Shown here piece after piece: positions 1 through 64,000 of a DNA stretch of 64,000 nucleotides. Position 1 is the stretch's first letter, and each line of letters starts with the position of its first letter. The stretch spans positions 22,980 to 86,979 of the forward strand of contig CANQUF010000001.1 of assembly GCA_947626975.1 (NCBI GenBank), read 5' to 3'. This stretch comes from an uncultured Clostridia bacterium. GTDB taxonomy: Bacteria > Bacillota > Clostridia > TANB77 > CAG-465. A program made the position numbers and the translations under genes. The notes beneath the pieces are model-generated. The model was not told the origin of the DNA, did not search any database, and worked only from the letters and a program-made list of their open reading frames with translations.

Positions 1-786
1 TTTTGTGATTTATTAAAAAGTCTTCCTGAATATAAAAAACTGCTATGGAATTTTCCGAGGAACATATCTGTCTGCGACAACAGATTGTTAATTAACATTA
101 AGTTTCCTCCTTCTTATACGTATGATAAGGAAGTAATTTCATACGATGTTTTAATAGACGAGGATTTTTTAAAGGGATGTATGCAAGATGCTATATATAC
201 GTTACTAGAAAAAACTATAGCTCCATCTCCAAATAGTATTATAAAACTAGCATTAAAAATTTATTGTAAGGCTTTTTCAGTTACCATCATTAATAGTGAT
301 AAATTATTCCTTTGCTTCCTTAAAATTCTAAATGAATTAGAATCTTATAAAAACATTTTAAATAATGTGAGAACCAAAAGTTTAGTGTTTAAAGATAAAA
401 AGTTTTGCATAAAAACAACTTATCCTGGACACTTTGGTATCAATAGTACCTACGAAGAGATACTTTTTGACCCAATTGAAATAAGGTCATGTATAATTGA
501 TTCAATCATTGCGTTAATGCCTGAGGGACATCGTGCTCTAAATTCAGGAAATATAATTTCGCATGCATTAAAGCTTTATACAGGTGTTTATTCATTTACA
601 TTTCCCCAAAATACTGTCCCTGTTCTAGAGAAATTGCGAGATATGGTAAATGAAGAATTTATACCTATATATAAAAAGCTTGGTACACCTATATCTGAGT
701 CTAAGATTAGACAAAAAGCTATTAATGATTATCCAGCAGTTAGACCAAAGGATATAATCGGGTATGCAATTTCAAAAAAATTCTAA
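1..786 (+). CDS. hypothetical protein, 5'-truncated at window edge
   Basis: The frame of the listed 85..786 ORF stays open back to nt 1 with no stop, so the 'start' at 85 (TTG) is probably internal. No recognisable family motif. It is on the opposite strand to the downstream locus. Confidence 0.4.
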   Translation, partial: FCDLLKSLPEYKKLLWNFPRNISVCDNRLLINIKFPPSYTYDKEVISYDVLIDEDFLKGCMQDAIYTLLEKTIAPSPNSIIKLALKIYCKAFSVTIINSDKLFLCFLKILNELESYKNILNNVRTKSLVFKDKKFCIKTTYPGHFGINSTYEEILFDPIEIRSCIIDSIIALMPEGHRALNSGNIISHALKLYTGVYSFTFPQNTVPVLEKLRDMVNEEFIPIYKKLGTPISESKIRQKAINDYPAVRPKDIIGYAISKKF

Positions 787-796
787 ATAACAAAAT

Positions 797-830
797 GGCA
801 CCCTAGAATTTACTAGGGTACCGTTTTTAT
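797..830. terminator. bidirectional rho-independent terminator (hairpin ggcaccctag/ctagggtacc plus T-tract)
   Basis: 10-bp inverted repeat 797-806/813-822 with a 6-nt loop, followed by TTTTT on the plus strand and a U-rich run on the minus strand. It lies between convergent genes. Confidence 0.6.
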
Positions 831-831
831 T

Positions 832-1722
832 TTAATATATAATATTTACTTTTGATTTTCTTAAATAACTAGAAAATTCATCTATACTCATACTTCTATT
901 AGCATAAATTCTTGGAATTTCATATAAATTATGCTTATTAGAATAATATACTCCACCACTCATAGCAAGACCGTATTTATAATTATTTTTTGCAACTTCT
1001 ATTATATTTTTATTATACTTACCTATAGGATAACATATTGTATCTACTTTTATATCATATGTACTTTCCAAATATTTTTTAGAGTCTACTAGCTCTTTTT
1101 GCATCTCATTTAATGAAAGAGATGTAAGTTCACGATGAGTTAAAGTATGAGTTTGAACTGATACAAGGCCACTATCTATCATTTCTTTTATTTGATCACT
1201 AGTTAAATAATTAGGTCCATTAACATAGTTGCATATTATATAGATACTTGCTTTTTGATTATATTTTTTTAGCAATGGAAAAGCATTATTATAAAAATAT
1301 ACAAAGCAGTCATCAAATGTAAGTGCTACTGGTTTAGTATAATTTGATAAGTCCTCAATCTCATTTACAAATACAGTTTGATATCCATTATCAACAATAT
1401 ACTTTAATTGTTCTTCTAAAGTAGATGGTCTTAAAAAATTTTCAACATCTAAATTCTCACCATAATCATCTAAAATAAAATGATACATAAAAATTGGAAG
1501 TGATACGTCTAATTCTTTATATATTTTTTCTTCACCATTTGCAATACTAATATTTTCAATGTTTATATAATTTTTATCTTCTTTAAAAAAATTAAAAGTT
1601 TTTATTGCTATTAAATCTTTATTTTTTACAAAATAAAGAAAAGCTGGAGATAATAATAAAATTAAAATAATAAGAATAAACTTTATTCTATTTTTTACTT
1701 TAATTGTCATATATACCTCCAT
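832..1722 (-). CDS. polysaccharide deacetylase (NodB/CE4 family), N-terminal signal-anchor
   Basis: NodB motifs: LTFDDC, HTLTHRELTSLS and PIFMYHF. There is a single N-terminal TM after a basic stretch, so the catalytic domain is probably extracytoplasmic. It is paralogous to the 9050..9949 product. Confidence 0.75.
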   Translation of the reverse strand: MEVYMTIKVKNRIKFILIILILLLSPAFLYFVKNKDLIAIKTFNFFKEDKNYINIENISIANGEEKIYKELDVSLPIFMYHFILDDYGENLDVENFLRPSTLEEQLKYIVDNGYQTVFVNEIEDLSNYTKPVALTFDDCFVYFYNNAFPLLKKYNQKASIYIICNYVNGPNYLTSDQIKEMIDSGLVSVQTHTLTHRELTSLSLNEMQKELVDSKKYLESTYDIKVDTICYPIGKYNKNIIEVAKNNYKYGLAMSGGVYYSNKHNLYEIPRIYANRSMSIDEFSSYLRKSKVNIIY

Positions 1723-1783
1723 ATTTATTTTTATAAAATATTAATATTTAAATGATTTTAAATTTTATGTATTAATAATACAA

Positions 1784-3130
1784 TTATTTGTCTTTATCAA
1801 ATATTTTGGCACCTGTTCTCTTCTTAGAACTTAATTCATCTGACTTATTAACTAAATCTTCTTTATATTCTTTTTTATTATTTAATCTTTTTCTAATCTT
1901 AAGATCTTCATCTTTAGTTTTACTATTTACACTATTTTTATTATTTTTTTTGTATAAATATAAGATAAATATAAATTCAATAAGTATTATTGCTAACATT
2001 GCTAATATACCATACTTTGATCTTACTAAATTATATACTTTTCTTAAGAAACTATCATTATCATTTTCACTCTTTAAATAATTAATTTCTTCGTCTTCTA
2101 CTAAACTAGGATCTTTTACAACTTTTATTACGTATTCTTTCGTAGTAGTGCCATCTTCAGATGTTACTTTTACTGTAATAGTATTTTCTCCATCTTGTAA
2201 TCTGTCATTACCAATTATTTCAATATTTACATTTTCATTTTCTCCGAATGCAAGAATTTTTAAATTTTCTATACTTGCACCTACAGTACCGCAATCATAT
2301 TCAAATATTTCCTTTGAAAACTCAGGTGACAATGTAGCATTTTCTACAATCAAATTAAGCAAATATGAATTAGATTTTACCGGGTCAGCTGTTTTTGTAG
2401 CAACAATTGTATAAACTTTTTTTGTTCCATCTTGTGCAGTTACAGTTATAGTAATATTATTATCTCCTGCTTTTAAATCTTTATTACCAGTAATAGTAAC
2501 TTTTGAAGTTGATGCTTCTGGAACTGCTGTAATATTCAATTCACTTATATTTTCACCAATAGTTATAGTATAATTAGTTTTATTTTTATTAAAATTAGGC
2601 GTTAATCCTTCTTGATCTACTTGTAATTTTGATAAATATGCATTATTGTTTTTTACAGATGTATTTGATACTGTATTATTAGTAGTATTAATATTATTAT
2701 TATTAGTATTAGTATTATTTACTTGAGGTGCACTAACAGTTATAGTTTTTGATGCTGTTATAACACCAGTGCCATTAACTTTAGTATCAGTTTTAAAATC
2801 TACTGCTTCTAACATTTTAAATTCAAAGGTGTATGTTCCAACTGAAGTTGGTGTATAAGAATATGTCTTTGAAGCAATACCATTAATAGTGCTGCTATCA
2901 AAATTCCATAATCCTTCTGATTTTATTACTTGACCATTGCAAGTTAATGTTGCTGAGGTATATGCACCAACAGAAGTACCTAAATTAACATTTATATTAA
3001 CACTCTGTCCCAAAGTAATATTATTTGCACTCATACTAGCTGCTCTAATATCTTTAGATATAAAGAAATAAAATAAAATAATAAATACAAATATTATATA
3101 TCTAAACTTACTTTTCATATTTACCTCCAT
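1784..3130 (-). CDS. surface protein with two cadherin-like beta-sandwich domains, type-I membrane anchored
   Basis: Signal peptide, an Ig-like N-terminal domain and an N/T-rich linker. Two repeats of the LSxLxVxxGxLxPxFxxxxxxYxxxV...VTAxDGTxKxYTIxV pattern (cadherin-like beta-sandwich). C-terminal TM (ILAMLAIILIEFIFILYLY) plus a ~60-aa Lys-rich cytoplasmic tail. Confidence 0.6.
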   Translation of the reverse strand: MEVNMKSKFRYIIFVFIILFYFFISKDIRAASMSANNITLGQSVNINVNLGTSVGAYTSATLTCNGQVIKSEGLWNFDSSTINGIASKTYSYTPTSVGTYTFEFKMLEAVDFKTDTKVNGTGVITASKTITVSAPQVNNTNTNNNNINTTNNTVSNTSVKNNNAYLSKLQVDQEGLTPNFNKNKTNYTITIGENISELNITAVPEASTSKVTITGNKDLKAGDNNITITVTAQDGTKKVYTIVATKTADPVKSNSYLLNLIVENATLSPEFSKEIFEYDCGTVGASIENLKILAFGENENVNIEIIGNDRLQDGENTITVKVTSEDGTTTKEYVIKVVKDPSLVEDEEINYLKSENDNDSFLRKVYNLVRSKYGILAMLAIILIEFIFILYLYKKNNKNSVNSKTKDEDLKIRKRLNNKKEYKEDLVNKSDELSSKKRTGAKIFDKDK

Positions 3131-5649
3131 TACTCTTGTACAATTTTATTTATATTCAATATATGTTTTTGTAATTTTTGTAAATCAATCGTTGTTGGTT
3201 CACCACCATCTTTTTTTATATCAGATGATAGTTTTTGTATATTTGATAAAGCTTTTATTTTTAATATAGCTTTCTGCATTATTTGTAAATCAATTGTATT
3301 TATTAACCCTTCTCCATTTATATCACCATAAATAACAACTGAATAACTTTGAATCACATCTTTACTCTCTTTATCAGTAAGTTCAATAGTTGTTCCTGTT
3401 CCAACTAAATCATTATCTAAAATAATCTTGTTATTAATATCTTTTATTACAACTTCATATTTTTCTTTATTATATGTTAGTTTATTTAACAATTCAGAAA
3501 TTTTAGTATTTGGCTCTATTTTACTTATAATATTTTCTTTATCATTAACATTTATTTCTTTGTCAAATGTTAAGAAATCAGCTTCAGATATATCAATAAC
3601 TTTTACTTTAGCAGTTACACTTTTTTCACCATCTTTTGTCTTAAATACAACATCTGTACTACCAGAATTTACACCCTTTATTTTATTATTTTCAATTTTT
3701 ACAATATTTTCATTTTTACTTGTTACACTATACTCTTTATTTGTAGCATCATCTGGTGATATAGTAGGTACTATTGTCAAATACTTTCCTTTAATCATAG
3801 TATAATTTTCTTTAGGTATTGTTATATTTTCAACTTTTGATATAACTGTAACATTACAAGTTGAAGTAAGTCCAGTATCAATAGCTTTAACTGTTATTGT
3901 TGCATTACCTGATTTATTTGCAGTAATCTTTCCATTTTCTACTGATACAATACTTGAATCACTACTAGACCATTCTACATTTTTATTTGTGGCATCCTCT
4001 GGCTCAATTTTATACGTTAATTCTTTATTTTCGCCTTTATTTAAAGTAAGTTCAGTATCATCTAAAGTTATTTTTGTAACTTTTTTTACTACATTAACTT
4101 TACATGTTGCAGTCATTTCATTATCTAGAGATTTTACAGTAATTGTAGCTTCACCTTTTGATTTTGCTGTAAGTTTTCCATTTTCAACACTTACAATATC
4201 ACCATTACTACTAGACCATTCTACATCTTTGTTTGTTGCATTATTTGGTAATATTGTACAAGTAAGATCATATGTATCACCTAAATTCATTTCTAAATTT
4301 GTAGTATTTAAAGATATTCCTGTTACTTTTACATTTGTGTCAACTTCTTTTGTATAGTCTCTAAATACATATCCTTCTATACCGTTATCAAGTCTTACTT
4401 TATCCCATTGTGTATTTAAACTTTTAGCAATTCTTGTCATTTGGTCACCTTCATCAAGTTTTGCTACTATAGAGTATGTTGTTCCTGGACCTGATCTAAT
4501 ATACAATTTTGATGGAGCTACATCATAAGCGGCTATTCTTGTATTATCAGATACATACTCCTCTGAATTATTACCTGGATATGGTGAAAGAGAATCAGGC
4601 ATATTATTAAATACAGGAATATGAAACTCAAATACATTATTTAACATACCCATTTTTTCATATGCTGTATATGTACTATATGATTCATTTGTTGGTGCAA
4701 GAATATTTGTCATATATTGATACGCATAAAGTGCTATTGCATTTCCATATGGATTGTTTACGTCAAATTTTTGAAAGTATGTTGTATCTTGTCCCCACTT
4801 TATCCATTGATTTTTTAAGATATCTGTTCCACCTTTAATAGCACTATCAGGATCAGTCCAATTTTTATTTTTTGCATATTTAAGACCATTAGTAATAGAA
4901 TCTGGTGGAGTTGCACCAATATTAAAATAGTTGTATGGAACTACTCCATCAATAACAGTTGAACCGTTTATTGAACGATTAGAAGTAATATTTCCACCAG
5001 TTTCTTGTTTTATTCTTGATGCAATATATACACCACTAACGTTATATTGTTTTGCAGCATCTAGAATAATACTAGAATAAGTCTTATTCATATTAATCAT
5101 TGATCCTTGTTTTTGATATTCTGATCTATTATACATTGATGTACCATATAATACTTTTTCAATAGAATCTATAGTATCCATAGATTTACTATAGCTTAAA
5201 GTTTGAAATTGAAATACTTCTTTTTCATTTATATGGTTTCTTGGATCTAACATATATTTTACAGCTGGTATTGAAGCAATAACCCAACCACCATCATCAA
5301 TCTGATAATCTTGTCCATCTTTTTTCCATGCAGGATCATAACTTGATGGGACAGCACTAATTCCAGTATTTACTTCATAGCTTTCATGACTTACTGCCTC
5401 ATTCCAATCAAGACCTGTATATACTGCTTTAAATACCCAATTTGGATGAGCTTGCTTTAAGGCATTTATGTATGGTACGTAACTTGCTGGAAAATCATCT
5501 CTCATTTGTGATATAGGAAGTCCAGTCGTAATTTTTGCTTGTACTTGATTTATATTTGTAAATAATGGCATTATACTACATGTGATAATAGAAATTATTA
5601 CAAATAATATTGATATTTTCTTTATTTTTCCTTTTTTCTCATACATCAC
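3130..5649 (-). CDS. secreted multidomain glycan/peptidoglycan hydrolase (GH73-like catalytic region, SH3b, 3-4 Big_2 Ig-like domains, C-terminal dockerin-like module)
   Basis: Signal peptide. The N-terminal ~420 aa are paralogous to the N-terminus of the 1254-aa protein, with a QETGG...YNYFNIGA...GQDTTYFQKFDV pattern resembling glucosaminidase (GH73) motifs. The SH3b-like segment is SKLYIRSGPGTTYSIVAKL...GYVF. Big_2-like repeats follow (VTGISLN..., KITLDDTELTL..., ITIPKENYTMI...). The last ~65 aa look like a dockerin. Confidence 0.55.
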   Translation of the reverse strand: MMYEKKGKIKKISILFVIISIITCSIMPLFTNINQVQAKITTGLPISQMRDDFPASYVPYINALKQAHPNWVFKAVYTGLDWNEAVSHESYEVNTGISAVPSSYDPAWKKDGQDYQIDDGGWVIASIPAVKYMLDPRNHINEKEVFQFQTLSYSKSMDTIDSIEKVLYGTSMYNRSEYQKQGSMINMNKTYSSIILDAAKQYNVSGVYIASRIKQETGGNITSNRSINGSTVIDGVVPYNYFNIGATPPDSITNGLKYAKNKNWTDPDSAIKGGTDILKNQWIKWGQDTTYFQKFDVNNPYGNAIALYAYQYMTNILAPTNESYSTYTAYEKMGMLNNVFEFHIPVFNNMPDSLSPYPGNNSEEYVSDNTRIAAYDVAPSKLYIRSGPGTTYSIVAKLDEGDQMTRIAKSLNTQWDKVRLDNGIEGYVFRDYTKEVDTNVKVTGISLNTTNLEMNLGDTYDLTCTILPNNATNKDVEWSSSNGDIVSVENGKLTAKSKGEATITVKSLDNEMTATCKVNVVKKVTKITLDDTELTLNKGENKELTYKIEPEDATNKNVEWSSSDSSIVSVENGKITANKSGNATITVKAIDTGLTSTCNVTVISKVENITIPKENYTMIKGKYLTIVPTISPDDATNKEYSVTSKNENIVKIENNKIKGVNSGSTDVVFKTKDGEKSVTAKVKVIDISEADFLTFDKEINVNDKENIISKIEPNTKISELLNKLTYNKEKYEVVIKDINNKIILDNDLVGTGTTIELTDKESKDVIQSYSVVIYGDINGEGLINTIDLQIMQKAILKIKALSNIQKLSSDIKKDGGEPTTIDLQKLQKHILNINKIVQE
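3133..3340 (-). other. dockerin-like C-terminal module (two Ca-loop + helix segments)
   Basis: The first segment, GDINGEGLINTIDLQIMQKAIL, fits the type-I dockerin pattern (D-x-N-x-[DE]-G-x-I-N-x-x-D then LxxLxKxIL). The second, DIKKDGGEPTTIDLQKLQKHIL, has a conserved helix but a degenerate loop. Confidence 0.45.
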
Positions 5650-6413
5650 TTATTATCTCCTTTATTTAAAATTTGTATATAAGTTTTAACCTCTATAAAA
5701 TTATATCATAAAAGAAAAAAATGCAAAAGTATTTTGTAGAAATTTGTATACAGAATATATTATGTAAAAATGATATAGAGAAAAATTTTCAAGATAATTC
5801 TTGAATACTTTTTCCTTGTTAATTTCAATATGAAAATAGTTCTTCTACAATTTATTTAATATGTTAGTATCTTCGATATATTTTTTCCTTTGCCTTTTGT
5901 TGCTTTTAATAATGCATATTTATCTGTGCTATATGTTTTAACACATTATTTATGCTATAACTTCTGGAAGTAGTTGCATCAGTATGTATAAGGTACTATT
6001 TAGTATTTTCTTTTCTATATTTTCAATTAATAGTACAGATTTGTTTTTAATTCTATAATGAAATTTTCTATATTTCCATTAGATATATTTAGCTTGTTTT
6101 TTGATATCGATTTTATTAAATATGATAGTCTGTCAATTGCAACTAACCCTTCTATATTTAGAAAAGAGAATAAAGCTTTTATATCAGATCCATATTGTAC
6201 ATCTGTCTTAAATTCTTTTGGTATATTATATTTTCCATTTTCATCTTGATAAAATCTATATTCTTTAGCACTACATCTATTTTTATATCCAATACATATT
6301 TAGATATATATTTATCTGATACTTACCTACATTAATTACTTCATGAGTAACTTCTTATTATTTATTTGGTTTAATATCAGATGATGGAGGTAAGAGACGA
6401 ATTATCACTATTA

Positions 6414-6665
6414 TTACCTAATTGTTTTTTTAAGTCTATCTACTTCATTATATAATTTATTATTCTTGTCTTTTAAATCTTTTATTTTCTTTTTTAAGGC
6501 ATGTACTTCTTCTTTATGTGTTTTCTTTATTTGTTTAATTTCTTTTAAATATTTTTGAGAAGTTTGTCCTTTTACAATTTTTATTTCTTGTGATAAATTA
6601 TCACATTTTTTCATAACTTCTTCTAATTGTTTATACATATCATTCATCTGACCAATTGAAGACAT
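6414..6665 (-). CDS. small coiled-coil protein (83 aa), unknown function
   Basis: Heptad-rich Lys/Glu sequence with a plausible RBS (AAGGACGGTG) 7 nt upstream. It stands alone in a 1.4-kb AT-rich spacer. Confidence 0.3.
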   Translation of the reverse strand: MSSIGQMNDMYKQLEEVMKKCDNLSQEIKIVKGQTSQKYLKEIKQIKKTHKEEVHALKKKIKDLKDKNNKLYNEVDRLKKTIR

Positions 6666-7091
6666 AGTTTATCACCGTCCTTTAAATATATTATACAATA
6701 TATTTAGAGTAATACAAATTAAATTTATGTTACAAAATTGAGATAACAAACGAAAAAATATGAAAATGAGATAGAGTTATCCACATTTCCATATTTATAT
6801 TAAAAAAATTACTATTTTAACTTTTATTATATTAATATTTTCTTTGTATAATTATCCACAAATACATAATTTTGTTACTTAAATTTTATTTTTCTAGTCT
6901 AAATAGTAACAGATAACCGGTTTAATATATCAAATCTTATTGCATTGATACTTTTCTTGTTCTAATCCTTTAGTGACTCATTTAGAATAGTCGGGCTATA
7001 AAGGAATAAATTTTTTAGTATTATATTTTTTTCTGCACTATGTTATAATTTATTAATTTAACTATACATTATCGCGCTTTTTTGTATTATG

Positions 7092-8108
7092 TCAGTCACT
7101 ATTTAAAATATTCTTTTGATAATTCCAACTATCTCTACAAATATCCTCCAAAGTTTTTTCTGTTTTAAATCCTAATTCTTCTCGTGCTTTTGTTGGATCT
7201 GCATAATAGCAAGCTAAATCTCCAGGTCTTCTTTCTACAATTTTATATGGTATTTTTATATTATTTACTTTCTCAAAAGTTTTCACAATATCAAGTACAC
7301 TATATCCTGTTCCTGTTCCAAGATTATATATATATAATCCATTATCAGATGTATCTAATTTATTTAAAGCAAGCAAATGTCCTTTTGCTAAATCTACAAC
7401 ATGTATATAATCTCTAACTCCCGTTCCATCAGGTGTGTCATAATCATCGCCAAATACTGATAATTCACTTAAACTACCACTTGCAACTTTTTGAATATAT
7501 GGCATCAAGTTGTTTGGAATTCCTTGAGGTTCTTCACCTATAATTCCAGAACTATGTGCTCCAACAGGATTAAAATATCTTAAACTTACTATATTCCAAG
7601 TATTATCAGATTTATACAAATCATCAAGAATTATTTCTATCATTGACTTTGTAGTACCATAAGGACTTGTACCTCTTTTTATCTCCATACTTTCAACATA
7701 TTTTGTTGTACCTGGATTTCCGTATATAGTTGCTGATGAACTAAAAATGAATTTTTTAACATTATATTTTTTCATAACATCTAGTAATGTAAGTGCACCT
7801 GTAACATTATTTATATAATATTCTAAAGGTTTTTGTACAGACTCTCCTACTGCTTTATACCCTGCAAAATTTATTACTGCATCAATATCATTATTTTTAA
7901 AAATTTCTTCTAAAGTTTCTCTATTAGTATAATCTCCTTCATAAAATTTAAAGTCCTTATTTGTAATCTTTTTTATATTATCTAATGTTTTGGGTTTACT
8001 ATTAGAAAAGTTGTCAATAATAATTATTTCCCTTCCTGCATTTAATAGTTCTACACATGTATGAGAGCCAATATAACCTGCTCCTCCAGTTACTAGTATT
8101 TTCTTCAT
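7092..8108 (-). CDS. galE: UDP-glucose 4-epimerase
   Basis: Rossmann motif VTGGAGYIGSH, catalytic YGTTK (YxxxK), and a length (338 aa) and overall pattern typical of GalE. Confidence 0.85.
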   Translation of the reverse strand: MKKILVTGGAGYIGSHTCVELLNAGREIIIIDNFSNSKPKTLDNIKKITNKDFKFYEGDYTNRETLEEIFKNNDIDAVINFAGYKAVGESVQKPLEYYINNVTGALTLLDVMKKYNVKKFIFSSSATIYGNPGTTKYVESMEIKRGTSPYGTTKSMIEIILDDLYKSDNTWNIVSLRYFNPVGAHSSGIIGEEPQGIPNNLMPYIQKVASGSLSELSVFGDDYDTPDGTGVRDYIHVVDLAKGHLLALNKLDTSDNGLYIYNLGTGTGYSVLDIVKTFEKVNNIKIPYKIVERRPGDLACYYADPTKAREELGFKTEKTLEDICRDSWNYQKNILNSD

Positions 8109-8138
8109 ATAATTTCCTCCAAAAATTAAAACAAAAAA

Positions 8139-9059
8139 CTAATGTTTTAGTATTTTCTTTATTAATATTTCGAATATAAGTTCAAATTTCCTTATATATT
8201 TTAGAATTTTAAAAATTAATATTTGAAATAAATTAGCCTGGTTATACTTTTTTTGAAAGTATATCTTACTGTCAAATAATATATCTTGTTTTTTAAATAC
8301 ACTCATTATTTTACCTATAGTTTTGCTTTCATAATGAGTAAATGATAATTTATTTAAAGAGTATATATCGTAATTAAATTTCTTTGCATTTACACTTATA
8401 ATATCCTCTTCATAGAATAAAAAAGTATTATCATCAAAATATCCTATATTTTTAAACAGTTCGTGATTTGCAATAAAAAAAGATCCAGCTATTGCATCGA
8501 CTTTTAATATTTCTTTTTTAAAATCATCTTTAGAATATTCTCCTTTTTTAAAAAATGGATATAGTAAAAACTGTGTTATACGAGTAGAATTTGCAATATC
8601 AGTTATAACATTTCTATGCTTCCAAGCACTTCTTCTTGCAGGGCCATTTATGTAATTCATTCTTGGAGATGCTATTACACAATTTTCATTTTTATCTAAA
8701 AATTGAATTGTATTTATTATATCTTGCTCTTTTATATATACATCAGGATTTGATATTATAACGTATTTAAACGTATCAACTCCATAATGTTTATCAATAT
8801 ATTTTAAGCCATAATTATTACCATATGCATATCCACCATTCTTATTACTAACTATAACCTCAACTTTACTAGAAGTAAGCTTTTGTAGACTTTTAACTTC
8901 ATCTTTATTAGTGGAGTTATTGTCTACTATTATAACCTTATCTAATATTTTATAGTCTTTTATATTTTTTATAATTTCCTCTGTATTTTCTTTATCGTTA
9001 TAATTTAATATTATCATTGCTATAGACATAACAGTTACCTTTCTTAACTTTATTCCCAT
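8139..9059 (-). CDS. glycosyltransferase family 2
   Basis: GT-A N-terminus (IILNYNDKENT...IIVDNNSTN) and an acidic DxD region. It overlaps the upstream deacetylase gene by 10 nt. Confidence 0.7.
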   Translation of the reverse strand: MGIKLRKVTVMSIAMIILNYNDKENTEEIIKNIKDYKILDKVIIVDNNSTNKDEVKSLQKLTSSKVEVIVSNKNGGYAYGNNYGLKYIDKHYGVDTFKYVIISNPDVYIKEQDIINTIQFLDKNENCVIASPRMNYINGPARRSAWKHRNVITDIANSTRITQFLLYPFFKKGEYSKDDFKKEILKVDAIAGSFFIANHELFKNIGYFDDNTFLFYEEDIISVNAKKFNYDIYSLNKLSFTHYESKTIGKIMSVFKKQDILFDSKIYFQKKYNQANLFQILIFKILKYIRKFELIFEILIKKILKH

Positions 9060-9949
9060 TCTACATTAACTTTAGATTTTGTTACATAATCTTTAAATGT
9101 ATCCATTGACATAGATCTATTTACGTATATTCTAGGTATAGCATACATATTCTTATGTTTTGATGTATAATATGTACCACCAGTCATAGCGAGTCCATTT
9201 TTATATCCTATTTCTTTAGATAAATCTAATACTACATTATTAAATGATCCATAAGGATAACATATTGTTGTAGAATCTATACCTAAGTTCTCTTTTAAAT
9301 AAATTTTAGATTTATTTAATTCATTATATATACTATCTTTATTTAAATCTGCAAGTCTTGGATGCGTTACTGTATGAGATTGAATGTCGACAAGTCCACT
9401 ATCTTTCATTTCTTTTAACTCATCTAATTTAATATATCCAGGAGTACCAATTAAAGATGTAATAACATAATACGAAGCTTTCATATTATATTCTTTTAAT
9501 AACGGAAAAGCATTAATATAAAAGTCTTCCAAACCATCATCAAAAGTAAGCCAAACTGGTTTTGTAAAATTTTGTAAGTTTTCAATATCATCTTTATATA
9601 TTGTTTCATATCCATTATCTTTTAAATATTGAAGTTGCTTTTTTAACGTTTCTGGACGTACCATATTTTCTGGAAATTCATAATCACCTGTATCATCTCT
9701 TACAAAATGATACATAAATATTGGTACTGCTGCATCTAAACTTTTTACTTTCTTTAATTCGGCATTTGCTATATTATCTTGTAAAATAAAATTTACTGTA
9801 TTTTCTTTTTTATTTTCATTAGCTAAAGTTTTATTATTTAAACTTATTTTACTAAAATATATAGTTATTGCAACTATTATAGCTAATATTATACAAATGA
9901 ATATAACAAAAAACATTTTTTTATTTATTTTAGTAATTATATATACCAC
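9050..9949 (-). CDS. polysaccharide deacetylase (NodB/CE4), N-terminal signal-anchor
   Basis: WLTFDDGLEDFY, HTVTHPRL and PIFMYHF motifs, with a single N-terminal TM. It is paralogous to 832..1722. Confidence 0.75.
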   Translation of the reverse strand: MVYIITKINKKMFFVIFICIILAIIVAITIYFSKISLNNKTLANENKKENTVNFILQDNIANAELKKVKSLDAAVPIFMYHFVRDDTGDYEFPENMVRPETLKKQLQYLKDNGYETIYKDDIENLQNFTKPVWLTFDDGLEDFYINAFPLLKEYNMKASYYVITSLIGTPGYIKLDELKEMKDSGLVDIQSHTVTHPRLADLNKDSIYNELNKSKIYLKENLGIDSTTICYPYGSFNNVVLDLSKEIGYKNGLAMTGGTYYTSKHKNMYAIPRIYVNRSMSMDTFKDYVTKSKVNVEWE

Positions 9950-9975
9950 CTCTTATTAATTTAATTATTAAAGTT

Positions 9976-10365
9976 CTAATTACTACCTTTCAAAGTTTTT
10001 TTTGGTTTGATATTAATTACAATTATCCCAATTATAACAAGAGATACACCTATTATTCCATTTATAGTAATTTTTTCTTTAAAAAGTAAATAACCTGACA
10101 ATAAAGTTAAAACTTGTGTTATTCCAGAACTAATTGGCATTATATAACTTAAATCAAATTTTACTATAAGATTAGTAAATAAAAGAAAACTTAATATATA
10201 ACTAATAAATCCAAGTAAACTTATTAAACTCATAGAAAAAGAAAATGATCCTTGTCCAAATAAAAAAGTTCCTGTATTTCCTCCTATTTTCATTAATACT
10301 AATCCTAAAACTGTAAGTATTAAATATGATATAACAAATATAGTTTTTTTCATTTTTCCCCCCAT
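9976..10365 (-). CDS. small 4-TM EamA/SMR-like transporter subunit (ArnE/ArnF-like)
   Basis: About 125 aa, four predicted TM helices, and a tandem paralog immediately upstream. The pair architecture resembles heterodimeric undecaprenyl-phosphate-sugar flippases. Confidence 0.5.
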   Translation of the reverse strand: MGGKMKKTIFVISYLILTVLGLVLMKIGGNTGTFLFGQGSFSFSMSLISLLGFISYILSFLLFTNLIVKFDLSYIMPISSGITQVLTLLSGYLLFKEKITINGIIGVSLVIIGIIVINIKPKKTLKGSN

Positions 10366-10366
10366 A

Positions 10367-10732
10367 TTATACTATTTTTAAATTCATTATAACAATACCA
10401 ACTATTATAATACTTGCTCCTATTATTGAAGTTTTACTAATTTTTTCCTTAAATAACAAATTAGCAGATATCAAAGTTAATATTTGTACTATACCAGTAA
10501 CTATTGGCATTATATAACTCAAATCAAACATTACAACAAGTCTTGTAAATAACAAAAAACTACATAAATAACTTAAGAAGCCTAATGCACTAATAGGACT
10601 CATTGATAAACTTATATCTTTTTTATTTAGTTTGATTTTACCGGGATTTCCACCTTTTTTCATTAAAATAAGTCCTAAAAGTGTTAATATAAGGTAAACT
10701 ATTATCATTAAATATTTCATTTTTTCCCCCAA
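10367..10732 (-). CDS. small 4-TM EamA/SMR-like transporter subunit (ArnE/ArnF-like), paralog
   Basis: Clear paralog of the 9976..10365 product, sharing FDLSYIMPI and LLFKEKI. The two genes are separated by 1 nt. Confidence 0.5.
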   Translation of the reverse strand: MGEKMKYLMIIVYLILTLLGLILMKKGGNPGKIKLNKKDISLSMSPISALGFLSYLCSFLLFTRLVVMFDLSYIMPIVTGIVQILTLISANLLFKEKISKTSIIGASIIIVGIVIMNLKIV

Positions 10733-10735
10733 AAT

Positions 10736-11518
10736 CTATTTCTTTTTATTTAATTTATACACTAAATATATGATTATAATTATTAGAATTCCAACAATTC
10801 CAATAAACACTCTAATATCAATAGTTTTTCTACTTTTATCAGTATTCATATTTGAATCCTCTTGTGATGTTTCAACTACATCACTAATTGCTTTATCTAT
10901 TGTATCTTTTTTTAAATTTAGTGTATATTCTTTTGCGGTACTTCCATCTTCAGAATTTACTTTTATTTTTATAACATTATTACCATCTTTTAAATTTTCA
11001 TTTCCAGATATTTCTACAGTAGCTCCTTCTTGTCTTGGAGCAGCGAAAATTGAAACATTATTTATCTTATTTGGTACACTACCTAAATCATAGTTTAAGG
11101 TTTCAGGTACAAATGGTGGCACTAACTCTAAGTTTTCAACAATTAAAGTTTGCAAATATGAATCTGATTTATCTTTATCTGATGCTTTAGTTACAGTTAT
11201 AGTATAAACATTTTCTTTACCATTTTTATCAGTTACTTCAATTAATACTGTATTATCACCAGATTTTAAATTATCATTTCCTGATACTTTCACTGTAGAA
11301 TCAGTAGAACTTGCTACTGCATTTACATCAATAGAATTTATAGTATCTTTTACAAACAAAGAATAACTTGTTTGCGATGGAGTGAAATTTGGGGATAAAC
11401 CTTCTTGGTTTACCTCCAATTTCATTAATTCAGTATTTGTAGCTGCCATACATACACAAATGTTAGTAAGAAAAAAAACACTAAAAAAGAACACAATTTT
11501 CTTAAAATATTTTGACAT
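10736..11518 (-). CDS. surface protein with two cadherin-like beta-sandwich domains, C-terminal TM anchor
   Basis: Signal peptide, two cadherin-like beta-sandwich repeats (LMKLEVNQEGLSPNF...YTITVTK and LQTLIVENLELVPPF...YTLNLKK), and a C-terminal TM ending in KKK. It is a shorter paralog of the 1784..3130 product. Confidence 0.6.
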   Translation of the reverse strand: MSKYFKKIVFFFSVFFLTNICVCMAATNTELMKLEVNQEGLSPNFTPSQTSYSLFVKDTINSIDVNAVASSTDSTVKVSGNDNLKSGDNTVLIEVTDKNGKENVYTITVTKASDKDKSDSYLQTLIVENLELVPPFVPETLNYDLGSVPNKINNVSIFAAPRQEGATVEISGNENLKDGNNVIKIKVNSEDGSTAKEYTLNLKKDTIDKAISDVVETSQEDSNMNTDKSRKTIDIRVFIGIVGILIIIIIYLVYKLNKKK

Positions 11519-11531
11519 ATTTTCCTCCTAT

Positions 11532-14500
11532 CTATTTTACTAATATATATATCATAGATTTAATATTATTATTTTCATCTTTTATAAATAATGTTGCATC
11601 TCCTGAACCTTTTGGAGTTATTATTCCATTCTCATCAACTGTAAACACTGAAGTATTATTTGTTTCATAATGTACATTAATATATTTACTATCAGCTAAA
11701 TTTATGAAGTCTGATACTTTATATGTATTTTCTAAACTTAAAGTTCTATGATCAGTATATTCTACATTCAATTTTAGTTGAGCATATACAAGATTTGAAC
11801 TATCATTAGAAACTACAGTTATAATTGTTTCACCTAAGCTTTTTGCGACTATATTTCCATCTGAATTTACATCAGCAATATTGCTATCTGCTACTTTAAA
11901 AGTTACATCCTTATATTTTGCATTATCAGGCAAAATTTTATAATTTATTTTACATGAATCACCAGATTTTAAGGTAAGTTCTTTTTTATCTAATACAATT
12001 TCTGTTACTTTTACATAATCTATAACTTTTATATAAACCATTGCTAAATTATTGCCATTAATATCTTGCACAAATACAGTGGCATCTCCTTTTCCAGTTG
12101 GTGTTAATTTCCCATCTTGTGATATCTTAGCTACAGATTCATTATTTATTTTTAATATCGCATCAGAATATTTCTTATTATTAACATCTAATACATTCCA
12201 AATTGACTTAGGAGTTACCATATCTGTTTCAATAGAAGCAGTATATTGCAAGTTAACATTACATGTTACATCATTAAAAGTTTTATCCTCTGAAGAAATA
12301 ATTATTTTAGAATTTCCTAAAAATTTAGCATATATATTTCCATCATCATCAATTGTAAATAGATCTTCATTTGCACTTTTATATTTTAATTTTTTATACT
12401 TAGCATTATCAGGAACTACAGTAGCATCTAATTTGTCACTTTCACCTACTTTTACATTAAATTCATCTTTATTTAATTCTATTTTTTCTACTTTAATATA
12501 TTCCTTTACATTTACATATATCATACTCTTAGTATTACCTGATGAATCAATTATAAATAGCGTACAATCTCCTAATGAACTATTGACTGTTACTAATTTA
12601 TTTTTATTATCAATAGATAAAAGAGTATTATTATTTGTACTAAGAGTACAATTTCCATATTTTTCTGTATCAAAGAAATATGAAAAAGATAATTTATCTT
12701 CAAAATATACTGTTTTACTGTCAGTATATCCAACTTTAATATAACATAATTCAATAATATTTCCATTTTTATCTTCTACAAATACACTTGCATCTCCTAA
12801 AAATTTTCCTGTTACATTTCCTGAACTATCTACATTAATTACATCATTATTGTTAGTATAATATTTTATGCCAATTTTATCAATATTTATTTTCTCTCCT
12901 ACTTTTATTGATTTTGAATCCGTATAGTGTACTCCCACATAGTATATTCCAATTAAATTACCATTTTTATCTTCTACAAATACACTTGCATCTCCTAAAA
13001 ATTTTCCTGTTACATTTCCTGAATTATCTACATTAATTACACTATTATTATTTGTATAATATCTTGTACCAATTTTACCAATATTTATTGTCTCTCCTAC
13101 CTTTATTGATTTTGAATTTGTATAGTGTACTCCCACATAGTATAGCCCAATTAAATTACCATTTCCATCTTCTACAAATACACTTGCATCTCCTAAAAAT
13201 TTTCCTGTTATATTTCCTGAACTATCTATATTAATTACACTATTATTGTTAGTATAATATTTTATTCCAGTTTTACCAATATTTATTGTCTCTCCTACTT
13301 TTATTGATTTTGAATCTGTATAGTGTACTCCCACATAGTATAGCCCAATTAAATTACCATTTCCATCTTCTACAAATACACTTGCATCTCCTAAAAATTT
13401 CCCTGTTATATTTCCTAAATTATCTAAATTAATTACACTATTATTGTTGGTATAATATTTTTTACCATTACCATCAATATGTATCTTTTCTCCTATTTTT
13501 AATGAAAATTGATCTGTGTATTTTACTGCAACATAAAACATAGCTAATCTTCTTCCATCTAATGAATCTATAAATACAGTAGCGTCTCCTAAGAATTTTC
13601 CCTTTACATTTCCTTTTGAATCCACATATAAAACTTCATTATTATTAGTATATATCTTACAATTTCCATATTTTTCTAAATCTATATTAATAGTTTCGCC
13701 AACTTTAACAGAAAAAGAATCTGTATATCCAACTGCAACATAGCAAGTATCTTGTATTGATAAATCATCATCACTCATTGCAAATACAGTTGCATCTCCT
13801 ATATTTCTTCCTGTTACAATACCATTTTTATCTACTGTTACAACATCAGAGTTGTTTGTAGTATATATAACATCTTTAAATCTTGCATTATTTGGAGATA
13901 TTGTCGCATTAAGTTGTTCACTTTGTCCAGATTTTATTTTTATTTTTTCTTTATTTAATGTCAGTCCTGTTACTCTTGTATATCCAGTATATTCCTTAAC
14001 ATAGCTAGAGAAAACATAACCTTCAGTTCCATCACTTAGTTTTACCTTATCCCATTGAATATTTATACCTTTTTTTATTCTAGTCATTATTGTTCTATTC
14101 TCTTGGCCTTCAAAATCTTCTATAATTTTTGTAACTACTGCAGAATTAGAATTTGGTTCAGCTCTGATTATAAAGGTATCTTTTACTCCAAAATCAGATG
14201 TATCATCAAGATATACTTTTGTATGATCATCTTCAAATTTTGCTTCTTCACCAACTTGAACCGGTGTAGGAGTCATATTATTAAATACAGGTATATGAAA
14301 TACAAATGATGAATCTAACATGTTACATGCCTTATATGAAGAATATATTCGACTTGATTCACTAGACGGAGCTAATATATTAGTCATATATTGCATCCAA
14401 TACAAAGATTGACCTCCTGTAATATCATTTACATCCCACTTTTCAAAATATACTGTATCTTGTCCCCATTTTACATAATCGTTATATATCTTTTTAGCAG

Positions 14501-15296
14501 CTCCTTCAATTGATGATGATGGATGTGTCCAACCTTCATCACGAGCTCGTAAAAGTGCATTAACAACTATAGATCTACCACCTGCTGTATTAGCTCCAAT
14601 ATTGAAAAAGTTATATAAGCCTTCATATCCAGGATATGACCCATTTATGCAATTATTATTTATTATGTCACCACTATTTTCTTGCCTTATTCTTGATGCT
14701 AAATGTACAGGGCTAACATTATATTTTTTACCATTTTCAGTTATTATATCAGAATATGACTTTTTTCCCGTTTCTCCATCAAGAAATAGCCAATTACCAT
14801 TATTTTTATATCTAACTCCGTAATATGAGTCACCCATAGGAGTTCCGTATAAAACTTTTTTTACCACATCTGATGTATCTACATTATTATTACTTGTTAC
14901 TGCAAATTGGAATATTTTTTCCTCATTTAAAAAATTTCTTGGATCTAAGCAATAACCAACTGCAGATTCTGAAGCATTAACCCATCCAGGTTCTATATTT
15001 TCTTCACTCTTTTTCCATTCTGATGAATAACTAGATGGTACCAAACTTCTTCTGTCAACAGTTTCATTATCTACTGTATTTTGCCAATCTAAATCAGTAT
15101 ATACAGCAACAAACTTCCAGTTGGGATGAATACTATGCAAATTTTGCAAATAAGTTTGATAGCTTTCAGGAAAAGCATTAATTCCTTCTACATATTGAGA
15201 TTTTGCATAAATAACATTTTTACCTAAAAATATTATAGCGATGAATATAAATAGTTTTATTATATTAATTTTACATTTTTTTATTTTATTTATCAT
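11532..15296 (-). CDS. secreted multidomain glycan/peptidoglycan hydrolase (GH73-like region, SH3b, many Big_2-like repeats)
   Basis: The N-terminal ~430 aa are paralogous to the 839-aa protein. The SH3b-like segment is GYVFSSY. After that come about eight ~65-aa Big_2-like repeats, the central four nearly identical, and further Big_2 domains to the C-terminus. Confidence 0.55.
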   Translation of the reverse strand: MINKIKKCKINIIKLFIFIAIIFLGKNVIYAKSQYVEGINAFPESYQTYLQNLHSIHPNWKFVAVYTDLDWQNTVDNETVDRRSLVPSSYSSEWKKSEENIEPGWVNASESAVGYCLDPRNFLNEEKIFQFAVTSNNNVDTSDVVKKVLYGTPMGDSYYGVRYKNNGNWLFLDGETGKKSYSDIITENGKKYNVSPVHLASRIRQENSGDIINNNCINGSYPGYEGLYNFFNIGANTAGGRSIVVNALLRARDEGWTHPSSSIEGAAKKIYNDYVKWGQDTVYFEKWDVNDITGGQSLYWMQYMTNILAPSSESSRIYSSYKACNMLDSSFVFHIPVFNNMTPTPVQVGEEAKFEDDHTKVYLDDTSDFGVKDTFIIRAEPNSNSAVVTKIIEDFEGQENRTIMTRIKKGINIQWDKVKLSDGTEGYVFSSYVKEYTGYTRVTGLTLNKEKIKIKSGQSEQLNATISPNNARFKDVIYTTNNSDVVTVDKNGIVTGRNIGDATVFAMSDDDLSIQDTCYVAVGYTDSFSVKVGETINIDLEKYGNCKIYTNNNEVLYVDSKGNVKGKFLGDATVFIDSLDGRRLAMFYVAVKYTDQFSLKIGEKIHIDGNGKKYYTNNNSVINLDNLGNITGKFLGDASVFVEDGNGNLIGLYYVGVHYTDSKSIKVGETINIGKTGIKYYTNNNSVINIDSSGNITGKFLGDASVFVEDGNGNLIGLYYVGVHYTNSKSIKVGETINIGKIGTRYYTNNNSVINVDNSGNVTGKFLGDASVFVEDKNGNLIGIYYVGVHYTDSKSIKVGEKINIDKIGIKYYTNNNDVINVDSSGNVTGKFLGDASVFVEDKNGNIIELCYIKVGYTDSKTVYFEDKLSFSYFFDTEKYGNCTLSTNNNTLLSIDNKNKLVTVNSSLGDCTLFIIDSSGNTKSMIYVNVKEYIKVEKIELNKDEFNVKVGESDKLDATVVPDNAKYKKLKYKSANEDLFTIDDDGNIYAKFLGNSKIIISSEDKTFNDVTCNVNLQYTASIETDMVTPKSIWNVLDVNNKKYSDAILKINNESVAKISQDGKLTPTGKGDATVFVQDINGNNLAMVYIKVIDYVKVTEIVLDKKELTLKSGDSCKINYKILPDNAKYKDVTFKVADSNIADVNSDGNIVAKSLGETIITVVSNDSSNLVYAQLKLNVEYTDHRTLSLENTYKVSDFINLADSKYINVHYETNNTSVFTVDENGIITPKGSGDATLFIKDENNNIKSMIYILVK
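12600..13750 (-). repeat. tandem ~195-bp intragenic repeats (encode ~65-aa Big_2-like units), core copies near-identical
   Basis: The DNA unit '...atcttctacaaatacacttgcatctcctaaaaattttcctgtta[ct]atttcctga...' recurs at about 12.78, 12.97, 13.17 and 13.36 kb with only a few mismatches. More diverged copies flank the core. Confidence 0.7.
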
Positions 15297-15408
15297 ATAT
15301 TACACTCCTATTTACATATAATTTACTAACATAAATTTTATATACCTAAAATAATTAATATAGTAAATAAAAAATACATAACTAATGGTAATATTTTTTA
15401 TATCCATA

Positions 15409-17577
15409 CTAATACGAAACCTTAAAAATCAATAAACCATATTCATCATAAAGTTTTTCAAATTTTATATTATCATTATTATATTTTTCTAAATTTTTGC
15501 TAGATAAAACATATTTAACATTAATATCGTCTAATTTGTCAGGATTAATATTTATCTTTATAGAATCAGGATATAATAATTCTAAATTTGTATCAATATC
15601 ATCAATATTGACACTTACATGTGCATATCTATTATAGATTTTTCTTATTTCTTCTTTTTGACTATCCTCACCTAATAAAGTTTTATATAATTCATAATTA
15701 GGATAATAATTTGTAGAATTTATTACTCTTGCACCATTTGCAACAACGTAATTTGGAACTGTAAAATTTAAATTATCAACTAGCCATAAGGCGTCTTTAT
15801 TTTCATTTACAATTTTTTGTATTTCTAAAGATACAGGTTTGTTATATATTACATTTATTCCTTTTATGATAGGATTTACTATAGCACCAGATAATATTGC
15901 AACAGACGATAGTATTACCATAAAATATTTCTTATATTTTGGTTTATTTAAATTAAACATAAGATAAAACAAAATAAATACTATTGTGCCTGATATAAAA
16001 CCTGAAACTGGTCCTAAATAATTAGATGGTCCATACTTAACAGCAAAAATTAAACATATAGTTGCAAAAACTCCAGAGAGTATAAAGCTAACTTTTTCTT
16101 TTAATAATTTGGTATCATCTTTAAAATTATTAATTAAATATATAATTAACAATATTTGTATATATCCTAAAGCTATTGCTGCCCTATGTGAAGGTATCAT
16201 ATATAATAATGTTATCTTTGCAAATATTTTATTAGTAGGGATAAAACACCATATAGAAAGTAAGATACTAACTAGTAATAACGGTATTAAAAAACTTAAT
16301 ATCTTTTTAAAATCTTTGCTTTTTCTTTTTCTATATAAATAGAGTAAAGCAATAATAATCGGCATAGGATATAAAGATAGCATATTTGAATTTTCACAAG
16401 GGTTTATCATGTCCTTAAGCGGTACAAAAATCGAATATACATATGAAAACATGTTATCTTGAGAATTTCCACCAATTTCAAATCTCTCTCCTGGATAGTC
16501 AGCATTAAGCGTTGCTGTAATAGCCTCATTTGAGATGATAAAAAATCTAGCAACGATTAAAACAACTAAAATGATTGTTATAATTATAGATAATACATCA
16601 ATTTTATTAATATGAAAATCTTTTCTATTTTTTAAAATAATCCATATTAGAATTGCAAGATAAACATATGCAAATGAAATCATCCATGCTGGATATAGTA
16701 TAAATATATAACAAATAGCACAAAATCCCACACCTAATATGTATAGACTTCTAAAATACCATTTTTTTTCAAGCATAAATTTATCTATTAAAACTAGCGC
16801 CAATTGTCCAAATATTAGTATATCTACTATAAAATTAGAATACCACCATTGCACAGCTGGAGAAAAAGTTATTACAAGCATTCCGAATAATGATACAAGC
16901 TTGTTTTTCTTAGTAAGTAACATACAAAATTCAAATGATATTAACATTAATGCTACTAATCTACCATACCACCAAAAAGATAATCCTACTTCATTACCAA
17001 ATAGAAGATACCCGATATTAAAAGGTTTCCCTATAATTAGAATATCTTTAACAGGAGCATTTATTACTGTAAACATGTCTGTTTTTGTTCCTCTAATATT
17101 CATATTAAAATATGGATAATTTTCATTTTCTTGTAAATTTTGAGAAAATATTAAAGGAGAATTTACGGCCCATTCATCTGAACGTATTGTCCTTGCTTTT
17201 CCTAAAATAGGAGTATACGTACTATCATTAGCCTCACTTTGTACAAAAAAATTATATGATGTAATTGATGAGCCTGAATATTTCATTATCATAGCAAAAA
17301 AAAGGAATAATAAAGCTAAAATAAATCTTTTTTTATATATCCACTGATACATATCATTAAGCCTAAAAATTAAATGTAATCCGGTAAATAATATAACTCC
17401 TGCAATTATAATAATTCTGTCTATACTAAAAGCTCCACTTTTTTTATAAATCACAAAAAACTCCATAAGAAAAGATAGTAATACGGCAACTAAAAACAAT
17501 ATAATTATTTTGATAAGTTTAAAATTATCTTTATTAAAAAAATTCAAAACTTTATTTCTTATCTTCTTTTTTGTCAT
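15409..17577 (-). CDS. polytopic membrane protein, candidate GT-C glycosyltransferase / oligosaccharyltransferase (YfhO- or WsaB-like)
   Basis: At least 12 predicted TM helices over ~520 aa, followed by a ~200-aa soluble C-terminal domain. The genomic context is GT2 plus a small membrane protein. No motif-level assignment was possible. Confidence 0.4.
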   Translation of the reverse strand: MTKKKIRNKVLNFFNKDNFKLIKIIILFLVAVLLSFLMEFFVIYKKSGAFSIDRIIIIAGVILFTGLHLIFRLNDMYQWIYKKRFILALLFLFFAMIMKYSGSSITSYNFFVQSEANDSTYTPILGKARTIRSDEWAVNSPLIFSQNLQENENYPYFNMNIRGTKTDMFTVINAPVKDILIIGKPFNIGYLLFGNEVGLSFWWYGRLVALMLISFEFCMLLTKKNKLVSLFGMLVITFSPAVQWWYSNFIVDILIFGQLALVLIDKFMLEKKWYFRSLYILGVGFCAICYIFILYPAWMISFAYVYLAILIWIILKNRKDFHINKIDVLSIIITIILVVLIVARFFIISNEAITATLNADYPGERFEIGGNSQDNMFSYVYSIFVPLKDMINPCENSNMLSLYPMPIIIALLYLYRKRKSKDFKKILSFLIPLLLVSILLSIWCFIPTNKIFAKITLLYMIPSHRAAIALGYIQILLIIYLINNFKDDTKLLKEKVSFILSGVFATICLIFAVKYGPSNYLGPVSGFISGTIVFILFYLMFNLNKPKYKKYFMVILSSVAILSGAIVNPIIKGINVIYNKPVSLEIQKIVNENKDALWLVDNLNFTVPNYVVANGARVINSTNYYPNYELYKTLLGEDSQKEEIRKIYNRYAHVSVNIDDIDTNLELLYPDSIKININPDKLDDINVKYVLSSKNLEKYNNDNIKFEKLYDEYGLLIFKVSY

Positions 17578-17929
17578 TTATAGTCTCCTCCAAAGCTAAA
17601 ATTTTCGCCTTCAAAATAGAAATTTCTTGTATTAATAATATAGTTCTATTTGCTTGCTTAGTTAATATCATAGTAAGTGAAAAAATCAAACCAAATGCAA
17701 TAAAAATAGTTAAACAAAATATCATATTTGAGGTTTGCTCAAATCCTAATAAATTAGATATTAATTCTATAAAATTAGGTATTAATATAGCCACCATTAA
17801 CAATATTCCTGTTATAATCCAAAAAATAGCAATAGAAGATTGCATTTTCCTTTTTTTTACTGAACTTATAATTAGATATAAATATATCACTGTTATAATT
17901 ATTAAAGCTACTCTAAGTGTAATAGACAT
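17552..17929 (-). CDS. small membrane protein, DUF2304-like (GT2-associated)
   Basis: Three TM helices plus a C-terminal amphipathic/coiled segment (LIQEISILKAKILALEE). The pattern (R-KGK-x-LxxSxxxIWI...LLGxE-P-N-LF) matches the DUF2304 family, which usually neighbours a Dpm1-like GT2. Confidence 0.45.
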   Translation of the reverse strand: MSITLRVALIIITVIYLYLIISSVKKRKMQSSIAIFWIITGILLMVAILIPNFIELISNLLGFEQTSNMIFCLTIFIAFGLIFSLTMILTKQANRTILLIQEISILKAKILALEETINDKKEDKK

Positions 17930-17930
17930 A

Positions 17931-18671
17931 TTATTCCTCCTTATATTTTCTTCTTTTCTTAAATCTCATACTATCAATAATAATAGAAATAGAAACCTTA
18001 ATCATGTAATCTATACTTTTTAAAAAATTAATAGAAGATTTTCCATTTTCTCTTTCGTTCATTGATACAGGAACTTCTTTAATATTATAACCTTCTTTAA
18101 TAACATTAACAAGTGATTCAGGTTCAGGATAATCAGTTGGATAGTCTAAAGTAAATAATTTAATAATTTCTTTATTAACTGCTCTAAATCCAGAGGTAGG
18201 ATCAGTTATCTTTTTACTAGTACATATTTTAATAATTATAGATATAATGTTTTTTCCTAGCCTTCTCATAAAAGTAGATTTAAATTTACTAGATTCATTA
18301 TCTAAATACCTAGAACCAATACATATATCTACATTTTCATTAATTAATGGTTTACAAATATCATTTACATAATTTATATCATGTTGCCCATCACCATCAA
18401 ATTGAATTGCAATGTCATAATTATTTTGATATGCATAATGATATCCTGTTTGAACAGCACCACCAATTCCTAGATTACTTATTAGATTAATTACATTCAT
18501 ACTATACTTTTTACAAATTTCTAACGTATTATCAGTAGAAGCATCATTTATTATTATATAATCTAATTTTACTTTGCTTTCTTTTTTATTAAATTCTTTA
18601 ATTTTTTTATATACACTTAAAATGTTTTTAGATTCATTATAAGCAGGTATAATCAATAATATTTTTTTCAT
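17931..18671 (-). CDS. glycosyltransferase family 2 (Dpm1/GtrB-like polyprenyl-phosphate sugar synthase, soluble form)
   Basis: IPAYNE N-terminus, INDASTDNT and a DGDGQHD (DxD) motif. Stop/start abuts the DUF2304-like gene. Confidence 0.7.
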   Translation of the reverse strand: MKKILLIIPAYNESKNILSVYKKIKEFNKKESKVKLDYIIINDASTDNTLEICKKYSMNVINLISNLGIGGAVQTGYHYAYQNNYDIAIQFDGDGQHDINYVNDICKPLINENVDICIGSRYLDNESSKFKSTFMRRLGKNIISIIIKICTSKKITDPTSGFRAVNKEIIKLFTLDYPTDYPEPESLVNVIKEGYNIKEVPVSMNERENGKSSINFLKSIDYMIKVSISIIIDSMRFKKRRKYKEE

Positions 18672-18702
18672 AATTCTATAAATCCTTTTACATATAATTC
18701 AA

Positions 18703-20931
18703 TTAAGTTATTCTATTTTTTATTTTTTTAGCTAATTTCCATATTCTAGATCTTCTAATATTTTCATATTTATATACAACATGTCCATATAGTGATTTAT
18801 AATTTTTAAATTCTGTTTCTATATAATTCTTCTTGTAATCATTAAACTTATATACATTAATATACTTATTTTTACTTTCTATATTCTCATATAATTTTTG
18901 ATAATATTTCTGCATTTCTTCTATTGTCTTATATTTATATTTTTTAAAATTATTTTTCTTACTATAATACTCTTCTTCATTATTACATATTTTCGCAATT
19001 TTTTCAAGTATTTCTTCATAAGTAGAATTAATATCAATAACCCATCCTAAATCATCGTTTTTAACTCTATCACCAACAGCACCTATATTAAAAGTTAAAA
19101 CAGGTATATGTGCCATATAACTTTCAGTTAAAGTATATGAATATGTCTCAGGCCACGTAGTAAAAATACATACTAAATCTATATTGTTATCTACAAGTAA
19201 TTGAGGTAATTCCCCTCTTCTATATTCTCCATGATTTATGTAATTTTTTTGTTTAGTATTTAAAAATTTATCATTTGATTTACCAAATAAATGTATCTTT
19301 ATATTTGAATTTTTATTTCTAATTATTAGATTTTTTAATACATTGATACCTTTATGTATAGCCATAGCACCGACAAAAGCTATATTAAATTGTTTTCTTT
19401 CATCTTTACTATTATTTTTCTTAAAATTAACATTTTTTACTTCAACACCATGCTCTACAACTTCAAAATTCAAATCATTATATACTTTTTTAAACATATT
19501 CTTAGTATTTTGAGATGGAAGCAAAATTCTATCAAATTTTCTTAAAACTTCTCTACAAATATTTTGCCAATTTTTTAATATATTACTATTGACACCAAAC
19601 CTCATTTTTAAACATCTTAAGCAATCTTTTTCCTTATCATACTCACAAAATTTTTCCTTATATACCATATTAATAGAAGGACATATCATATATAAATCAT
19701 GTAGAGTAATTACTGAATATATGTTTAATTCTTTTGCTATATCTATAGCATCAAAAGTTTGAAATAAAAAATGATGAACATGTAATATATCAATGTTAAA
19801 ACATTCAAATATATTTCGTACAATATCTTTATATGTATTATTTGTATAATTTATTTGCCCATAATAATTTATATCTGTGCTATAACTTGCAATCTTTTTT
19901 TTAAATTTTTTTACATACAGATATAAATCAAATCTAGACAAGTCATATTTATTAGGTACTAACACAAAACTTGCAATATTATTATTTAAATTTGAATTAA
20001 TAATATCTTTTAAATGAAGAGATGTCCCACCTGTCATTTCCATATTTTCTTCCCATTCATTTACTAAATATAATATTTTTTTGTTATTATATAATAAAAT
20101 ATTAAAATTTATATTTTCTTGTATATCACTTATTGGATTTAATCCCAAAAAATTGTCAGTTTTTTGAACATATATAGGATGTTTTTTTCTCAATAATTCC
20201 ATATGTTCCTTAATTAATGCAGCTCTAGTAGAAGTTAAGTTTTCTTTTTTAAAACTTTGAGTACCTTTATGAAAAATAAATGTATTATCACACAAAACAT
20301 TAGTATATCCATGATCTAATGCTCTATAACAAAAATCATTTTCTTCTCCATATCCTTTACCAAACGTTTCATCATCAAATAGTCCTATTTCATCAATAAC
20401 GTCTCTCTTTATAAACATACAAAATCCATTACCAGTAGTTAATTGTGGATATCTAGAAATCGAAATTTTTTCTACCATATTAGCATATTCATCTAATGTC
20501 ATGTTGTCCGGTAATTCATTATCCACCCCAAAATTTGGTACTGAAGCAATAGTCCCATTATTAGTTAAAGGTGTAACTGTTGCTATATATCTATTTGAAT
20601 ATGCACATTTACATATTTTTTCAATCCAATTTTTCGTTACCTCAGTATCACTATTTAATAATATAACATCGTTTTTAGAATATTGCATTCCTCTATTTAC
20701 TGTTTTAACAAATCCCATATTTTCTTTATTTTCAAGTACTATAATATTTAAATTTTCATAATCAGACTTGTACTTAGTAAGCATTGGAAGTATATTTTTA
20801 TCAGGGCTTTTATCATTTATTAAAAGTAAATTATTTTTCTTTAAATCTGTGTTTTTAATTATACTTTTTATACAATCAGATGTATATTCATATGCATTAT
20901 ATATTGGTACAACTATATCTATATTTTTCAT
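18703..20931 (-). CDS. bifunctional glycosyltransferase (N-terminal GT2 + C-terminal GT4/GT-B domain)
   Basis: The N-terminus is IDIVVPIYNAYEYT...LINDKSPD (GT-A). The C-terminal half has a GT-B signature (FGxS..., E-x7-E-like TESYMAHIPVLTFNIGAVGDRV). Confidence 0.7.
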   Translation of the reverse strand: MKNIDIVVPIYNAYEYTSDCIKSIIKNTDLKKNNLLLINDKSPDKNILPMLTKYKSDYENLNIIVLENKENMGFVKTVNRGMQYSKNDVILLNSDTEVTKNWIEKICKCAYSNRYIATVTPLTNNGTIASVPNFGVDNELPDNMTLDEYANMVEKISISRYPQLTTGNGFCMFIKRDVIDEIGLFDDETFGKGYGEENDFCYRALDHGYTNVLCDNTFIFHKGTQSFKKENLTSTRAALIKEHMELLRKKHPIYVQKTDNFLGLNPISDIQENINFNILLYNNKKILYLVNEWEENMEMTGGTSLHLKDIINSNLNNNIASFVLVPNKYDLSRFDLYLYVKKFKKKIASYSTDINYYGQINYTNNTYKDIVRNIFECFNIDILHVHHFLFQTFDAIDIAKELNIYSVITLHDLYMICPSINMVYKEKFCEYDKEKDCLRCLKMRFGVNSNILKNWQNICREVLRKFDRILLPSQNTKNMFKKVYNDLNFEVVEHGVEVKNVNFKKNNSKDERKQFNIAFVGAMAIHKGINVLKNLIIRNKNSNIKIHLFGKSNDKFLNTKQKNYINHGEYRRGELPQLLVDNNIDLVCIFTTWPETYSYTLTESYMAHIPVLTFNIGAVGDRVKNDDLGWVIDINSTYEEILEKIAKICNNEEEYYSKKNNFKKYKYKTIEEMQKYYQKLYENIESKNKYINVYKFNDYKKNYIETEFKNYKSLYGHVVYKYENIRRSRIWKLAKKIKNRIT

Positions 20932-20945
20932 ATACTCTCCTTTTC

Positions 20946-23900
20946 TTAATCAAATTTAATTGATAATCCTGTATTTTTTTTACTTAAATTTGGACTAAAG
21001 AATATATCACCTTTATCGTAATATTTTTCCCATTTTTTTATAAATTCTTCATCATTTTTATAGTTTTCTCCTATAATAGATAATTCTTCTATACAAAATG
21101 ATACCATAGGATTTATAACAACTTGTTTTTCTATATCTAATATTTTTAAACAAGTATCTATACTTGTTAACAAACCTTCAAAATCTTCAGTAAATCCATT
21201 AATTGCATTATATACATTTCTATCAATCATAGCATATTTTATATAGACGCATGACAAATTATGTATTATCTCAAGCCTTTGCATATATGTTCCTATATCT
21301 TTAGATACACCTTTATATATAAAATCACCTACTCCATTCATACCTAATACTATACCACAATGTTCAACTAAATTTTGTGAATTATACAACTTAGTTCCAA
21401 CAATTCCAACACTTGGATCTTGACATATTCCTAATAAATTTTCAATAAATAATTCATCATCTATTTCTAATAATTCATTATCAAAAATTATAAAATAATC
21501 TCCTGTACTATTATTTATAGCTTTATTATAACTACATATTATATTTTTATCTCCAAGAATTATTTTATCTACATCAAAGTTTTGTGATTTAAAATCAGTA
21601 ATAAGCACTAATTCCAAATTAGAATATTTAGATATTTTTATTTTTTGAATAATCTTTTTAATATCATCTACACTTGTGTTAAGTCCATCTATTATTATAC
21701 TAACTTTTGGATTTCCTTTCACCTTATAAGTTATATCATAGCTTCCCGGAGATAAACCATCAGTTACTTCTACTTCTGTATTTAGGCTTCTCATTATATG
21801 ATCTTTTATTACTTTCTTACCAATTTCATACGCGTATGGTTTAGAATCAGCATTTTGAGCAGTTGAATTAATATGTGAACGCCAATGGTATAAAACTTTA
21901 GGAATATGAATGATATTTTTTGTATTTTCCACTGCTCTGCAAACTATATCATAATCCTGACTTCCATCATATTCACTCCTAAATCCACCTATTTTTTCTA
22001 ATAAATCTTTCTTAAATATACTAAAATGACAAATATAATTAGCACTATTTAAAGTATAAGGTGAAAAGTCTGGTTTGAAAAATACTCCAAATCTATTTGA
22101 AAGACTATTTTCAAATTTATCTTCATCAGTATATATAAATTCAACATAAGGATTATCATTTATTGCTTTAGCTACCTCATACAAAGAAAATTTTGGCAAT
22201 AGGTCGTCATGATCTAAAAGTCCAATATAATCTCCTGTTGCAAGTTTTAATGCCTCATTAGTATTCCCAGAAATACCTTTATTTTCAGAAATAACAGTAT
22301 ATTTAATTCTTGAATCTCCTTTAAAAAATTTTTTAGCAAACTCTAATGGTTTAGGACTACCATCTGCAAGACACAATTCCCAATTAGAATAAGTTTGTTC
22401 AAACATGCAGTCAATTAATTCTTTTAAAAACTTTTTGGGAGTATTGTATAAAGGTACTACAATACTAATTTTAGGTTTAAAAAAAATTTTTTCTTCCTTT
22501 TGTTTACTAATTTCAATAGGATTAGGCTCATTTTTCTTTATCCATTTTTCATATATATATTTCTCTGAATGTAACTTTTCAACTTTATTTCTAAATATTT
22601 TTTTTACGAAATTTCTTCTTTTACTATTTAATGGAAACAATTTTCCGAATTTTATATTATTATTTGTTATTTTTTCTAATTCTAAAGTTTTTATATAGTC
22701 TTGCTTTTTTTTGTTATCACTTTCTAATAATTTTATATATTCGTTTTGCCTAATATTATTTAATTCATAATCTTCCAATTTTCCCTTTAATACACTAACG
22801 TAATTTGTATCATATAAATTTTCTAAAGAATTTTTATTTATATATTGCATTGTACTATCTACAATTTGACTTTGAATATATTTTTCAATTTTATCAAATA
22901 ATTTAATATATTGAGTAATATTATATCTATAAAACATTTCTTCTTTTGAAATTACACTCTGAATTTCAATATTATAAGAATAAAGATTTCTTATTGCTCT
23001 ATAAATTATAAATTCTAGAGGAATTCCAGTAAAACACCACTCTTGATCAAAAAAAACAAATTTTTCATCATTGATAAAAGTATTTTCAAAAACTAAATCT
23101 ATATAACAATTTTTTAAAATTATTAAATTTTCATAATTTTCTTTATCATCTAATAAAATATTTTCATTTAGTCTATATCTTTCAGAGTTTTGTAATTTTA
23201 ACTTTATTTCTTTATACCATAAATCAATTATTTTATAAACATCTTCGAATTGTTTGTTTAATATTTTTTTTACTATTATTTTATCTAATGTATCACCACT
23301 TATATAAGGACTAATTATCTTATTACTATCCAAGTAATCTGCAATATTGAAGTTCAATTTTTTTAATTCTTTTGTATTTTTATCTATATTTATAAGATGA
23401 TTTTTTGAACATTCGTTAATGTTATTCTTTATTACTATATTTGAATATATCTTTGTTAATAATTGGTATTGTTTCTTTCTATTATTATTATAACTTACAA
23501 ATTTCACTTTGGATAAATTAGTATCATTGCTTGCACCAATTTCAATTAAATAAGAATTAGAAAAAAAAGGTAATTGTTTATTTTTAGTTATTTGCTTTAA
23601 TGCTCTTAACTCATCAAATGTTACTACACTACCTTTAGTATATAAAACATTATACATAAGTTTAGTAGAAGTTTCACTTGGAATATATTCATCTGAAAAA
23701 ATAACATTTGGTATTTTATAATTTGGGAAAGGATAGTAAAATTTATAATTTAAAAGTCCAAGTTCCTTTAATTTGTTTTCTATTTCGTACTTACTAAATA
23801 TTATTGTATCATTACTAAGTATTGATTCATATAAATTTAGCTCTTCATACTTTGAGCCAGCAAAATACGTAATTCCAAATCTATTATCAGTTGCAAGTAA

Positions 23901-24365
23901 AATTATAGTTGTTTTTTTTGTAAATTTTTTTAAAAATGGTAATAATTCTAGTCTATATAAAAGAATATAATCAAATTTTTCATCTAATGTTATACTATCA
24001 ACATCACCTACTATTATTTCTAAATTCAGTTTATCTTCATATCTTTTAGCAATTGCCTTAGCTTTATCTATTGAAGGTTCAATTGCCACAACTTTATCCA
24101 GCTTATCACATAACTCTCCAGTAATTTCACCAAAATTAGCACCTATTTCTAAAATAGAACATTTTGGATTAAAATCATACCAATTTACAATATTTCTTCT
24201 ATAATCTGATAAAGCATAAATTTTCTCTATATCAGGATATTTCTTTAATATTTCTTCATACTCACTATTTGTACAATTATTTATGCAATCTAATATGCTT
24301 TTTTCATTACTATTTATATCAGATTCTTCATTTTTCTGTGTAATATAGCTTAAGTTTAACTTCAA
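20946..24365 (-). CDS. trifunctional SAM-methyltransferase / coiled-coil / dual-GT2 glycosyltransferase (WsaE-like)
   Basis: N-terminal class-I MTase (LEIGANFGEITGEL...IVGDVD) paralogous to the 428-aa protein. A ~150-aa Lys/Glu-rich predicted coiled region lies at aa 480-620. Two GT2 domains follow (ISIVVPLYNTPKKF...DGS and VSIIIDGLNT...), paralogous to the whole 599-aa protein. Apparent TTG start with an AAGGAGG RBS. Confidence 0.65.
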   Translation of the reverse strand: MKLNLSYITQKNEESDINSNEKSILDCINNCTNSEYEEILKKYPDIEKIYALSDYRRNIVNWYDFNPKCSILEIGANFGEITGELCDKLDKVVAIEPSIDKAKAIAKRYEDKLNLEIIVGDVDSITLDEKFDYILLYRLELLPFLKKFTKKTTIILLATDNRFGITYFAGSKYEELNLYESILSNDTIIFSKYEIENKLKELGLLNYKFYYPFPNYKIPNVIFSDEYIPSETSTKLMYNVLYTKGSVVTFDELRALKQITKNKQLPFFSNSYLIEIGASNDTNLSKVKFVSYNNNRKKQYQLLTKIYSNIVIKNNINECSKNHLINIDKNTKELKKLNFNIADYLDSNKIISPYISGDTLDKIIVKKILNKQFEDVYKIIDLWYKEIKLKLQNSERYRLNENILLDDKENYENLIILKNCYIDLVFENTFINDEKFVFFDQEWCFTGIPLEFIIYRAIRNLYSYNIEIQSVISKEEMFYRYNITQYIKLFDKIEKYIQSQIVDSTMQYINKNSLENLYDTNYVSVLKGKLEDYELNNIRQNEYIKLLESDNKKKQDYIKTLELEKITNNNIKFGKLFPLNSKRRNFVKKIFRNKVEKLHSEKYIYEKWIKKNEPNPIEISKQKEEKIFFKPKISIVVPLYNTPKKFLKELIDCMFEQTYSNWELCLADGSPKPLEFAKKFFKGDSRIKYTVISENKGISGNTNEALKLATGDYIGLLDHDDLLPKFSLYEVAKAINDNPYVEFIYTDEDKFENSLSNRFGVFFKPDFSPYTLNSANYICHFSIFKKDLLEKIGGFRSEYDGSQDYDIVCRAVENTKNIIHIPKVLYHWRSHINSTAQNADSKPYAYEIGKKVIKDHIMRSLNTEVEVTDGLSPGSYDITYKVKGNPKVSIIIDGLNTSVDDIKKIIQKIKISKYSNLELVLITDFKSQNFDVDKIILGDKNIICSYNKAINNSTGDYFIIFDNELLEIDDELFIENLLGICQDPSVGIVGTKLYNSQNLVEHCGIVLGMNGVGDFIYKGVSKDIGTYMQRLEIIHNLSCVYIKYAMIDRNVYNAINGFTEDFEGLLTSIDTCLKILDIEKQVVINPMVSFCIEELSIIGENYKNDEEFIKKWEKYYDKGDIFFSPNLSKKNTGLSIKFD

Positions 24366-24395
24366 TATACTACCTCCTTGTATAAAATTTAATAA

Positions 24396-26195
24396 TTAAT
24401 ATTTTTTACCAACATCAATTACAAATAAATAGCTATCTAATCTAAAATTTTTATTAAAATATGGATCTCCATCATTTAATTGTTTTTCCCATTTATTCTT
24501 AAATAATTCTATTTCACTAGCAAATCTTTTTCTTTTTTCAGGAGTATCTTCATTTCCCCTAGTTTTTGATTCATAATGATATAATTTTGCAAAAGGTGTA
24601 TATACAACTAAATACCCTTTTTCCCTTACTTTCATACAAAAATCAACATCATTAAATGCTACTTTAAAATCTGTATCCAGACCATTTACCTGATCATACA
24701 CTTTAGATTTTACTAATAAACATGCTGCAGTAACTGCAGAGAAATTATTGATGATATTTGCTCTTGAAAAATACCCCGGATCATTATCTTTTATGTTTTT
24801 ATGAATATGTCCTGCTACTCCTCCTATACCAATTATTACTCCAGCATGCTGTACTGTATTATCATAATATAATAATTTTGCACCTACAATTCCTACATTG
24901 TTTTGTTGACAAATTCCAAGCATTTCTTCAATCCAATTTTTAGTTATAATTTCAACATCATTATTTAATAATAATATATACTCACCTTTAGCAAATTTTC
25001 TACCAAAATTATTTATTTTAGAAAAATTAAATTCTTTTTCTTTATAATTTACAACTTGTACATTTTGATACTTTTGTAATGAATTATAATATTCAAAAAT
25101 ATCATCTTTTTCACTATTATTTTCTACAATTATAATTTCATAATTTTTGTATGATGATTTAAAAATTGAATGTAAACATTTTTTTAAATCCTCCAAAGAA
25201 TCTTTGTTAGGAATTATAATACTAACTAAAGGAGCTCCAACAATATCATAATTTACTTTATATGTACCTGGAACTTCAAGTAACTCAACACTTCCTTTTA
25301 TATTAAGTCTTTTAAGTTGATCTTCTATTGCATTTTTCCCTGCAATAAAAGCATAAGATTTAGAGTCAGTATTTTTTGAAGTTGAATTCTCATGCGCTCT
25401 CCAATGATATAAAATCTTAGGAATATGAACTATATTATTTGTACTCTCAGTTGCTCTTAATATTATATCATAATCTTGTGCACCATCGTATTTACTTCTA
25501 AAATTACCAATTTTATCTAATAAAGTCTTTTTAAATATACTAAAATGACATATATAATTATAACTTCTTAAAGTATCTGGTGAAAAATCTGGCTTAAAAT
25601 GTGGATTTTTTCTTACATACTTAGAATCTATTATATCCTCATCAGAATATATAAATTCTACACCAGGATTATTGTTTATAGTTTGTACCACTTCAAATAA
25701 AGAAAATTTAGGCAATAAATCATCATGATCTAGCAATGCAATATATTCTCCTGTAGCTAGTTTTAAAGCTTCATTCGTATTCTCTGATATTCCTTTATTA
25801 ACTCCTAAAAATTTATATACAAACCTATTATCATTCTCAAAGTACTTTTTTAACAATTCGTTTTCTTTTTCACTACCATCTGCTAAACACACTTCAAAAT
25901 TGCTGTATGTTTGATTTTTTAAACTTTCTATTAATTCAGCAAAGAATTTTTCATTTGTATTATACATTGGTACTAAAATGCTAATTTTAGGAGTATATTT
26001 AAATTTATAGTTAACTTGTTTCTTTAATTGATTATTATTAGGTTCATTGTTTTTAATCCATGTTTTATAGTCTACATTAAATCTAGAATATGTTTTAAAA
26101 ATTTTTATTTTCCTGATGACTTTTCTAATTGTCTCTTTTATTCCATAATTCTTTAAGTAATAAAATAATTTCTTTAACAATTTCATATATAACAC
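24396..26195 (-). CDS. dual-domain GT2 glycosyltransferase (polymerase-type)
   Basis: Two GT-A domains (ISILVPMYNTNEKF...LADGS and VSIIIPNKDSLEDL...IIVENNS), each with DxD-type motifs (LLDHDD, LLLNNDVE). Strong similarity to residues ~600-1139 of the upstream 1139-aa protein. Confidence 0.7.
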   Translation of the reverse strand: MLYMKLLKKLFYYLKNYGIKETIRKVIRKIKIFKTYSRFNVDYKTWIKNNEPNNNQLKKQVNYKFKYTPKISILVPMYNTNEKFFAELIESLKNQTYSNFEVCLADGSEKENELLKKYFENDNRFVYKFLGVNKGISENTNEALKLATGEYIALLDHDDLLPKFSLFEVVQTINNNPGVEFIYSDEDIIDSKYVRKNPHFKPDFSPDTLRSYNYICHFSIFKKTLLDKIGNFRSKYDGAQDYDIILRATESTNNIVHIPKILYHWRAHENSTSKNTDSKSYAFIAGKNAIEDQLKRLNIKGSVELLEVPGTYKVNYDIVGAPLVSIIIPNKDSLEDLKKCLHSIFKSSYKNYEIIIVENNSEKDDIFEYYNSLQKYQNVQVVNYKEKEFNFSKINNFGRKFAKGEYILLLNNDVEIITKNWIEEMLGICQQNNVGIVGAKLLYYDNTVQHAGVIIGIGGVAGHIHKNIKDNDPGYFSRANIINNFSAVTAACLLVKSKVYDQVNGLDTDFKVAFNDVDFCMKVREKGYLVVYTPFAKLYHYESKTRGNEDTPEKRKRFASEIELFKNKWEKQLNDGDPYFNKNFRLDSYLFVIDVGKKY

Positions 26196-26210
26196 CTACA
26201 TAAATTATAT

Positions 26211-27350
26211 TTATTTAATATTTTTAAAAATATCCACACTATCAAGTTTTTCCCAATAACACTCAATTTCTTCTTTATCATCTAAATATTTTCTTCCAAA
26301 ATGCCCACCATTACAAGAATTAGTGTAAATAGGTGTACGTAAATTAAGTTTTTCAATTATTCCCTTTGGAGATAAATCAAAGTTATCATATATTGATTTA
26401 ATTATTTTGGCCTCTTCCACTTTATTAGTTCCTTTACAATTTACACTTATCGAAATTGGCTGTGCTACCCCAATTGCATAAGAAAGTTGAATTAGACATT
26501 CGTCTGCAATTTTTGACGCAACTATATTCTTAGCTAAGTATCTTGCCATATATGCAGCAGAACGATCAACTTTAGTAGGATCTTTTCCAGAGAAAGCACC
26601 GCCCCCATGTGGAGCATATCCGCCATATGTATCAACTATTATTTTCCTTCCTGTAAGACCAGCATCTCCCTCTGGTCCCCCAATAACAAATCTTCCAGTA
26701 GGATTAATAAGTATTTTAAAATCTTCATTTAAATTATATTTTCTAGCAATAACCTTCATAATGTGTTCGATAATATATTTTTTAAACTTGTCCTCATTAT
26801 AATTACTATCATGTTGAATAGACATTAACATTGTATCAATTCTTACTTTTTTTGATGTATAATCTAATGTTACTTGAGATTTCATATCAGGACCTGCCCA
26901 TTCAAATTTTCCAGATTTTCTTAGTACTGTAGCAAGTTTAACAAGTTCATGTGCCATAGTAATAGCTAGAGGCATAAATTGTGGTGTTTCAGTATTTGCA
27001 TATCCAAACATTATACCTTGATCACCTGCTCCACCAACATCATCATTTGTACCAAGTGCAATATCTTGTGATTGTTTTTGTAATAAATTTAATACTCTTG
27101 GAGTATATGTATATCCTATACTTTTAATAGTTTTTTTTACAATTTCTTCTACATTTATATTTGCTTTTGTTGTAATTTCACCTGAAAGAATAATAAAATC
27201 ATCTTTTGCCATTGTTTCACATGCAACTCTAGAATATTTATCTTCTTTTAAACAAGCATCAAGTATTGAGTCTGATATCATATCACATACATGATCAGGA
27301 TGTCCGATTGATACTGCTTCAGATGTAAATAATTTTTTATACTCACTCAT
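26211..27350 (-). CDS. metK: S-adenosylmethionine synthetase (methionine adenosyltransferase), divergent copy embedded in glycan locus
   Basis: MetK signatures: FTSEAVSIGHPDHVCDMISDSILDA, GAGDQG and GGGAFSGKDPTKVDRSAAY. The 27-nt upstream gap leaves no room for an S-box riboswitch. Confidence 0.85.
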   Translation of the reverse strand: MSEYKKLFTSEAVSIGHPDHVCDMISDSILDACLKEDKYSRVACETMAKDDFIILSGEITTKANINVEEIVKKTIKSIGYTYTPRVLNLLQKQSQDIALGTNDDVGGAGDQGIMFGYANTETPQFMPLAITMAHELVKLATVLRKSGKFEWAGPDMKSQVTLDYTSKKVRIDTMLMSIQHDSNYNEDKFKKYIIEHIMKVIARKYNLNEDFKILINPTGRFVIGGPEGDAGLTGRKIIVDTYGGYAPHGGGAFSGKDPTKVDRSAAYMARYLAKNIVASKIADECLIQLSYAIGVAQPISISVNCKGTNKVEEAKIIKSIYDNFDLSPKGIIEKLNLRTPIYTNSCNGGHFGRKYLDDKEEIECYWEKLDSVDIFKNIK

Positions 27351-27377
27351 AAAAAACCTCTTTTCTTTTTAATTTCT

Positions 27378-28664
27378 TTATTTTTTTATTTTCTTGTTAA
27401 TTTTTCTTATTATATTTGTATATCTCCATGTTCTTGAATGATATATTTTCTCTAATTCTTCCTTTAATAACTTTGACTCATTAGTTAATTTACAAACGGA
27501 ATTATTTAAATTTGCAATATTTTCTTCTTGTGTCATATATCTGTTAGAAAAAAATCTACAAAGATTCTCATTTTCTCCTTTTTCACCAAGTTTTAATTCT
27601 TTTTTAAGTTCACCAGAATTTGTTATATTAATTTTTTCTCTTTTTTTATCTTTAAACAAATCCAATTTTTCTTTTTCATATACTCCATTACTTGTTTTCG
27701 TAATCATATATAAATCGTTTAAATTAGCCTTACTATTGAATACTGCAAAATCAATTTCATTTTTTAACTTATCTTCACTACATTCAATGAAAAAAGAATT
27801 AGCAAAAAAGTCAAATTTATTTTCTTTAATTAACTCTTTATATGCTTTTTTTTCTTCAAAATTTAGTATTGTATTATCATAATAATATGGAGAATATAAA
27901 TTATCTATATCTTCTTCTAGTGGCAAACATTCATCAGAAAATATAACATTTGGTAATTTATAATCTGGAAGAGGATAATAAAATCTAACATTTGATAATC
28001 CATTTCTAGTAAGTAGATCCTGAATTTCTTTTTTTCCAAATGTAATAGGCCCTTTTTTGTTACTATATCCAACAATACCATCATATTTTATACTTGTATG
28101 ATCTTCAACTGCACCTGCAAAATATTTAATACCAAATTTATTTTCAATTGCAATTAAAAGCTTTCCATCAGGTTTTAATAGCTTTTTAATATTAGTTAAA
28201 AATTCATCAAAAGGATTATCTGATTTAGTAAATAAATTAGCATATTCTAAAACCCCAATAAGAGTAATATAATCAAATTTTTTGTCAAATTTTATATCAT
28301 TCAAATTACCTACAATAATTTCTAAATTATCACATTTTTTATGTTTAGAAGCAATAACACTTGCCCTCTGCTTAGAAAGCTCAATTGAAGTAACAGATTT
28401 TGCTTTTTTACAAAGTACTCCAGTAATAGCACCCATTCCAGCTCCAATTTCAAGAATATCAGAATTTTTCTTAAATGGATACCAATTTAATATATTTTCT
28501 CTTATATATGTAAAATGATAAAAAACAGGCCATCTCATATCATTAGATAATATATCATTATATTTATCTCTAGAAAAATTTTCAGAATATTTCATTATAT
28601 CTTTTTCTACTTCACCATCACAATATGAATCTTCTCCATTATAATAATCATAGTTTATTTTCAT
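27378..28664 (-). CDS. class-I SAM-dependent methyltransferase with C-terminal coiled-coil (WbdD-like chain terminator candidate)
   Basis: MTase motif I LEIGAGMGAITGVL, an acidic motif II and LLKPDGKLLIA. The C-terminal ~60 aa are predicted coiled-coil. It overlaps wzt by 17 nt. Confidence 0.65.
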   Translation of the reverse strand: MKINYDYYNGEDSYCDGEVEKDIMKYSENFSRDKYNDILSNDMRWPVFYHFTYIRENILNWYPFKKNSDILEIGAGMGAITGVLCKKAKSVTSIELSKQRASVIASKHKKCDNLEIIVGNLNDIKFDKKFDYITLIGVLEYANLFTKSDNPFDEFLTNIKKLLKPDGKLLIAIENKFGIKYFAGAVEDHTSIKYDGIVGYSNKKGPITFGKKEIQDLLTRNGLSNVRFYYPLPDYKLPNVIFSDECLPLEEDIDNLYSPYYYDNTILNFEEKKAYKELIKENKFDFFANSFFIECSEDKLKNEIDFAVFNSKANLNDLYMITKTSNGVYEKEKLDLFKDKKREKINITNSGELKKELKLGEKGENENLCRFFSNRYMTQEENIANLNNSVCKLTNESKLLKEELEKIYHSRTWRYTNIIRKINKKIKK

Positions 28665-29997
28665 TATTTATCCCCTTTTTTAGTTCTATCTGTGTTTTTA
28701 TATCAAATACACCTAAACAATCTCTATTTGCTAGGACTTCTACAAACATAACATCATATTTTCTTTGAAAAACTTCAAGATTACCGTTATGATCCAATTT
28801 TGTACATCCAAATGATAATGTATACTTATCTGGAGCTAATGGTAATACTTGTTTAAACTCAACAATAACAATATCTCCCTTTTCATAAGTTCCTGTAATT
28901 TTTTTATATGCAAAAGTATTTGCACCACATAATTCTAGCCCTTTAAAATCTTTAATTGACATTGCAAATATTGGCTCATCTATTTGCTCAATAAACTTAA
29001 CTTTCATTTTAATAACTACTTCATCATTATTATTTATTGTAGTCAAAAAATTATTATTAACATCAAATATACCATAATCTATTATTTCAGCCTTCCCGTT
29101 ACCATATACAAGCTCATCAGAATTAAGAGTGAAATGTTCTTTCCAAACCTCACCTTTTTTTTCTTTTCTCTTCTCTTCTTTTATAACATTTAGTTCTTTT
29201 TCTTCTTTTTCCTGTTCATCAATTTGTTTTTTATCAAGTCCTACAATTATTTTTTTATATTTATCTACACCTTGTTTTACATCTCCATCATATATCTTTC
29301 TTCCAGATGAAATTATAATAGCCCTATTGCAATTTTTTATTACATCTACTATATTATGAGTAACAAAAAGTATTGTTTTTCCTTTTTTCTTAAATTCTTC
29401 AAATTTTTTAAAACACTTTAATTGAAAAGCCATATCACCTACAGATAAAACTTCGTCGACTATTAAAACTTCAGGATCTACATTTATAGCACAGGCAAAT
29501 GCTAAACGTGCAAACATACCTGACGAATAGGTTTTTACTGGCTGATATAAATGTTCACCTATATCAGCAAACTCTATAATTTCTTTTTCTGTTTGTTTTA
29601 CTTGTTCCATTGTAAGGCCCATAACTAAACCATTTTGATATATATTTTCATATCCTGTAAGTTCAGGATTAAAAGCTGTACCTAGCTCTAGTAAAGAACT
29701 TATTTTCCCATTTACTTCTATATTACCAGATGTTGGAGTTACTACTCCAGTAATCATTTTTAAAAGTGTAGATTTACCAGCACCATTTTTCCCAAGTATT
29801 CCTACAACTTCTCCTTTATTTATGTTTAAATTTAAATCTTGAATCGCATTAAATGTACTATGTCTAGAGACTGCCGGAATTACAGTTTCTATTAGCCTAT
29901 CTAACTTTCTATTATACATTTTGTACTCTTTATTTAAATTAGTTATACAAATTACTGGTTTTTCTTTATTATTTTTGATTTTTATATCTTTTGCCAT
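28648..29997 (-). CDS. wzt: polysaccharide ABC exporter ATP-binding protein with C-terminal extension (Wzt/TagH/RgpD-like)
   Basis: Walker A GKNGAGKST, signature YSSGM, Walker B LIVDE and an H-loop. About 190 extra C-terminal residues are predicted beta-rich, consistent with a glycan-binding domain. Confidence 0.8.
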   Translation of the reverse strand: MAKDIKIKNNKEKPVICITNLNKEYKMYNRKLDRLIETVIPAVSRHSTFNAIQDLNLNINKGEVVGILGKNGAGKSTLLKMITGVVTPTSGNIEVNGKISSLLELGTAFNPELTGYENIYQNGLVMGLTMEQVKQTEKEIIEFADIGEHLYQPVKTYSSGMFARLAFACAINVDPEVLIVDEVLSVGDMAFQLKCFKKFEEFKKKGKTILFVTHNIVDVIKNCNRAIIISSGRKIYDGDVKQGVDKYKKIIVGLDKKQIDEQEKEEKELNVIKEEKRKEKKGEVWKEHFTLNSDELVYGNGKAEIIDYGIFDVNNNFLTTINNNDEVVIKMKVKFIEQIDEPIFAMSIKDFKGLELCGANTFAYKKITGTYEKGDIVIVEFKQVLPLAPDKYTLSFGCTKLDHNGNLEVFQRKYDVMFVEVLANRDCLGVFDIKTQIELKKGINNENKL

Positions 29998-30006
29998 TTT
30001 TATTTA

Positions 30007-30984
30007 TCACACCCTTTTTATTAATGATCTTATTTTATATAGTGGCTTAACTAAAATAGGAAAATTAAATATAAAAAATAAAGCTAAATATAATAAAATT
30101 CTTTCATTTTTATATATTTTATTAAAAGTTATTAATCCTTTAAAGTTCATATATTTTTTATCTTTTATATTTAAATAGTATTGTAAATATTTTTTATTAA
30201 GTTCATTTTGATAATTTGTAAATAAATTACTATTTTCAATAAAAGTAGAAAAATTATTAATTCTTAAATTTATTAAATGCTCCCTTACGCTGTCAAAATC
30301 ACTTAATTTATCAACATATCTAGATGAGCCTACTTGATTATTTGAATGTTGTCTATACTTTATAGTTGGTATATCTAAATATACTACTTTACCTTTTAAA
30401 GCTACAATAAGTCCTATCCAATAGTCATATAAAATATTTTTATTATTTGGAAATGGAAGAAAGTTTATAATCCAACTTTTTTTTGAAAGTATAGTACATC
30501 CTGTAATAGTATTATATAATACTTCTAAGTCATAACCATTATTTATGCATTTTTTTATTTTACGATTATAATTTTTTAATCTATTAAACGATTTATTTAT
30601 AGTAATCAATTTTTCATCAACAACTTCTAAATCTGTAAATACTAAATCTGCTTTTTCTTCAATTAGTTTGTTATATGTTAATTCTATTTTATCTTTATTC
30701 CATATATCATCTTGATCAGCAAACATAAAATATTTATTTTCAACTTTAGATAACAAAAATTCAAAAGTTTTATTTGAGCCTATATTTTTAGAATTTTTAT
30801 ATAACTCAATTCTATTATCTTTTTTTATATAATCTTCTATTATTGATACTGTATTATCCGTAGAGCAATCATCACATACTAATAATCTAAAGTTGATATA
30901 TGTTTGATTTATTATAGAATTTATTAATTCACCTATATACTTTTTTCCATTATATGTAGCAAGAAGTATATCAATTTTTTCCAT
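30007..30984 (-). CDS. glycosyltransferase family 2 (rhamnosyltransferase-like, RgpB/WbbL-type)
   Basis: ATYNGKKYIGELINSIINQTY...CDDCSTDNT N-terminus and a DQDDIW acidic motif. It sits between wzt and wzm. Confidence 0.7.
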   Translation of the reverse strand: MEKIDILLATYNGKKYIGELINSIINQTYINFRLLVCDDCSTDNTVSIIEDYIKKDNRIELYKNSKNIGSNKTFEFLLSKVENKYFMFADQDDIWNKDKIELTYNKLIEEKADLVFTDLEVVDEKLITINKSFNRLKNYNRKIKKCINNGYDLEVLYNTITGCTILSKKSWIINFLPFPNNKNILYDYWIGLIVALKGKVVYLDIPTIKYRQHSNNQVGSSRYVDKLSDFDSVREHLINLRINNFSTFIENSNLFTNYQNELNKKYLQYYLNIKDKKYMNFKGLITFNKIYKNERILLYLALFFIFNFPILVKPLYKIRSLIKRV

Positions 30985-30995
30985 GGTTGCTCTCC

Positions 30996-31787
30996 TTATA
31001 ATACATCTGCAAAATCTTTTTTATTTTTCTTAAATACATAATTACTCCATATAAATATTATGAATACAAAAATCCAAAATATTATAGTTGGTATTCCATG
31101 CATTGCTAATATATGTGTTTCACCTGTAAAAGCACATCTAAATCCATTTACTAAATAAGTAAATGGCATACAACTTACTATCTTATATAATAGTTGATGA
31201 CCTTGTAGCATTGATATATTCCAAATAATTGGAGTAAACCAAAATAAAAGTTGCATAAGCACACCCAAAAGTTGTACAAAGTCAGGAACCAAAGTACAAA
31301 TTGCAGAGGTTAGCCTAGTTATAGAAATTATAAGAGCATATACTGCTATAAGTAAATATATTAATTCTATTACATTTATAATATATCCATATATAGCACA
31401 TACAACAATTGATATTATAAATAGAAATATTCCTACAATACCTGCAGATGTTAATGATATAACAGGAATTATATCAACAGGAAAAACTACTTTTTTTACT
31501 AAATAACTATAATTTCTTATAGAACCACTTGCATTTAAAATGCTGTCATTTATTAACATCCACATGGACATACCTGGTAAGAACCAAACAACATAAGGAT
31601 AATTACCAGCACTACCAGTTTTTAATATATATTGAAAAACAATAACATAAGTAAGCATAAATATAAATGGAGAAACAAAGCCCCATATGGCTCCTAGACT
31701 TGTACCCGCAAATCTATTTTTAAAATCATTTTTCCCTAGTTGAGCAACTAGTTTTCTATTCTTAATCAATGTTTTTATAAATTCCAT
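30996..31787 (-). CDS. wzm: polysaccharide ABC exporter permease (ABC-2 type; Wzm/TagG/RgpC-like)
   Basis: Six predicted TM helices, 263 aa, paired with wzt. Confidence 0.75.
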   Translation of the reverse strand: MEFIKTLIKNRKLVAQLGKNDFKNRFAGTSLGAIWGFVSPFIFMLTYVIVFQYILKTGSAGNYPYVVWFLPGMSMWMLINDSILNASGSIRNYSYLVKKVVFPVDIIPVISLTSAGIVGIFLFIISIVVCAIYGYIINVIELIYLLIAVYALIISITRLTSAICTLVPDFVQLLGVLMQLLFWFTPIIWNISMLQGHQLLYKIVSCMPFTYLVNGFRCAFTGETHILAMHGIPTIIFWIFVFIIFIWSNYVFKKNKKDFADVL

Positions 31788-31904
31788 TTCTATTCCCCTT
31801 TAATATTATGATATAAGTATGGTACAATTATATCATTAGTATTATTTTTTTTCAACAAAAAAACATATAAATCGTTAATAATTTATATGTTTTTATAGTA
31901 TTTA

Positions 31905-32867
31905 CTAATATTCTTTATTCTCATACCATTCAATTGTCTGTCTTAATCCTTCTTCAACTGTAACTGATGGCTCCCATCCAAGTTCTCTTTTTATTTTAGA
32001 AGAATTAATAGCATATCTATAATCATGCCCTTTTCTATCTTCAACAAAACTAATTAAATCCTCTGATTTTCCAAGTTGTTTTAATATTGTTTTTACAATC
32101 TCTAAGTTAGTTTTTTCGTTATTTCCACCAACGTTATATATCTCACCTTTAACACCTTTATGAAGTACAGTATCAATTGCAATACAATGATCCTTAACAA
32201 ATAACCAATCTCTTATGTTATTGCCTGTCCCATATATAGGTAATTTTTCACCTGCTTTTGCTTTTTTTATCATTAACGGAATTAACTTTTCTTCATGCTG
32301 ATTAGGTCCATAATTATTTGAACATCTTGTTATACAAACATTCATTTTAAAAGTTTCACCGTATGCTCTTACAACTAAATCAGATCCTGCTTTTGAAGCA
32401 GAATATGGACTATTAGGTGCAAGTGGTAATGTCTCTACAAACATATCATCACCATCTTTTAAAGTTCCATAAACTTCATCAGTAGAAACATGAACAAATC
32501 TATTTTCAGAGCCTTCTCCCCATACTCTTTTGCATGCTTCAATTAAAGAGTTAGTTCCCAATACATTATTTTCAGTAAATGTAAGTGGCCTTTTAATACT
32601 ATTATCAACATGAGATTCAGCAGCAAAATGAACTACCGCATCGATGTTATACTTTTTTAAGGTTTCTTCTACTTTATCAATATCACAAATATCTGCTTTT
32701 ACAAATTCATATTTACCTTCCGATGGTTTTAAATTATCAATATTTGCAGCATATGTCATTTTATCATATACAACATATGTATATTTATCTTTATATTTTT
32801 CTACCATATAATTTACAAAATTTGATCCAATAAATCCTGCTCCACCTGTTATTAATATATTTTTCAT
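31905..32867 (-). CDS. rmlB: dTDP-glucose 4,6-dehydratase
   Basis: ITGGAGFIGSNFV, catalytic YSASKA, and 320 aa. Confidence 0.9.
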   Translation of the reverse strand: MKNILITGGAGFIGSNFVNYMVEKYKDKYTYVVYDKMTYAANIDNLKPSEGKYEFVKADICDIDKVEETLKKYNIDAVVHFAAESHVDNSIKRPLTFTENNVLGTNSLIEACKRVWGEGSENRFVHVSTDEVYGTLKDGDDMFVETLPLAPNSPYSASKAGSDLVVRAYGETFKMNVCITRCSNNYGPNQHEEKLIPLMIKKAKAGEKLPIYGTGNNIRDWLFVKDHCIAIDTVLHKGVKGEIYNVGGNNEKTNLEIVKTILKQLGKSEDLISFVEDRKGHDYRYAINSSKIKRELGWEPSVTVEEGLRQTIEWYENKEY

Positions 32868-32881
32868 TTAATTTCCTCCAT

Positions 32882-33475
32882 TTATTTTAGATTTTTAAAT
32901 AAATCTGACTTTTTTAATTCTTGTAAAGATGGCCATTTAGCATCTTTCTCAGATGTTAAAAGTTCTTCTTTAGAAATATTATCCATAGGCCAATTAATAC
33001 CTACATCTGGATCATTCCATTTAAGTCCACCCTCAGATTCATGATTATATACATCATCACATTTATATGCAAATTCTGCTTCATCAGATAGTACTAAAAA
33101 TCCATGAGCAAATCCTCTTGGTATCATAAACATTTTTTTATTTTCTTCAGAAAGAATCACACCTTCCCATTTACCATAAGTTTTACTATTTGGTCTTAAA
33201 TCAACAGCCACATCAAAAACTTTACCTTTTAGACACCTTACAAGTTTTGCTTGTGAATTTTCTTTTTGAAAATGAAGACCTCTTAAAACACCTTTCTTGG
33301 ATTTAGATTGATTGTCTTGAACAAATTTATTTGTTATTCCAATTTCAGCGAACTCACTTTCACTATATGTTTCCATAAAATACCCTCTACTATCGCCAAA
33401 AACTGTTGGTTCAATAATATATACTCCCTCAATACTAGTATCAGTTTTTTTAAATTTTCCCATTAAATTATTCAC
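32882..33475 (-). CDS. rmlC: dTDP-4-dehydrorhamnose 3,5-epimerase
   Basis: Cupin-fold RmlC pattern ([17 protein letters not shown]), 197 aa. Confidence 0.85.
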
Positions 33476-34334
33476 CTACTATTCTTTTAATATATTTACC
33501 ATACTCAGTCTTTTTATATTTATCTGCAAATTCTAAAGCTTTAGTTTTATCAATCCATTTATTTTTATAAGCTATTTCTTCTAAACACGCAATTTGTATT
33601 CCTTGTCTTAATTCAATTGCTTTTACAAAATCGGCAGCATCATTAAGTCTATCTGCAGTTCCTGTATCAAACCAAGCAAATCCACGTCCTAGAGGTATAA
33701 CTTTAAGTTTGCCTTCTTCCATATATACTCTGTTTACATCTGTAATTTCTAATTCTCCTCTCGCTGATGGTTTAATTTCTTTTGCAATTTTAACTACATC
33801 ATTATCATAAAAATACAACCCTGGAACAGCCAAGTTTGATTTTGGAATTTTTGGCTTTTCTTCTATTGATATAGCATTACCATTTTTATCTATTTCAACA
33901 ACTCCATAAGAAGTAGGATCAGAGACTTCATATCCAAAAATTACTCCACCCTCTTTTAGATTTCCTGCATCTTTTAACATATCTTCAAGTCCAGGACCAT
34001 AGATCATATTGTCTCCTAATATTAATGCAACATTATCATTACCAATAAAATCAGCACCCAATCTAAAAGCATCTGCAAGTCCAACTGGCTTTTCTTGTAC
34101 TTTATATGAAAGACTCATGCCAAGCTCAGAACCATCTCCTAGTAACATTTCAAACATAGGCAAATGCACAGGTGTAGATATAATTAATACCTCTCTTATA
34201 CCAGCTTGCATTAATGTTGATAATGGATAATATATCATTGGTTTATCATATACAGGTAACATTTGTTTTGAAACTGCTAAAGTAACAGGATATAATCTTG
34301 TGCCGCTTCCACCAGCTAAAATAATTCCTTTCAT
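33468..34334 (-). CDS. rmlA: glucose-1-phosphate thymidylyltransferase
   Basis: [11 protein letters not shown] motif. The likely true ATG (MKGIILAGG) is at 34334 with a GGAGG RBS; the listed ORF start at 34379 is an upstream extension. ATG overlaps the rmlD stop (TAATG). Confidence 0.9.
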
Positions 34335-35200
34335 TATTTTAATTCCTCCTTTAAATACTCTTTTAATGCATCCTCCCAATTTTTTGGATAGATTCCAACA
34401 CTATGTAATTTATTTTTTAGTAATTTACTATTTGCTGGTCTATCACTAGAATTTGGATACATTTCTTTATACTGTTTAGAAGTTATAGGTATAACTTTTG
34501 TAGATACATTTGCAAATTCAAATATCTTTTTTGTAAAATCACTCCATACAGTAAATCCTTCATTTGTTGAATGATATATACCATACTTTGGTTCTTTTTC
34601 TAGAATTTGTTCTATAATTTCACAAAGACTTGTAGTAGAAGTTGGACTGCCATGTTGATCATTTACAACACTTATTTCATCTTTTGTTTCAGATAATTTA
34701 AGCATTGTTTTAACGAAGTTTTTTCCTCTTAGTCCATATAACCACGCTGTTCTTAAAATATAGTATTTATTAGCCTTCATGGCATTTTGTTCACCTAAAT
34801 ATTTTGTTTTCCCATAAGCACTCACTGGATTTGCAGGCATATCTTCAGTATATTCTTCTGAGATATCTAATTTTCCATCAAAAACATAATCAGTACTAAT
34901 TTGTATTAAAGTAGCATCTACTAAGTTAGTAGCTTCTGCAATATTTTCTAAGGCAATTCCGTTTACTGAATTTGCTAAATCAAAATTTGTTTCACAACCA
35001 TCAACATTTGTATATGCTGCGCAATTTATTATATAATATGGATTTATTTTTTTAACTTCGTTTATCACATCTTGTTTATTACATATATCTAAAGTTTCAA
35101 TAGTTGTTTTATATACATCATATTCTTTATTATTAGATAATCTTTCGTATAACTCTCCTCCAAGCATTCCATCTTGACCAATAACTAAAATCTTTTTCAT
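34334..35200 (-). CDS. rmlD: dTDP-4-dehydrorhamnose reductase
   Basis: RmlD-like Rossmann N-terminus ([12 protein letters not shown]), YGKTK catalytic motif, 288 aa. Confidence 0.85.
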
Positions 35201-35240
35201 ATATAATTAATCCTTTCTTAAAATATTTAATTTTTTTATA

Positions 35241-36647
35241 TTATATATTTAGTAATTTCATAAACTCATCTTGAATTTTCTTCATATCTTCTTTAGTTTT
35301 ACCCTCAAATCTAGCAGTAATATTAGGTCCTGTATTTGATGCTCTAACTAGAGCCCAACCATTATCAAATTCAGCTCTAACACCATCAATATCATTTATT
35401 TTATATCCTTTATTAACACAATATTCTTTTATTTTTTCTATAACTTTAAATTTTTCGTCATCACTAGATACAAATTTTATTTCAGGTGTAGAATAATATT
35501 TATTTATTCCTTCTAATAATCCACTTACAGACTTATCAGTATTTGATAATATTTCAATAAGCCTTAATCCTGCATAAAGTCCATCATCAATATTTGGCCA
35601 TTTATCCCTAAAGAAAACATGACCTGAAAGTTCACTTCCAAAAGAGAAATCTCCTTCTTTCATTTTAGCTTTCATATATGAATTACCTGTTCTATAGCAT
35701 ACAGGTTCTCCACCAAGTTTTATAATCTCATCTGCTAAAGATTTTGTACATTTAACATCAAATAAAGCCTTTTTATTTGATACTTTATCCATTATATTTC
35801 TCCAAATAATTATTGCATAATAATCAATAAATACCATTTTTCCATTTTCATCGATTATTCCAACTCTATCTCCATCTCCATCAATACCTATACCAAGATC
35901 TGCTTTATTTTCCAATACAGCTTTTTTAAGATCTGCATTATTTTCTTCAACACTTGGATCTGGATGATGATTTGGAAAATTAGAATCAGACTCCATATAT
36001 AACGGAATTAATTCAACTTTATCTTTAAACATATCAAATACATCTTTTGCAATTATGGATGCAGTACCATTTGCAGTATCAACAACCACTTTTATCTTTC
36101 TATTTCCAAGTTTAATAGAATCTTTTATTAAATTTAAATATCCATCTTTTATATCTTCTTTTATTATATTACCTTTTACTTCATTATTATTTTTTTCTGA
36201 TTTTGAATTTTCTTCAACAAATTTTCTAAAATCTTGTATCATATCTCCACAAGCATTTCCAAAGTCATTAAAAGATATTTTAAGTCCATTATACTCTTTT
36301 GGATTATGGCTTGCAGTAATCATAATACCAGGCATAATATTTTTTCCGTCATTTAGAAAAATTTGAGCGTAATAATACATTGGCGTAGTACAAAGCCCTA
36401 TATCTATTACTTCTATATTTTCTCCTTCAATTATACCTTGTACTAGAGCTTTAAATAAAGGCATAGATGAACTCCTATTATCTCTTCCTATAACACACTT
36501 AGTATAACCATTATTTTTAATATATTTTGCATATGCAAGCCCTATTGTATAAGCTATATTTTCATCTAAATCATTACCATATATTCCACGTATATCATAC
36601 CCTCTATATATATTAGGGTTAATATTTTTTATAATTTCATATTTCAT
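35241..36647 (-). CDS. phosphoglucomutase/phosphomannomutase family protein
   Basis: Active-site TASHNP (phospho-Ser loop), metal loop GIDGDGDR, 468 aa. Confidence 0.8.
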   Translation of the reverse strand: MKYEIIKNINPNIYRGYDIRGIYGNDLDENIAYTIGLAYAKYIKNNGYTKCVIGRDNRSSSMPLFKALVQGIIEGENIEVIDIGLCTTPMYYYAQIFLNDGKNIMPGIMITASHNPKEYNGLKISFNDFGNACGDMIQDFRKFVEENSKSEKNNNEVKGNIIKEDIKDGYLNLIKDSIKLGNRKIKVVVDTANGTASIIAKDVFDMFKDKVELIPLYMESDSNFPNHHPDPSVEENNADLKKAVLENKADLGIGIDGDGDRVGIIDENGKMVFIDYYAIIIWRNIMDKVSNKKALFDVKCTKSLADEIIKLGGEPVCYRTGNSYMKAKMKEGDFSFGSELSGHVFFRDKWPNIDDGLYAGLRLIEILSNTDKSVSGLLEGINKYYSTPEIKFVSSDDEKFKVIEKIKEYCVNKGYKINDIDGVRAEFDNGWALVRASNTGPNITARFEGKTKEDMKKIQDEFMKLLNI

Positions 36648-36783
36648 ATTATCACCTGTTTGGATTATATCATATCATTTTATATTTTTAAACCTTTTTT
36701 CAAAAAAAACTACAAAATCAGTTAACGTTAACATAAATATAAAGCTAATTTTAAATAATATAAAATTAGCTTTATATGTAAAT

Positions 36784-37731
36784 TTATTTCTTTTTATTAA
36801 GATCCTTTTCAGTTTCTTTTATAAAATAAACTGGTCTTTTCTTTACTTCCAAATATGATTTTGACAAATATTCACCTATAATTCCAAGGAAAAATAATTG
36901 AATACCACTAAGCATAAATATAATACACACAAGAGATGGCCATCCAGATGTAGGGTCACCATATATTAATGTTTTTACAATTATGAATGCTATCATAATA
37001 ATTGCTATTATACAAAATAAAAAGCCTGTAAATGATGCCATTTTTAATGGTGCAGTCGAAAAAGAAGTTATTGCCTCTATTGCGTAAGAACATAATTTAA
37101 AAAACGAAAATTTAGATTTTCCTGCAATTCTTTCTTGATTTTCAAAATCTATCCATTTTGTATCATAGCCTACAAAAGCATAAATTCCATTTAAATATCT
37201 ATTATATTCTGACATTTCAAGTATACTATCTAGCATTTGTCTAGTCATAAGTCTATAATTTCTTGATCCATCTACAATTTTTACATTAACCATCTTATTT
37301 ATTATTTTATAATATAATTTAGAGCATATTGTTTTAATTATATTTTCACCTTTTCTATTTTTTCTTCTTGTAGCTACTGAGTCATATCCTTCTTCTTTTA
37401 TTATTCTATACATTTCTTTTAATAATTGTGGCGGATCTTGTAGATCTGCATCTATTGTTGCTATATAATCTCCTGTTGCCTCTTTAAACCCAGCAAGCAT
37501 TGCTGCCTCTTTACCAAAATTTCTTGAAAATGATAAATACCTTACATATTTATTTTCATTTGCATATTTTCTTATTATTTCTAATGTTTTATCTTTACTT
37601 CCATCATTTACAAATAATAATTCAAATTCTACATAATCCATATCTTTAATTACTTTATTTATCTCAATAAAAAAATTAGGTAATGCCTGTTCTTCATTAT
37701 AACAAGGAACTATAATTGATATTTTCTCCAT
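36784..37731 (-). CDS. GT2 polyprenyl-phosphate glycosyltransferase with C-terminal TM pair (GtrB/CsbB-like); first gene of locus
   Basis: ISIIVPCYNEE...VNDGSKD with a DADLQD (DxD) motif and two C-terminal TM helices. The likely start is MEKIS at 37731; the listed ORF extends to 37776. Confidence 0.7.
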   Translation of the reverse strand: MEKISIIVPCYNEEQALPNFFIEINKVIKDMDYVEFELLFVNDGSKDKTLEIIRKYANENKYVRYLSFSRNFGKEAAMLAGFKEATGDYIATIDADLQDPPQLLKEMYRIIKEEGYDSVATRRKNRKGENIIKTICSKLYYKIINKMVNVKIVDGSRNYRLMTRQMLDSILEMSEYNRYLNGIYAFVGYDTKWIDFENQERIAGKSKFSFFKLCSYAIEAITSFSTAPLKMASFTGFLFCIIAIIMIAFIIVKTLIYGDPTSGWPSLVCIIFMLSGIQLFFLGIIGEYLSKSYLEVKKRPVYFIKETEKDLNKKK

Positions 37732-37923
37732 AAATTTCTCCTTTAAATTGTTTATATTTATACCATATAATAACATAATTTTGCTTAAAAATCAATATAT
37801 TACTTATTTTAAACAACTATAAATATTTATTAATATATAAAATTTTAATATATATAATATTTTATTATCATATTTTTTACAAAAAAAATAATGGCACACT
37901 TTACTTAAGTATACCATTAACTT

Positions 37924-40062
37924 TTAAAACTTAATATTTTGTTTAGTTACATTTTGTTCTTTTTCATTATTTTTATTTTCAGTAAGAATATTAAAATATT
38001 CCTCCATTATTGGCTTTACAACATTTGCTGTATATGTTCCTTCTCCGCCATGTTCAATTACTGCGACAACTGCAATTTTTGGATTATCATAAGGTGCAAA
38101 TCCAACAAATATTCCATTATTATTTCCGCTTGGAACTTGAGCAGTACCAGTTTTACCAGCAACTTGTATATTACTATTTTTAAATACTATATTTGCAGTT
38201 CCACCTGTATCAGTTGTAACAGAAAGCATACCTTTCTTTATAGAATTAATATATTCAGAGTTTATATATAAGTCTCTTTCTTCAAAATTTACACCTGTAT
38301 ATTCACTTGCATACTTATTTATTTCATCAAGTGAAACGCTAGTACCTTGAGTTTCATTTTCAATAGATTTTATTAGTGTTATTTTATTTAATTTTCCACC
38401 ATTTGCAATGGTTGAAATATAATTTGCAAGTTGGACAGGTGTAAAGGAATTTCCAGATTGACCTATTGAAGCAGAAAGCGTATCACCTAAATACCAAGGG
38501 CTCTTAAGTCCATCTTCAGAATTTGGATCATACCCTGCTATTGTTCCAGTAGCTTCTCCAGAAAGTTCAATTCCTGTTTTTTGACCAAGCCCAAAAAGTT
38601 TTGTGTATTTTATTATTTCTGCAATACCAATTCTTCTTCCAACCTCGTAAAAATAACAATTACATGATCCTTTTATTGCACCTTCTATATTTATTGACCC
38701 ATGTGTCATACCTCTATCTGTATATAACCAACATTTAGGATTATATCCATATGGATATATACCTGGATCATAGTATTTTTCATCTACAGTTATTTTACCA
38801 TTCATAAGTCCTGCCATACCAACAAGCATTTTATACGTAGAGCCAGGAGAATATATTCCTGAAATTACACGATTTACCATTGGATATAACGGATCATTTT
38901 GTAATTTACTCCAGTCACTACTTGACATACCAGAAATTAAACTATTTATATCATAAGTAGGATAACTAGCAGATGCTAATACTTCTCCACTTTGTACATC
39001 TAAAACTACAACTGCACCTGCATTTGCATCAGTATATTTTTTACTAGTAACAGTTCCATTTTGAAGTCCATTTATAGTATTAAGCAATGCTTCTTCAGAG
39101 ACTTTTTGTAATCTATAATCTATTGTAAGAGTAACATTATTTCCAGACTTTGCTTCATCTGTTATAGTCTCAGATGATATATTTCCAAGTGAATCTGTTT
39201 CTACCTTTTTTATTCCATCTGTACCTTTTAAATATTTTTCAAAAGATTGTTCAATACCAGATTTTCCTATCATACTATTTACTGTATATCCATCATCTTT
39301 TAACTCTTTATATTCATCTGTATTTATTTTGCTTACATAACCAAGTGTATGCGCTAAAATAGTACCATTTGGATAATATCTACTTGGTACACTTACAGTA
39401 GAAACCCCATATAACTCATATTTTAATTCTTCAATTTGAGCAAGAGATTTTTCAGAAATATTTTTTGCAATAAGTGCACTATTAAATAATGAATAACCAT
39501 TAAGATTTGCTTCATATTTTATTTGAATTATTCGTTTTTGCATTATTTGATCATTATTATAGTTTTCTAAGCCATACAATTCTACATAATGTTTTATTAC
39601 CTCATCAAATGAATATTCTTCTTTAATATTCATTTCTTCCTTCCACTTTTTTTCTTCATCCAAATTAGAAAAACTAAAGCCATTTAATTCATCATTTATC
39701 GGAAAAGTTGAATATATTTTATCACCATTTGAATATAATATATTTATTAATTTTTCAAGTGCCGTGTTTTGTTGTTCTACGTCAACTTTTACTTTATATA
39801 GTTCAATATTATATGCTAGTTTACTAGTAGCAAGCACTATACCATTTCTATCATAGATTTCTCCTCGTGTGGCTGTTATATTCTCTATTCTTAACATTCT
39901 TTTTTCTGAAGTTTCTCTATAATGCTCTCCATTAATTATCTGTAAATTAAATAATTGAGCTATAAATGCAATTGCAACAAGTACTACAACAATATATAGC
40001 ATTAAACTTCTGTTATTTATAAATTCTAAAAACTTTATATATATATTTTTTACTTTACTCAC
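37924..40062 (-). CDS. mrdA: penicillin-binding protein 2 (elongasome transpeptidase)
   Basis: N-terminal TM and dimerisation domain, then SxxK (SPGSTYK), SCN (KGSCN) and KTGTA (AGKTGTA). Confidence 0.85.
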   Translation of the reverse strand: MSKVKNIYIKFLEFINNRSLMLYIVVVLVAIAFIAQLFNLQIINGEHYRETSEKRMLRIENITATRGEIYDRNGIVLATSKLAYNIELYKVKVDVEQQNTALEKLINILYSNGDKIYSTFPINDELNGFSFSNLDEEKKWKEEMNIKEEYSFDEVIKHYVELYGLENYNNDQIMQKRIIQIKYEANLNGYSLFNSALIAKNISEKSLAQIEELKYELYGVSTVSVPSRYYPNGTILAHTLGYVSKINTDEYKELKDDGYTVNSMIGKSGIEQSFEKYLKGTDGIKKVETDSLGNISSETITDEAKSGNNVTLTIDYRLQKVSEEALLNTINGLQNGTVTSKKYTDANAGAVVVLDVQSGEVLASASYPTYDINSLISGMSSSDWSKLQNDPLYPMVNRVISGIYSPGSTYKMLVGMAGLMNGKITVDEKYYDPGIYPYGYNPKCWLYTDRGMTHGSINIEGAIKGSCNCYFYEVGRRIGIAEIIKYTKLFGLGQKTGIELSGEATGTIAGYDPNSEDGLKSPWYLGDTLSASIGQSGNSFTPVQLANYISTIANGGKLNKITLIKSIENETQGTSVSLDEINKYASEYTGVNFEERDLYINSEYINSIKKGMLSVTTDTGGTANIVFKNSNIQVAGKTGTAQVPSGNNNGIFVGFAPYDNPKIAVVAVIEHGGEGTYTANVVKPIMEEYFNILTENKNNEKEQNVTKQNIKF

Positions 40063-40584
40063 CTACTTTACACTATAATCTCCTATATTTTTATCAAAAT
40101 ATCGTAATAATTTATATAATAGTGAATGAACTATATACACTATTATAATGTTAAGTAACGAACTAAGTACTATATGAATTAATAAAGTAAATATATTACT
40201 ATATATTCCTGTATTAATTAGATGTATAAAATACTGTAATATTTCAAATATCGAACTTGCAATAAGTGTTACATAAACAAGTGCTATTTTATTTTCTTTT
40301 CTATAATTATTATTAATAAGTGAAATTACCGTGCCAGTAATAAAATAACAAATAGTAAACGTACCGTAATTTCCAAAAATCAAATCAGTTATAATTCCAA
40401 TTATTAATGAATAAGTAACACCTACATATGCTCCATACCAAAGACTTGCTACAATAACAGTTATTAATATTAAGTTAGGTTTTATACCAAATAATTCTTT
40501 ACCATCTATTATCATTGTTTGAAACAAAAATATTATAAATATAAATAAAACTATATATACAAAAGTTAAAAATTTTTTAAGCAT
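40063..40584 (-). CDS. mreD: rod shape-determining protein MreD
   Basis: 173-aa polytopic membrane protein immediately downstream of mreC. Confidence 0.6.
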   Translation of the reverse strand: MLKKFLTFVYIVLFIFIIFLFQTMIIDGKELFGIKPNLILITVIVASLWYGAYVGVTYSLIIGIITDLIFGNYGTFTICYFITGTVISLINNNYRKENKIALVYVTLIASSIFEILQYFIHLINTGIYSNIFTLLIHIVLSSLLNIIIVYIVHSLLYKLLRYFDKNIGDYSVK

Positions 40585-40605
40585 CTTTATCTCCTATTTT
40601 CTTTT

Positions 40606-41451
40606 TTAATTTATAATTACACCTACTTCTGATATTTTTTTTATATCAACACATGGTTCAACTATTGCATATCTATTAATATCATTCTTTCCATTTACTA
40701 TTTTAGTTATTTTGCCTACAGGTATAGAGTTAGGATAATTTGTGCCAAGTCCAGATGTATATAACATATCTGCAATTGATATATCAGAATCTAATTGTAT
40801 AAATGTAAGTTTTAACTCATTTTTTGATTTTAAATCTAAATCACCTTGTAAAATTGCTGGTTCATTTGTAGTACTAATTACAACGCTTACAGAAGATGAA
40901 GGATCTAAAATAGTAGTAACTACACTAGTAGTATCATTAACTTTTGAAATATAGCCAACTAATCCATCATTATGTACAACTGCTTGATTTAACTTTATAC
41001 CATCATTTTTTCCTAAATCAATAGTAAATGTTTTAGACCAATTATCATGCTCTCTATATAATATTCTTGAATATTTTATATTAAAATGCTGATACGTTTT
41101 CTTTATATCCAACATTTTTTTTAATGATTCATTTTCTTCTAATATAGAATTACTTTCTAACAATTTAGCTTTCAACTCTTTTACTTCATTCTCCAAATTT
41201 TCTTTTTCTTTATTTACTTTTTCTTTATTTGAAAAATATACTCCTGCATTTTTAAATACAGAGCCTAAAGCATTAGATACTATCTTTACTGGATAAATAA
41301 CTATGTTTGAGGTTTTACTAATAAAAGAGTTATTACTTTCTTTTAATAAAAAAGCTGTTATAAATACTGCTATTATAAAAGAAAAAAGTACAAAAATTAT
41401 AATGTGTTTCTTTTTTCTTTTTTTTCCATCAAAATCATATCTATATTTCAT
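40606..41451 (-). CDS. mreC: rod shape-determining protein MreC
   Basis: N-terminal TM, a coiled-coil (ENLENEVKELKAKLLE), and a C-terminal beta-rich domain with a GLVGxI motif. Confidence 0.8.
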   Translation of the reverse strand: MKYRYDFDGKKRKKKHIIIFVLFSFIIAVFITAFLLKESNNSFISKTSNIVIYPVKIVSNALGSVFKNAGVYFSNKEKVNKEKENLENEVKELKAKLLESNSILEENESLKKMLDIKKTYQHFNIKYSRILYREHDNWSKTFTIDLGKNDGIKLNQAVVHNDGLVGYISKVNDTTSVVTTILDPSSSVSVVISTTNEPAILQGDLDLKSKNELKLTFIQLDSDISIADMLYTSGLGTNYPNSIPVGKITKIVNGKNDINRYAIVEPCVDIKKISEVGVIIN

Positions 41452-42479
41452 TAAAATCTCCTATTATCTTTCCTAATCTTAGTTGATTTTTTTAAGACCT
41501 CAATATTATCAAGTGCAAGACCTACACCTTTTATAACACTTCTTTCTGGATTTTCTGAAATAAATACAGGCATTCCTACTTCATCACTTATAAACCTATC
41601 AATATTTTTAAGATGAGAAAGTGCACCTGTCATTACAATACCTCTTTCCATAATATCAGCTGCTATTTCTGGTGGTGTTTCTTCTAATGCTTGTTTTATA
41701 CATCTTAAAATCTCATTTAATGAATCATTAATTGCAAGATTAATATCTTTTGAAGATACTGTAACTGTTTCTGGAAGTCCTGTAGTTAGATTTCTTCCCT
41801 TTACTTGTACTTTTTCTTCAGTCATTGAAGCACTAGCAGAGCCGATTTGTTTTTTTAGTTCCTCTGCTTCACCTTCACCAATTATTATATTAAAATTTTG
41901 TTTAATATAATCTACTATATTTTTATCTAATTTATCCCCTGCTACTTTAATAGATTTAGAAACAACTATACCGCCAAGTGATAAAACTGCCATTTCACTT
42001 GTACCTCCTCCTAAATCTATTACCATAGCTCCCTCAGGTTTTTCAATTTTAATACCACTTCCTATAGCAGCAGCCATTACTTCCTCCATAAGATAAACTT
42101 CTTTTGCTCCCGCTTTATATGCAACACCTTCTACTGCTCTTTCTTCAACATCTGTTATTTCAGATGGAATGGAAATAACAAGCCTTGGTTTTGAAAAAAT
42201 ATTTTTTTGTGTAACTTTTTGTATTAATGTTTGCATTAACATTTTAGTTGCGCCAAAATCTGCAATAACACCATCTTTTAAAGGTTTTAATGCAACTATA
42301 TTATCAGGTGTTCTACCTAACATTTCTTTTGCTTGATTACCCACTGCTAATACCTCACCAGTTATTTTATTTATAGCAACAACTGATGGCTCAGAAAGTA
42401 CGATTCCCTTTCCTCTTACATGCACTCTTATATTTGAAGTACCTAAATCTATTCCTATGTCTTTTGATATTATACCCAT
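41451..42479 (-). CDS. mreB: rod shape-determining protein MreB (actin homolog)
   Basis: GIDLGTSN phosphate-1 motif, DLGGGTSE phosphate-2, 342 aa. Confidence 0.9.
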   Translation of the reverse strand: MGIISKDIGIDLGTSNIRVHVRGKGIVLSEPSVVAINKITGEVLAVGNQAKEMLGRTPDNIVALKPLKDGVIADFGATKMLMQTLIQKVTQKNIFSKPRLVISIPSEITDVEERAVEGVAYKAGAKEVYLMEEVMAAAIGSGIKIEKPEGAMVIDLGGGTSEMAVLSLGGIVVSKSIKVAGDKLDKNIVDYIKQNFNIIIGEGEAEELKKQIGSASASMTEEKVQVKGRNLTTGLPETVTVSSKDINLAINDSLNEILRCIKQALEETPPEIAADIMERGIVMTGALSHLKNIDRFISDEVGMPVFISENPERSVIKGVGLALDNIEVLKKSTKIRKDNRRF

Positions 42480-42521
42480 TTTTTCTCACCTTTTCTACTT
42501 TCTATATAATTTTTAAAATTT

Positions 42522-43277
42522 TTATATAAAATTATTTTCTTTAAAACTAAAATAATTATTATTTGAAATTATTATATGATCTAGCACTTTTATATCAAAT
42601 ATTTGTGCATACTCAATTACATTGTTAGTAAAATTTCTGTCCTGCAAGCTAGCCTTTAAATTACCGCTTGGATGATTATGTACTAAAATTACACTATGTG
42701 CCATTTGCTTTATAGGTTCACTTAAAACTTCTTTTAAACTTATATCAATTTTATCACAATTACCAATATAATTTGTAATTATTGATAGAACATCATTATT
42801 TTTATTTAAAATAATTGTCTTTAAAATCTCTTGCTTTTTACCTAAAAAATCCTGAAATACAATTTTAAAAGCATCCTTTGGACATCTAATTTTATTTTTA
42901 TTATTATCTTTATATACATTAGATATTCTTTTTGCAAGTTCTAACACAGCTTTTATTTGTATAGCTTTTACCCTACCAATTCCTTCATATCTTTTTAGCT
43001 GTGCAATTGAAAGAGATGTTAAGTATTCTAAATCAGATATATTAGTAATATTATTATTTTCGCTTAATATTTTTTGTGATATATCCAAACAACTGTATTT
43101 TTTTGTGCCTGTTTTTATTATTATTGCAAGTAATTCAGAATTTGTTAAATTGCCTTCCCCCATAAGTTCCAGTTTTTCATAGGGTCTATCATTAAATGGC
43201 AATTTTTTTATATTTTTAGCCAACTTAATATTTGTTTTGCAAGTAGAGCAAATATTACCATACATAATACTCCACAT
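42522..43277 (-). CDS. radC: RadC/JAMM-domain protein
   Basis: LPxxDRPxEKL N-terminus, helix-hairpin-helix region, and JAMM motif HNHPSG at the C-terminus. Confidence 0.8.
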   Translation of the reverse strand: MWSIMYGNICSTCKTNIKLAKNIKKLPFNDRPYEKLELMGEGNLTNSELLAIIIKTGTKKYSCLDISQKILSENNNITNISDLEYLTSLSIAQLKRYEGIGRVKAIQIKAVLELAKRISNVYKDNNKNKIRCPKDAFKIVFQDFLGKKQEILKTIILNKNNDVLSIITNYIGNCDKIDISLKEVLSEPIKQMAHSVILVHNHPSGNLKASLQDRNFTNNVIEYAQIFDIKVLDHIIISNNNYFSFKENNFI

Positions 43278-43468
43278 ATACTAACTTTACACCATATTCC
43301 TATTGTAAATTGCATAAAGCTTAAATCAATAGTAATAGGATTTGGAAATCCAAACGAACCTCCTATTGCTAAGAAACTTAAGAAACTTACTCCTTTTAAG
43401 CTTTCACCCACAGCTATTCCTACTATCATTCCTAATATAGCAGCTACAATTATTAAAAATTTTCTCAT
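43208..43468 (-). CDS. small membrane protein (DUF4321-like)
   Basis: 86 aa with two TM segments. It sits in a conserved position upstream of radC/mreB in Firmicutes. Confidence 0.4.
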   Translation of the reverse strand: MRKFLIIVAAILGMIVGIAVGESLKGVSFLSFLAIGGSFGFPNPITIDLSFMQFTIGIWCKVSICGVLCMVIFALLAKQILSWLKI

Positions 43469-43698
43469 TAGTTAATCCTCCCCTTATATGTTTTTGTGCA
43501 TTTTATAATGAACATATTATATAACTTTTTTTTAATTTTTTCAACCTATTTAGTAAAATTTATAATCCTGGATTTAGTAAAATCTATTTTTACAAAACAT
43601 AAAAAAATATTTTTTAACCTCATATAACAATATCTTTTTATTTAATTTAAAAAATTGCTATATGAGGTTATACTATTTTATATAATTTTAATAATTGC

Positions 43699-44904
43699 TT
43701 AATTATAATTGTTTATTCTATAACTTTTTTTATAATAACGGTTTTTACTTGATATCTTTTTTAGTATAATCCCTAAAGCTGTTATAACCATAACTCCCAT
43801 AATTCCAATACCTATTACATATAATATATATTTTTTAATAAGTATATTTACTAAAAATGAATTATTAAAAAATAAATTTACAATAATCATTATTATTACA
43901 CCTAAAATATAAGGGACATATTTACTTAAATTTTCATTATTTTTAAATATTTTTTTTATGCTTGTTGTTACAAAGTATAAGCTTAATGTTAAAAATACAA
44001 AAACATTGAAAATAAATTGTAAAGCTAATATATTTTCTATTCTTTCTAATATACTAAATAAGCTAAATGCTTTTAGTGCTGTATATTCTGGATATTTATA
44101 TAGTCCTACAACATCTCCGCCTAAAACTAGTGTAGTAATAACTATTAAAGTTATTATTATTATATTTACAAAAACATACATTAATATAATTCTTTTTACT
44201 TTTCCTTTTTCTTCTTTTACCTGAGAATCTTTTATAATTGTAAGTAAAAATATTGGAAATGTTGTAAATATTGTATACATTATTGCACTAGATAAAGTTG
44301 GTTTTACTCCTGTAGATAAGACTGGTAAAATATTATTTATATTATATGCATTCATTAATCCAAAAAAAGATAATAAAAAGAACATAATATTTATAATTAA
44401 TAAAATTTGACTTACTCTACTAATAACAGCAATATCTTTTGTAGCAGTATATGTTACTACTAAAATAATAAGGAATCTACAATAATTTATATTAGTCTCT
44501 GGCATATATTCTGAATTTATAAATTGTGTTATATTATAAAAAACAATAATACACATAAAAAATACAGTTAAGTTAAGTATTGTATTAAATATTATACCTA
44601 TAGGTTTGCCAAATAAATGATTATTTAAGTCTATTATATCTTTTCCCTCACTATTTTTAATAATAAATATAAAAATAAGTAAAGGAATAAGTCCTATTAT
44701 TGCACCTAATATTGCTGATATATATGTGTCTACACCGGATTTTTCAAACATAAATCCTATAGCCATTCCTATAAATGAACTTTTAGCAAGTGTAAAAAGA
44801 AAGCTTGAATATCCTCTTCCTTCTATAGTTTTACTATCATTTACTGATGTATTATTTATTGCTTTTGAATTATAATTACTCATTCTTATTTGCACTCCCC
44901 TCAT
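43699..44904 (-). CDS. spore germination protein, GerAB-type (APC-superfamily permease-like)
   Basis: About 10 predicted TM helices, 401 aa, and the last gene of the gerA-type tricistron. Confidence 0.7.
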   Translation of the reverse strand: MRGVQIRMSNYNSKAINNTSVNDSKTIEGRGYSSFLFTLAKSSFIGMAIGFMFEKSGVDTYISAILGAIIGLIPLLIFIFIIKNSEGKDIIDLNNHLFGKPIGIIFNTILNLTVFFMCIIVFYNITQFINSEYMPETNINYCRFLIILVVTYTATKDIAVISRVSQILLIINIMFFLLSFFGLMNAYNINNILPVLSTGVKPTLSSAIMYTIFTTFPIFLLTIIKDSQVKEEKGKVKRIILMYVFVNIIIITLIVITTLVLGGDVVGLYKYPEYTALKAFSLFSILERIENILALQFIFNVFVFLTLSLYFVTTSIKKIFKNNENLSKYVPYILGVIIMIIVNLFFNNSFLVNILIKKYILYVIGIGIMGVMVITALGIILKKISSKNRYYKKSYRINNYN

Positions 44905-46141
44905 TTGGAAATGTTGCTTTTACTTTAACATTTGTATCTATTGTTTTAAATAAATCTTTATTAAATTCTTCTTCATGTTTTTTATACTCTTTGTTTAGTT
45001 TTTTAAAAAAAATCTCTTTGTATCCTACTAAATCAGTATTATATACATTTTTACAATTATCTATGTATTTATATATATTTTTTTCAACTTCCTTTGCAAT
45101 TATATCTTGATATTTATTTATATCTTCATCTGTTTTAAATTTTACATTCTTACCAGTTTCTGTTACATTAAATTTCATTTCTACATTTATATCTAAAGTA
45201 AGTTTATCATCTACTACTTTTGGCTTTAAATCAGTTTTACTGTTTAACAATTCAACAACAATTTTATCACTATTTTCACCAGAACGTACAATAGCTGCTT
45301 TTACATTATTATTTAAAACATTATATATAAGCGAGTCATCTTCACTCATAAAGCCACCAAATTTATTGTCCTTAAAATATGATAGTGCTCCAATTTTTAT
45401 ATTTGTTTTTTTACCCTCTGAAGATAAAGATGAATCACTAGAATTTGAACTGTCTGTTTCTTTTGAACTTGAGTCCTCTTCAGAATTATCTAATATTTTA
45501 TTATCATCAATATCAGGTATCTTTTCTTTAGAAGAATCTTGTAAATATATACTAGTAGCAACTAATTCCTTTTTATCTGATAATAACATAGATAAATTTT
45601 TACTAAGTATATTATCTATACTTGTTCCTCGATATTTATATGTTGCTTTTATACTTTGCACCATACTTTCTGCAGGACTTTTTAATAACGGTGATGTTTT
45701 CGTTAAAATTTCTTGCGGTGTTGTATCCTTAGTAACAGCTAATATATAATTATTACTAGTTTCATTATCCCTTAAGAAGAAATCAAGAGTCTCTATCATG
45801 TCTTTTTTAGCTGCTTTTTCAGAAATTAATAAAAGTTGCATATGTGCAAGGTACATTCTTTGTGGAGATTCATTTACAAAACTCCTCAGTGCTTCTTGTA
45901 TCGAATTAGACTTTGATTCAAAAACAACTATATCAGATGAACTTCCAGATGATGAGTCAGAGCCAGAACTATCCATTTTTTTCTCAATGTTAGTTACTTG
46001 CGCTGAAATTATATATTTATCATCATCACTTATATCTATACCAATAGCTGGTACTATTTCTATTTCATTTAATTCTCTAGAATTTTTGAGTCCACTTAAA
46101 AGTATCATGGCTACAACTACAAGTAAAATCTTACCTTTCAT
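44876..46141 (-). CDS. spore germination protein, GerAC-type
   Basis: GerxC-like N- and C-terminal regions, positioned between the A and B subunits. There are S/D-rich low-complexity inserts, and the signal peptide lacks the usual lipobox Cys (LLSGLKN). Confidence 0.65.
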   Translation of the reverse strand: MKGKILLVVVAMILLSGLKNSRELNEIEIVPAIGIDISDDDKYIISAQVTNIEKKMDSSGSDSSSGSSSDIVVFESKSNSIQEALRSFVNESPQRMYLAHMQLLLISEKAAKKDMIETLDFFLRDNETSNNYILAVTKDTTPQEILTKTSPLLKSPAESMVQSIKATYKYRGTSIDNILSKNLSMLLSDKKELVATSIYLQDSSKEKIPDIDDNKILDNSEEDSSSKETDSSNSSDSSLSSEGKKTNIKIGALSYFKDNKFGGFMSEDDSLIYNVLNNNVKAAIVRSGENSDKIVVELLNSKTDLKPKVVDDKLTLDINVEMKFNVTETGKNVKFKTDEDINKYQDIIAKEVEKNIYKYIDNCKNVYNTDLVGYKEIFFKKLNKEYKKHEEEFNKDLFKTIDTNVKVKATFPNEGSANKNE

Positions 46142-46155
46142 ATATATTTCCTTTC

Positions 46156-47754
46156 TTATTTTATATTAGCTTTTGTTAAATTATCTGTAAGCATTTTAGA
46201 TCTTTTAGTATCTTTTGCAATGCTTTTTCTTTTTATTACTTCTTTTTCTATTCTATCCAAATTCATAGGTGCTATAGGATAAGTAAAAGGTTTAGTAAAA
46301 CTTGATGTACTAGCAATATTTACTATTAAAAATAATATTGCCACACACATTCCAATAAGTCCAGCTACACCTGAAAATATTAAGAATATTATTCTCCATG
46401 TTCTAAGTGCATTTGCCATGCTAAGCTCTGTAAAAAGAAGTCCAGATATAGTAGATAGTGCAATTACTATTATCATTATTGGAGATACAATTCCAGCATT
46501 TACTGCTGCATCACCAAGTATCAATGCACCTACAATTGAAAGAGTACTTCCTGATGCACTCGGCACTCTATAATCTCCTTCTCTTAAAATCTCAAACGAG
46601 ATTATCATAAGAAAAGCTTCTATAAAAGCTACAAATGGTACACCTTTTTTTTGAATAGCAAAAGATACTAATAAATCATTTGGTATAGACTCTTGATCAA
46701 AAGTAGTAAGTGCTACGTATAAAGCTGGAGTAATTATAGTAATTATAAATGCTAAATATCTTATAATTTTAGTAAAAGTTACATTATTGTTCTTCTGATA
46801 ATAGTCTTCTATATTATTTATAAAATCGCCAATAAAAACAGGCAGTACAAGTACAAATGGACTATTTTCAACTACAATTGCCACTCTTCCCTGTAACATA
46901 TAAAAACAAACTAAATCAGGTCTTTCTGTACTAAATATAGTAGGAAAATCTGCCTTTGTTGATTGTTCTATAAACTCAGATATATAATTACTATCTAATA
47001 TAGCATCAATATCAATTTTATCTAGTTTTTTACTTACATATTCTACTAATTCTGGTCTTGCAATATCAGAAATATACATTAGTCCTACTTTAGTTTTAGA
47101 CCTTCTTCCAATTATTTTTTCATCTAAAATCAAGTCTTCACTTTTTATCCTTTTCCTTATTAAACCTATATTATCTGAATAATTTTCTAAAAAAGCATCT
47201 TTTGGCCCTTTAATTGAACCCTCTGTTTTAGGTTCTGATACACCTCTATCTAACTTACTTTTTGTCTCAGCTACTAATATATCAGTATTGTGTATTATAC
47301 ACGTAAATCCTGAAAATAAATAATAAAATAAATTATCCTCTTTTAAATCTAATTTTTTTACTTTACTTATGGATATACTATTTTCAAGTACATCTATAAT
47401 ATGATATATATTTAACTTATTATTTCTATTTATATTATTTTCTAAACTAGACTCTGACAATTTCCTTTTTTTTATGACTTTAGGTAATGAATTATCTTCT
47501 AATTTTTTTTCTATTTTATCGTTTATATCATTTTCTTCTTCACATTTTTTTAGTCTTTTTTCTATCTTCTTTATACTTCTTATAACATAGTTTGATATAA
47601 TCTTTGTATCAGTTAGTGGCTCATTAAATACTATATATACAATTTCATTATTTACAGATATTTCTCTATAAGAAATATCTTTACTATTATTTGTTTTTTC
47701 TTTTATATAATCAATTATTTCTTTAGAAGTATTAAAATTTTCTAATTTTTCCAT
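46156..47754 (-). CDS. spore germination protein, GerAA-type
   Basis: Soluble N-terminal domain plus a C-terminal 5-6 TM domain (GerA family), 532 aa. Confidence 0.75.
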   Translation of the reverse strand: MEKLENFNTSKEIIDYIKEKTNNSKDISYREISVNNEIVYIVFNEPLTDTKIISNYVIRSIKKIEKRLKKCEEENDINDKIEKKLEDNSLPKVIKKRKLSESSLENNINRNNKLNIYHIIDVLENSISISKVKKLDLKEDNLFYYLFSGFTCIIHNTDILVAETKSKLDRGVSEPKTEGSIKGPKDAFLENYSDNIGLIRKRIKSEDLILDEKIIGRRSKTKVGLMYISDIARPELVEYVSKKLDKIDIDAILDSNYISEFIEQSTKADFPTIFSTERPDLVCFYMLQGRVAIVVENSPFVLVLPVFIGDFINNIEDYYQKNNNVTFTKIIRYLAFIITIITPALYVALTTFDQESIPNDLLVSFAIQKKGVPFVAFIEAFLMIISFEILREGDYRVPSASGSTLSIVGALILGDAAVNAGIVSPIMIIVIALSTISGLLFTELSMANALRTWRIIFLIFSGVAGLIGMCVAILFLIVNIASTSSFTKPFTYPIAPMNLDRIEKEVIKRKSIAKDTKRSKMLTDNLTKANIK

Positions 47755-47907
47755 AATGAAAATTCTCCTTAGTTTTTATTATGTTAATTTTTTAAATAAT
47801 TATTCTATTTTATTTAAAATTTAAATAAACTATTATTTTATTATCACTTTACAATTTTTATGAATATAATATTATGAGTATATCTCAATAGAAAAGGGGA
47901 ATAAAAA

Positions 47908-48813
47908 ATGAGTATATTTAGAGATAATTTTATGTGCCAAAATGATTGTAATTCTAATTTCGATAACTGTTGTCAAAATAGTTGTTGCCATCATGAAACT
48001 TGTTGCTTAATTCCAGGTCCAACTGGACCTACAGGTCCATCTGCTGTTTCAGTAAATGTTAATTCAACTACTACTGGAGCACCTGGTAGTGCTGCATCAG
48101 TAACAAATGTAGGTACAGATCAAAACGTATTATTAGATTTTGTAATACCTGCAGGATTTAATGGAGCAACTGGTGCAACTGGTGCAACTGGCGCTACTGG
48201 TGCTACTGGTGCTACCGGTCCTCAAGGTATTCAAGGACCTCAGGGTATTCAAGGTGCTACAGGCGCTACTGGTGCTACTGGACCTCAAGGTATTCAAGGA
48301 CCTCAAGGTATTCAAGGTGCTACTGGTGCTACAGGCGCTACCGGTGCTACTGGGGCTACAGGTGAAACTGGAGCAACTGGCGCTACTGGACCTAGTGTAG
48401 GACTTACTGCTTATGGTGGACTATATAGTACTACAACACAAAGTTTTACAACAACTCAAGGTACTCCTACTGTTATAACTTTAGGTACACAAATGCCTAA
48501 TTTAAATGTTGGTACAGCTACTGCAAATACTTTAACTATTAATGAAGCTGGTGATTATGAAATATCATACACCGTACTTGCAGATCTTGATAACGCAGGT
48601 GATTTAACTATTGCAGTTCAAAATGCTGGTGCTGATATTCCTGGAACATCACAAACTATTGATATGAATGGAAATGAAGATGACTTATTTAATAAAAGTA
48701 TAATTACGACATTAACAGCAGGAAGTACTATCACTTTAGTTTTAACATCAACAACAGATTCGACTGATGGTAGCATAAATGAGGCATATTTAATTATAAA
48801 AAAATTAGATTAA
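47908..48813 (+). CDS. collagen-like exosporium protein (BclA-like) with Cys-rich N-terminus
   Basis: N-terminus [24 protein letters not shown]. About 40 GxT/GPQ/GIQ triplets. The ~140-aa C-terminal beta domain resembles the BclA C-terminal (C1q-like) domain. RBS AAAGGGGA. Confidence 0.8.
48163..48395 (+). repeat. perfect/near-perfect 9-nt (GCWACTGGT)n collagen triplet repeat with internal 54-nt duplication
   Basis: ggtgcaactggtgcaactggcgctactggtgct... encodes (GAT)n; the [21 protein letters not shown] block occurs twice. Confidence 0.8.
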
Positions 48814-48822
48814 CAAAAAAAT

Positions 48823-48858
48823 GGGATTGAATTATAAATTAATTCAATCTCATTTTTT
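48823..48858. terminator. bidirectional rho-independent terminator
   Basis: Stem gggattgaatt/aattcaatctc (one G-U pair) followed by TTTTTT. It sits between convergent collagen-like and ung genes. Confidence 0.55.
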
Positions 48859-48930
48859 AAGTTTGTAAATATTCAATATTATAATAATTATAATAATTAT
48901 ATTATTTAACTTTAGCTAAAGTAATATAAT

Positions 48931-49593
48931 TTATATATTATCAATTTGCCAATTTATTGGAGGTATTTTATTCTTTTTTAAAAACTGATTAGCAAGTATA
49001 AAATGTCCACATCCCTCAAATCCATAATGTACGGAAAAAGGGCTAGGGTGAGATGATGTTAAAACTAAATGTTTAGGATTAGTTATTAATTCTTGCTTCT
49101 TTTTAGCAAAATTTCCCCATAACATAAATACTACTGGTGTAGCTTTTTTATTTATTTCTTCTATTATTCTATCAGTAAATATTTCCCAACCAATACCTTG
49201 ATGTGAAGCTGGCTTATCTTTTTCAACTGTTAATACACTATTTAACATTAGTACACCTTGTTTTGCCCATTTTAAAAGATATCCATTATTTGGTATATAA
49301 CAATTAAGTTCTCTATTTAATTCTCTAAAAATATTTTGGAGAGATGGTGGAATTTTAATACCAGGATTTACTGAAAATGCCATTCCATGTGCCTCACCTT
49401 CACCATGATAAGGATCTTGACCTAGTATTACCACTCTTATATACTCATAAGGCGTATTTTCTAAAGCAAAAAATATATTTTCTTTAGGCGGAAATATAGT
49501 TTTTGTCATATATTCATTTTCTATAAATTTATGTAATTTAATATAATATTCTTTTTTAGATTCTTCTTTTAAAATTTCACTAAATCTTCCCAT
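48931..49593 (-). CDS. ung: uracil-DNA glycosylase
   Basis: GQDPYHGEGEAHGMAFSV (water-activating loop) and HPSPFS (HPSPLS-like) C-terminal motif. Confidence 0.85.
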   Translation of the reverse strand: MGRFSEILKEESKKEYYIKLHKFIENEYMTKTIFPPKENIFFALENTPYEYIRVVILGQDPYHGEGEAHGMAFSVNPGIKIPPSLQNIFRELNRELNCYIPNNGYLLKWAKQGVLMLNSVLTVEKDKPASHQGIGWEIFTDRIIEEINKKATPVVFMLWGNFAKKKQELITNPKHLVLTSSHPSPFSVHYGFEGCGHFILANQFLKKNKIPPINWQIDNI

Positions 49594-49607
49594 ATTTTAC
49601 CCCTAAT

Positions 49608-50294
49608 TTATATTGTAATATTCTTCATTTTTAATAATAATTTTATATACTTTTTGGTAGAATTTATATTAGTAGACTTACCATGACCTGGATAAATTGT
49701 AATATCACTAAACCTAAAAAATAATTTTTTTATAGAATCTACCATTTCATTAAAATTTGCGGTTGCTAAATCACATCTCCCATAACAATCATAAAATAAA
49801 GTATCTCCTGTAAATAAACTTTTACTAAGCTTTTCAAATATACAAATTCCACCACTAGTATGTCCTGGAGTATGTATTACTTCAAATTCAAGTCCTTTTA
49901 CACAAAAACTATATCCATCTTTTATTTTTATAATTTTACATTTACTTAAATCTTGTAAAGCAACACCCTGGATTTTACTATAATTTTCTACTTTTCCAAG
50001 TAACATATTATAATCATTTTCATGAACTATTATAGGGCATTTTGTATATTCATATATACTTTTAAGAGCTCCTATATGATCACCATGAGCATGAGTTATT
50101 ACAATATACTTTAAGTTTATATTAAGATTTTTTATTTTATTTATAATCTTATCTTCTTCAAAGCCTGGATCAATTAAAATTCCCTCTTTTTCTATATCAT
50201 CATAAATAATATATGAATTTGTTATATGTCCTCTATTTGCAACATTAACTTTTATATTTTCTATGCTAATCATTTTTCCTCCATCACTTTTCAC
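49608..50294 (-). CDS. MBL-fold metallo-hydrolase
   Basis: HxHxDH motif (ITHAHGDHIG) with downstream His/Asp ligands. It overlaps the relA stop by 11 nt, and the likely start is the internal MISIEN. Confidence 0.7.
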   Translation of the reverse strand: MKSDGGKMISIENIKVNVANRGHITNSYIIYDDIEKEGILIDPGFEEDKIINKIKNLNINLKYIVITHAHGDHIGALKSIYEYTKCPIIVHENDYNMLLGKVENYSKIQGVALQDLSKCKIIKIKDGYSFCVKGLEFEVIHTPGHTSGGICIFEKLSKSLFTGDTLFYDCYGRCDLATANFNEMVDSIKKLFFRFSDITIYPGHGKSTNINSTKKYIKLLLKMKNITI

Positions 50295-52434
50295 GTTTTA
50301 CTTCAAAAACACTATCTATTTTCTTTAAGTTTCTCATTATTTGTTGTAACTCAGTAAGATCAGATATACTAATTGTAAATTCCATTATATTTTCTTTATC
50401 TTGAGTTACTTTTGTATTCATACCTTCTATCTTAACTTTAAGTTCATTTAATTTAGATATTACATCTGTTAAAATACTTTTTCTATTATTTGCTTTTACT
50501 ATAATTTTTGTAGAAAATGAACTAACTTCACTTTTAGCCCAACATACATTAATTTTTCTAGAGCTATTTTTAAGCTTAGTTATATTATTACAGTTGATAT
50601 TGTGAATAGATACACCATTTGAATTTGTTATATATCCTATTATTTCATCTCCTGGAATTGGATTACAGCATTTTGCAAATTGTATTTTGCAATTAGGAAT
50701 ATTTTCAACATTTACTAAATTAAAATTTGATTCTTTTAATAATCCTTTATTTTTATTTGTATAACTATCAATTATATTAGGATTATATTTTTCATATATT
50801 TCTTTTAGCTTATTCATTATTTTAAGTATAGATATACTTCCAAATCCAATATTTTCATAACAATCTTCAATTGTACTAAAATTAAATTTTGATAACAGTT
50901 CATCCATATATTTTTCTTTAGTAAGTTCATCTTTTGATATTTTCTGTTTTCTTAAATATTTTTCAAAAATGTCCTTACCATGAGCTATATTAACTTCTTT
51001 TCCTTGTTTTTTTAAGAAACTAGATATTTTAGATTTAGCATTAGATGTTTTTACATATTTTAACCAATCTCTACTTGGTCCTTTAGAGGTTTTAGATGTA
51101 ATAATCTCTACTATATCAGTATTAGATAGTTTAGTATTAATTGGCACCATTTTAGAGTTTACTTTAGCACCTACCATTTGTTCTGCAATCTTTTGATGAA
51201 TTATATACGCAAAATCTATTGGAGTAGAACCTACTGGTAAAGATTTTATTTCTCCTTTTGGAGTAAATACATATATTTCTTCTCCAAATATTTCAGTTTT
51301 TAGGCTTTTTACATCATTATTTTCATTTGTATATTGATTATTTTCCAAAGCTTGTCTAAACCATATTAATTTTTCATCTAACTTACTTAGTTTATTAGTT
51401 TTTTCTTTATATGAAAAATGTGCTGCAATTCCTTCTTCTGCAACCTTATGCATATTCCAAGTTCTAATTTGAACTTCAAAAGGTCTTGCACTATCTCCAA
51501 ATACAGTAGTATGCAAAGATTGATACATATTTGTCTTTGGAACTGCTATATAGTCTTTAAAACGTCCGGGCATTGGTTTATACATATCGTGTATAATTCC
51601 AAGTACGTTATAACAGTCACGTACTGAATTTACAATTACTCTTATAGCAAACAAATCAAATAAATCATCTGCTCTACATCCTTTTTGTTTCATTTTTCTA
51701 TATATACTATAAAAATGTTTAGGTCTACCATAAATTGTAGATTCTATATTATTTTCTTTTAAAACTTTTGTTATTTCATCTATTCTTGCTTTTATATATG
51801 CTTCTCTTTCTGACTTTTTTTCATCAATTTGTCTTTTTATTTCTTGATATTCTTCTTTGTATAATATTCTAAATGAAATATCTTCAAGTTCTGCTTTTAA
51901 TTTAGACATACCAAGCCTATGTGCAATTGGTGCATAAATATCTAAACATTCTTTTGCCATTTCTTTTGATATTTTTTCATCATAGCTTTTTATATTTTGC
52001 ATATTATATAGCCTATCTGCAAGTTTTATAATTACTGTCCTTATATCTTTTGCAATAGCCATAAACATATTCCTTAAAGTATCTTTATCTACTTTATCTA
52101 CATGCCTAAAATTAAAATATGATAATTTTGAAATTGTATTTACCATATCTACTACTTCTTTAGAAGATATTTTACATAGTTCTTCTTCACTATATTCATC
52201 ATATTTTACAACTTCATGCAAAAGAGCAGCATAGACTGAGTCTGCATCAAGCTTTAATGTAGCAACATAATTTGCAACACCTAAAGCATGTTCTAATACA
52301 GGTTTCCCACTTATTCCTATATTATCTTTGTATATTAATTTAGCATATCTTACTACTTTTTCCAAATCTTCCTTATTATAACTTATATCATATTTTGCCA
52401 TAGTACTAGATATACTATCTATTATTTCATTCAT
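50284..52434 (-). CDS. relA: bifunctional (p)ppGpp synthetase/hydrolase
   Basis: HD hydrolase domain, synthetase motif RPKHFYSIYRKM, TGS and ACT C-terminal domains, 716 aa. Confidence 0.9.
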   Translation of the reverse strand: MNEIIDSISSTMAKYDISYNKEDLEKVVRYAKLIYKDNIGISGKPVLEHALGVANYVATLKLDADSVYAALLHEVVKYDEYSEEELCKISSKEVVDMVNTISKLSYFNFRHVDKVDKDTLRNMFMAIAKDIRTVIIKLADRLYNMQNIKSYDEKISKEMAKECLDIYAPIAHRLGMSKLKAELEDISFRILYKEEYQEIKRQIDEKKSEREAYIKARIDEITKVLKENNIESTIYGRPKHFYSIYRKMKQKGCRADDLFDLFAIRVIVNSVRDCYNVLGIIHDMYKPMPGRFKDYIAVPKTNMYQSLHTTVFGDSARPFEVQIRTWNMHKVAEEGIAAHFSYKEKTNKLSKLDEKLIWFRQALENNQYTNENNDVKSLKTEIFGEEIYVFTPKGEIKSLPVGSTPIDFAYIIHQKIAEQMVGAKVNSKMVPINTKLSNTDIVEIITSKTSKGPSRDWLKYVKTSNAKSKISSFLKKQGKEVNIAHGKDIFEKYLRKQKISKDELTKEKYMDELLSKFNFSTIEDCYENIGFGSISILKIMNKLKEIYEKYNPNIIDSYTNKNKGLLKESNFNLVNVENIPNCKIQFAKCCNPIPGDEIIGYITNSNGVSIHNINCNNITKLKNSSRKINVCWAKSEVSSFSTKIIVKANNRKSILTDVISKLNELKVKIEGMNTKVTQDKENIMEFTISISDLTELQQIMRNLKKIDSVFEVKREK

Positions 52435-52522
52435 ATATTTTACACCTCACATTAAAGTTATTAAGTTAAAATTCTAAACATACACATACTTATTTATAAC
52501 AGATGTCTATTAGTCCTTATAC

Positions 52523-54221
52523 TTAATTAATTGCTTTTTTAAAATCTTGAATTATAAGCTGTATAGTTTTTGGTGTATTATACGTATTAACATCAACATT
52601 ACATATTACATCTATTTTATCACCTATTTTTATTTCGTCTCTTCTATTTCCTTGTGAAAAAGCTAAAGCTTCTAATAAATATTTATCATCTCTTAAAGTT
52701 AACTTTAAATGTTTTTCATCTTTTATAGTTCTTATAGCTTGTACTCTAAGTGATTTATACAAAAATAAAGGTTCTTTGTTTGACTGACCATATGGCTTTA
52801 ACCTATGCAAATCTTTTAGAATTGATATATTTAAATTACGATAAGTAATAGCTAAATCTATATCTATTATCTGTTCCTGTAATCCTTTTAATTTATATGT
52901 AGATTCTCTTTCAAAAGCCTCTTTAAATTCTTCTATTTTATTTATATCAATACTAAGTCCGTGCTGCCAGTTCATGTCCTCCAAATTGCAATAGACAATC
53001 TTTACATTTTGTTAAAGTATCATATAACGAAAATCCTGGTTGGCATCTACCAGATCCACGTATTATTCCATTTTCTTTTGTTAGTAATATTACTGGTTTA
53101 TAATATATATTAACAAGTCTTGAAGCTACTATTCCAATTACACCATTATGCCAATTTTCATTATATAATACTATACTATTTTTTTTATCTATATTTTCTT
53201 TTACTATAATATTTGTAGCCTCATCAAATATGTTTTTTTCTACTTGTTGTCTTAAGGTATTTAACTTATCTAATTTTATAGCAAGATTATTTGCTTCTAT
53301 TTTATTATTTTCTAATAATAATTTTACTGCAACTTTTGCATTTCCCATTCTACCACATGCATTAATTCTTGGTGCCATTCCAAAGGATACCATAACACTA
53401 TCTATTTCTTTAAAATTCGTTATATCTAATAACGCTTTCAATCCAATATTTTTAGTATTTTTTAATTTTAATAATCCATACTTAGATATGATTCTGTTTT
53501 CATCTACTAATGGAACTATATCTGATATAGTTCCAATTGCTACAATATCTATATATTGTAAATAACTTTCCTTATCTAATTTAAATTCTTCTGCAAGAGC
53601 TTCAATACATTTAAAAGCTACTCCAACACCAGCCAACATTTTAAATTCATAATTATCATCTTTTTGTTTTGGATTAATAATTGAAATGGCATCTGGCAAT
53701 ATTTCAGAACATTCATGATGATCTGTAATACACATATCTAAACCTATTTTTTTTGCATAATTAGTTTCTTCCACAGCAGTTATTCCACAATCTACAGTAA
53801 TTACTAAACTTGCATTTTGTCTTTTTATTTCATCTAATGCTTTAATATTTATACCATAGCCTTCAACCAATCTATCTGGTAAATAGTACATTACATCTGC
53901 ACCTAAATTTGTTAAAAATTTATACATAATAGTTATACTAGTTATACCATCTACATCATAATCGCCATAGATACATATTTTTTCATTATTACTTATTGCA
54001 GTTTTTACTCTATTTACAAATTTTTTCATATCTTTCATTATATATGGATCTCTTAAGTCATCAATATTACCATTTAGAAAATTATCTATATCTTTAATAT
54101 CTCTTGATATAATTAATTTTGCTAATATTTCAGATATATTATACTTATTTTGAATATCTTTTACTTGATTTTCATCATAAACCTTTACATTCCATTTTTT
54201 TTGCATAATTTCTCCTAACAT
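52523..54221 (-). pseudogene. recJ: single-stranded-DNA-specific exonuclease RecJ, interrupted by a +1 frameshift
   Basis: The DHH domain (422-aa ORF) ends ...FGGHELAART*. The DHHA1/C-terminal continuation (...HGLSIDINKIEEF...) is in the next frame, overlapping by 32 nt. The expected GGHELAAGLSI reading requires deleting one nucleotide near 52959-52965 (gcagcaCgga). Confidence 0.7.
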
Positions 54222-54333
54222 AATTTAAACCTTACATGTACATTTTACTACAAATTGTAATAAAAATAAAGGAAAACTATAAAAAAAATAACTATATTAT
54301 AATTTTATATTTTAAATAATATTTATTTAAAAT

Positions 54334-54368
54334 AGTACCTGCATATACAAAAAGTATATACAAGTACT
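54334..54368 (-). terminator. rho-independent terminator downstream of the thrS / zinc-ribbon unit
   Basis: 15-bp stem (two G-U pairs on the minus strand), 5-nt loop and a U-rich tail. Confidence 0.5.
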
Positions 54369-54389
54369 TTTATTTAAATATAACTTAAA

Positions 54390-54773
54390 TTAATTTTTTT
54401 CAATACTTATAATTTTGGGCTCTGAAGCTAGTGCTCCCATACATAACTTAAAATTTACTTTTACATTTGGATATTTATCATTTAATTCAATATCATAAAA
54501 ATTGTTACCACTCCATAAATCAAAAGCAATTTTATGTTTTCCAATACTAACTGGTACTTTTGCTTGATTTCCAGATTTTACAGATGCTACTTCTTTACCA
54601 TCTACATATACTCTTATTGGTACTAACACTCCATAAAAACTACTTTCTCTTGCAAAAGTAATTGTTCCCTCTTTGACATTTAAATCACTATTATCATATT
54701 CAATTTTATTTCCACATTTTGTGCAAAATTTAGAATTACTTTCAAGTTTAAAACCACATTTAGTGCAATACAT
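54390..54773 (-). CDS. zinc-ribbon domain protein
   Basis: N-terminal CxxC-x10-CxxC (MYCTKCGFKLESNSKFCTKCG) followed by a beta-rich domain. Its start is 21 nt after the thrS stop. Confidence 0.5.
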   Translation of the reverse strand: MYCTKCGFKLESNSKFCTKCGNKIEYDNSDLNVKEGTITFARESSFYGVLVPIRVYVDGKEVASVKSGNQAKVPVSIGKHKIAFDLWSGNNFYDIELNDKYPNVKVNFKLCMGALASEPKIISIEKN

Positions 54774-54794
54774 AATATTTTCCTCCTTTTATCA

Positions 54795-56549
54795 TTATTT
54801 ATCAAGTTGACTAGTTATTTCATCTTTTAATTTATATATAAAATCAGAAATCGAAATGTTATCTGTTTTATTTCCATCTCTTGACCTTACTGATATCGTA
54901 TTATTTTCTAATTCATTTTTACCTATAACAATCATGTATGGCACTTTTTCAATTTGTGCCTCACGTATTTTATATCCTATTTTTTCATTTGAAGAATCTA
55001 TTTCTATTCTTATATTATTTTCTTCTAATTTTCTCTTTAAAGTATTTGCATAATCAATTTCATTTTCAGATATTGGAAGAATTTTTACTTGAGTTGGTGC
55101 AAGCCATAATGGAAATGCTCCAGCAAAATGTTCTGTTATAATTCCTATAAATCTTTCTATACTACCAAAAATAACTCTATGTAACATAACAGGTCTATGT
55201 TTTTCCCCATCTTCTCCAATATATGTTAAATCAAATCTCTCTGGCATTTGAAAGTCTAATTGTATTGTTCCACACTGCCAATCTCTTCCTAAACAATCTT
55301 TTATATGAAAATCTATTTTTGGGCCATAGAAAGCTCCATCACCTTCATTTAATTGATAATCTCTTCCTAAATCTTTTAATACCTTACCTAATGCTCCTTC
55401 AGCCATTTCCCATAATTCATCAGATCCCATTGAATCTTCAGGTCTTGTCGATAATTCGATTGTATACTCAAATCCAAATCTACTATATACTTCATCAACC
55501 AAATTTATTATACCTTTAATTTCATCTTCTATTTGACTTGGCAAACAAAATATGTGTGCATCATCTTGAGTAAAACATCTTACTCTAAATAGCCCATTTA
55601 ACTCACCTGATTTTTCATGTCTATGAACTAATCCAAGTTCTCCAGCTCTTATTGGTAATTCTTTGTATGAATGTAATTTTGATTTATATACAATCATTCC
55701 TCCTGGACAATTCATTGGTTTTACACCATAATCGACTTCATCAATCTTAGTTGTATACATATTATCTTTATAATGATCCCAATGTCCTGAACGATGCCAT
55801 AACTCTTCATTTAATAATATTGGAGTTTTAATTTCTACATATCCATGTTGTTTATGTATCTTCCTCCAATAATCTTCTAGTAAATTTCTAAGTACCATTC
55901 CTTTAGGTAAAAAGAATGGGAATCCCTGTCCTTCTGGTGCTAACATAAATAATTCTAACTGTTTACCTAATTTTTTATGATCTCTTTTTTTAGCCTCTTC
56001 TCTTTTTAGAATAAACTCATCAATTTCTTCTTGTGTCTTAAATGCTGTACCATATATTCTTGTAAGCATTTTATTTTTTTCGTTTCCTCTCCAATAGGCA
56101 CCAGTTGTTGATATAAGTTTAATTTTACCTACACCTTTTGTATATAACATATGAGGTCCTACACAAAGATCAGTAAATTCACCTTGTTTGAAAAATGTAA
56201 TCCTCTCATCGTCTTTTAAATCATTTATTAATTCTTCTTTATAATTTTCATTATTTTCCTTTGCCCACTTTATAGCATCTTTTTTTGATAATTCAAAAGT
56301 TTCAATTTTTAAATTTTCTTTTATTATTTTTTTCATTTCCTCTTCAATTTTTAAAAGATCTTCTTGCTTTATAGAAATATTATCAAAATCATAATAAAAT
56401 CCTGTGTCTATTGCAGGTCCTATTGCAAGTTTTGCATCTGGATATAATCTTTTTATAGCCTGTGCTAATATATGAGATGAAGTATGCCTTGCAATATTAA
56501 TATCATAATCTCCTTCAAATATTTCTCCCTTATTGTTTAAAAACTTCAT
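54795..56549 (-). CDS. thrS: threonine--tRNA ligase (short form lacking N-terminal TGS domain)
   Basis: Class-II aaRS motifs (FRVRCFTQDDAHIF, HRVIFGSIERFIGII) and a C-terminal anticodon-binding domain. The protein begins at the position equivalent to residue ~60 of canonical ThrRS. Confidence 0.9.
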   Translation of the reverse strand: MKFLNNKGEIFEGDYDINIARHTSSHILAQAIKRLYPDAKLAIGPAIDTGFYYDFDNISIKQEDLLKIEEEMKKIIKENLKIETFELSKKDAIKWAKENNENYKEELINDLKDDERITFFKQGEFTDLCVGPHMLYTKGVGKIKLISTTGAYWRGNEKNKMLTRIYGTAFKTQEEIDEFILKREEAKKRDHKKLGKQLELFMLAPEGQGFPFFLPKGMVLRNLLEDYWRKIHKQHGYVEIKTPILLNEELWHRSGHWDHYKDNMYTTKIDEVDYGVKPMNCPGGMIVYKSKLHSYKELPIRAGELGLVHRHEKSGELNGLFRVRCFTQDDAHIFCLPSQIEDEIKGIINLVDEVYSRFGFEYTIELSTRPEDSMGSDELWEMAEGALGKVLKDLGRDYQLNEGDGAFYGPKIDFHIKDCLGRDWQCGTIQLDFQMPERFDLTYIGEDGEKHRPVMLHRVIFGSIERFIGIITEHFAGAFPLWLAPTQVKILPISENEIDYANTLKRKLEENNIRIEIDSSNEKIGYKIREAQIEKVPYMIVIGKNELENNTISVRSRDGNKTDNISISDFIYKLKDEITSQLDK

Positions 56550-56554
56550 AAAAT

Positions 56555-56805
56555 CACTCCTTTTTTATATATAAAAATGTACCTCTATAGAAAGAGAATA
56601 CACTCTTACTATAGGGGTACAATATATATTTATTGCACGGTTCCACCCTATTTTTTTACTTCATTATGATTTTACGTAATCAACGATGGTTTCCCATTAA
56701 CTCAGGGGTAGTCTTCAGTAAATTCTTACTAAAGTTAGCTTACAGCCCATGACTAACTCTCTCTTTTAGCAGTGTATAAACTTACTCGTCCCTTCAACGT
56801 TATAT
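56555..56805 (-). promoter_or_regulatory. T-box riboswitch leader of thrS
   Basis: The T-box sequence AATAGGGTGGAACCGTGC lies on the minus strand (56635-56654), with an overlapping alternative terminator hairpin, a U-run, and an RBS GGAGTG before the ATG. Confidence 0.7.
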
Positions 56806-56810
56806 TATAT

Positions 56811-56839
56811 ATTATACTCCTAAAAACTCTATTTTGCAA
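56811..56839 (-). promoter_or_regulatory. sigma-A-type promoter for thrS leader (TTGCAA-N17-TATAAT)
   Basis: -35 TTGCAA at 56839-56834, a 17-nt spacer, and -10 TATAAT at 56816-56811 on the minus strand. Confidence 0.5.
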
Positions 56840-56945
56840 TACATATTTAAATTTTTTTAATTATACTATAAATCTTTATTTTATCTACAAAATATTGACT
56901 TTTACATATATTTCTTATATAATATTAAACATAAAAATATATTTT

Positions 56946-56963
56946 TAGTCTACACTAAGGCTA
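56946..56963 (+). promoter_or_regulatory. conserved palindromic element upstream of repeat-protein gene 1
   Basis: tagtct-acacta-aggcta (imperfect inverted repeat), conserved with 57757..57774. Confidence 0.3.
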
Positions 56964-57010
56964 AAGTTTTTTAATTATTTTTACTAAAATATTATAAAGG
57001 AGCGGTTAAT

Positions 57011-57574
57011 ATGTATACGTATATGAACCAGAAAAAGGAAATAATAAAACAAGAAAAGGAAATATCTGAACTTTTAAGTAATGTAAGTGACCAAAAATTG
57101 CTATACGATTTTACAAAAGATATTAATACATATTCGTCAAATATACGTGAAAAAGCACTACAAAAAATAACTGATGACAAATATCTATACAAACTAGCTG
57201 TTTTGACGCGTAATTTGTATTTAATGTTTCATTTAAATATAGTACATTATACTACAGGCTTTACTATGCATGAAATTGTTAAACAAATTACTAATAACAA
57301 ATATCTATACAAAATAGCTAAATCAAAGCTTGATACTTTACCTTTGATTGAACAAAACATATCTTTATATTTTATAGCAACTAATTTAAAAAATCAAAAG
57401 TATCTATCAAAATTTATTTGTATTAAAGATGTATCTCCAACAGAAGATTATTTCGATATAGCTCTAAATAAGATTACTGATATTTCTATTTTAAACAAAG
57501 CTTTATCTCATACACGTAATACAATAAAAAAACTGAAAATTAAAATAAGAATTAAAGAATTAAAACATACTTAA
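57011..57574 (+). CDS. small alpha-helical repeat protein (HEAT-like LYDFxK / KITDxxxLxKxA repeats), paralog 1
   Basis: Repeated KLLYDFTK / KITDDKYLYKLA / NNKYLYKIAK motifs. The C-terminal 60 aa are ~70% identical to paralog 2. RBS AAAGGAG. Confidence 0.5.
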   Translation: MYTYMNQKKEIIKQEKEISELLSNVSDQKLLYDFTKDINTYSSNIREKALQKITDDKYLYKLAVLTRNLYLMFHLNIVHYTTGFTMHEIVKQITNNKYLYKIAKSKLDTLPLIEQNISLYFIATNLKNQKYLSKFICIKDVSPTEDYFDIALNKITDISILNKALSHTRNTIKKLKIKIRIKELKHT

Positions 57575-57590
57575 AGTTATAATTTTTTAA

Positions 57591-57626
57591 AACTCTACGA
57601 ATTACAATTAATATTTCGTAGAGTTT
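57591..57626 (+). terminator. terminator-like hairpin (aactctacgaa / ttcgtagagtt)
   Basis: 11-bp stem with a 13-nt loop and a weak T-tract. The same hairpin follows paralog 2. Confidence 0.4.
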
Positions 57627-57756
57627 ATCGTATTTTATATTAAAATACATATAAATATAATTTAATAATTTTGTCGAATTTACATAATATTTTAAAAAAA
57701 CATTGACATTTAATTATTAATTTGGTACAATAAAAAAACATTTAAAAAGAATTTTA

Positions 57757-57774
57757 GTCTATATTAAGACTAAA
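57757..57774 (+). promoter_or_regulatory. conserved palindromic element upstream of repeat-protein gene 2
   Basis: tagtct-atatta-agacta (perfect 6-bp arms). Confidence 0.3.
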
Positions 57775-57812
57775 GGAATTTTTAATTAATAATTTTATTA
57801 AATATTAAAGGA

Positions 57813-58316
57813 GTGGCAAAAATGTCTATATCTAAAAAAGAACAAGAAATTTTACTAAGAGTTTTAATTGAAAAGGGGGATGAAAATTTATTGTATGATT
57901 TTGCAAAAAATCATACATACAATAAGACTTTAAGAAAATTAGCTATTTCTTATATCACTAATCCTAAATTACTTTATAATATGCTTATAAACAATCAATG
58001 CAAATTTTGCACAGAGTATATTGTTGAACGTATTTCTGATCAGAGATGTTTGTATAAATTAGCTAATAACATTTATCTTTATAACCCTATCATTGATGAA
58101 AAAACAGTATTACAATCTATAGCAAAAACATTAAAAGATGAAAAATACCTATCTAAATTTATATGTGTTCAATCTGTTTATCCAGAAAAAGATTATTTTG
58201 ATTTAGCATTGGGGAAAATTACTGACATTTCTCTTTTAAAAAAATGTCTATCTCATACATTTAATGTAACTAAACGTAAAAAAATAAAAAGAAGAATTAG
58301 AGAATTGAAGAATTAA
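57813..58316 (+). CDS. small alpha-helical repeat protein (HEAT-like), paralog 2
   Basis: NLLYDFAKNH, NPKLLYNML, CLYKLANN and KYLSKFICVQSVYPEKDYFDLALGKITDISLLKK motifs. RBS AAAGGAG. Confidence 0.5.
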   Translation: MAKMSISKKEQEILLRVLIEKGDENLLYDFAKNHTYNKTLRKLAISYITNPKLLYNMLINNQCKFCTEYIVERISDQRCLYKLANNIYLYNPIIDEKTVLQSIAKTLKDEKYLSKFICVQSVYPEKDYFDLALGKITDISLLKKCLSHTFNVTKRKKIKRRIRELKN

Positions 58317-58343
58317 CACATACTTAAAGTTATGATTATTTAG

Positions 58344-58386
58344 GGCTCTACGAATTATAATTAATATTTCGTAGAGTCTTTATTTT
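58344..58386. terminator. rho-independent terminator (bidirectional, between paralog 2 and GH3 gene)
   Basis: Stem ggctctacgaa/ttcgtagagtc followed by TTTATTTTT. Confidence 0.55.
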
Positions 58387-58410
58387 TAAAAATTTTTTAA
58401 CGTAAAACTT

Positions 58411-59619
58411 TTAAAGTCCCATACTATACTTCCATGATAAAATTCTTCTTACTGCTAAGTTTATTGTCTCTTCTGATATAGTTCCATCTTTTATTGCTCC
58501 TAATACCGCATTTTTATCATTTTCAAAATCAGACGATATTAACATATCATTTCCAGCATTTACTGCAAGAATAGCAGCATTTTTTCCATCTGTATAATTA
58601 GTAATTCCTTTCATAATTAAATCATCGGTTATAATTATACCAGAAAATTCTAACTCGTCTCTAAGTAACTTATGTACTTCTTTAGATAAAGACGATGGTA
58701 ATTTATTATCATAGCATTCCACTATATTATGTGATACTAAAATGCTTGGTACACCACTTTTAATACCTTGTTTAAAAGGTATTAAATCTACTGCTTCAAA
58801 TTGTTCTTTAGTTTTTTTGTCTATAGATATTCCTGTATGCGTATCTACATTTGAACCATATCCTGGGAAGTGCTTTAGTGTACTACCTAAATTTAAGCTA
58901 TTATATGCCTCTACTACATCTTTTACATATTCAGCAGTTTCATTTGCACCTTTTCCAAAACTTCTAGAATATATATAATCATTTTTGTTTACTGACACAT
59001 CTGCAACAGGTGCTAAATTCAAGTTTATTCCAAGACTTAGTAATAATTTTGCTTTTTCTTTGGTATCTGATTTTATAGCCTCATAGCCTCCCTCATTATA
59101 TAATTCTTGAGAAGACTTAAAAGTATAACTTGATAAATTTCTATTACTACTTACTCTTACTACACTTCCACCTTCTTCGTCTACTGCAATTAACATTGGT
59201 ATTTTACTAGCTTTTTGATATGAATTTATTGTAGTAATAATTTGCTCTTTAGTCTTGTTATTAAAATCTCTACCAAATAATACATAGCCCCCAGGTTTTA
59301 AACTAGATATTTGATTTACAGCTGATGAATCACTAGGGCATCTTGCAAGAAACATCTGTCCTACTTTTTCCTCAATTGTCATATCCTTCATCATTTCTTC
59401 TGCTTTTGAATAATAATCTTCAAATAATTCTTTTTTATTATTTTCTTCATCAACTTTTAAATTTTCATCTTCATTATTATTTTCACTATTATCATTATTT
59501 ATATTATTATCTATATTACTAATTTTTGTATCATTTTTTAAAAAAACTTCTTTACATACAAATATAGCTGCTATTATAAATACTAAAACTAATAATATAA
59601 TTACTAATTTTTTTAACAT
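58411..59619 (-). CDS. glycoside hydrolase family 3 beta-N-acetylhexosaminidase (NagZ-like), membrane-anchored
   Basis: KHFPGYG motif, GH3 N-terminal domain, an N-terminal TM and an N/E-rich linker. Confidence 0.8.
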   Translation of the reverse strand: MLKKLVIILLVLVFIIAAIFVCKEVFLKNDTKISNIDNNINNDNSENNNEDENLKVDEENNKKELFEDYYSKAEEMMKDMTIEEKVGQMFLARCPSDSSAVNQISSLKPGGYVLFGRDFNNKTKEQIITTINSYQKASKIPMLIAVDEEGGSVVRVSSNRNLSSYTFKSSQELYNEGGYEAIKSDTKEKAKLLLSLGINLNLAPVADVSVNKNDYIYSRSFGKGANETAEYVKDVVEAYNSLNLGSTLKHFPGYGSNVDTHTGISIDKKTKEQFEAVDLIPFKQGIKSGVPSILVSHNIVECYDNKLPSSLSKEVHKLLRDELEFSGIIITDDLIMKGITNYTDGKNAAILAVNAGNDMLISSDFENDKNAVLGAIKDGTISEETINLAVRRILSWKYSMGL

Positions 59620-59744
59620 ATAATCACATTCCTATCTAAATAAATATTACTTTATATTATTATACTTTATTTATTAATATATTCATACTGATATTTAAAA
59701 TTTCTAAATATTTTATTTAATTAATTTATTTTTAAAATAAATTA

Positions 59745-59951
59745 TTAAAGTTCATTAAAAAGTTTTTCTAAATACTCTCTTCTTTTCTTAGTTGCCTCTA
59801 TATCTACAGTAATATTATCATTTTCTATTAATAATATATCTCCTTCTTTACAACCTTCTGGCAACTTACTTTTAAGTAAATTAATCATTTCTTCGTCTTC
59901 TTTTTGACAAATAGCGTATTTATCTTCAAATCTATCAATAATTACTCGCAT
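59745..59951 (-). CDS. DUF3006-family small protein
   Basis: MRVIIDRFEDKYAI... pattern, 68 aa, in its typical pairing with the following MBL gene. Confidence 0.55.
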   Translation of the reverse strand: MRVIIDRFEDKYAICQKEDEEMINLLKSKLPEGCKEGDILLIENDNITVDIEATKKRREYLEKLFNEL

Positions 59952-59960
59952 ATTTTCCTC

Positions 59961-61010
59961 CTATTTCATATAACTATATGTTCCTGGCTCTTTATTAAAT
60001 GTAATATTATTTCCATCGCTAACTGCAATTATTGTACCTGATTCATCAGTTCTATATACCTTTATATTATTATTTTTTAATCTATTCATAACTGTTTTTT
60101 TAGGTAAGTTATATTGATTATCTTTTCCAACAGAAATAACTGCATACTTTGGATTTACGGCATTTAAAAATTTTAAACTAGTTGATGTACTAGAGCCATG
60201 ATGACCTACTTTTAATAAATCACATTTTAAATCTATATTATTTTTTAAAATTTCATCTTCAGACAATGTCTCAGCATCTCCTGAAAATAAAAATGTGTTA
60301 TTTCCATATTTTAATTTTATTACTATAGAATAATTATTTAACTCTTCATAATTATTAGAATTAGGAGCTAATATAGTAAAACTTGCATTACCTAGATTAT
60401 ATTCTTCACCAACTTTTGGAATTATTTTTTCACATCCATTATTTTTTATTGCAAGTAATAAATTCTCGTAAGTTTTAGTAGTAGTTACCTTATCTGGCAT
60501 CAAAATTTTATCTATTTTAAAGTTATTTAATACCTCATCCATACCACCTATATGATCCTCGTGAGGATGTGTAGCAATAACATAATCCAAAGAATCTATA
60601 TGTTGTTCTTTTAAATAATTTACTAACTCATTTGCTGTATCATTTTTTCCAGCATCTATTAACATTGAATTATTTCCATTATTAATATATATAGCATCGG
60701 CTTGTCCAACATCAATAAAATGAATATATAAATTTCCATTTACTGATGTATTATTATTTTCTTCTATTATATCTTTATAATTATTAATATCTTCTACTTT
60801 ACCAATATTAAACTTATTTTTTAATAATACACTTATTATAACTAAAGATATTGCAAGTATGGTATATATTATTTTATTATTTTTTTCTTTTTTCATTTTT
60901 AACCTCTTCTTTATGTATATAACTATTATACCATAATAAATCAAAAATATATATTTTTTTATATTTTTTATTTTTATTTTATTTAGTTTATATATAAAAA
61001 AAATACACAT
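59961..61010 (-). CDS. MBL-fold metallo-hydrolase (ComEC C-terminal-like), membrane-anchored
   Basis: HPHEDHIGG motif. The likely true start is the internal MKKEKNN with RBS AAGAAGAGG near 60896. The region upstream of it in the listed ORF is low-complexity AT-rich. Confidence 0.65.
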   Translation of the reverse strand: MCIFFIYKLNKIKIKNIKKYIFLIYYGIIVIYIKKRLKMKKEKNNKIIYTILAISLVIISVLLKNKFNIGKVEDINNYKDIIEENNNTSVNGNLYIHFIDVGQADAIYINNGNNSMLIDAGKNDTANELVNYLKEQHIDSLDYVIATHPHEDHIGGMDEVLNNFKIDKILMPDKVTTTKTYENLLLAIKNNGCEKIIPKVGEEYNLGNASFTILAPNSNNYEELNNYSIVIKLKYGNNTFLFSGDAETLSEDEILKNNIDLKCDLLKVGHHGSSTSTSLKFLNAVNPKYAVISVGKDNQYNLPKKTVMNRLKNNNIKVYRTDESGTIIAVSDGNNITFNKEPGTYSYMK

Positions 61011-61042
61011 AATATTTATATATTTTAAAAGGAGTTTTTAAA

Positions 61043-61855
<813 letters not shown>

Positions 61856-61915
61856 TAATTTAGAATTTTAAAATAAAATCACTAAGTTTACATATGAGTA
61901 AATTTAGTGATTTTT

Positions 61916-62224
61916 TTATTTATTTGTATCAATAAAAACTTTTTCATATGGCTTTACATATCCTAAAGTTTCTCTTGCCACGCTTTCTATATATTCATCA
62001 GAATTAATATTTTTTTCTTGATTGTTATAATATTCAACTAGTGAAGCTTTTGCTTCCATATCTTCTTCATACATACTAATTTGAGAATTATATTTATTTA
62101 TTTGTATTTGCTGATCAACAACAGTATAAATAAAGTATATAACAAATGCAAGCAAAAATAAATATGAAAATCTAAAATTAAACTTTATTTTTGTTTTTTC
62201 TTTTGTTTTCTTTCTTTTTTTCAT
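61916..62224 (-). CDS. divIC: septum formation initiator family protein (FtsB/DivIC-like)
   Basis: Single TM, coiled-coil, and a C-terminal ARETLGYVKPYEKVF motif. Confidence 0.6.
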   Translation of the reverse strand: MKKRKKTKEKTKIKFNFRFSYLFLLAFVIYFIYTVVDQQIQINKYNSQISMYEEDMEAKASLVEYYNNQEKNINSDEYIESVARETLGYVKPYEKVFIDTNK

Positions 62225-62696
62225 TAATACGACCTCTTTTTATCTTTTTTAATAAATTATATATATACAATACCACATTTAAAAATAATTTGCAACATTT
62301 TTTTATAAATTTAACTATTTTTCTACATATTTTGTTAAAAGAATTAAACAATAAGTTTAAAGGTAATATACTAAACTTAAAAAAAGCCTTTATTTTTTTT
62401 ATTAAGATAGTAAAAATTTTAAAAAAATATTTACTAAATAAAGAAAAATATATACTTGAACCAATAATTATACCAATAAAAATATATAATCTTAATTGTG
62501 TACTAAGAAAATTTATAATACTTAAAACTATTATAACTGTTATTATTACAAAAAAAATTATATCTTGTATTAATACACTCAAATTGTTTGTTTTCCTTAA
62601 TTTTCTATATCCTCTAAAGAAATCAAAAATACAAGATATAACTGCACCTACAACTATAAATTGCAAAAAATCCACTAATTGATTAGATACATACAT
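62178..62696 (-). CDS. yabQ: spore cortex biosynthesis protein YabQ-like
   Basis: Multi-TM protein with a YabQ-like N-terminus (LQFIVVGAVISCIFDFFR) and a Lys-rich C-terminus, located immediately downstream of yabP. Confidence 0.55.
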   Translation of the reverse strand: MYVSNQLVDFLQFIVVGAVISCIFDFFRGYRKLRKTNNLSVLIQDIIFFVIITVIIVLSIINFLSTQLRLYIFIGIIIGSSIYFSLFSKYFFKIFTILIKKIKAFFKFSILPLNLLFNSFNKICRKIVKFIKKCCKLFLNVVLYIYNLLKKIKRGRINEKKKENKRKNKNKV

Positions 62697-62711
62697 ATTA
62701 ACTTTCTCTTC

Positions 62712-63056
62712 CTATTTAAACAATTTATTCATAAAACCTGATTTTTTACCATTTGTTATATCGCTGTATGCTACTGCTACTATTTGCCCCTCAACTATTA
62801 ATTCATTATTATCTAAATTTAATTTATTCATTTTTAGGTCATTACCTTTTATAGTAAGTATTCCTAAATCAGTTTGTGCTAAAACAAGTTCATCATCAAA
62901 ACTATGAATATCTATTACACCAGTAACTGACACCTTTTCTCTATTTTCCATAATAATATTTTGATTACTTGATACTTTATTTATCTTTTTATCTTCCATT
63001 TCATTTACCTCCACTTTCTCTTTTTGTACAATACTATCTACAATATATATATTCAC
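62712..63056 (-). CDS. yabP: sporulation protein YabP
   Basis: YabP/YqfC pattern (NREKVSVTGVIDIHSFDDELVLAQTDLGILTIKGNDLKMNKL...EGQIVAV). Confidence 0.75.
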   Translation of the reverse strand: MNIYIVDSIVQKEKVEVNEMEDKKINKVSSNQNIIMENREKVSVTGVIDIHSFDDELVLAQTDLGILTIKGNDLKMNKLNLDNNELIVEGQIVAVAYSDITNGKKSGFMNKLFK

Positions 63057-63143
63057 TTTATTACAAATTTATGATAAATAATTGCTATTAAAAAGAAAAA
63101 ACTATATATCTTAAATAAAACAATTTAAAGATATATAGTTTTC

Positions 63144-63995
63144 CTATTTTAAATTATGTCTTATAACTTTTTTTGCAACTTTGTTTATTCTATCTATTAA
63201 AATATCACCAGACATGTTATACTTTTCTTTTTTCTTATTCTGATTTAAAAATTCTATTCTTTTTGAAATATAATCTATATTATCAATTCCTTTTTTAAAA
63301 ACATCTGAAAAAATTTCCTCTGCTTTTTGATATCCATTCTTTATCATATTATTTGCTGATTCATTATCAAAAGATAAAGATTTACTAATAGATGTTCTTG
63401 TATTAAAATTTACTTCAATTACATTTTTATTTTTTAAATTAGAATATACATAATTATTTTTATCGAAATGTACAATAATTATATAATCTAAATCATATTT
63501 AGAAATTGGTATTATTGGTATATTATCTACCATTGCACCATCTAAATAATTTACATTATCTATATTTATGGCTTTAAATACTGGTACAAAAGATATTGAA
63601 GCTTTAAAATATGAATTAAGTAAATTACTTTTTACATTTTTTAAATTTATATAATCAATACTCATTTTATTCATATTAATTAATGCAGTATAAAAATCCT
63701 TATTTATTTTATCTTTTTTATCCAATAGACTTGATACCTTATCTAATATGACACTTCTTTTTATAGTACTTCTTAAAAAAGTTCTCATATTAAAAGATTC
63801 GTTTTCAAGCCATAATTTTTCATAAATATCAAGTTTATCTGAAAGATATGCAAAACCTGCAAGAGTACCTATTGAAGCTGCTGAAATACATTTTATTGAA
63901 TCTATGTCCATATATTTTCTAAGAGATTTTAGTACACCTATTTGATACGCACCCTTTACCATTCCTCCAGATAGCACTAGACCTATGTTTGCCAT
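63144..63995 (-). CDS. patatin-like phospholipase
   Basis: Oxyanion GGMVKGAYQIG and nucleophile elbow (AASIG) near the N-terminus. A catalytic Asp in a DGA/DGG context was not located in this sequence. Confidence 0.7.
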   Translation of the reverse strand: MANIGLVLSGGMVKGAYQIGVLKSLRKYMDIDSIKCISAASIGTLAGFAYLSDKLDIYEKLWLENESFNMRTFLRSTIKRSVILDKVSSLLDKKDKINKDFYTALINMNKMSIDYINLKNVKSNLLNSYFKASISFVPVFKAINIDNVNYLDGAMVDNIPIIPISKYDLDYIIIVHFDKNNYVYSNLKNKNVIEVNFNTRTSISKSLSFDNESANNMIKNGYQKAEEIFSDVFKKGIDNIDYISKRIEFLNQNKKKEKYNMSGDILIDRINKVAKKVIRHNLK

Positions 63996-64000
63996 TATTT

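Follow-up and report, generated by a model that had tools for sequence, protein, structure and literature searches.

A predicted ABC-exported rhamnose wall-glycopolymer locus with an embedded wall-protein module beside mreBCD-mrdA in an uncultured Clostridia bacterium

What polymer does the glycan locus beside the rod-shape genes of an uncultured gut Clostridia bacterium produce, and do all of its genes serve that polymer? We analyzed the locus within a 64-kb stretch of DNA (the window), where it occupies positions 832-37776 of the minus strand. The sequence-only reading had described a co-directional run of about 30 genes next to mreBCD-mrdA, overlapping or separated by 0-60 nt. The ORF list confirmed the locus, its strand and its upstream neighbors on the same strand (radC, mreB, mreC, mreD and PBP2/mrdA, 37924-40062) but reduced the count to 27 consecutive ORFs (g01-g27). 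The tight spacing held for 21 of the 26 internal junctions, where neighboring genes overlap or lie no more than 61 nt apart, and failed at three junctions of 112-136 nt (g01/g02, 136 nt; rmlB/wzm, 117 nt; g17/g18, 112 nt); the gap between PBP2 and g01 is 147 nt. Co-directionality is not peculiar to the locus, as nearly all genes of the window share the strand: among the non-nested ORFs of 100 aa or more in the whole 64 kb, only five are on the plus strand, and the GC skew is negative throughout. The GC content of the locus (0.21-0.29) does not differ from that of its surroundings, and a length of 37 kb is not clearly unusual among Gram-positive rhamnopolysaccharide loci (Epa, lactococcal cwps).

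Pfam and NCBIfam bore out nearly all of the earlier gene identities one for one (Table 1), with rmlD, rmlA, rmlC, rmlB, metK, galE, mrdA and MreB passing curated NCBIfam equivalog or subfamily cut-offs. We consider it probable that the locus makes a wall glycopolymer with an L-rhamnose backbone, through an ABC-transporter route followed by extracytoplasmic decoration, and that a wall-remodeling module is embedded in it.

Table 1. Features of the locus in the order of the minus strand, with the evidence for each
Feature	Position	Strand	Basis
Terminator-like hairpin	37880..37923	-	13-bp stem + T8, directly after PBP2/mrdA stop codon
g01, GtrB/PgfS/ArnC-type polyprenyl-phosphate GT2, two C-terminal TM helices	36784..37776	-	profiles, PDB
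g02, phosphoglucomutase/phosphomannomutase (PGM)	35241..36647	-	profile matches
g03-g06, rmlD, rmlA, rmlC, rmlB (dTDP-L-rhamnose synthesis)	31905..35200	-	all four above equivalog cut-offs
g07, Wzm ABC-2 permease	30996..31787	-	profile match
g08, GT2, one C-terminal TM helix, between wzm and wzt	30007..30984	-	profile match, TM prediction
g09, Wzt ATPase + C-terminal Wzt_C carbohydrate-binding domain	28648..29997	-	Wzt_C 113.9 bits
g10, class I SAM methyltransferase, C-terminal coiled-coil tail	27378..28664	-	profile match
g11, MetK, S-adenosylmethionine synthetase, in-cluster	26211..27350	-	496 bits vs cut-off 309
g12, cytoplasmic dual-GT2 glycosyltransferase	24396..26195	-	profile matches
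g13, fusion methyltransferase + dual GT2, 1139 aa, WsaE-like architecture	20946..24365	-	profiles, paralogy
g14, GT2 + GT4 two-domain glycosyltransferase	18703..20931	-	profile matches
g15, soluble GT2, 246 aa, polyprenyl-phosphate sugar synthase (GacI/WpsA/PpgS-like)	17931..18671	-	profiles
g16, DUF2304, three TM (GacJ/WpsB/Rv3632-like activator)	17552..17929	-	DUF2304 77 bits
g17, DUF7657 + DUF7654 polytopic membrane protein	15409..17577	-	structure model with GT-C fold
g18 + g19, first wall-protein module copy	10736..15296	-	profiles, paralogy
g20 + g21, tandem DMT/SMR-like pair, ~four TM each	9976..10732	-	61% identical to each other
g22, N-terminally anchored polysaccharide deacetylase (PgaB/IcaB-like), g27 paralog	9050..9949	-	profiles
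g23, soluble GT2	8139..9059	-	weak similarity to RfbQ/WbbL-type rhamnosyltransferase subfamily
g24, GalE, UDP-hexose 4-epimerase	7092..8108	-	439.5 bits vs cut-off 262.3
Non-coding spacer, 1442 nt, between galE and g25	5650..7091	.	
g25-g27, second wall-protein module copy	832..5649	-	profiles, paralogy

Homology supports a local supply of precursors, in which PGM and RmlA/B/C/D would yield dTDP-L-rhamnose, MetK, found also in the related locus L014, would provide SAM, and GalE would form a UDP-4-epimer. The PGM gene, which opens the glycan locus in five relatives, had been taken as a sign of glucose in the polymer; it is not evidence for that, as most simply it would feed Glc-1-P to RmlA. No Wzx, Wzy, Wzy_C or Polysacc_synt domain was found in the locus ORFs of at least 100 aa or the other scanned ORFs of the window. 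Given rmlABCD, an ABC transporter and the lack of Wzx/Wzy, homology agrees with the earlier proposal of a rhamnose polymer made by the ABC-transporter route with methyl modification, and it supports Wzm/Wzt with its Wzt_C domain as the likely exporter. The ATPase domain of g09 found its best PDB matches in 8dku/7k2t (404-aa chains deposited as "ABC transporter", 240 bits), which we take to be the Aquifex O-antigen Wzt; TarH/TagH were also among the matches. Chain synthesis would begin on undecaprenyl phosphate with a transferase whose gene lies outside the window, and g08 and/or g23 would prime the chain, after which g12, g13 and g14 may polymerize it. A candidate adaptor glycosyltransferase, g08 keeps its place between wzm and wzt in L005 and L010; in L015, the counterpart of g23 comes after the SMR-like pair. 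The g14 gene is kept in L014, L015, L016 and the P0052 context, and its product gave no WsaF match at E 0.01 or better.

The cluster contains two sets of methyltransferase and dual GT2, one fused and the other split around metK. The g13 protein fuses paralogs of a stand-alone methyltransferase (g10, 35% identity over 355 aa to its N-terminal part) and of a dual-GT2 gene (g12, 44.5% identity over 566 aa to its C-terminal half). The counterpart of g13 is two separate genes in L014 and L015, and the fused form was found in one assembly only. In Geobacillus, the three-domain enzyme WsaE adds a 2-O-methyl cap to the rhamnan, and this cap is the proposed ligand of Wzt (PMC2943079). By analogy we infer a methyl cap: g10, a candidate capping enzyme, and/or the N-terminal domain of g13 would terminate the chain by O-methylation as WsaE does, and the Wzt_C domain would read the cap before export. 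Two methyltransferase domains and MetK could equally mean methylation all along the chain instead of a cap. Escherichia coli O8/O9a (WbdA/WbdD/Wzt) also combines a multidomain polymerase, a terminating methyltransferase with a coiled coil and a cap-recognizing Wzt C-terminal domain (PMC2943079), whereas the present locus has no kinase domain, a predicted rhamnose rather than mannose backbone and a Gram-positive host; the coiled coil of g10 spans only about 45 aa, and a ruler role would be speculation.

The slg cluster of Geobacillus stearothermophilus NRS 2004/3a shares rmlABCD, tight or overlapping genes and, after wzm/wzt, a gene for a large cytoplasmic enzyme with a methyltransferase and two glycosyltransferase domains, here likened to WsaE by domain architecture; its proposed logic, a methyl cap that ends the poly-L-rhamnan and is then bound by Wzt, is also the same (PMC2943079). 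That shared layout would suit a glycan O-linked to a surface protein, whether an S-layer protein as in slg or another, or to a BclA-like spore protein, instead of a peptidoglycan-linked polymer. Bacillus BclA carries rhamnose-containing O-glycans, and a collagen-repeat BclA_C protein is encoded at 47908-48813, 10 kb upstream. We nevertheless regard an O-glycan as very unlikely: the window lacks a WsaB-like oligosaccharyltransferase of the Wzy_C/O-antigen-ligase type, an initiator of the WbaP/WsaP type and any S-layer or SLH protein, and the BclA-like gene lies on the opposite strand, separated from the locus by the mre genes, radC and the gerA operon. The locus differs from slg further in having the methyltransferase and dual-GT2 set twice and an added extracytoplasmic side-chain module.

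For that side chain, homology supports g15 and g16 as a probable polyprenyl-phosphate sugar synthase pair of the GacI/GacJ type. The DUF2304 proteins GacJ and Rv3632 activate GacI and PpgS (bioRxiv 10.1101/180810), and WpsA/WpsB act likewise (PMC10821137). A similarity search with g15 matched DPMS, ArnC and GtrB; its best NCBIfam model was PpgS, at 87 bits far below the equivalog cut-off of 370. From its modeled fold, g17 is proposed as the side-chain transferase and the triad as a GacI/GacJ/GacL-like module. The triad was contiguous in 9 of 9 genomic contexts examined, with Wzm/Wzt genes present in all except L014 and L018, where none was seen in the 7-10 kb flanks read. The Und-P-sugar made by g15/g16 would be flipped, probably by the candidate flippase pair g20/g21, and moved onto the polymer by g17. 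Only g20 reached the EamA threshold, no ArnE/ArnF model matched either protein, and the SMR-like pair of L015 adjoins DUF2142, not the triad.

Among the closest parallels are streptococcal gacA-L and lactococcal cwps, with their dTDP-rhamnose genes, Wzm/Wzt-type export of a cytoplasmic rhamnan, a GT2 + DUF2304 pair (GacI/GacJ, WpsA/WpsB) making a polyprenyl-monophosphate sugar for an extracytoplasmic GT-C, and an initiator and LCP ligase outside the cluster. In contrast to them, Wzt here carries Wzt_C, methyltransferases and MetK lie in the cluster, large dual-GT2 proteins act as the presumed polymerases, a DUF7657/DUF7654 protein takes the proposed GT-C role of GacL/WpsJ, an SMR-like pair replaces the Wzx-type flippase (GacK/WpsG), autolysin, cadherin-like and deacetylase genes are embedded, and the host belongs to a rod-shaped-type (mreBCD-bearing), spore-forming Clostridia lineage and is not an ovococcus. 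Homology supports the kinship claimed with streptococcal/lactococcal rhamnans and slg clusters, and the cluster appears to be a large yet recognizable variant of these rhamnose surface-polysaccharide systems, an already-known kind. The mycobacterial PpgS/Rv3632/Rv3779 system (arabinogalactan galactosamine) also joins a soluble GT2 HexNAc synthase, a DUF2304 activator and a GT-C, and the nearby 4-epimerase (GalE) and deacetylases add to the likeness; the low PpgS score of g15 sets it apart, however, as do another acceptor polymer and deacetylases that are extracytoplasmic, PgaB/IcaB-like and in another module. An earlier association of "ArnE/F" genes with deacetylation dissolves, the N-terminally anchored deacetylases being part of a duplicated GH73-autolysin/cadherin-like/deacetylase module rather than of an Arn-like pathway.

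About five of the 27 genes encode secreted or anchored wall proteins and not biosynthetic enzymes: a pair each of GH73-like autolysins and anchored cadherin-like proteins, plus at least one deacetylase. In the first copy, the 1254-aa g18 is a secreted GH73-like protein carrying Big_2 repeats, and the 260-aa g19 is a membrane-anchored cadherin-like protein. The second copy, reported earlier beyond a ~1.4-kb spacer, is present and consists of g25 (839 aa), a GH73-like autolysin that also has SH3_3, Big_2 and dockerin domains, g26 (448 aa), an anchored cadherin-like protein, and g27 (296 aa), an anchored deacetylase; the three are paralogous to g18, g19 and g22 with 41%, 45% and 51% identity, respectively. 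The duplicated genes would form a separate wall-remodeling module inside the locus, and the anchored deacetylase might remove N-acetyl groups from the polymer, its linkage unit or peptidoglycan. The GH73/cadherin-like/deacetylase genes are one unit in L014, absent from L015 and duplicated in the window; the module moves independently among relatives. That variability, and the placement of nearly every window gene on one strand, would also fit a mosaic of functionally separate envelope modules merely side by side on the leading strand, with g02-g17 and g20-g24 as the rhamnan pathway proper, the two autolysin modules serving peptidoglycan remodeling or bacteriolysis, and g01 serving protein O-glycosylation or lipoteichoic-acid glycosylation elsewhere. 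Terminator-like hairpins flank g01, which among the compared loci is present only here, in L002 (same species) and in L005; its GT-C partner in relatives is a DUF2142 gene, missing here, and the 64-kb window yielded no second GT-C. The protein matched the PgfS model at 313 bits, under the cut-off, and Synechocystis GtrB (5ekp) at E 1e-74; PgfS, with the GT-C PgfM1 and the epimerase PgfE, O-glycosylates membrane-associated proteins including PBP1a (bioRxiv 10.1101/2024.05.05.592596), a precedent for such a role. We nevertheless consider the mosaic possible but doubtful. Neither the locus proteins nor PBP2 showed disordered Ser/Thr-rich stretches of the acceptor kind, and g18-g19 sit tightly between g17 and the SMR-like pair, with downstream gaps of 3-13 nt and no upstream terminator detectable in a hairpin scan, so that they are probably co-transcribed with the biosynthetic genes. 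In the preferred wall-glycopolymer pathway, g01 would supply a second Und-P-sugar.

As neither an initiating phosphoglycosyl transferase nor an LCP ligase was found in the 64-kb window, nor an oligosaccharyltransferase, how the pathway begins and ends is assumed, with ligation to peptidoglycan assigned to an LCP enzyme that would be encoded elsewhere. The missing LCP ligase would also suit a capsule-like, released or lipid-anchored polysaccharide (lipoglycan) that is not covalently wall-bound, and ABC-dependent pathways also make capsules and lipoglycans. We find such a product unlikely, since LCP genes are often unlinked and the closest functional analogues (rml, Wzm/Wzt, GacI/J-type decoration) are wall-bound. 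Ruminococcus gnavus glucorhamnan and the "clostrhamnan" of Clostridium saccharoperbutylacetonicum are likewise Clostridia wall polysaccharides with a rhamnose backbone and rml in the cluster, and the former is mostly released by mutanolysin, which argues for wall linkage (PMC6601261). In R. gnavus, however, repeat units are proposed to be flipped and polymerized outside the membrane, and LCP genes lie in the cluster (PMC6601261), whereas the present locus has Wzm/Wzt export and no LCP or polymerase.

The locus follows mreBCD-mrdA, yet it would be transcribed apart from those genes. Terminator-like hairpins lie 3' of PBP2, g01 (36728-36783), rmlB (31855-31904) and g27 (787-831), and near-consensus promoter-like sites precede PGM and wzm, the latter TTGAAA-17-TATAAT with a TG extension (31855..31827). 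A single transcription unit is thus improbable; at least four are predicted, g01 being probably monocistronic, and the hairpin after PBP2 (dG -14.9 kcal/mol, z -5.4) is predicted to part the elongasome operon from the glycan locus. Comparison of gene order found synteny with six related MAG species. Related MAGs keep the locus behind mrdA, as the claim of linkage to the rod-shape genes would have it, but the linkage loosens in the most distant of them and gene content varies between species. More distant loci also encode a 10-12-TM protein, Wzx-like by eye, that is absent here. Within the spacer between galE and g25 lie two perfect DnaA-box 9-mers and, on the minus strand, an ORF for an 83-aa coiled-coil protein (6414-6665).

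The window is very AT-rich (GC 0.21–0.31), and its GC skew is negative all along. According to the ORF list, an unbroken string of 27 minus-strand ORFs (g01 to g27, numbered in transcription order) runs from 37776 down to 832, right behind radC, mreB, mreC, mreD and a class B PBP. The elongasome string is complete, with MreB (444.7 bits against a cut-off of 293), MreC and MreD (both matched by Pfam) and the class B PBP2 (pbp2_mrdA, 538 against 455) side by side. Junctions inside the locus are mostly overlaps or gaps of 1–61 nt, while three measure 112–136 nt and one is a 1442-nt spacer. As the whole window has only five non-nested plus-strand ORFs of at least 100 aa, the co-directionality of the locus is uninformative. 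Pfam and NCBIfam domain matches across g01–g27 showed the gene list drawn up in the sequence-only reading to be essentially right (Table). An Rfam search of the window returned no riboswitch or other known RNA. The relatives found were uncultured Clostridia MAGs only, from rabbit, mouse and human gut, and proteins identical to those of the window are present in ENA metagenome assemblies and a 107-kb NCBI contig.

Features of the rhamnose locus, its flanks and related loci of other assemblies (L numbers; positions are those of the window unless a locus is named)
Feature	Position	Description
g01		GT2 with two C-terminal TM helices; best matches Synechocystis GtrB (E 1e-74), ArnC and the PgfS model
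g02		PGM/PMM
g03–g06	rmlA 33468–34379	RmlD, RmlA, RmlC, RmlB, each above the equivalog cut-off
g07		Wzm; ABC2_membrane 45.9 bits
g08		GT2 with one C-terminal TM helix
g09		Wzt; ABC_tran 86.8 bits, Wzt_C 113.9 bits (cut-off 30.4) at residues 296–433
g10		Class I methyltransferase with short C-terminal coiled coil
g11		MetK; 496 bits against 309
g12		Dual GT2
g13		1139 aa; methyltransferase and dual GT2
g14		GT2 and GT4
g15		Soluble GT2; best matches PpgS, AglJ, DPMS, ArnC, GtrB
g16		DUF2304; 77 bits
g17		DUF7657 and DUF7654; 11 TM-like segments
g18	11532–15296	1254 aa; signal sequence, GH73-like region matching autolysin AtlE, Big_2 repeats
g19		Cadherin-like; signal sequence and C-terminal anchor
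g20, g21		Small DMT/SMR-like proteins of about four TM helices; 61% identical to each other
g22		N-terminally anchored Polysacc_deac_1; PgaB/IcaB-like, one N-terminal TM helix
g23		Soluble GT2; weak match to a rhamnosyltransferase subfamily
g24		GalE; 439.5 bits against 262.3
g25	3130–5649	GH73/SagB-like; SH3_3, Big_2 and dockerin domains
g26		Anchored cadherin-like protein
g27		Anchored deacetylase; one N-terminal TM helix, then PgaB/IcaB-like domain
Spacer	5650–7091	Between galE (g24) and g25; 1442 nt
DnaA boxes	6777–6785, 6852–6860	Perfect 9-mers (TTATCCACA)
Coiled-coil ORF	6414–6665 (–)	83 aa
Hairpin and T-rich tract	37880–37923	After PBP2; dG –14.9 kcal/mol, z –5.4
Hairpin and T-rich tract	36728–36783	After g01; dG –16.8 kcal/mol, z –5.8
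Hairpin and T-rich tract	31855–31904	After rmlB; dG –11.8 kcal/mol, z –4.7
Hairpin and T-rich tract	787–831	After g27; dG –20.5 kcal/mol, z –6.7
Promoter-like site	36692..36664	Before PGM; extended –10
Promoter-like site	31855..31827	Before wzm; extended –10, 11/12 positions match
ORF	85–786 (+)	233 aa
recJ	52523–52984, 52953–54221 (–)	Two overlapping ORFs: DHH and DHHA1 (422 aa), RecJ OB domain (153 aa)
Collagen-repeat protein	47908–48813 (+)	BclA_C domain (exosporium BclA-like)
10–12-TM protein	L012 14194–15465	Beside DUF7657/GT2/DUF2304 triad; without recorded Pfam match
10–12-TM protein	L016 11077–12333	As above
10–12-TM protein	L017 11430–12662	As above
10–12-TM protein	L018 12849–14081	As above
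Metallo-beta-lactamase-fold gene	L012 2349–3248; L017 6006–6917; L018 1–209	In or beside the wzm/wzt pair
Insertion	L014 956–3022	ToxN-type toxin gene, acetyltransferase, two unknown small genes

The dTDP-L-rhamnose pathway is complete against the curated equivalog thresholds (RmlD 270.7 bits against 224.05, RmlA 453 against 360.65, RmlC 259.9 against 155.75 and RmlB 470.8 against 365.1). The mechanical ORF of rmlA begins at a TTG and overlaps rmlD by 46 nt; the 288-aa gene call in the same-species locus L002 and an rmlA model alignment starting at residue 17 indicate an internal ATG (MKGIILAGG) as the true start. For export, the predicted products include an ABC-2 permease and a Wzt/TagH-type ATPase of the ABC-transporter-dependent pathway, and the Wzt_C domain would place g09 in the cap-recognising subclass. 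The best PDB matches of the g09 ATPase domain were 8dku/7k2t (240 bits), deposited as 'ABC transporter' and which we take to be the Aquifex O-antigen Wzt, followed by TarH and TagH. Neither a Wzx flippase nor a Wzy polymerase was matched by Pfam or NCBIfam among the locus ORFs of at least 100 aa and the other scanned window ORFs, and the same ORFs included no O-antigen-ligase-type oligosaccharyltransferase or LCP protein. An initiating transferase (WecA/TagO/GacO or WbaP) is absent from the 64-kb window; streptococcal gacO also sits outside its cluster (bioRxiv 10.1101/180810). Our assignments of the start and end of the pathway, the sugar specificities and the methylation site are putative.

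The genes g15–g17 resemble a module for side-chain addition. The product of g15 has no TM helix, its gene lies 1 nt from g16, and the combination of a soluble GT2 synthase with an adjacent small DUF2304 membrane protein is shared with GacI/J/K/L- (WpsA/B/G/J-) type systems. The synthases GacI and PpgS, which make polyprenyl-phosphate HexNAc, are activated by the DUF2304 proteins GacJ and Rv3632, respectively, and the product is used by the GT-C enzyme GacL (bioRxiv 10.1101/180810); lactococcal WpsA/WpsB/WpsG/WpsJ follow the same logic, but with Und-P-GlcNAc being built up into an oligosaccharide beforehand (PMC10821137). The AlphaFold2 model of g17 is confident (pLDDT 92, pTM 0.91), and its best Foldseek matches are all GT-C glycosyltransferases using polyprenyl-linked donors (ArnT, AftA, STT3, PglB and EmbB), with low TM-scores of 0.3–0.4 that reflect fold-level rather than close likeness. 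Among g17 homologs, R132, D134 and E135 are invariant in the loop behind the third TM segment (54-sequence alignment). Judged by its model, g17 appears to be a GT-C fold transferase encoded alongside a GT2 and a DUF2304 protein. A profile search found 3,369 cluster representatives of the DUF7657 family at 50% identity (E 1e-3 or better), and in all nine genomic contexts (the window, L012/L013, the P0052 contig and L014 to L018) the DUF7657 gene adjoins genes for a GT2 of about 240 aa and a DUF2304 protein. Wzm/Wzt genes were seen in each of the nine except L014 and L018, where only 7–10 kb flanks were read. The N-terminal extension of DUF7657 relatives of about 830 aa, considered as a Rosetta-stone fusion, had no DUF2304 match.

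We propose that g15 and g16 make an Und-P-sugar, which may be extended by a neighboring glycosyltransferase such as g14 and flipped by g20/g21, and that g17 would transfer it to the exported rhamnan. The GacI/J/K/L-type system has a Wzx-type flippase, whereas no Wzx/MOP protein is found in the window. A 410–423-aa protein with 10–12 TM helices is conserved in the distant loci L012, L016, L017 and L018 (40–60% identity among them) and absent from the window; it is Wzx-like by eye, is probably the flippase of the distant triad loci, and would complete a GacI/J/K/L-type set. In the lineage of the window, the SMR/DMT-like pair g20/g21 may replace it. The EamA model scored 30.4 bits for g20 (cut-off 28.2) and 22.7 bits, below the cut-off, for g21, and the ArnE/F models matched neither protein, NCBIfam giving only weak EbrB/EmrE matches. 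Several distant DUF7657 loci also carry a metallo-beta-lactamase-fold gene at the wzm/wzt pair.

The SMR-like pair together with a deacetylase, a GT2 and GalE could alternatively form an Arn- or NaxD-like Und-P-aminosugar module. We rejected this reading because the deacetylases are N-terminally anchored and PgaB/IcaB-like, because they accompany GH73/cadherin-like genes in L014 and are absent beside the SMR-like pair in L015, and because g23 lacks TM helices and does not resemble GtrB/ArnC. In the Arn pathway, the lipid-linked sugar is the substrate of an ArnD/NaxD-like deacylase at the cytoplasmic face, and g22 and g27 are not of that type. In L015, a gene for a DUF2142 polytopic protein, presumably a GT-C clan member, directly precedes the pair; the same gene adjoins the g17 ortholog in both L014 and L015. 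It is absent from the window, which leaves g01, a second Und-P-sugar synthase, without a partner here; a tblastn search of the window for a pseudogene of the relatives' DUF2142 gene found nothing. No Ser/Thr-rich acceptor regions for Pgf-like protein glycosylation were found in the locus proteins or PBP2.

All-against-all BLASTP of the window proteins aligned residues 1–336 of g13 to g10 (35% identity over 355 aa) and residues 587–1127 to g12 (44.5% over 566 aa), so that the locus holds two methyltransferase and dual-GT2 sets, one fused in g13 and the other split, with metK between the halves (g10-metK-g12). One GT2 domain of g13 lies at 634–793, and we infer a second GT2-like region from the alignment to g12. 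In L014 and L015, whose g17 orthologs are 64 and 68% identical, respectively, the equivalent of g13 is two genes, one for a methyltransferase-containing protein of 569–602 aa and then one for a dual GT2 of 573–579 aa, which argues for the g13 fusion being lineage-specific. The fusion was observed in one assembly only, and exact-protein look-ups of g13 and g14 gave no match in other assemblies; with the entry from the same 107-kb contig set aside, no full-length relative of g13 in the database is more than 39% identical. In L014, the region between metK and the methyltransferase gene carries an insertion with a ToxN-type toxin gene.

The architecture of g13 also occurs in Gram-negatives, for example in a Pantoea protein, and its predicted three-domain layout, an N-terminal methyltransferase with two glycosyltransferase domains, resembles WsaE of G. 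stearothermophilus in architecture. WsaE makes two rhamnan linkages and 2-O-methylates the terminal rhamnose, and Wzt has been proposed to bind this methyl cap (PMC2943079). A WsaF-like GT4 was sought in g14 and gave no PDB match at E 0.01 or better. The Geobacillus slg cluster differs in having the WsaB O-oligosaccharyltransferase, the WbaP-type initiator WsaP and a linked S-layer gene, none of which is in the window.

Two sets of wall-protein genes are embedded in the locus, and their members are paralogs in the all-against-all BLASTP (g18/g25 41% identical over about 520 aa, g19/g26 45% and g22/g27 51%). L014 has the genes for a GH73-like Big_2 protein, a cadherin-like protein and a deacetylase in an uninterrupted row; L015 lacks the wall-protein genes, and after its g17 come DUF2142, the SMR-like pair and a g23 ortholog. 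This difference in gene order argues that the deacetylases belong with the autolysin-like genes and not with an Arn-like lipid-sugar pathway. The deacetylases may act on peptidoglycan, on the polymer itself or on its linkage unit, the last being reported for the streptococcal deacetylase PplD (bioRxiv 10.1101/2021.09.23.461590). Residues 725–789 of g18 score above the cut-off of the NCBIfam model 'BLB8/JUQZ-1 family protein' (70 bits, cut-off 40), which may reflect an Ig-like repeat only or point to a bacteriolysin-type function of the GH73-like protein. A type I dockerin ends the predicted GH73-like autolysin g25 (residues 774–831), and no cohesin protein was seen within the window.

The spacer between galE and g25 contains the only two perfect DnaA boxes in the 64-kb window, 75 nt apart, both inside an imperfect 39-nt direct repeat and about 110–190 nt upstream of an 83-aa coiled-coil ORF. 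The GC skew carries no origin signal at the site. Searching this ORF and the spacer translation against Pfam gave coiled-coil noise only, leaving an IS66-like transposase remnant unsupported.

Hairpins followed by T-rich tracts, together with promoter-like sites, divide the region into predicted units of mreBCD-mrdA, g01, PGM-rmlDACB, wzm to galE and g25–g27; the gap between g17 and g18 lacks one (z 0.3). Only the two near-consensus promoter sites in long intergenic gaps were used, as predictions, and they serve as leads only because the sigma-70 scan gave no more promoter-like sites in total than shuffled sequence.

The radC-mreBCD-PBP2 block is kept in six species-level relatives (PBP2 59–76% identical), while the content downstream differs. 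PGM and rmlDACB follow in L005 and L006, the former also having the g01 ortholog and wzm-g08. In L007, PGM is followed by a different Wzm/Wzt pair (Wzm 25% identical), and rml genes are missing from the 10 kb downstream; L009 has the same content as L007, except that 5.5 kb of unrelated genes precede its PGM. L008 shows PGM only, up to the contig end, and in L010 relA, an MBL-fold gene and UDG precede wzm-g08-wzt. From these downstream genes, the site is conserved, its content variable and the linkage looser with distance, which resembles the behavior of an antigen locus. Synteny by itself does not show functional coupling to the elongasome.

Considered as a whole, the locus functions like a cross between two systems, the Geobacillus slg cluster, with its methyl-capped rhamnan exported by an ABC transporter, and the streptococcal and lactococcal clusters, whose rhamnans receive extracytoplasmic decoration of the GacI/J/(K)/L or WpsA/B/G/J type. 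Our joint reading, advanced tentatively and with somewhat poorer than even chances, is that DUF7657/DUF7654 (about 3,400 representatives at 50% identity) is an uncharacterised GT-C family acting as the dedicated outside-membrane transferase of GacI/GacJ-type decoration in Wzm/Wzt loci, that an ArnE/F-like small DMT/SMR pair has replaced the Wzx-like flippase in this Clostridia lineage, and that a variable locus is held at a fixed site behind mreBCD-mrdA. On the same tentative reading, the location behind the elongasome genes would hint at a polymer that takes the place of teichoic acid in this lineage and whose synthesis keeps pace with side-wall growth.

In streptococci, enterococci and lactococci, wall polysaccharides rich in rhamnose are essential determinants of shape and antigenicity and also serve as phage receptors and vaccine targets; to our knowledge they have hardly been studied in gut Clostridia. 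Rhamnan wall polymers already known in Clostridia are clostrhamnan and the glucorhamnan of R. gnavus, the latter inflammatory (PMC6601261). As far as checked, the features new in comparison with slg, Gac/Wps and the Clostridia rhamnans are the duplicated, partly fused methyltransferase and dual-GT2 sets with an in-cluster MetK, the DUF7657/DUF7654 GT-C protein, an SMR-like pair in the absence of a Wzx-type flippase, the embedded autolysin/cadherin-like/deacetylase modules and the fixed position behind mrdA. No part of the locus overturns current understanding; it provides a pathway model specific enough to be tested, in an uncultured lineage of gut Clostridia with very AT-rich DNA that occurs in rabbit, mouse and human metagenomes, as well as a probable function for the large DUF7657/DUF7654 family, and a conserved chromosomal site with species-specific glycan genes is the pattern expected for a surface antigen under diversifying selection.

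Elsewhere in the window, an ORF of 233 aa without Pfam or NCBIfam match lies on the opposite strand just past the locus end, and recJ appears to be split, pointing to a frameshift that is either genuine or due to misassembly. Ten kilobases upstream of the rhamnose locus, a gene for a BclA-like collagen-repeat protein adjoins the gerA operon. Since Bacillus BclA is O-glycosylated with rhamnose-containing sugars, this protein could be an alternative acceptor.

Follow-up and report, generated by a model that had tools for sequence, protein, structure and literature searches.

Background

The closest described counterpart of the locus analysed here is a non-cellulosomal cohesin-dockerin pair in R. 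bicirculans, where one dockerin and one cohesin are mentioned as 'associated with a GH73 enzyme' in a passage of PMC4611034 that cites Wegmann 2014. As far as such brief accounts go, the pairs of R. bicirculans and of C. perfringens, whose glycoside-hydrolase cohesin-dockerin complexes are represented by the cohesins PDB 2w1n and 2vo8, likewise have a glycoside hydrolase that carries a type I dockerin, with a small beta-sandwich partner domain on another protein. The R. bicirculans case also shares the GH73 assignment and the occurrence as a single pair per genome, with no multi-cohesin scaffoldin. Ruminococci are reported to have cell-wall hydrolases that bear a dockerin, and lysozyme activity in their cellulosomes (Morais 2016 and Bensoussan 2017, as cited in PMC6403190); in such secondary accounts, the cellulosome enzymes dock on scaffoldins that gather several enzymes for the breakdown of plant fibre, and their targets are considered to be other cells. 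An analogue in principle only is the SagB-SpdC peptidoglycan release complex of S. aureus (PDB 6u0o), in which a membrane protein keeps a GH73 glucosaminidase at the membrane, so that glycan strands are processed near it. PplD is a streptococcal de-N-acetylase of the GlcNAc that links rhamnopolysaccharide to peptidoglycan (PDB 6dq3), and its homologs occur mainly in streptococci (PMC8807736).

The locus described here lies on the minus strand of a stretch of 64,000 nucleotides from an uncultured Clostridia bacterium (GCA_947626975.1 CANQUF010000001.1:22980-86979), which is referred to as the window. Judged from its sequence, it seems to encode a membrane-tethered autolysin with a non-cellulosomal cohesin-dockerin pairing, an unusual tether for a cell-wall hydrolase. 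In apparent contrast to the known non-cellulosomal pairs, two cadherin-like domains and a cytoplasmic tail characterise the partner, a type I membrane protein whose gene lies directly downstream of the hydrolase gene. Its N-terminal domain (N-domain) is divergent, with about 30% of the homologs matching Pfam Cohesin, and the cassette of dockerin and N-domain is hypervariable. Unlike in the ruminococcal cellulosomes, each enzyme has a single membrane anchor of its own, and the genomes are non-cellulosomal. An earlier note on this DNA, whose author knew of no described system of this composition, was nearly right, the exception being the R. bicirculans pair as sketched in PMC4611034.

Two collinear modules

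The two modules, A at 832-5649 and B at 9050-15296, share their gene order on the minus strand. The six ORFs proposed in the earlier note were all found at their coordinates, in the proposed order and orientation. The features are listed with the evidence in brackets.

797..822, minus strand: terminator-like hairpin directly 3' of the A deacetylase stop codon (10-bp stem, 6 GC pairs, T-rich tail; consensus match only)
832..1710, minus strand: module A deacetylase, 292 aa from ATG 1710 (Pfam PF01522, PDB matches, motifs)
1784..3118, minus strand: module A anchor, 444 aa, longest ORF to 3130 (ORF, RBS/start, Pfam)
1955-2011, minus strand: TM helix of the A anchor, with a cytoplasmic tail of ~56 aa beyond (TM prediction)
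2105..2647, minus strand: tandem cadherin-like beta-sandwich domains of the A anchor (PF12733, two stretches; family HMM E 8e-97)
2720..3046, minus strand: variable N-terminal beta-sandwich of the A anchor, putative dockerin receptor (AF2, hhalign, co-variation)
3130..5649, minus strand: module A hydrolase, 839 aa (ORF, Pfam, PDB sequence matches, AF2 and Foldseek)
3136..3351, minus strand: type I dockerin of the A hydrolase, residues 767-838 (Pfam PF00404, dockerin HMM)
4351..4509, minus strand: SH3b (SH3_3) of the A hydrolase, residues 381-433 (Pfam PF08239, 36.4 bits, E 5.9e-9)
4594..5517, minus strand: GH73 catalytic domain of the A hydrolase, residues 45-352 (family HMM built for this analysis)
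4993-5007, minus strand: QETGG of the A hydrolase with the candidate catalytic Glu, residue 216 (AtlE alignment)
5700..5727, minus strand: promoter-like site, extended -10 (TTTGCA-16-TATAAT, TG before -10)
8139-9059, minus strand: GT2 glycosyltransferase, 306 aa, overlapping the B deacetylase stop (Pfam PF00535)
9050..9949, minus strand: module B deacetylase, 299 aa (Pfam PF01522, PDB 6dq3, motifs)
9976-10732, minus strand: two 4-TM SMR/EamA-like proteins, 129 and 121 aa (Pfam EamA, Multi_Drug_Res)
10736..11518, minus strand: module B anchor, 260 aa (ORF, Pfam, BLASTP, family HMM)
11532..15296, minus strand: module B hydrolase, 1254 aa (ORF, Pfam, family HMM)
13995-14168, minus strand: SH3b-like domain of the B hydrolase (domain search)
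14265-15182, minus strand: GH73 domain of the B hydrolase, with QENSG (Glu residue 206) at 14670-14684 (family HMM)

Pairwise BLASTP confirmed the proposed paralogy of the products. The deacetylases share 53% identity over 240 aa (E 2e-88), the cadherin-like proteins 46% over 178 aa (E 2e-49) and the hydrolases 41% over 533 aa (E 1e-104), which is far above chance, and the two modules are old, diverged copies of one gene set. The sizes previously given for the A anchor (448 aa) and the A deacetylase (296 aa) are likely to be 444 aa and 292 aa instead, with starts at ATG 3118 and ATG 1710. GGAGG is found 5 nt upstream of each of these starts, and the public protein P0121 is 100% identical to the 444-aa product. 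The promoter-like site lies 51 nt upstream of the A hydrolase start and has positional support only, since promoter-like matches in the region are no commoner than chance. The terminator-like hairpin probably marks the end of an A3-A2-A1 operon.

A shared GH73 catalytic region

The A hydrolase is composed of a signal peptide, a GH73 glucosaminidase domain, an SH3b, three Big_2 domains, an X-like domain of ~80 aa and a type I dockerin. In the B hydrolase, the signal peptide, the GH73 domain and the SH3b-like domain are followed by many Big_2 or Big_2-like repeats, and there is no dockerin. Pfam reported SH3_3, three Big_2 and Dockerin_1 in the former and Big_2 in the latter; the A SH3b also matches PDB 2kq8, a cell wall hydrolase SH3 (E 1.6e-4). 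The suggested Big_2 expansion in B corresponds to a tandem 198-bp unit (3.6 copies, 92% identical, 12752-13467), and the dockerin attributed to module A was located in its 839-aa hydrolase and not in the B hydrolase.

A catalytic N-terminus of ~430 aa plus an SH3b had been claimed as common to both hydrolases. Its enzymatic nature and the SH3b were upheld, but the catalytic part is shorter, at ~310 aa. Fold prediction identified this region as GH73, and as neither an amidase nor a binding domain; by sequence and predicted fold it is an N-acetylglucosaminidase of the SagB/AtlE/Atl type. In phmmer searches of the PDB, it matched AtlE (4pi7, E 3.7e-14), SagB (6fxp, E 4.5e-14), Atl (6fxo, E 3.6e-11) and Acp (5wqw, E 7e-4). 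With the AF2 model of the catalytic domain (pLDDT 85.3), the top 11 Foldseek matches in the PDB were all GH73 (E 3e-11 to 2e-8; TM-score normalised to the target 0.61-0.76), with SagB (6u0o/6fxp) first. SagB and AtlE are the best structural and sequence relatives. Pfam Glucosaminidase had no match in the hydrolases at E<=0.01. The NCBIfam SagB model does match (E 3.4e-16), but with 59 bits against a cutoff of 425 the hydrolase is not a SagB equivalog.

In the HMMER alignment, 'sRikqETGgn' of the A hydrolase lies opposite 'sHalvETGng' of AtlE, and the Glu of both QETGG in A and QENSG in B falls on the Glu of ETG. Its AtlE counterpart is E138, and PDB 4pi8 is described as the AtlE catalytic mutant E138A. 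The corresponding E216 of the A hydrolase is invariant in 22 family members. Going by the family, the GH73 domain would be expected to hydrolyse the GlcNAc-beta-1,4-MurNAc bond in peptidoglycan.

The claim that the hydrolases have no anchor of their own did not hold, because both carry an SH3b and that of module A a dockerin as well. As regards membrane-targeting segments, they have an N-terminal signal sequence only. In the S. aureus complex, SagB brings along a TM helix and its partner SpdC is polytopic and resembles CAAX proteases, whereas the enzyme here is secreted and its partner is single-pass with beta-sandwich ectodomains. Membership in a SagB-SpdC complex was rejected on the basis of the signal sequence, the single-pass cadherin-like partner and the low SagB score.

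The hydrolase family comprises 1575 homologs at E<=1e-10, which typically have ~750 aa with Big_2 and a dockerin. No relatives were found in the 2.9 million viral contigs searched. A reading as phage endolysin was rejected based on this result and on the conserved chromosomal housekeeping neighbourhoods.

Dockerin and variable N-domain

The A anchor is arranged as signal peptide, cohesin-like N-domain, N/T-rich linker, two cadherin-like domains, TM helix and tail. The B anchor has a signal peptide, two cadherin-like domains (10901-11440), a TM helix (10760-10816) and a tail of 7 aa, and the variable N-domain is absent. Pfam Cadherin-like (PF12733, cutoff 24.2) covers two stretches in each protein, with 62.5 bits for A and 86.2 bits for B.

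Residues 774-831 of the A hydrolase reach 34.9 bits with PF00404 (cutoff 22.9), and the dockerin HMM built for this analysis gives E 2e-23; neither model found a dockerin in the B hydrolase. Read by eye, segment 1 of the A dockerin (DINGEGLINTID) is a canonical Ca2+-binding loop-helix. Segment 2 (DIKKDGGEPTTID) is degenerate: position 3 of its loop is a Lys and one residue is inserted, and the same variant occurs in the dockerin of locus L058. A scan of the window revealed no cohesin or dockerin besides the A pair.

The AF2 model of the A N-domain is all-beta (pLDDT 86.7), and its fold matches are generic and not diagnostic. The domain itself has no match to Pfam Cohesin (PF00963) at E<=1. Among 69 homologous N-domains, Cohesin is the top Pfam family, matched by 20 (best E 5.4e-9), including 31.3 bits against a cutoff of 24.1 in homolog P0125, while Big_2 is matched by 5 and BatD by 11. 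With hhalign, the class of the window N-domain was aligned to class c1 at 98.9%, and c1 to the Cohesin-positive class c2 at 97.7%; the direct comparison with c2 gave a probability of 21%, so the link to Cohesin-positive classes is transitive. The N-domain profile retrieved Ig-like domains first from the PDB and scaffoldin cohesins only at E about 1-2. The A anchor N-domain is likely to be a cohesin-like partner of the A dockerin.

Conservation and co-variation of the pair

Relatives were surveyed with one genome per species. Hydrolase and anchor genes were adjacent in every genomic context examined. Of 62 dockerin-bearing relatives in other species, 61 have the anchor gene directly after the hydrolase gene and in the same orientation, mostly with a gap of at most about 30 bp; such counts are not independent events, because the species are phylogenetically related. 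The product of the downstream gene in these 61 starts with a signal peptide and a variable beta-sandwich of ~110 aa, after which come two cadherin-like domains and then a TM helix; the cytoplasmic tail has a median of 113 aa in relatives. Since the anchor gene comes next in 61/62 relatives and a TM helix follows the cadherin-like region in 61/62 anchors, the anchoring or scaffold relation suggested in the earlier note is supported, as is a functional pairing of hydrolase and membrane-anchored beta-sandwich protein. Of the triad expected to co-occur, the pair recurs, but a deacetylase is nearby in only 6/63 species. The conserved unit therefore consists of two genes, not three, and is spread across many gut Clostridia. 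In many species, conserved housekeeping genes (Era, RecO, GlmS) form its neighbourhood.

Presence and absence of dockerin and N-domain are linked. A dockerin together with a neighbouring anchor carrying the N-domain was found in 61 cases, a dockerin without a neighbouring anchor in 1, no dockerin with an anchor lacking the N-domain in 1 (plus module B of the window), and neither dockerin nor anchor in 7. No mixed dockerin/N-domain states occurred in the survey.

The two elements also co-vary. Their distances correlate with a Spearman coefficient of 0.72, compared with 0.14-0.26 for flanking domains and the rest of either protein, and the partial Mantel r is 0.83 (p<=5e-4). Some co-variation could arise without binding, because no more than about 100 bp separate the two coding segments, which could share recombination tracts. 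An account by recombination only is disfavoured, because the X-like and cadherin-like domains are equally adjacent and do not co-vary with dockerin and N-domain. The A pair forms reciprocal mosaics against L058 and L007; its dockerin is 70-75% identical to that of the distant locus L058 and only 25-45% to that of the close relative L007. In four genomes with tandem pairs, dockerin and N-domain are either both divergent or both conserved. This behaviour, evolving and swapping as one cassette, fits a cognate, specificity-determining interface.

Deacetylases and the polysaccharide locus of module B

Both deacetylases have an N-terminal TM helix and a CE4 domain (PF01522, Polysacc_deac_1; 91 and 109 bits), with the motifs FMYH, TFDD, HTLTH and IPRI in A and FMYH, TFDD, HTVTH and IPRI in B. 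The A enzyme scores marginally better against BA0330 of B. anthracis (4v33, E 3e-28) than against PplD (6dq3, E 4e-27), which is the best PDB match of the B enzyme (E 1.3e-31); further matches are 4hd5, 6go1 and PgaB. The catalytic His, Asp-Asp, HxxxH and C-terminal Arg are kept in both copies and were matched by motif to H105, D167/D168, H223/H227 and R302 of PplD (PMC8807736). By these criteria they are extracytoplasmic membrane-anchored CE4 enzymes of the PplD/BA0330/PgaB kind with intact catalytic motifs. Both share the N-terminal TM helix and extracellular CE4 architecture of PplD, and a rhamnose-polysaccharide locus surrounds the B copy. Most likely they de-N-acetylate the GlcNAc of a wall polymer, the predicted target being its polysaccharide-peptidoglycan linkage unit or else a side chain of GlcNAc. 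The idea that the deacetylase makes or edits the hydrolase substrate is not supported; PplD, the closest characterised relative, acts on the linkage sugar instead.

A homologous deacetylase was present in only 6 of the 63 species with enough flank, always 2.3-3.1 kb away. Orthologs lie at this distance downstream of the pair in L001, L005, L006, L014, L019, L026, L027, L037 and L065. Outside module B, relatives have a PP-loop gene on the opposite strand between deacetylase and pair. L065 is the ortholog of module B, with a deacetylase 74% identical to the B copy, and here a DUF2142 gene intervenes. The three-gene module is thus not a general feature, and the deacetylases are lineage-specific neighbours, not obligatory partners.

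A rhamnose cell-wall polysaccharide locus, which contains RmlABCD, Wzm/Wzt and many GT2 genes, surrounds module B. Also around the module are a 246-aa GT2 with DUF2304 (17552-18671) and a 722-aa DUF7657/DUF7654 membrane protein (15409-17577). The GT2 and the ArnE/F-like pair previously assigned to module B are present, but the GT2 at 8139-9059 falls outside the module's interval, and both belong to the surrounding rhamnose-polysaccharide machinery. The SMR/EamA-like pair has weak ArnE/ArnF and EbrA/B matches in NCBIfam and is probably an undecaprenyl-phosphate-sugar flippase, part of the polysaccharide decoration machinery and not of the hydrolase system. In L065, a GT2 ortholog (57% identical) occupies the same position, and the DUF2142 membrane protein takes the place of the ArnE/F-like pair. 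The genes around B presumably resemble rhamnan side-chain glycosylation of the streptococcal GacI/GacJ/GacL type and Arn-type GT2/CE4/SMR-flippase/GT-C pathways. This likeness concerns the polysaccharide locus, not the hydrolase-anchor unit.

Module B and its L065 ortholog share synteny, and both have lost dockerin and N-domain. As module B keeps the gene adjacency without the plug, the dockerin is not the sole link between the two proteins. The loss of both plug halves and the expanded Ig-like arm imply that coupling of the B hydrolase to its anchor is different or looser.

Discussion

The locus is best explained as a whole by a two-gene cell-wall remodelling unit that is dockerin-tethered in its module A form, an explanation we regard as reasonably probable. 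The first gene encodes a secreted GH73 N-acetylglucosaminidase, predicted to hydrolyse the glycan strands of peptidoglycan, followed by an SH3b wall-binding domain and a Big_2 Ig-like arm. The second encodes a type I membrane protein whose ectodomain is a stalk made up of two cadherin-like beta-sandwiches. Module A and about 60 other species represent the canonical form, in which a type I dockerin ends the hydrolase, a small, variable and putatively cohesin-like domain begins the anchor, and the former would plug into the latter. This would tether the enzyme to the outside of the cytoplasmic membrane, with stalk and arm setting the distance, and there it may trim or separate the cell's own peptidoglycan.

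Three other explanations were weighed. An obligate three-component surface module, with the deacetylase making or editing a polymer and the scaffold-held hydrolase cutting the de-N-acetylated glycan, would account for the retention of all three genes in the same order in both window copies, for the operon-like appearance of module A between promoter-like site and terminator-like hairpin, and for the downstream ortholog in the clade of nine named loci including L065. De-N-acetylation of peptidoglycan GlcNAc usually gives protection from muramidases and glucosaminidases, however, and does not as a rule make a substrate. Together with the rarity of the deacetylase (6/63 species), the intervening PP-loop or DUF2142 gene, and the action of PplD on the polysaccharide linkage GlcNAc and not on the hydrolase substrate, this makes the explanation improbable. 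Similarly doubtful is a surface weapon or feeding enzyme aimed at the walls of other bacteria, chitin or host glycans. The nearest structural relatives are the housekeeping autolysins SagB, Atl, AtlE and Acp, the pair has a housekeeping neighbourhood in many species, an SH3b wall-binding domain is present, and the window holds no further cohesin or dockerin. A single-pass anchor with a short stalk of three small domains would also place the enzyme in or near its own wall. These points have to be set against the hypervariability of the cassette and its exchange between lineages, as is common for surface-exposed or conflict-related proteins, and against the ruminococcal precedents, as far as PMC6403190 relates them.

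Finally, the two proteins might be linked without dockerin-cohesin binding, with the N-domain an unrelated Ig-like domain, the dockerin partner elsewhere in the genome and coupling through the cadherin-like domains, as would have to be so in module B. In that case the N-domain might serve as a glycan binder, for instance, or as a phage or immune target. The adjacency persisting in module B and L065, the failed direct Pfam Cohesin match with its generic fold matches, and the Big_2 and BatD matches among the 69 N-domains point this way. Against them stand the perfect linkage of presence and absence over the 61 + 1 + 1 + 7 cases, a strong co-variation that the directly abutting domains do not show, and the joint divergence or conservation in the four tandem-pair genomes, and we give this explanation little credence.

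For the dockerin-tethered unit, a more far-reaching interpretation is offered tentatively. The main glucosaminidase autolysin of gut Clostridia may be fastened to a TM receptor of its own by a private, rapidly diversifying dockerin/cohesin-like plug that serves as a self/non-self lock. The plug would pass between lineages as a cassette that spans the gene boundary, and the type of plug would decide which enzyme docks on which cell, keeping foreign or paralogous autolysins off the anchor. The cytoplasmic tail of the anchor would couple the placement of the enzyme to the cell interior. If this is true, Gram-positive bacteria would control an autolysin by a principle that is new, and cohesin-dockerin pairs would have a physiological role outside cellulosomes.

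Results

Layout and paralogy of the two modules

The region around the modules is AT-rich with a G+C content of about 25 %, and the minus strand carries nearly all genes. Modules A and B comprise the following open reading frames (ORFs).

Open reading frames of modules A and B
832-1722, minus strand: module A deacetylase
1784-3130, minus strand: module A cadherin-like membrane protein (anchor)
3130-5649, minus strand: module A hydrolase
8139-9059, minus strand: GT2 after the module B deacetylase
9050-9949, minus strand: module B deacetylase
9976-10732, minus strand: two small SMR-like membrane proteins of module B
10736-11518, minus strand: module B cadherin-like protein (anchor)
11532-15296, minus strand: module B hydrolase

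The products of the two modules had been described as pairwise paralogous in an earlier note, and alignment bears this out with identities of 53 % (E 2e-88), 46 % (E 2e-49) and 41 % over 533 residues (E 1e-104). All domains named there were confirmed by Pfam, and the proposed repeat expansion in the module B hydrolase was found to include a recent 198-bp tandem array with 3.6 copies at 92 % identity. The lengths of 448 and 296 aa given for the module A anchor and deacetylase apply to the longest ORFs, but the products are 444 and 292 aa long, since GGAGG sites place each start four codons further downstream. A public protein (P0121) has exactly the sequence of the 444-aa anchor.

By consensus match only, a promoter-like site precedes module A (5727-5700, minus strand) and a strong terminator-like hairpin follows it (822-797, minus strand), so that module A looks like an operon of its own. 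The 1.4 kb between module A and galE (5650-7091) are almost free of ORFs. The sole ORF (6414-6665) encodes 83 lysine/glutamate-rich, coiled-coil-like residues with a weak TSC22 match, and an Rfam scan of positions 1-20000 at gathering thresholds detected no RNA element, including in this gap. In relatives, the canonical pair of hydrolase and anchor genes lies near GlmS and RecO, unlike module A, and the event that put module A beside the polysaccharide locus may have left the gap behind.

Domain composition of the hydrolases and anchors

The shared N-terminal region of the hydrolases, for which a GH73 assignment had been suggested, is that of a GH73 N-acetylglucosaminidase. It matches AtlE, SagB and Atl from S. 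aureus and Acp from C. perfringens by sequence, and these GH73 enzymes make up all of the top 11 PDB matches of its AlphaFold model (pLDDT 85). Both copies have the glutamate that aligns with the ETG glutamate of AtlE, and it does not vary in 22 family members. An amidase or another glycoside hydrolase family is ruled out by the same PDB sequence matches and structure search, and an origin as phage endolysin by the absence of relatives in 2.9 million viral contigs. The closest named relatives in the GH73 region, an uncultured Clostridium sp. and Clostridium sp. CAG:465, share 72-76 % identity.

The GH73 region is followed by an SH3b domain and then by Big_2 domains. The module A hydrolase ends in an approximately 80-aa domain (X domain) and a type I dockerin (Pfam, 34.9 bits against a cutoff of 22.9), whereas neither Pfam nor a dockerin HMM detected a dockerin in the module B hydrolase. 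The 66-aa repeat unit of the latter (12752-13614, minus strand, residues ~560-850) matches NCBIfam NF053514 ('BLB8/JUQZ-1 family protein') in three stretches with 70 bits against a cutoff of 40.

Both anchors are type I membrane proteins with a signal peptide, two PF12733 domains and a C-terminal transmembrane helix. The module A anchor additionally carries an approximately 110-aa N-terminal domain (N-domain), an N/T-rich linker and a cytoplasmic tail of about 56 aa; the module B anchor is without the extra N-terminal domain and without a real tail. The cytoplasmic tails of the anchors (1784-1954 here; relatives L007-L086) are charged, with a median length of 113 aa and up to 211 aa, and diverge fast, with about 25-35 % identity even among close relatives.

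Conservation of the hydrolase-anchor pair

A total of 1575 homologs of the hydrolase N-terminal region were found at E<=1e-10, most of them proteins of about 750 aa with Big_2 domains and a dockerin from uncultured gut Clostridia, along with at least 391 anchor homologs. In every genomic context looked up, the hydrolase gene is followed downstream on its own strand by the anchor gene, in most cases as the very next gene. A frequent neighbourhood order is Era, RecO, GlmS, the pair and a PP-loop ATPase. To survey this arrangement, one genome per species was used, loci were classified with HMMs built in this analysis, and the count was restricted to hydrolase genes that are complete and have 1.7 kb or more of downstream sequence.

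Hydrolase and anchor states in the surveyed loci
Dockerin-bearing hydrolase, downstream anchor with N-domain: 61 loci
Dockerin-bearing hydrolase, no downstream anchor: 1 locus
Hydrolase without dockerin, anchor without N-domain: 1 locus (L065)
Hydrolase without dockerin, no downstream anchor: 7 loci
Any mixed state: 0 loci

Module A fits the class with dockerin and N-domain, and module B the class with an anchor and neither of the two. A transmembrane helix follows the cadherin-like region in 61 of 62 anchors.

Two tandem hydrolase genes also occur in L053, L057, L061, L068, L072 and L082, the first four with an anchor gene for each hydrolase. Duplication of the unit is therefore recurrent and not peculiar to this genome. 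One family member without a dockerin (L076, 40 % identical) is found on a contig binned as Bifidobacterium catenulatum, while the matches listed around it come from Coprococcus and Lachnospiraceae; this assignment is probably a binning error.

Co-variation of dockerin and N-domain

The N-domain is hypervariable, with eight sequence classes in the 120 closest homologs, in which the rest of the protein is 58-62 % identical. One class exceeds the Pfam Cohesin threshold (31.3 bits), and Cohesin is the commonest Pfam family over the N-domains of 69 anchors (20 matches, best E 5e-9). The N-domain of module A itself has no direct match to Pfam Cohesin. In profile comparisons, its class matched class c1 with 98.9 % probability and c1 the cohesin-positive class c2 with 97.7 %, but as the direct comparison is weak, the domain is only referred to as cohesin-like.

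Across 72 pairs, dockerin and N-domain distances correlate with a Spearman coefficient of 0.72 (partial Mantel r 0.83, p<=5e-4), whereas each of them correlates with the GH73, Big_2, X and cadherin regions at only 0.14-0.26. These four regions correlate among themselves at 0.55-0.79. Plain physical linkage is inadequate to account for the dockerin/N-domain block because the dockerin directly borders on the X domain, and the N-domain on the cadherin region. Mosaic profiles show the same block in both directions. Compared to L058, the body of the module A proteins is 30-55 % identical, the dockerin 65-75 % and the N-domain 68-85 %; compared to L007, the body is 70-95 % identical, the dockerin 25-45 % and the N-domain 15-35 %. 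In four genomes with tandem pairs, dockerin and N-domain are both divergent in three and both conserved in one. Distance correlations and mosaic profiles were used instead of the adjusted Rand index between dockerin and N-domain clusters, which is uninformative since the dockerins fall into four clusters at the threshold used. For a putative plug of dockerin and N-domain, this evolutionary evidence is stronger than the Cohesin profile evidence.

Module B, the polysaccharide locus and the deacetylases

Module B is located within an ABC-transporter-dependent rhamnose cell-wall polysaccharide locus encoding RmlB, RmlC, RmlA, RmlD, phosphoglucomutase, Wzm, Wzt with a C-terminal binding domain, MetK, a methyltransferase, many GT2 and GT4 proteins, a GT2 plus DUF2304 pair and a DUF7657/DUF7654 membrane protein. 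PBP2, MreD, MreC and MreB adjoin this locus. The same arrangement as in module B is found in another uncultured Clostridium (L065), with orthologs of the hydrolase (45 % identity, 1317 aa, without dockerin), the 260-aa anchor (53 %), the deacetylase (74 %), the GT2 (57 %) and GalE (69 %). Module B is therefore established and conserved, and the duplication into A and B is older than these species. Just upstream of the module B ortholog lies an inserted ISL3-family transposase (L065, 8020-9207, minus strand).

The GT2 and the ArnE/F-like SMR pair that had been counted as additions to module B are present, but the comparison with L065, in which a DUF2142 membrane protein takes the place of the SMR pair, assigns them to the polysaccharide machinery. 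For the same reason, and because the nearest homologs of the deacetylase are extracytoplasmic, an analogy of GT2, CE4 and SMR pair to ArnC/ArnD/ArnEF was not adopted for the deacetylase.

The genes for a GT2 (246 aa), a small DUF2304 membrane protein and a DUF7657/DUF7654 membrane protein of 722 aa form a cluster at 15409-18671 (minus strand), a trio kept in L065. We take it to resemble the streptococcal GacI/GacJ/GacL set, which puts GlcNAc side chains on rhamnan. Further along, a 1139-aa protein (20946-24365, minus strand) combines an N-terminal SAM-methyltransferase-like motif with a C-terminal GT2 and, between them, a long region that looks like coiled-coil by eye. Nearby, at 26211-29997 (minus strand), MetK, another methyltransferase and Wzt with its binding domain (PF14524) are encoded; the confirmed domains are only GT2, MetK, methyltransferase and Wzt_C. 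Presumably, this set resembles the chain-terminator/ruler systems (WbdD-like) of ABC-transporter-dependent O-antigen synthesis. A collagen-repeat protein with an exosporium-type BclA C-terminal domain (47908-48813, plus strand) adjoins a GerA/GerB/GerC germination operon (43699-47754), which indicates that the host is a spore-former.

Each deacetylase consists of one N-terminal transmembrane helix and a CE4 domain, and the relatives of known structure that match best are S. pyogenes PplD (6dq3) and B. anthracis BA0330 (4v33), followed by PgaB. The His, Asp-Asp, HxxxH and Arg motifs, which are catalytic in PplD (PMC8807736), are present in both. Like PplD, the two enzymes most likely remove the N-acetyl group from GlcNAc in a wall polymer. 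The deacetylase had been proposed as the third member of the module, which does not hold in general: a homologous deacetylase is near the pair in just 6 of 63 loci, in all of them 2.3-3.1 kb downstream. Here, it is co-transcribed or co-located with the pair, but it is not part of the pair in general.

Discussion

To our knowledge, only a few models, such as SagB-SpdC, FtsEX-PcsB/CwlO and wall-binding repeats, show by what means Gram-positive bacteria keep their own peptidoglycan hydrolases in place and in check. The gene pair, distributed over dozens of uncultured gut Clostridia species and some Lachnospiraceae, with a hydrolase family of more than 1500 members, suggests another solution, namely a plug and socket of the cellulosome type that joins a secreted GH73 enzyme to a single-pass membrane protein. 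It is alike in principle to SagB-SpdC, but not a member of that system.

We infer all functional steps of this mechanism from sequence. The secreted glucosaminidase would dock with its C-terminal dockerin onto the cohesin-like tip of the anchor. How far the catalytic domain reaches into the wall would be set by both cadherin-like domains together with the linker and the Big_2 arm, and SH3b would contribute affinity for the wall. The docked enzyme would then trim or separate the peptidoglycan of its own cell. Module B has lost the proposed plug and has a lengthened arm, yet keeps the anchor gene next to that of the hydrolase; direct binding of its cadherin-like domains to the hydrolase or to the polysaccharide of the locus may be the link.

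Non-cellulosomal cohesin-dockerin pairs are already known. One sentence in PMC4611034, citing Wegmann 2014, reports one dockerin and one cohesin in Ruminococcus bicirculans 'associated with a GH73 enzyme', and a passage in PMC6403190 places dockerin-bearing wall hydrolases in ruminococcal cellulosomes. Neither the membrane-anchored cadherin-like partner nor the wide occurrence of the pair nor the co-varying cassette was found described in the literature search.

For annotation, the 'Ig-like domain-containing proteins' of this hydrolase family become GH73 glucosaminidases, and the deacetylases putative PplD-like wall-polymer de-N-acetylases. If the proposed mechanism is true, cohesin-dockerin modules would have a housekeeping function in non-cellulolytic bacteria, the many 'orphan' single dockerins of gut genomes would be accounted for, and a family of small binding pairs that are orthogonal by nature would be on hand.

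Follow-up and report, generated by a model that had tools for sequence, protein, structure and literature searches.

The window, by which we mean the whole 64,000-nucleotide stretch of DNA from an uncultured Clostridia bacterium, carries on its minus strand, as do all features described below, two adjoining genes taken from the ORF list: one for a secreted peptidoglycan hydrolase of 839 aa (3130..5649) and one for a membrane anchor with an ORF of 448 aa (1784..3130). The database protein P0001 (838 aa) starts one codon later than the 839-aa ORF and is otherwise identical to it. The anchor most likely starts at the ATG at 3118 (444 aa, P0121), with GGAGG just before it; this start lies 11 nt past the hydrolase stop codon and the junction reads TAA-tGGAGGtaaat-ATG. 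The promoter scan placed a promoter-like site of the hydrolase gene at 5727..5700 (TTTGCA-16-TATAAT with a TG), and the terminator scan found a terminator-like hairpin at 822..797, beyond a gene for a CE4 polysaccharide deacetylase (832..1722, Pfam PF01522) that is the last of the predicted transcription unit. Both scans are compatible with a single transcription unit for hydrolase and anchor. A role of the deacetylase as a conserved third member of the system was considered and dismissed, since no more than 8 of 49 loci have it downstream. The surroundings consist of cell-envelope biogenesis genes, namely rhamnose-polysaccharide genes, PBP2 and MreBCD; in relatives, the neighbourhoods of the pair contain GlmS and a class A PBP. 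An Rfam scan of the window gave no matches.

The hydrolase begins with a putative signal peptide (residues 1-38, 5536..5649), recognized by reading the translation: KKGKIKK is followed by a hydrophobic core and then by VQA and K, where it is apparently cleavable. Residues ~45-350 (4600..5517) form a predicted N-acetylglucosaminidase catalytic region of the GH73 type. The NCBIfam SagB model matches the protein with E 3.4e-16, far below the equivalog cutoff, and the GH73 assignment is therefore made at family level only. The PDB matches of the region are SagB (6fxp and 6u0o), AtlE (4pi7) and Atl (6fxo), with E values from 6e-15 to 9e-12, and no Pfam glucosaminidase family is listed for the hydrolase at E ≤ 1. 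The predicted catalytic Glu lies within ASRIKQETGG, where KQETGG is aligned to LLETGA of SagB; its Q and E are invariant across an alignment of 17 homologs, and we take this Glu to be the catalytic residue of GH73 enzymes. Similarity and the conserved Glu together place the protein in the GH73 family as a predicted N-acetylglucosaminidase, which agrees with the earlier suggestion that the dockerin sits on a wall hydrolase. The catalytic region is followed by an SH3_3 domain (residues 381-433, 4351..4509; Pfam PF08239, 36.4 bits), likely a cell-wall-binding module, and by three to four Big_2 Ig-like domains (residues ~440-690, 3580..4332; Pfam PF02368, E 1.6e-32, three stretches). An unannotated, X-module-like beta module of ~80 aa (3340..3579), without any Pfam match, directly abuts the dockerin, beside which it is kept in 62 of the 63 dockerin-positive ORFs (jackhmmer).

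The last part of the hydrolase is a dockerin module of two repeats (3133..3339). A reading made from the sequence alone, hereafter the sequence-only reading, had placed here, at 3133..3340, a near-canonical dockerin loop and helix followed by a more degenerate copy. Its coordinates are correct to one base of frame, both strings quoted in it (GDINGEGLINTIDLQIMQKAIL and DIKKDGGEPTTIDLQKLQKHIL) are present at the C-terminus of the ORF, and the Dockerin_1 HMM search that it proposed as a check gave a clear match: PF00404 covers residues 774-831 (3157..3330) over profile positions 1-57 of 57, with 34.9 bits for the complete protein and 41.1 bits (E 2e-10) when the tail is taken by itself, the curated cutoff being 22.9. 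With phmmer against the PDB the tail is aligned end to end with the type-I dockerin of C. thermocellum Xyn10B (2ccl, 4.9e-7; 1ohz, 1.8e-6). It is known that type-I dockerins are built of two tandem 12-residue Ca2+-binding loops (ligands at positions 1, 3, 5, 9 and 12), each followed by a helix. In repeat 1 (DINGEGLINTID) every canonical ligand position is present (D1, N3, E5, N9, D12). Repeat 2 (DIKKDGGEPTTID) is the degenerate copy; it has K at position 3, one inserted residue and a Pro, and retains only D1, D5, the final D (D12) and the helix; subtype-1 relatives show the same asymmetry of a canonical and a degenerate repeat. The hydrolase tail is the only dockerin match in the six-frame window (E 1.7e-20), and by its sequence is confirmed as a genuine full-length type-I-like dockerin.

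The neighbouring protein proved to be a membrane-anchored Cadherin-like protein, as the sequence-only reading had it. Its layout consists of a signal peptide, an N-terminal domain of ~110 aa (residues ~31-140 of the 448-aa ORF, 2711..3040), an Asn/Thr-rich linker seen in the translation (2651..2710), two Cadherin-like beta-sandwich domains which form the proposed stalk (2099..2650; Pfam PF12733, E 5.1e-17, two stretches), a C-terminal TM helix (1943..2011) and, C-terminal to it, a Lys-rich cytoplasmic tail (1787..1942). The TM helix, identified by hydropathy scan, carries a mid-membrane Glu (IILIEFIFILYLY) that is conserved in a motif comparison of 63 anchors.

It had also been stated that the window contains no cohesin. 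This holds for the standard model: Pfam Cohesin matches no window ORF of at least 120 aa, and the N-terminal domain (N-domain) of the anchor does not match it (PF00963) even at E ≤ 10. It does not hold for the N-terminal ~110 aa of the anchor, which appear to be a divergent member of the cohesin family and the probable dockerin receptor. N-domains of relatives reach 30.0 (L061), 24.0 (L021) and 22.3 bits (L005) with PF00963, for which the cutoff is 24.1, and 26 of 30 database homologs of the N-domain family carry a precomputed PF00963 annotation. The six best PDB matches of the family profile are all cohesins, as are the eight best Foldseek matches of the AF2 model of the family member P0150 (pLDDT above 90 in the domain), which include 2w1n (1.6e-7), 2jh2 and the OlpC cohesin 4dh2 (top-3). 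By both profile and fold the closest solved cohesins are those of the non-cellulosomal C. perfringens NagJ/GH84C, so that the parallel with this species drawn earlier was well chosen. Judged by Pfam and by the predicted fold of its members, the N-domain family is a cohesin family.

The window copy is connected to this family through its relatives. An HMM of subtypes 1-3, built from Pfam-Cohesin-positive relatives with the window sequence excluded, finds the window N-domain with E 3.2e-9 and matches nothing else among 382 six-frame window segments. With hhalign the window subtype, subtype 6, is aligned to subtype 1 with 97.1% over 105 columns, a value close to the 97.5% of subtype 1 against subtype 2. 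The cohesin assignment of the window copy is transitive because the profile of subtypes 6 and 1 alone gives nothing significant against the PDB (E 0.18-0.31). The AF2 model of the window N-domain has seven strands and a pLDDT of 73, its MSA being shallow and partly misregistered, and the top 50 Foldseek matches of this model in the PDB contain no cohesin and consist of CARDB and generic Ig-like folds; the cohesin fold is a nine-stranded jelly-roll beta-sandwich. The domain, at ~110 aa, is also shorter than the 139-position Pfam Cohesin model. A word-indexed search with the window N-domain alone as query returned no homologs, and an exhaustive representative search returned, beyond the domain itself, only giant PKD/Big_3_5/Ig-repeat proteins; these were rejected as the family of the N-domain, their scores being sums over 9-22 weak stretches. 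The window N-domain is thus best described as a probable, highly diverged and short member of the cohesin family, assigned by way of its relatives.

Synteny of the two genes holds in essentially every complete locus among the 67 collected from uncultured gut Clostridia and Bacilli. An anchor-type protein with a signal peptide, an N-domain, two Cadherin-like domains and a TM helix follows the dockerin hydrolase within ~10-35 bp, down to 30-34% identity in Bacilli-clade MAGs, and in five loci one or a few small ORFs lie between the two genes. The pair is near-universal and single-copy in the lineages examined, which are large, uncultured lineages of low-GC gut Clostridia (Ca. Merdicola and relatives of Clostridium sp. 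CAG:465 and CAG:921) and some Bacilli-clade MAGs. In nearly all loci no further dockerin or cohesin genes were found within ±10 kb. The window contains, in addition, a paralogous pair (10736..15296) formed by a 1254-aa GH73-SH3-Big_2 hydrolase without a dockerin (11532..15296) and a 260-aa Cadherin-like anchor without the N-terminal domain (10736..11518). This pair and the one at L051 are natural controls, since in both the dockerin-less hydrolase goes with an anchor lacking the N-domain.

Eight N-domain subtypes correspond to dockerin subtypes across different hydrolase clades. In a partial Mantel test with the GH73 region and the Cadherin repeats controlled for, dockerin and N-domain are correlated with r = 0.78 (p < 5e-4), and none of 53 pairs combines mismatched subtypes despite at least eight subtype changes inside hydrolase clades; the mutual-information values are inflated by common ancestry. 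In both dockerin repeats the subtype of the neighbour is tracked by position 11 of the loop and by positions 13, 17 and 18 of the helix, with within-subtype entropies of 0.98, 0.00, 0.30 and 0.11 bits, respectively. Positions 10/11 and 17/18 are, we assume, the classic type-I cohesin contacts. The Ca-loop and scaffold positions D1, G4, G6, I8 and D12 are nearly invariant and the linker between the repeats varies freely inside subtypes. The Cadherin-like repeats were also considered as the dockerin receptor and are disfavoured: they follow hydrolase and species phylogeny and not the dockerin subtype (partial r = 0.10), and they are present in the anchor of the dockerin-less paralog as well. The adjacent beta-sandwich protein, which the sequence-only reading had speculatively named as the partner, is the favoured one, with its N-terminal domain and not its Cadherin-like domains as the candidate receptor.

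Sliding-window identities of protein and DNA reveal an exchanged cassette at 2716..3300, composed of the dockerin, the intergenic spacer, the signal peptide and the cohesin-like domain, and bounded on the anchor side within the Asn/Thr-rich linker. This cassette of ~600 bp is similar to L042, while both of its flanks are similar to L001. Identities of the window to L001 are 83% for GH73, 82% for the Cadherin-like domains, 34% for the dockerin and 21% for the N-domain; to L042 they are 47%, 49%, 78% and 77%, respectively. The breakpoints of the chimera coincide with module edges, i.e. the first residue of the dockerin and the end of the N-domain, and the swapped stretch is one contiguous tract, signal-peptide codons included. 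Since dockerin and N-domain adjoin one another in the DNA and were swapped in the window as a single tract, linkage alone yields much of their co-variation. The dockerin and cohesin modules have been exchanged together, repeatedly, as a matched unit between lineages, and this joint swapping suggests a two-gene system which clips an enzyme to the cell surface of its own producer.

We consider it fairly probable that the locus encodes a two-component surface tether for an autolysin, in which the dockerin is bound by the cohesin-like domain of the anchor and the enzyme is directed at the producer itself. From the domain identities, synteny, co-variation and cassette swap observed here we infer the binding of dockerin and N-domain, its dependence on Ca2+ and a self-directed, not offensive, use. 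The first gene would supply a secreted GH73 N-acetylglucosaminidase ending in the X-like module and the dockerin, and the second, co-transcribed gene a type-I membrane protein with a short diverged cohesin at its membrane-distal tip. The linker and the two Cadherin-like domains would hold this cohesin off the membrane, in which the C-terminal TM helix would fix the anchor. Both proteins would be exported by Sec, after which binding, presumably Ca2+-dependent, would keep the hydrolase on the envelope of the producer at a fixed distance from the membrane, where it may trim or separate peptidoglycan. The anchor would in effect be a monovalent anchoring scaffoldin with one client, and dockerin and cohesin its matched specificity cassette. 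A further step is speculative and we hold it to be rather doubtful: the cassette could act as a polymorphic lock-and-key which makes the autolysin private to the producing line, so that it is neither captured by nor acting on related gut strains, and the conserved mid-membrane Glu could link the hydrolase, once tethered, with the wall-synthesis machinery embedded in the membrane. If true, this would be an unrecognised and widespread way to position and regulate a peptidoglycan hydrolase in uncultured gut Clostridia.

The same assembly could instead serve attack, the anchored GH73 enzyme being a contact weapon (“lyticome”) against the walls of competitors and the diversity of the cassette a product of an arms race or of kin discrimination. 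Dockerins carried in rumen metagenomes by putative lysozymes and by a D-Ala-D-Ala carboxypeptidase have been read in this way (PMC6487960), and the lyticome idea itself has been proposed (PMC6403190). The dockerin tails are indeed highly diverse among hydrolases that are at least 64% identical, and the enzyme would be placed at the membrane-distal tip of the stalk. However, an immunity gene is not evident, the pair lies within neighbourhoods of envelope biogenesis and is near-universal and single-copy in these lineages, and a stalk of two small domains may not clear the wall of the producer. We regard offensive use as unlikely.

Somewhat less likely still is that the N-domain is a generic Ig-like spacer, that the dockerin pairs with a conventional cohesin from another part of the genome or lacks a dedicated partner, and that the co-variation is a by-product of one recombination tract. 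The missing Pfam match and the CARDB/Ig-like appearance of the window model fit this explanation, as do the similarity to PKD/Big_3_5 repeats, the contiguity of the swapped tract and the fact that 64 kb is our whole view of the source genome; Peer et al. reportedly noted in 2009 that many genomes contain a dockerin and no recognisable cohesin. On the other hand, relatives of the domain that occupy its place in this operon are cohesins both by Pfam and by fold, and an E value of 3e-9 ties the window copy to them. A mere spacer also accords poorly with the complete lack of mismatches among the 53 pairs, with breakpoints on module edges, with the parallel lack of an N-domain in the anchor of the dockerin-less paralog, with subtype-tracking dockerin residues at what are presumably cohesin-contact positions, and with the lack, in every locus, of another cohesin within ±10 kb. 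That the tail is a Ca2+-binding stabiliser or a binder of cell-wall polysaccharide and not a protein-docking module seems very improbable, for although repeat 2 lacks canonical Ca ligands, the gene lies within a wall-polysaccharide locus and EF-hand-like Ca sites are said to occur in other lysins, the tail matches Dockerin_1 over its full length and is aligned with solved dockerins from cohesin complexes, and its variation is concentrated in putative recognition positions and follows the subtype of the neighbour, which neither a glycan-binding nor a purely structural role predicts.

Cohesin-dockerin pairs are familiar above all for holding cellulosomes together. With the surface tether as the preferred reading, the pair described here would be a new variant of this principle, a minimal autolysin-anchoring module cut down to one cohesin, one dockerin and two adjoining genes, and put to a different use, that of keeping a potentially suicidal wall-cutting enzyme at a set place on the envelope of its own cell. 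The pairing is invisible to annotation pipelines because routine annotation gives only “Ig-like/Cadherin-like” proteins, and our literature searches did not find this hydrolase-anchor operon described. Through the repeated exchange of matched subtypes, nature offers a panel of eight or more candidate orthogonal pairs for studying the evolution of cohesin-dockerin specificity, possibly also compact parts (~110 aa and ~65 aa) for surface display, and the control of a Gram-positive autolysin becomes directly testable with two small recombinant domains.

Among known systems, the S. aureus SagB-SpdC complex (6fxp, 6u0o) contains a GH73 glucosaminidase that is among the closest solved catalytic domains, held in a membrane-tethered complex with a membrane partner. 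This arrangement sets where the active site lies with respect to the membrane; SagB is anchored by an N-terminal TM helix of its own, and SpdC is polytopic and CAAX-like. Here, in contrast, a secreted enzyme would be captured by a single-pass beta-sandwich stalk protein through a dockerin-cohesin contact, and the resemblance is functional only. The C. perfringens pairs (GH84C/NagJ cohesin and NagH-type dockerin; 2jh2, 2o4e, 2ozn, 2w1n) likewise stand outside plant-cell-wall degradation, but they join secreted enzymes and toxins to one another, whereas here a single cohesin is carried on a dedicated TM-anchored Cadherin-like stalk whose gene lies beside that of its single peptidoglycan-hydrolase client. 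Cellulosomes and amylosomes are defined by a multi-cohesin scaffoldin and several dockerin enzymes, while the window has one cohesin-like domain and one dockerin. In dockerin-bearing wall hydrolases of rumen and gut cellulosome producers a dockerin is likewise fused to a predicted peptidoglycan cutter (Bensoussan et al. 2016/17, PMC6487960; Vermassen et al. 2019, PMC6403190); in the available parts of these sources they are putative lysozymes presumed to sit on multi-enzyme scaffoldins and read as weapons, and neither a neighbouring cohesin anchor dedicated to them nor a GH73 architecture nor a co-varying cassette is described there. TM-anchored scaffoldins have been predicted in R. difficilis, and both cohesins so diverged in sequence that they escape HMM detection and anchoring by a TM helix were described recently (PMC13463774). 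In the anchoring scaffoldins of cellulosomes and amylosomes (C. thermocellum OlpC/SdbA, R. flavefaciens ScaE and R. bromii Sca) a cell-bound cohesin likewise captures a secreted dockerin enzyme. The anchor described here differs from them in being monovalent, with one client and no CBMs or plant-polysaccharide enzymes, in its TM helix in place of SLH domains or sortase and its shorter cohesin (~110 aa), and in its bicistronic arrangement with a specificity cassette that is swapped as a unit.

The 839-aa open reading frame at 3130..5649 (-), which includes both peptide strings cited in the sequence-only reading, encodes a wall hydrolase with a C-terminal dockerin, as that reading had proposed. 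Its N-terminal region matches the S. aureus glucosaminidases SagB, AtlE and Atl, all GH73 (E 6e-15 to 9e-12), with KQETGG aligned on LLETGA of SagB, and the NCBIfam SagB model matches the protein with an E-value of 3e-16. After the GH73 domain come SH3_3, three to four Big_2 domains and an unannotated beta module of ~80 aa, here called X-module, which abuts the dockerin. The suggested Pfam Dockerin_1 search matched residues 774-831 over all 57 model positions; the score is 34.9 bits when the whole protein is searched and 41.1 bits (E 2e-10) with just the tail, at a curated cutoff of 22.9. Over its entire length the tail also aligns with the Xyn10B dockerin of C. thermocellum from solved cohesin-dockerin complexes (1ohz, E 2e-6; 2ccl, E 5e-7). 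All Ca-ligand positions are kept in repeat 1, and repeat 2 is indeed more degenerate, with Lys at position 3, a one-residue insertion and a Pro. There are more than 1,900 database homologs of the hydrolase; the 120 of them listed are metagenomic nearly throughout, without informative names, and most retain the C-terminal PF00404 match. Metagenome homologs that are 64-73% identical overall (P0002-P0120) carry at least six distinct types of dockerin tail (such as IDVVDLLLLKRQIT, VDSMDMYNTIQHIL, IDSLDILYLRKYLL and ITSMDYTLIKNHIM), so the dockerin is hypervariable relative to the enzyme body.

The product of the next gene (ORF 1784..3130 (-)), here called the anchor, begins with a signal peptide and a domain of ~110 aa (N-domain). 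An Asn-rich linker connects this domain to two Cadherin-like domains (PF12733, E 5e-17), which are followed by a TM helix and a Lys-rich tail. The junction with the hydrolase gene (…GAG TAA tGGAGGtaaat ATG…) shows GGAGG, a strong ribosome-binding site, before ATG. The start codon of the anchor is therefore most probably the one at 3118, 11 nt past the hydrolase stop, which agrees with its 444-aa database protein P0121. A promoter-like site 5' of the hydrolase and a terminator-like hairpin 3' of the CE4 deacetylase gene, which comes next after the anchor, suggest that these three genes form a single transcription unit. Just past the terminator lies an ORF with a TTG start (85..786 (+)); like those at 57011..57574 (+) and 57813..58316 (+), all of 167-233 aa, it has no Pfam match. 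The TM helix of the anchor (1943..2011 (-)) is unusually conserved in Clostridia-clade loci (L001-L059), with a consensus of about K.N.LLV.MY….VEF.Q.VYLY and Glu or Gln mid-membrane. In the motif comparison this motif was absent from dockerin-less 260-aa paralog anchors, Bacilli-clade anchors and L053. Such conservation suggests an intramembrane partner or oligomerisation.

To what extent the two genes belong together was seen in 67 loci from species-representative genomes, retrieved with an alignment of 17 hydrolase homologs. Their hosts are uncultured gut Clostridia (e.g. Clostridium sp. CAG:465, CAG:921, Ca. Merdicola), except for a few MAGs that are Bacilli-clade, Tenericutes-labelled or Firmicutes CAG:460. 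Essentially all loci that have downstream sequence encode a protein of 375-592 aa with signal peptide, N-domain, two Cadherin-like domains and TM helix, starting within about 10-35 bp after the dockerin hydrolase, and this synteny persists where the hydrolases are as little as 30-34% identical; five loci have one or a few small ORFs in between. One subclade (L014-L016, L020, L058, L069) has a gene of ~125-160 aa inserted between hydrolase and anchor, at about 12.2-12.7 kb in locus coordinates; in L069 its product has an HD_4 domain. The CE4 deacetylase is not a conserved component (8 of 49 loci). Further dockerin ORFs outside GH73 proteins occur near the pair in L051 (20098..23676 (+), 1192 aa) and in L046 (8910..9356 (+), a fragment beside an N-masked stretch), so some anchors may have more than one client. 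The window also contains a paralogous pair, which serves as an internal control. Its hydrolase (11532..15296 (-), 1254 aa), 41% identical across the first ~520 residues, is without a dockerin, and its anchor, a 260-aa Cadherin-like TM protein (10736..11518 (-)), has Cadherin-like domains from its start and no N-terminal extra domain. A pair lacking both is also present in L051. The C-terminal half of the 1254-aa hydrolase holds about four near-identical repeats of ~47 aa (…KFLGDASVFVEDGNGNLIGLYYVGVHYTDSKSIKVGE…) and degenerate Big_2-like units.

The N-domains of relatives are cohesins. The Pfam Cohesin model scores 30.0 bits (E 7e-7) in L061, 24.0 in L021 and 22.3 in L005, at a cutoff of 24.1. 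Our N-domain profile, which includes the window sequence, found 30 database proteins, 26 of them with precomputed PF00963 and three with PF12733 too; its six best sequence matches in the PDB are all cohesins, of C. perfringens NagJ and B. cellulosolvens ScaA, with marginal E-values (1.4e-3 to 3.5e-3). In the AF2 model of a family member, P0150, pLDDT is above 90 throughout the domain, and its eight best Foldseek matches are cohesins (2w1n, 1.6e-7; 2jh2, 6.5e-7; the OlpC cohesin 4dh2, 4e-6). The N-domain of the window itself is not a canonical cohesin by Pfam or fold search: it has no Pfam Cohesin match, AF2 models it at middling confidence (pLDDT 73, shallow MSA) with CARDB and generic Ig-like domains as best fold matches, and a profile of its subtype and the nearest subtype only was not significant against the PDB. 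An HMM of the Pfam-positive subtypes 1-3, which left out the window and L042, nevertheless finds it with an E-value of 3.2e-9, as the sole match among 382 six-frame segments (next segment E > 1). In hhalign, subtype 6, to which it belongs, reaches 97.1% against subtype 1 over 105 columns, and subtype 1 reaches 97.5% against subtype 2. By these profile comparisons it is very probably a trimmed, diverged member of the anchors' cohesin family. The earlier statement that the window lacks a cohesin is therefore right only in that none of the ORFs of 120 aa or longer gives a Pfam Cohesin match (nor a second Dockerin one), and is wrong in substance.

Dockerin and N-domain also co-vary. We divided each of 53 complete pairs into six parts (GH73, X-module, dockerin, N-domain, Cadherin repeats, C-terminal tail) and compared the identity matrices per part. 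GH73 follows the Cadherin repeats (Spearman 0.70), while the dockerin correlates with GH73 and Cadherin repeats at 0.17 and 0.16 and with the N-domain at 0.61. With control for GH73 and Cadherin repeats, dockerin and N-domain have a partial Mantel correlation of 0.78, reached in 0 of 2,000 permutations; for dockerin and Cadherin repeats, with control for GH73 only, the value is 0.10. The N-domains fall into eight subtypes that correspond to dockerin subtypes, identical matched combinations recur across hydrolase clades, and the GH73 clade of the window pair (at least 60% identity) contains four different ones. The window pair is a clear chimera: identity to L001 is 83% in GH73, 82% in Cadherin repeats, 34% in the dockerin and 21% in the N-domain, and to L042 it is 47%, 49%, 78% and 77%, respectively. 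The resemblance switches at hydrolase residues ~765-775, where the dockerin starts, and at anchor residues ~135-150, where the N-domain ends within the linker. The tract between these points has been exchanged as a unit. Because the L042-like DNA is contiguous (about 3300..2716, signal-peptide codons included), the swap needs one recombination event only, and physical linkage is a genuine confounder. We argue that linkage would not be the whole story, since there is no mismatched combination among the 53 pairs, the breakpoints fall on module edges, both modules are jointly lost in the paralogous pair, and the dockerin varies in a particular pattern. Within it D1, G4, G6, I8 and D12 are near-invariant. 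In both repeats, the columns that tell most about the subtype of the neighbour, and that hardly vary inside one subtype, are position 11 of the loop and positions 13, 17 and 18 of the helix; the linker between the repeats differs freely, even among dockerins of one subtype. In type-I dockerins, contact with the cohesin is classically made by positions 10/11 and 17/18. Tandem complete pairs occur in L049 (1668..8908) and L045 (6227..13437); both pairs of L045 are of the same class, and those of L049 differ in dockerin class (DY and DL type) and N-domain subtype, as expected of orthogonal pairs in one cell.

The earlier suggestion that the adjacent beta-sandwich protein is the partner is thus probably right, as synteny and co-variation favour the anchor, and we propose the N-domain as receptor. 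Hydrolase and anchor would be exported by Sec, and the C-terminal helix would keep the anchor in the membrane, with the cohesin-like tip presented on a stalk of linker and two Cadherin-like domains. The X-dockerin tail would bind this tip, presumably in a Ca2+-dependent manner, the SH3_3 and Big_2 domains would extend into the wall, and the GH73 domain would cut glycan strands. We consider this docking model likely. The AT-rich window (GC about 25%, nearly every gene on the minus strand) is a cell-envelope locus, with polysaccharide genes (rmlABCD-type, a Wzm/Wzt ABC exporter, many GT2/GT4 glycosyltransferases, DUF7657/DUF7654), PBP2 and MreBCD, as well as spore germination genes, RelA and ThrRS; an Rfam scan of it gave no match. 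Amid the glycosyltransferases of the rhamnose-polysaccharide cluster lies a 722-aa DUF7657 + DUF7654 protein (15409..17577 (-)). Among the few plus-strand genes is one for a BclA-like protein of exosporium-filament type (47908..48813 (+); local GC up to 0.31), with collagen triple-helix repeats and a BclA C-terminal domain. RecJ appears to be divided between two overlapping ORFs (52523..54221 (-); DHH/DHHA1 52953..54221, RecJ_OB 52523..52984), which could reflect a frameshift, sequencing error or programmed slippage. An offensive use of the anchored hydrolase would fit the "lyticome" idea voiced in PMC6403190; in rumen metagenomes, dockerins on putative lysozymes have been read as possible weapons (PMC6487960). 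We find such a use less likely here, because the envelope-biogenesis neighbourhoods of the window and its relatives favour a self-directed housekeeping role.

In the full-text literature searched, with many subscription papers outside its scope, we found no description of a dedicated bicistronic hydrolase-anchor module, a monovalent TM/Cadherin-like scaffold, a short cryptic cohesin or the unit-wise exchange of matched specificity cassettes. A 2026 paper (PMC13463774) reported diverged cohesins missed by HMMs, as well as TM-anchored scaffoldins. The non-cellulosomal cohesin-dockerin pairs of C. perfringens, invoked as a parallel from the start, are established, and by profile and fold search they are the closest solved relatives of the anchor N-domain family. 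On the enzyme side, the nearest functional analogue of the hydrolase-anchor pair is SagB-SpdC, a membrane-tethered GH73 complex, and the catalytic domain of SagB ranks with the best PDB matches of the hydrolase.
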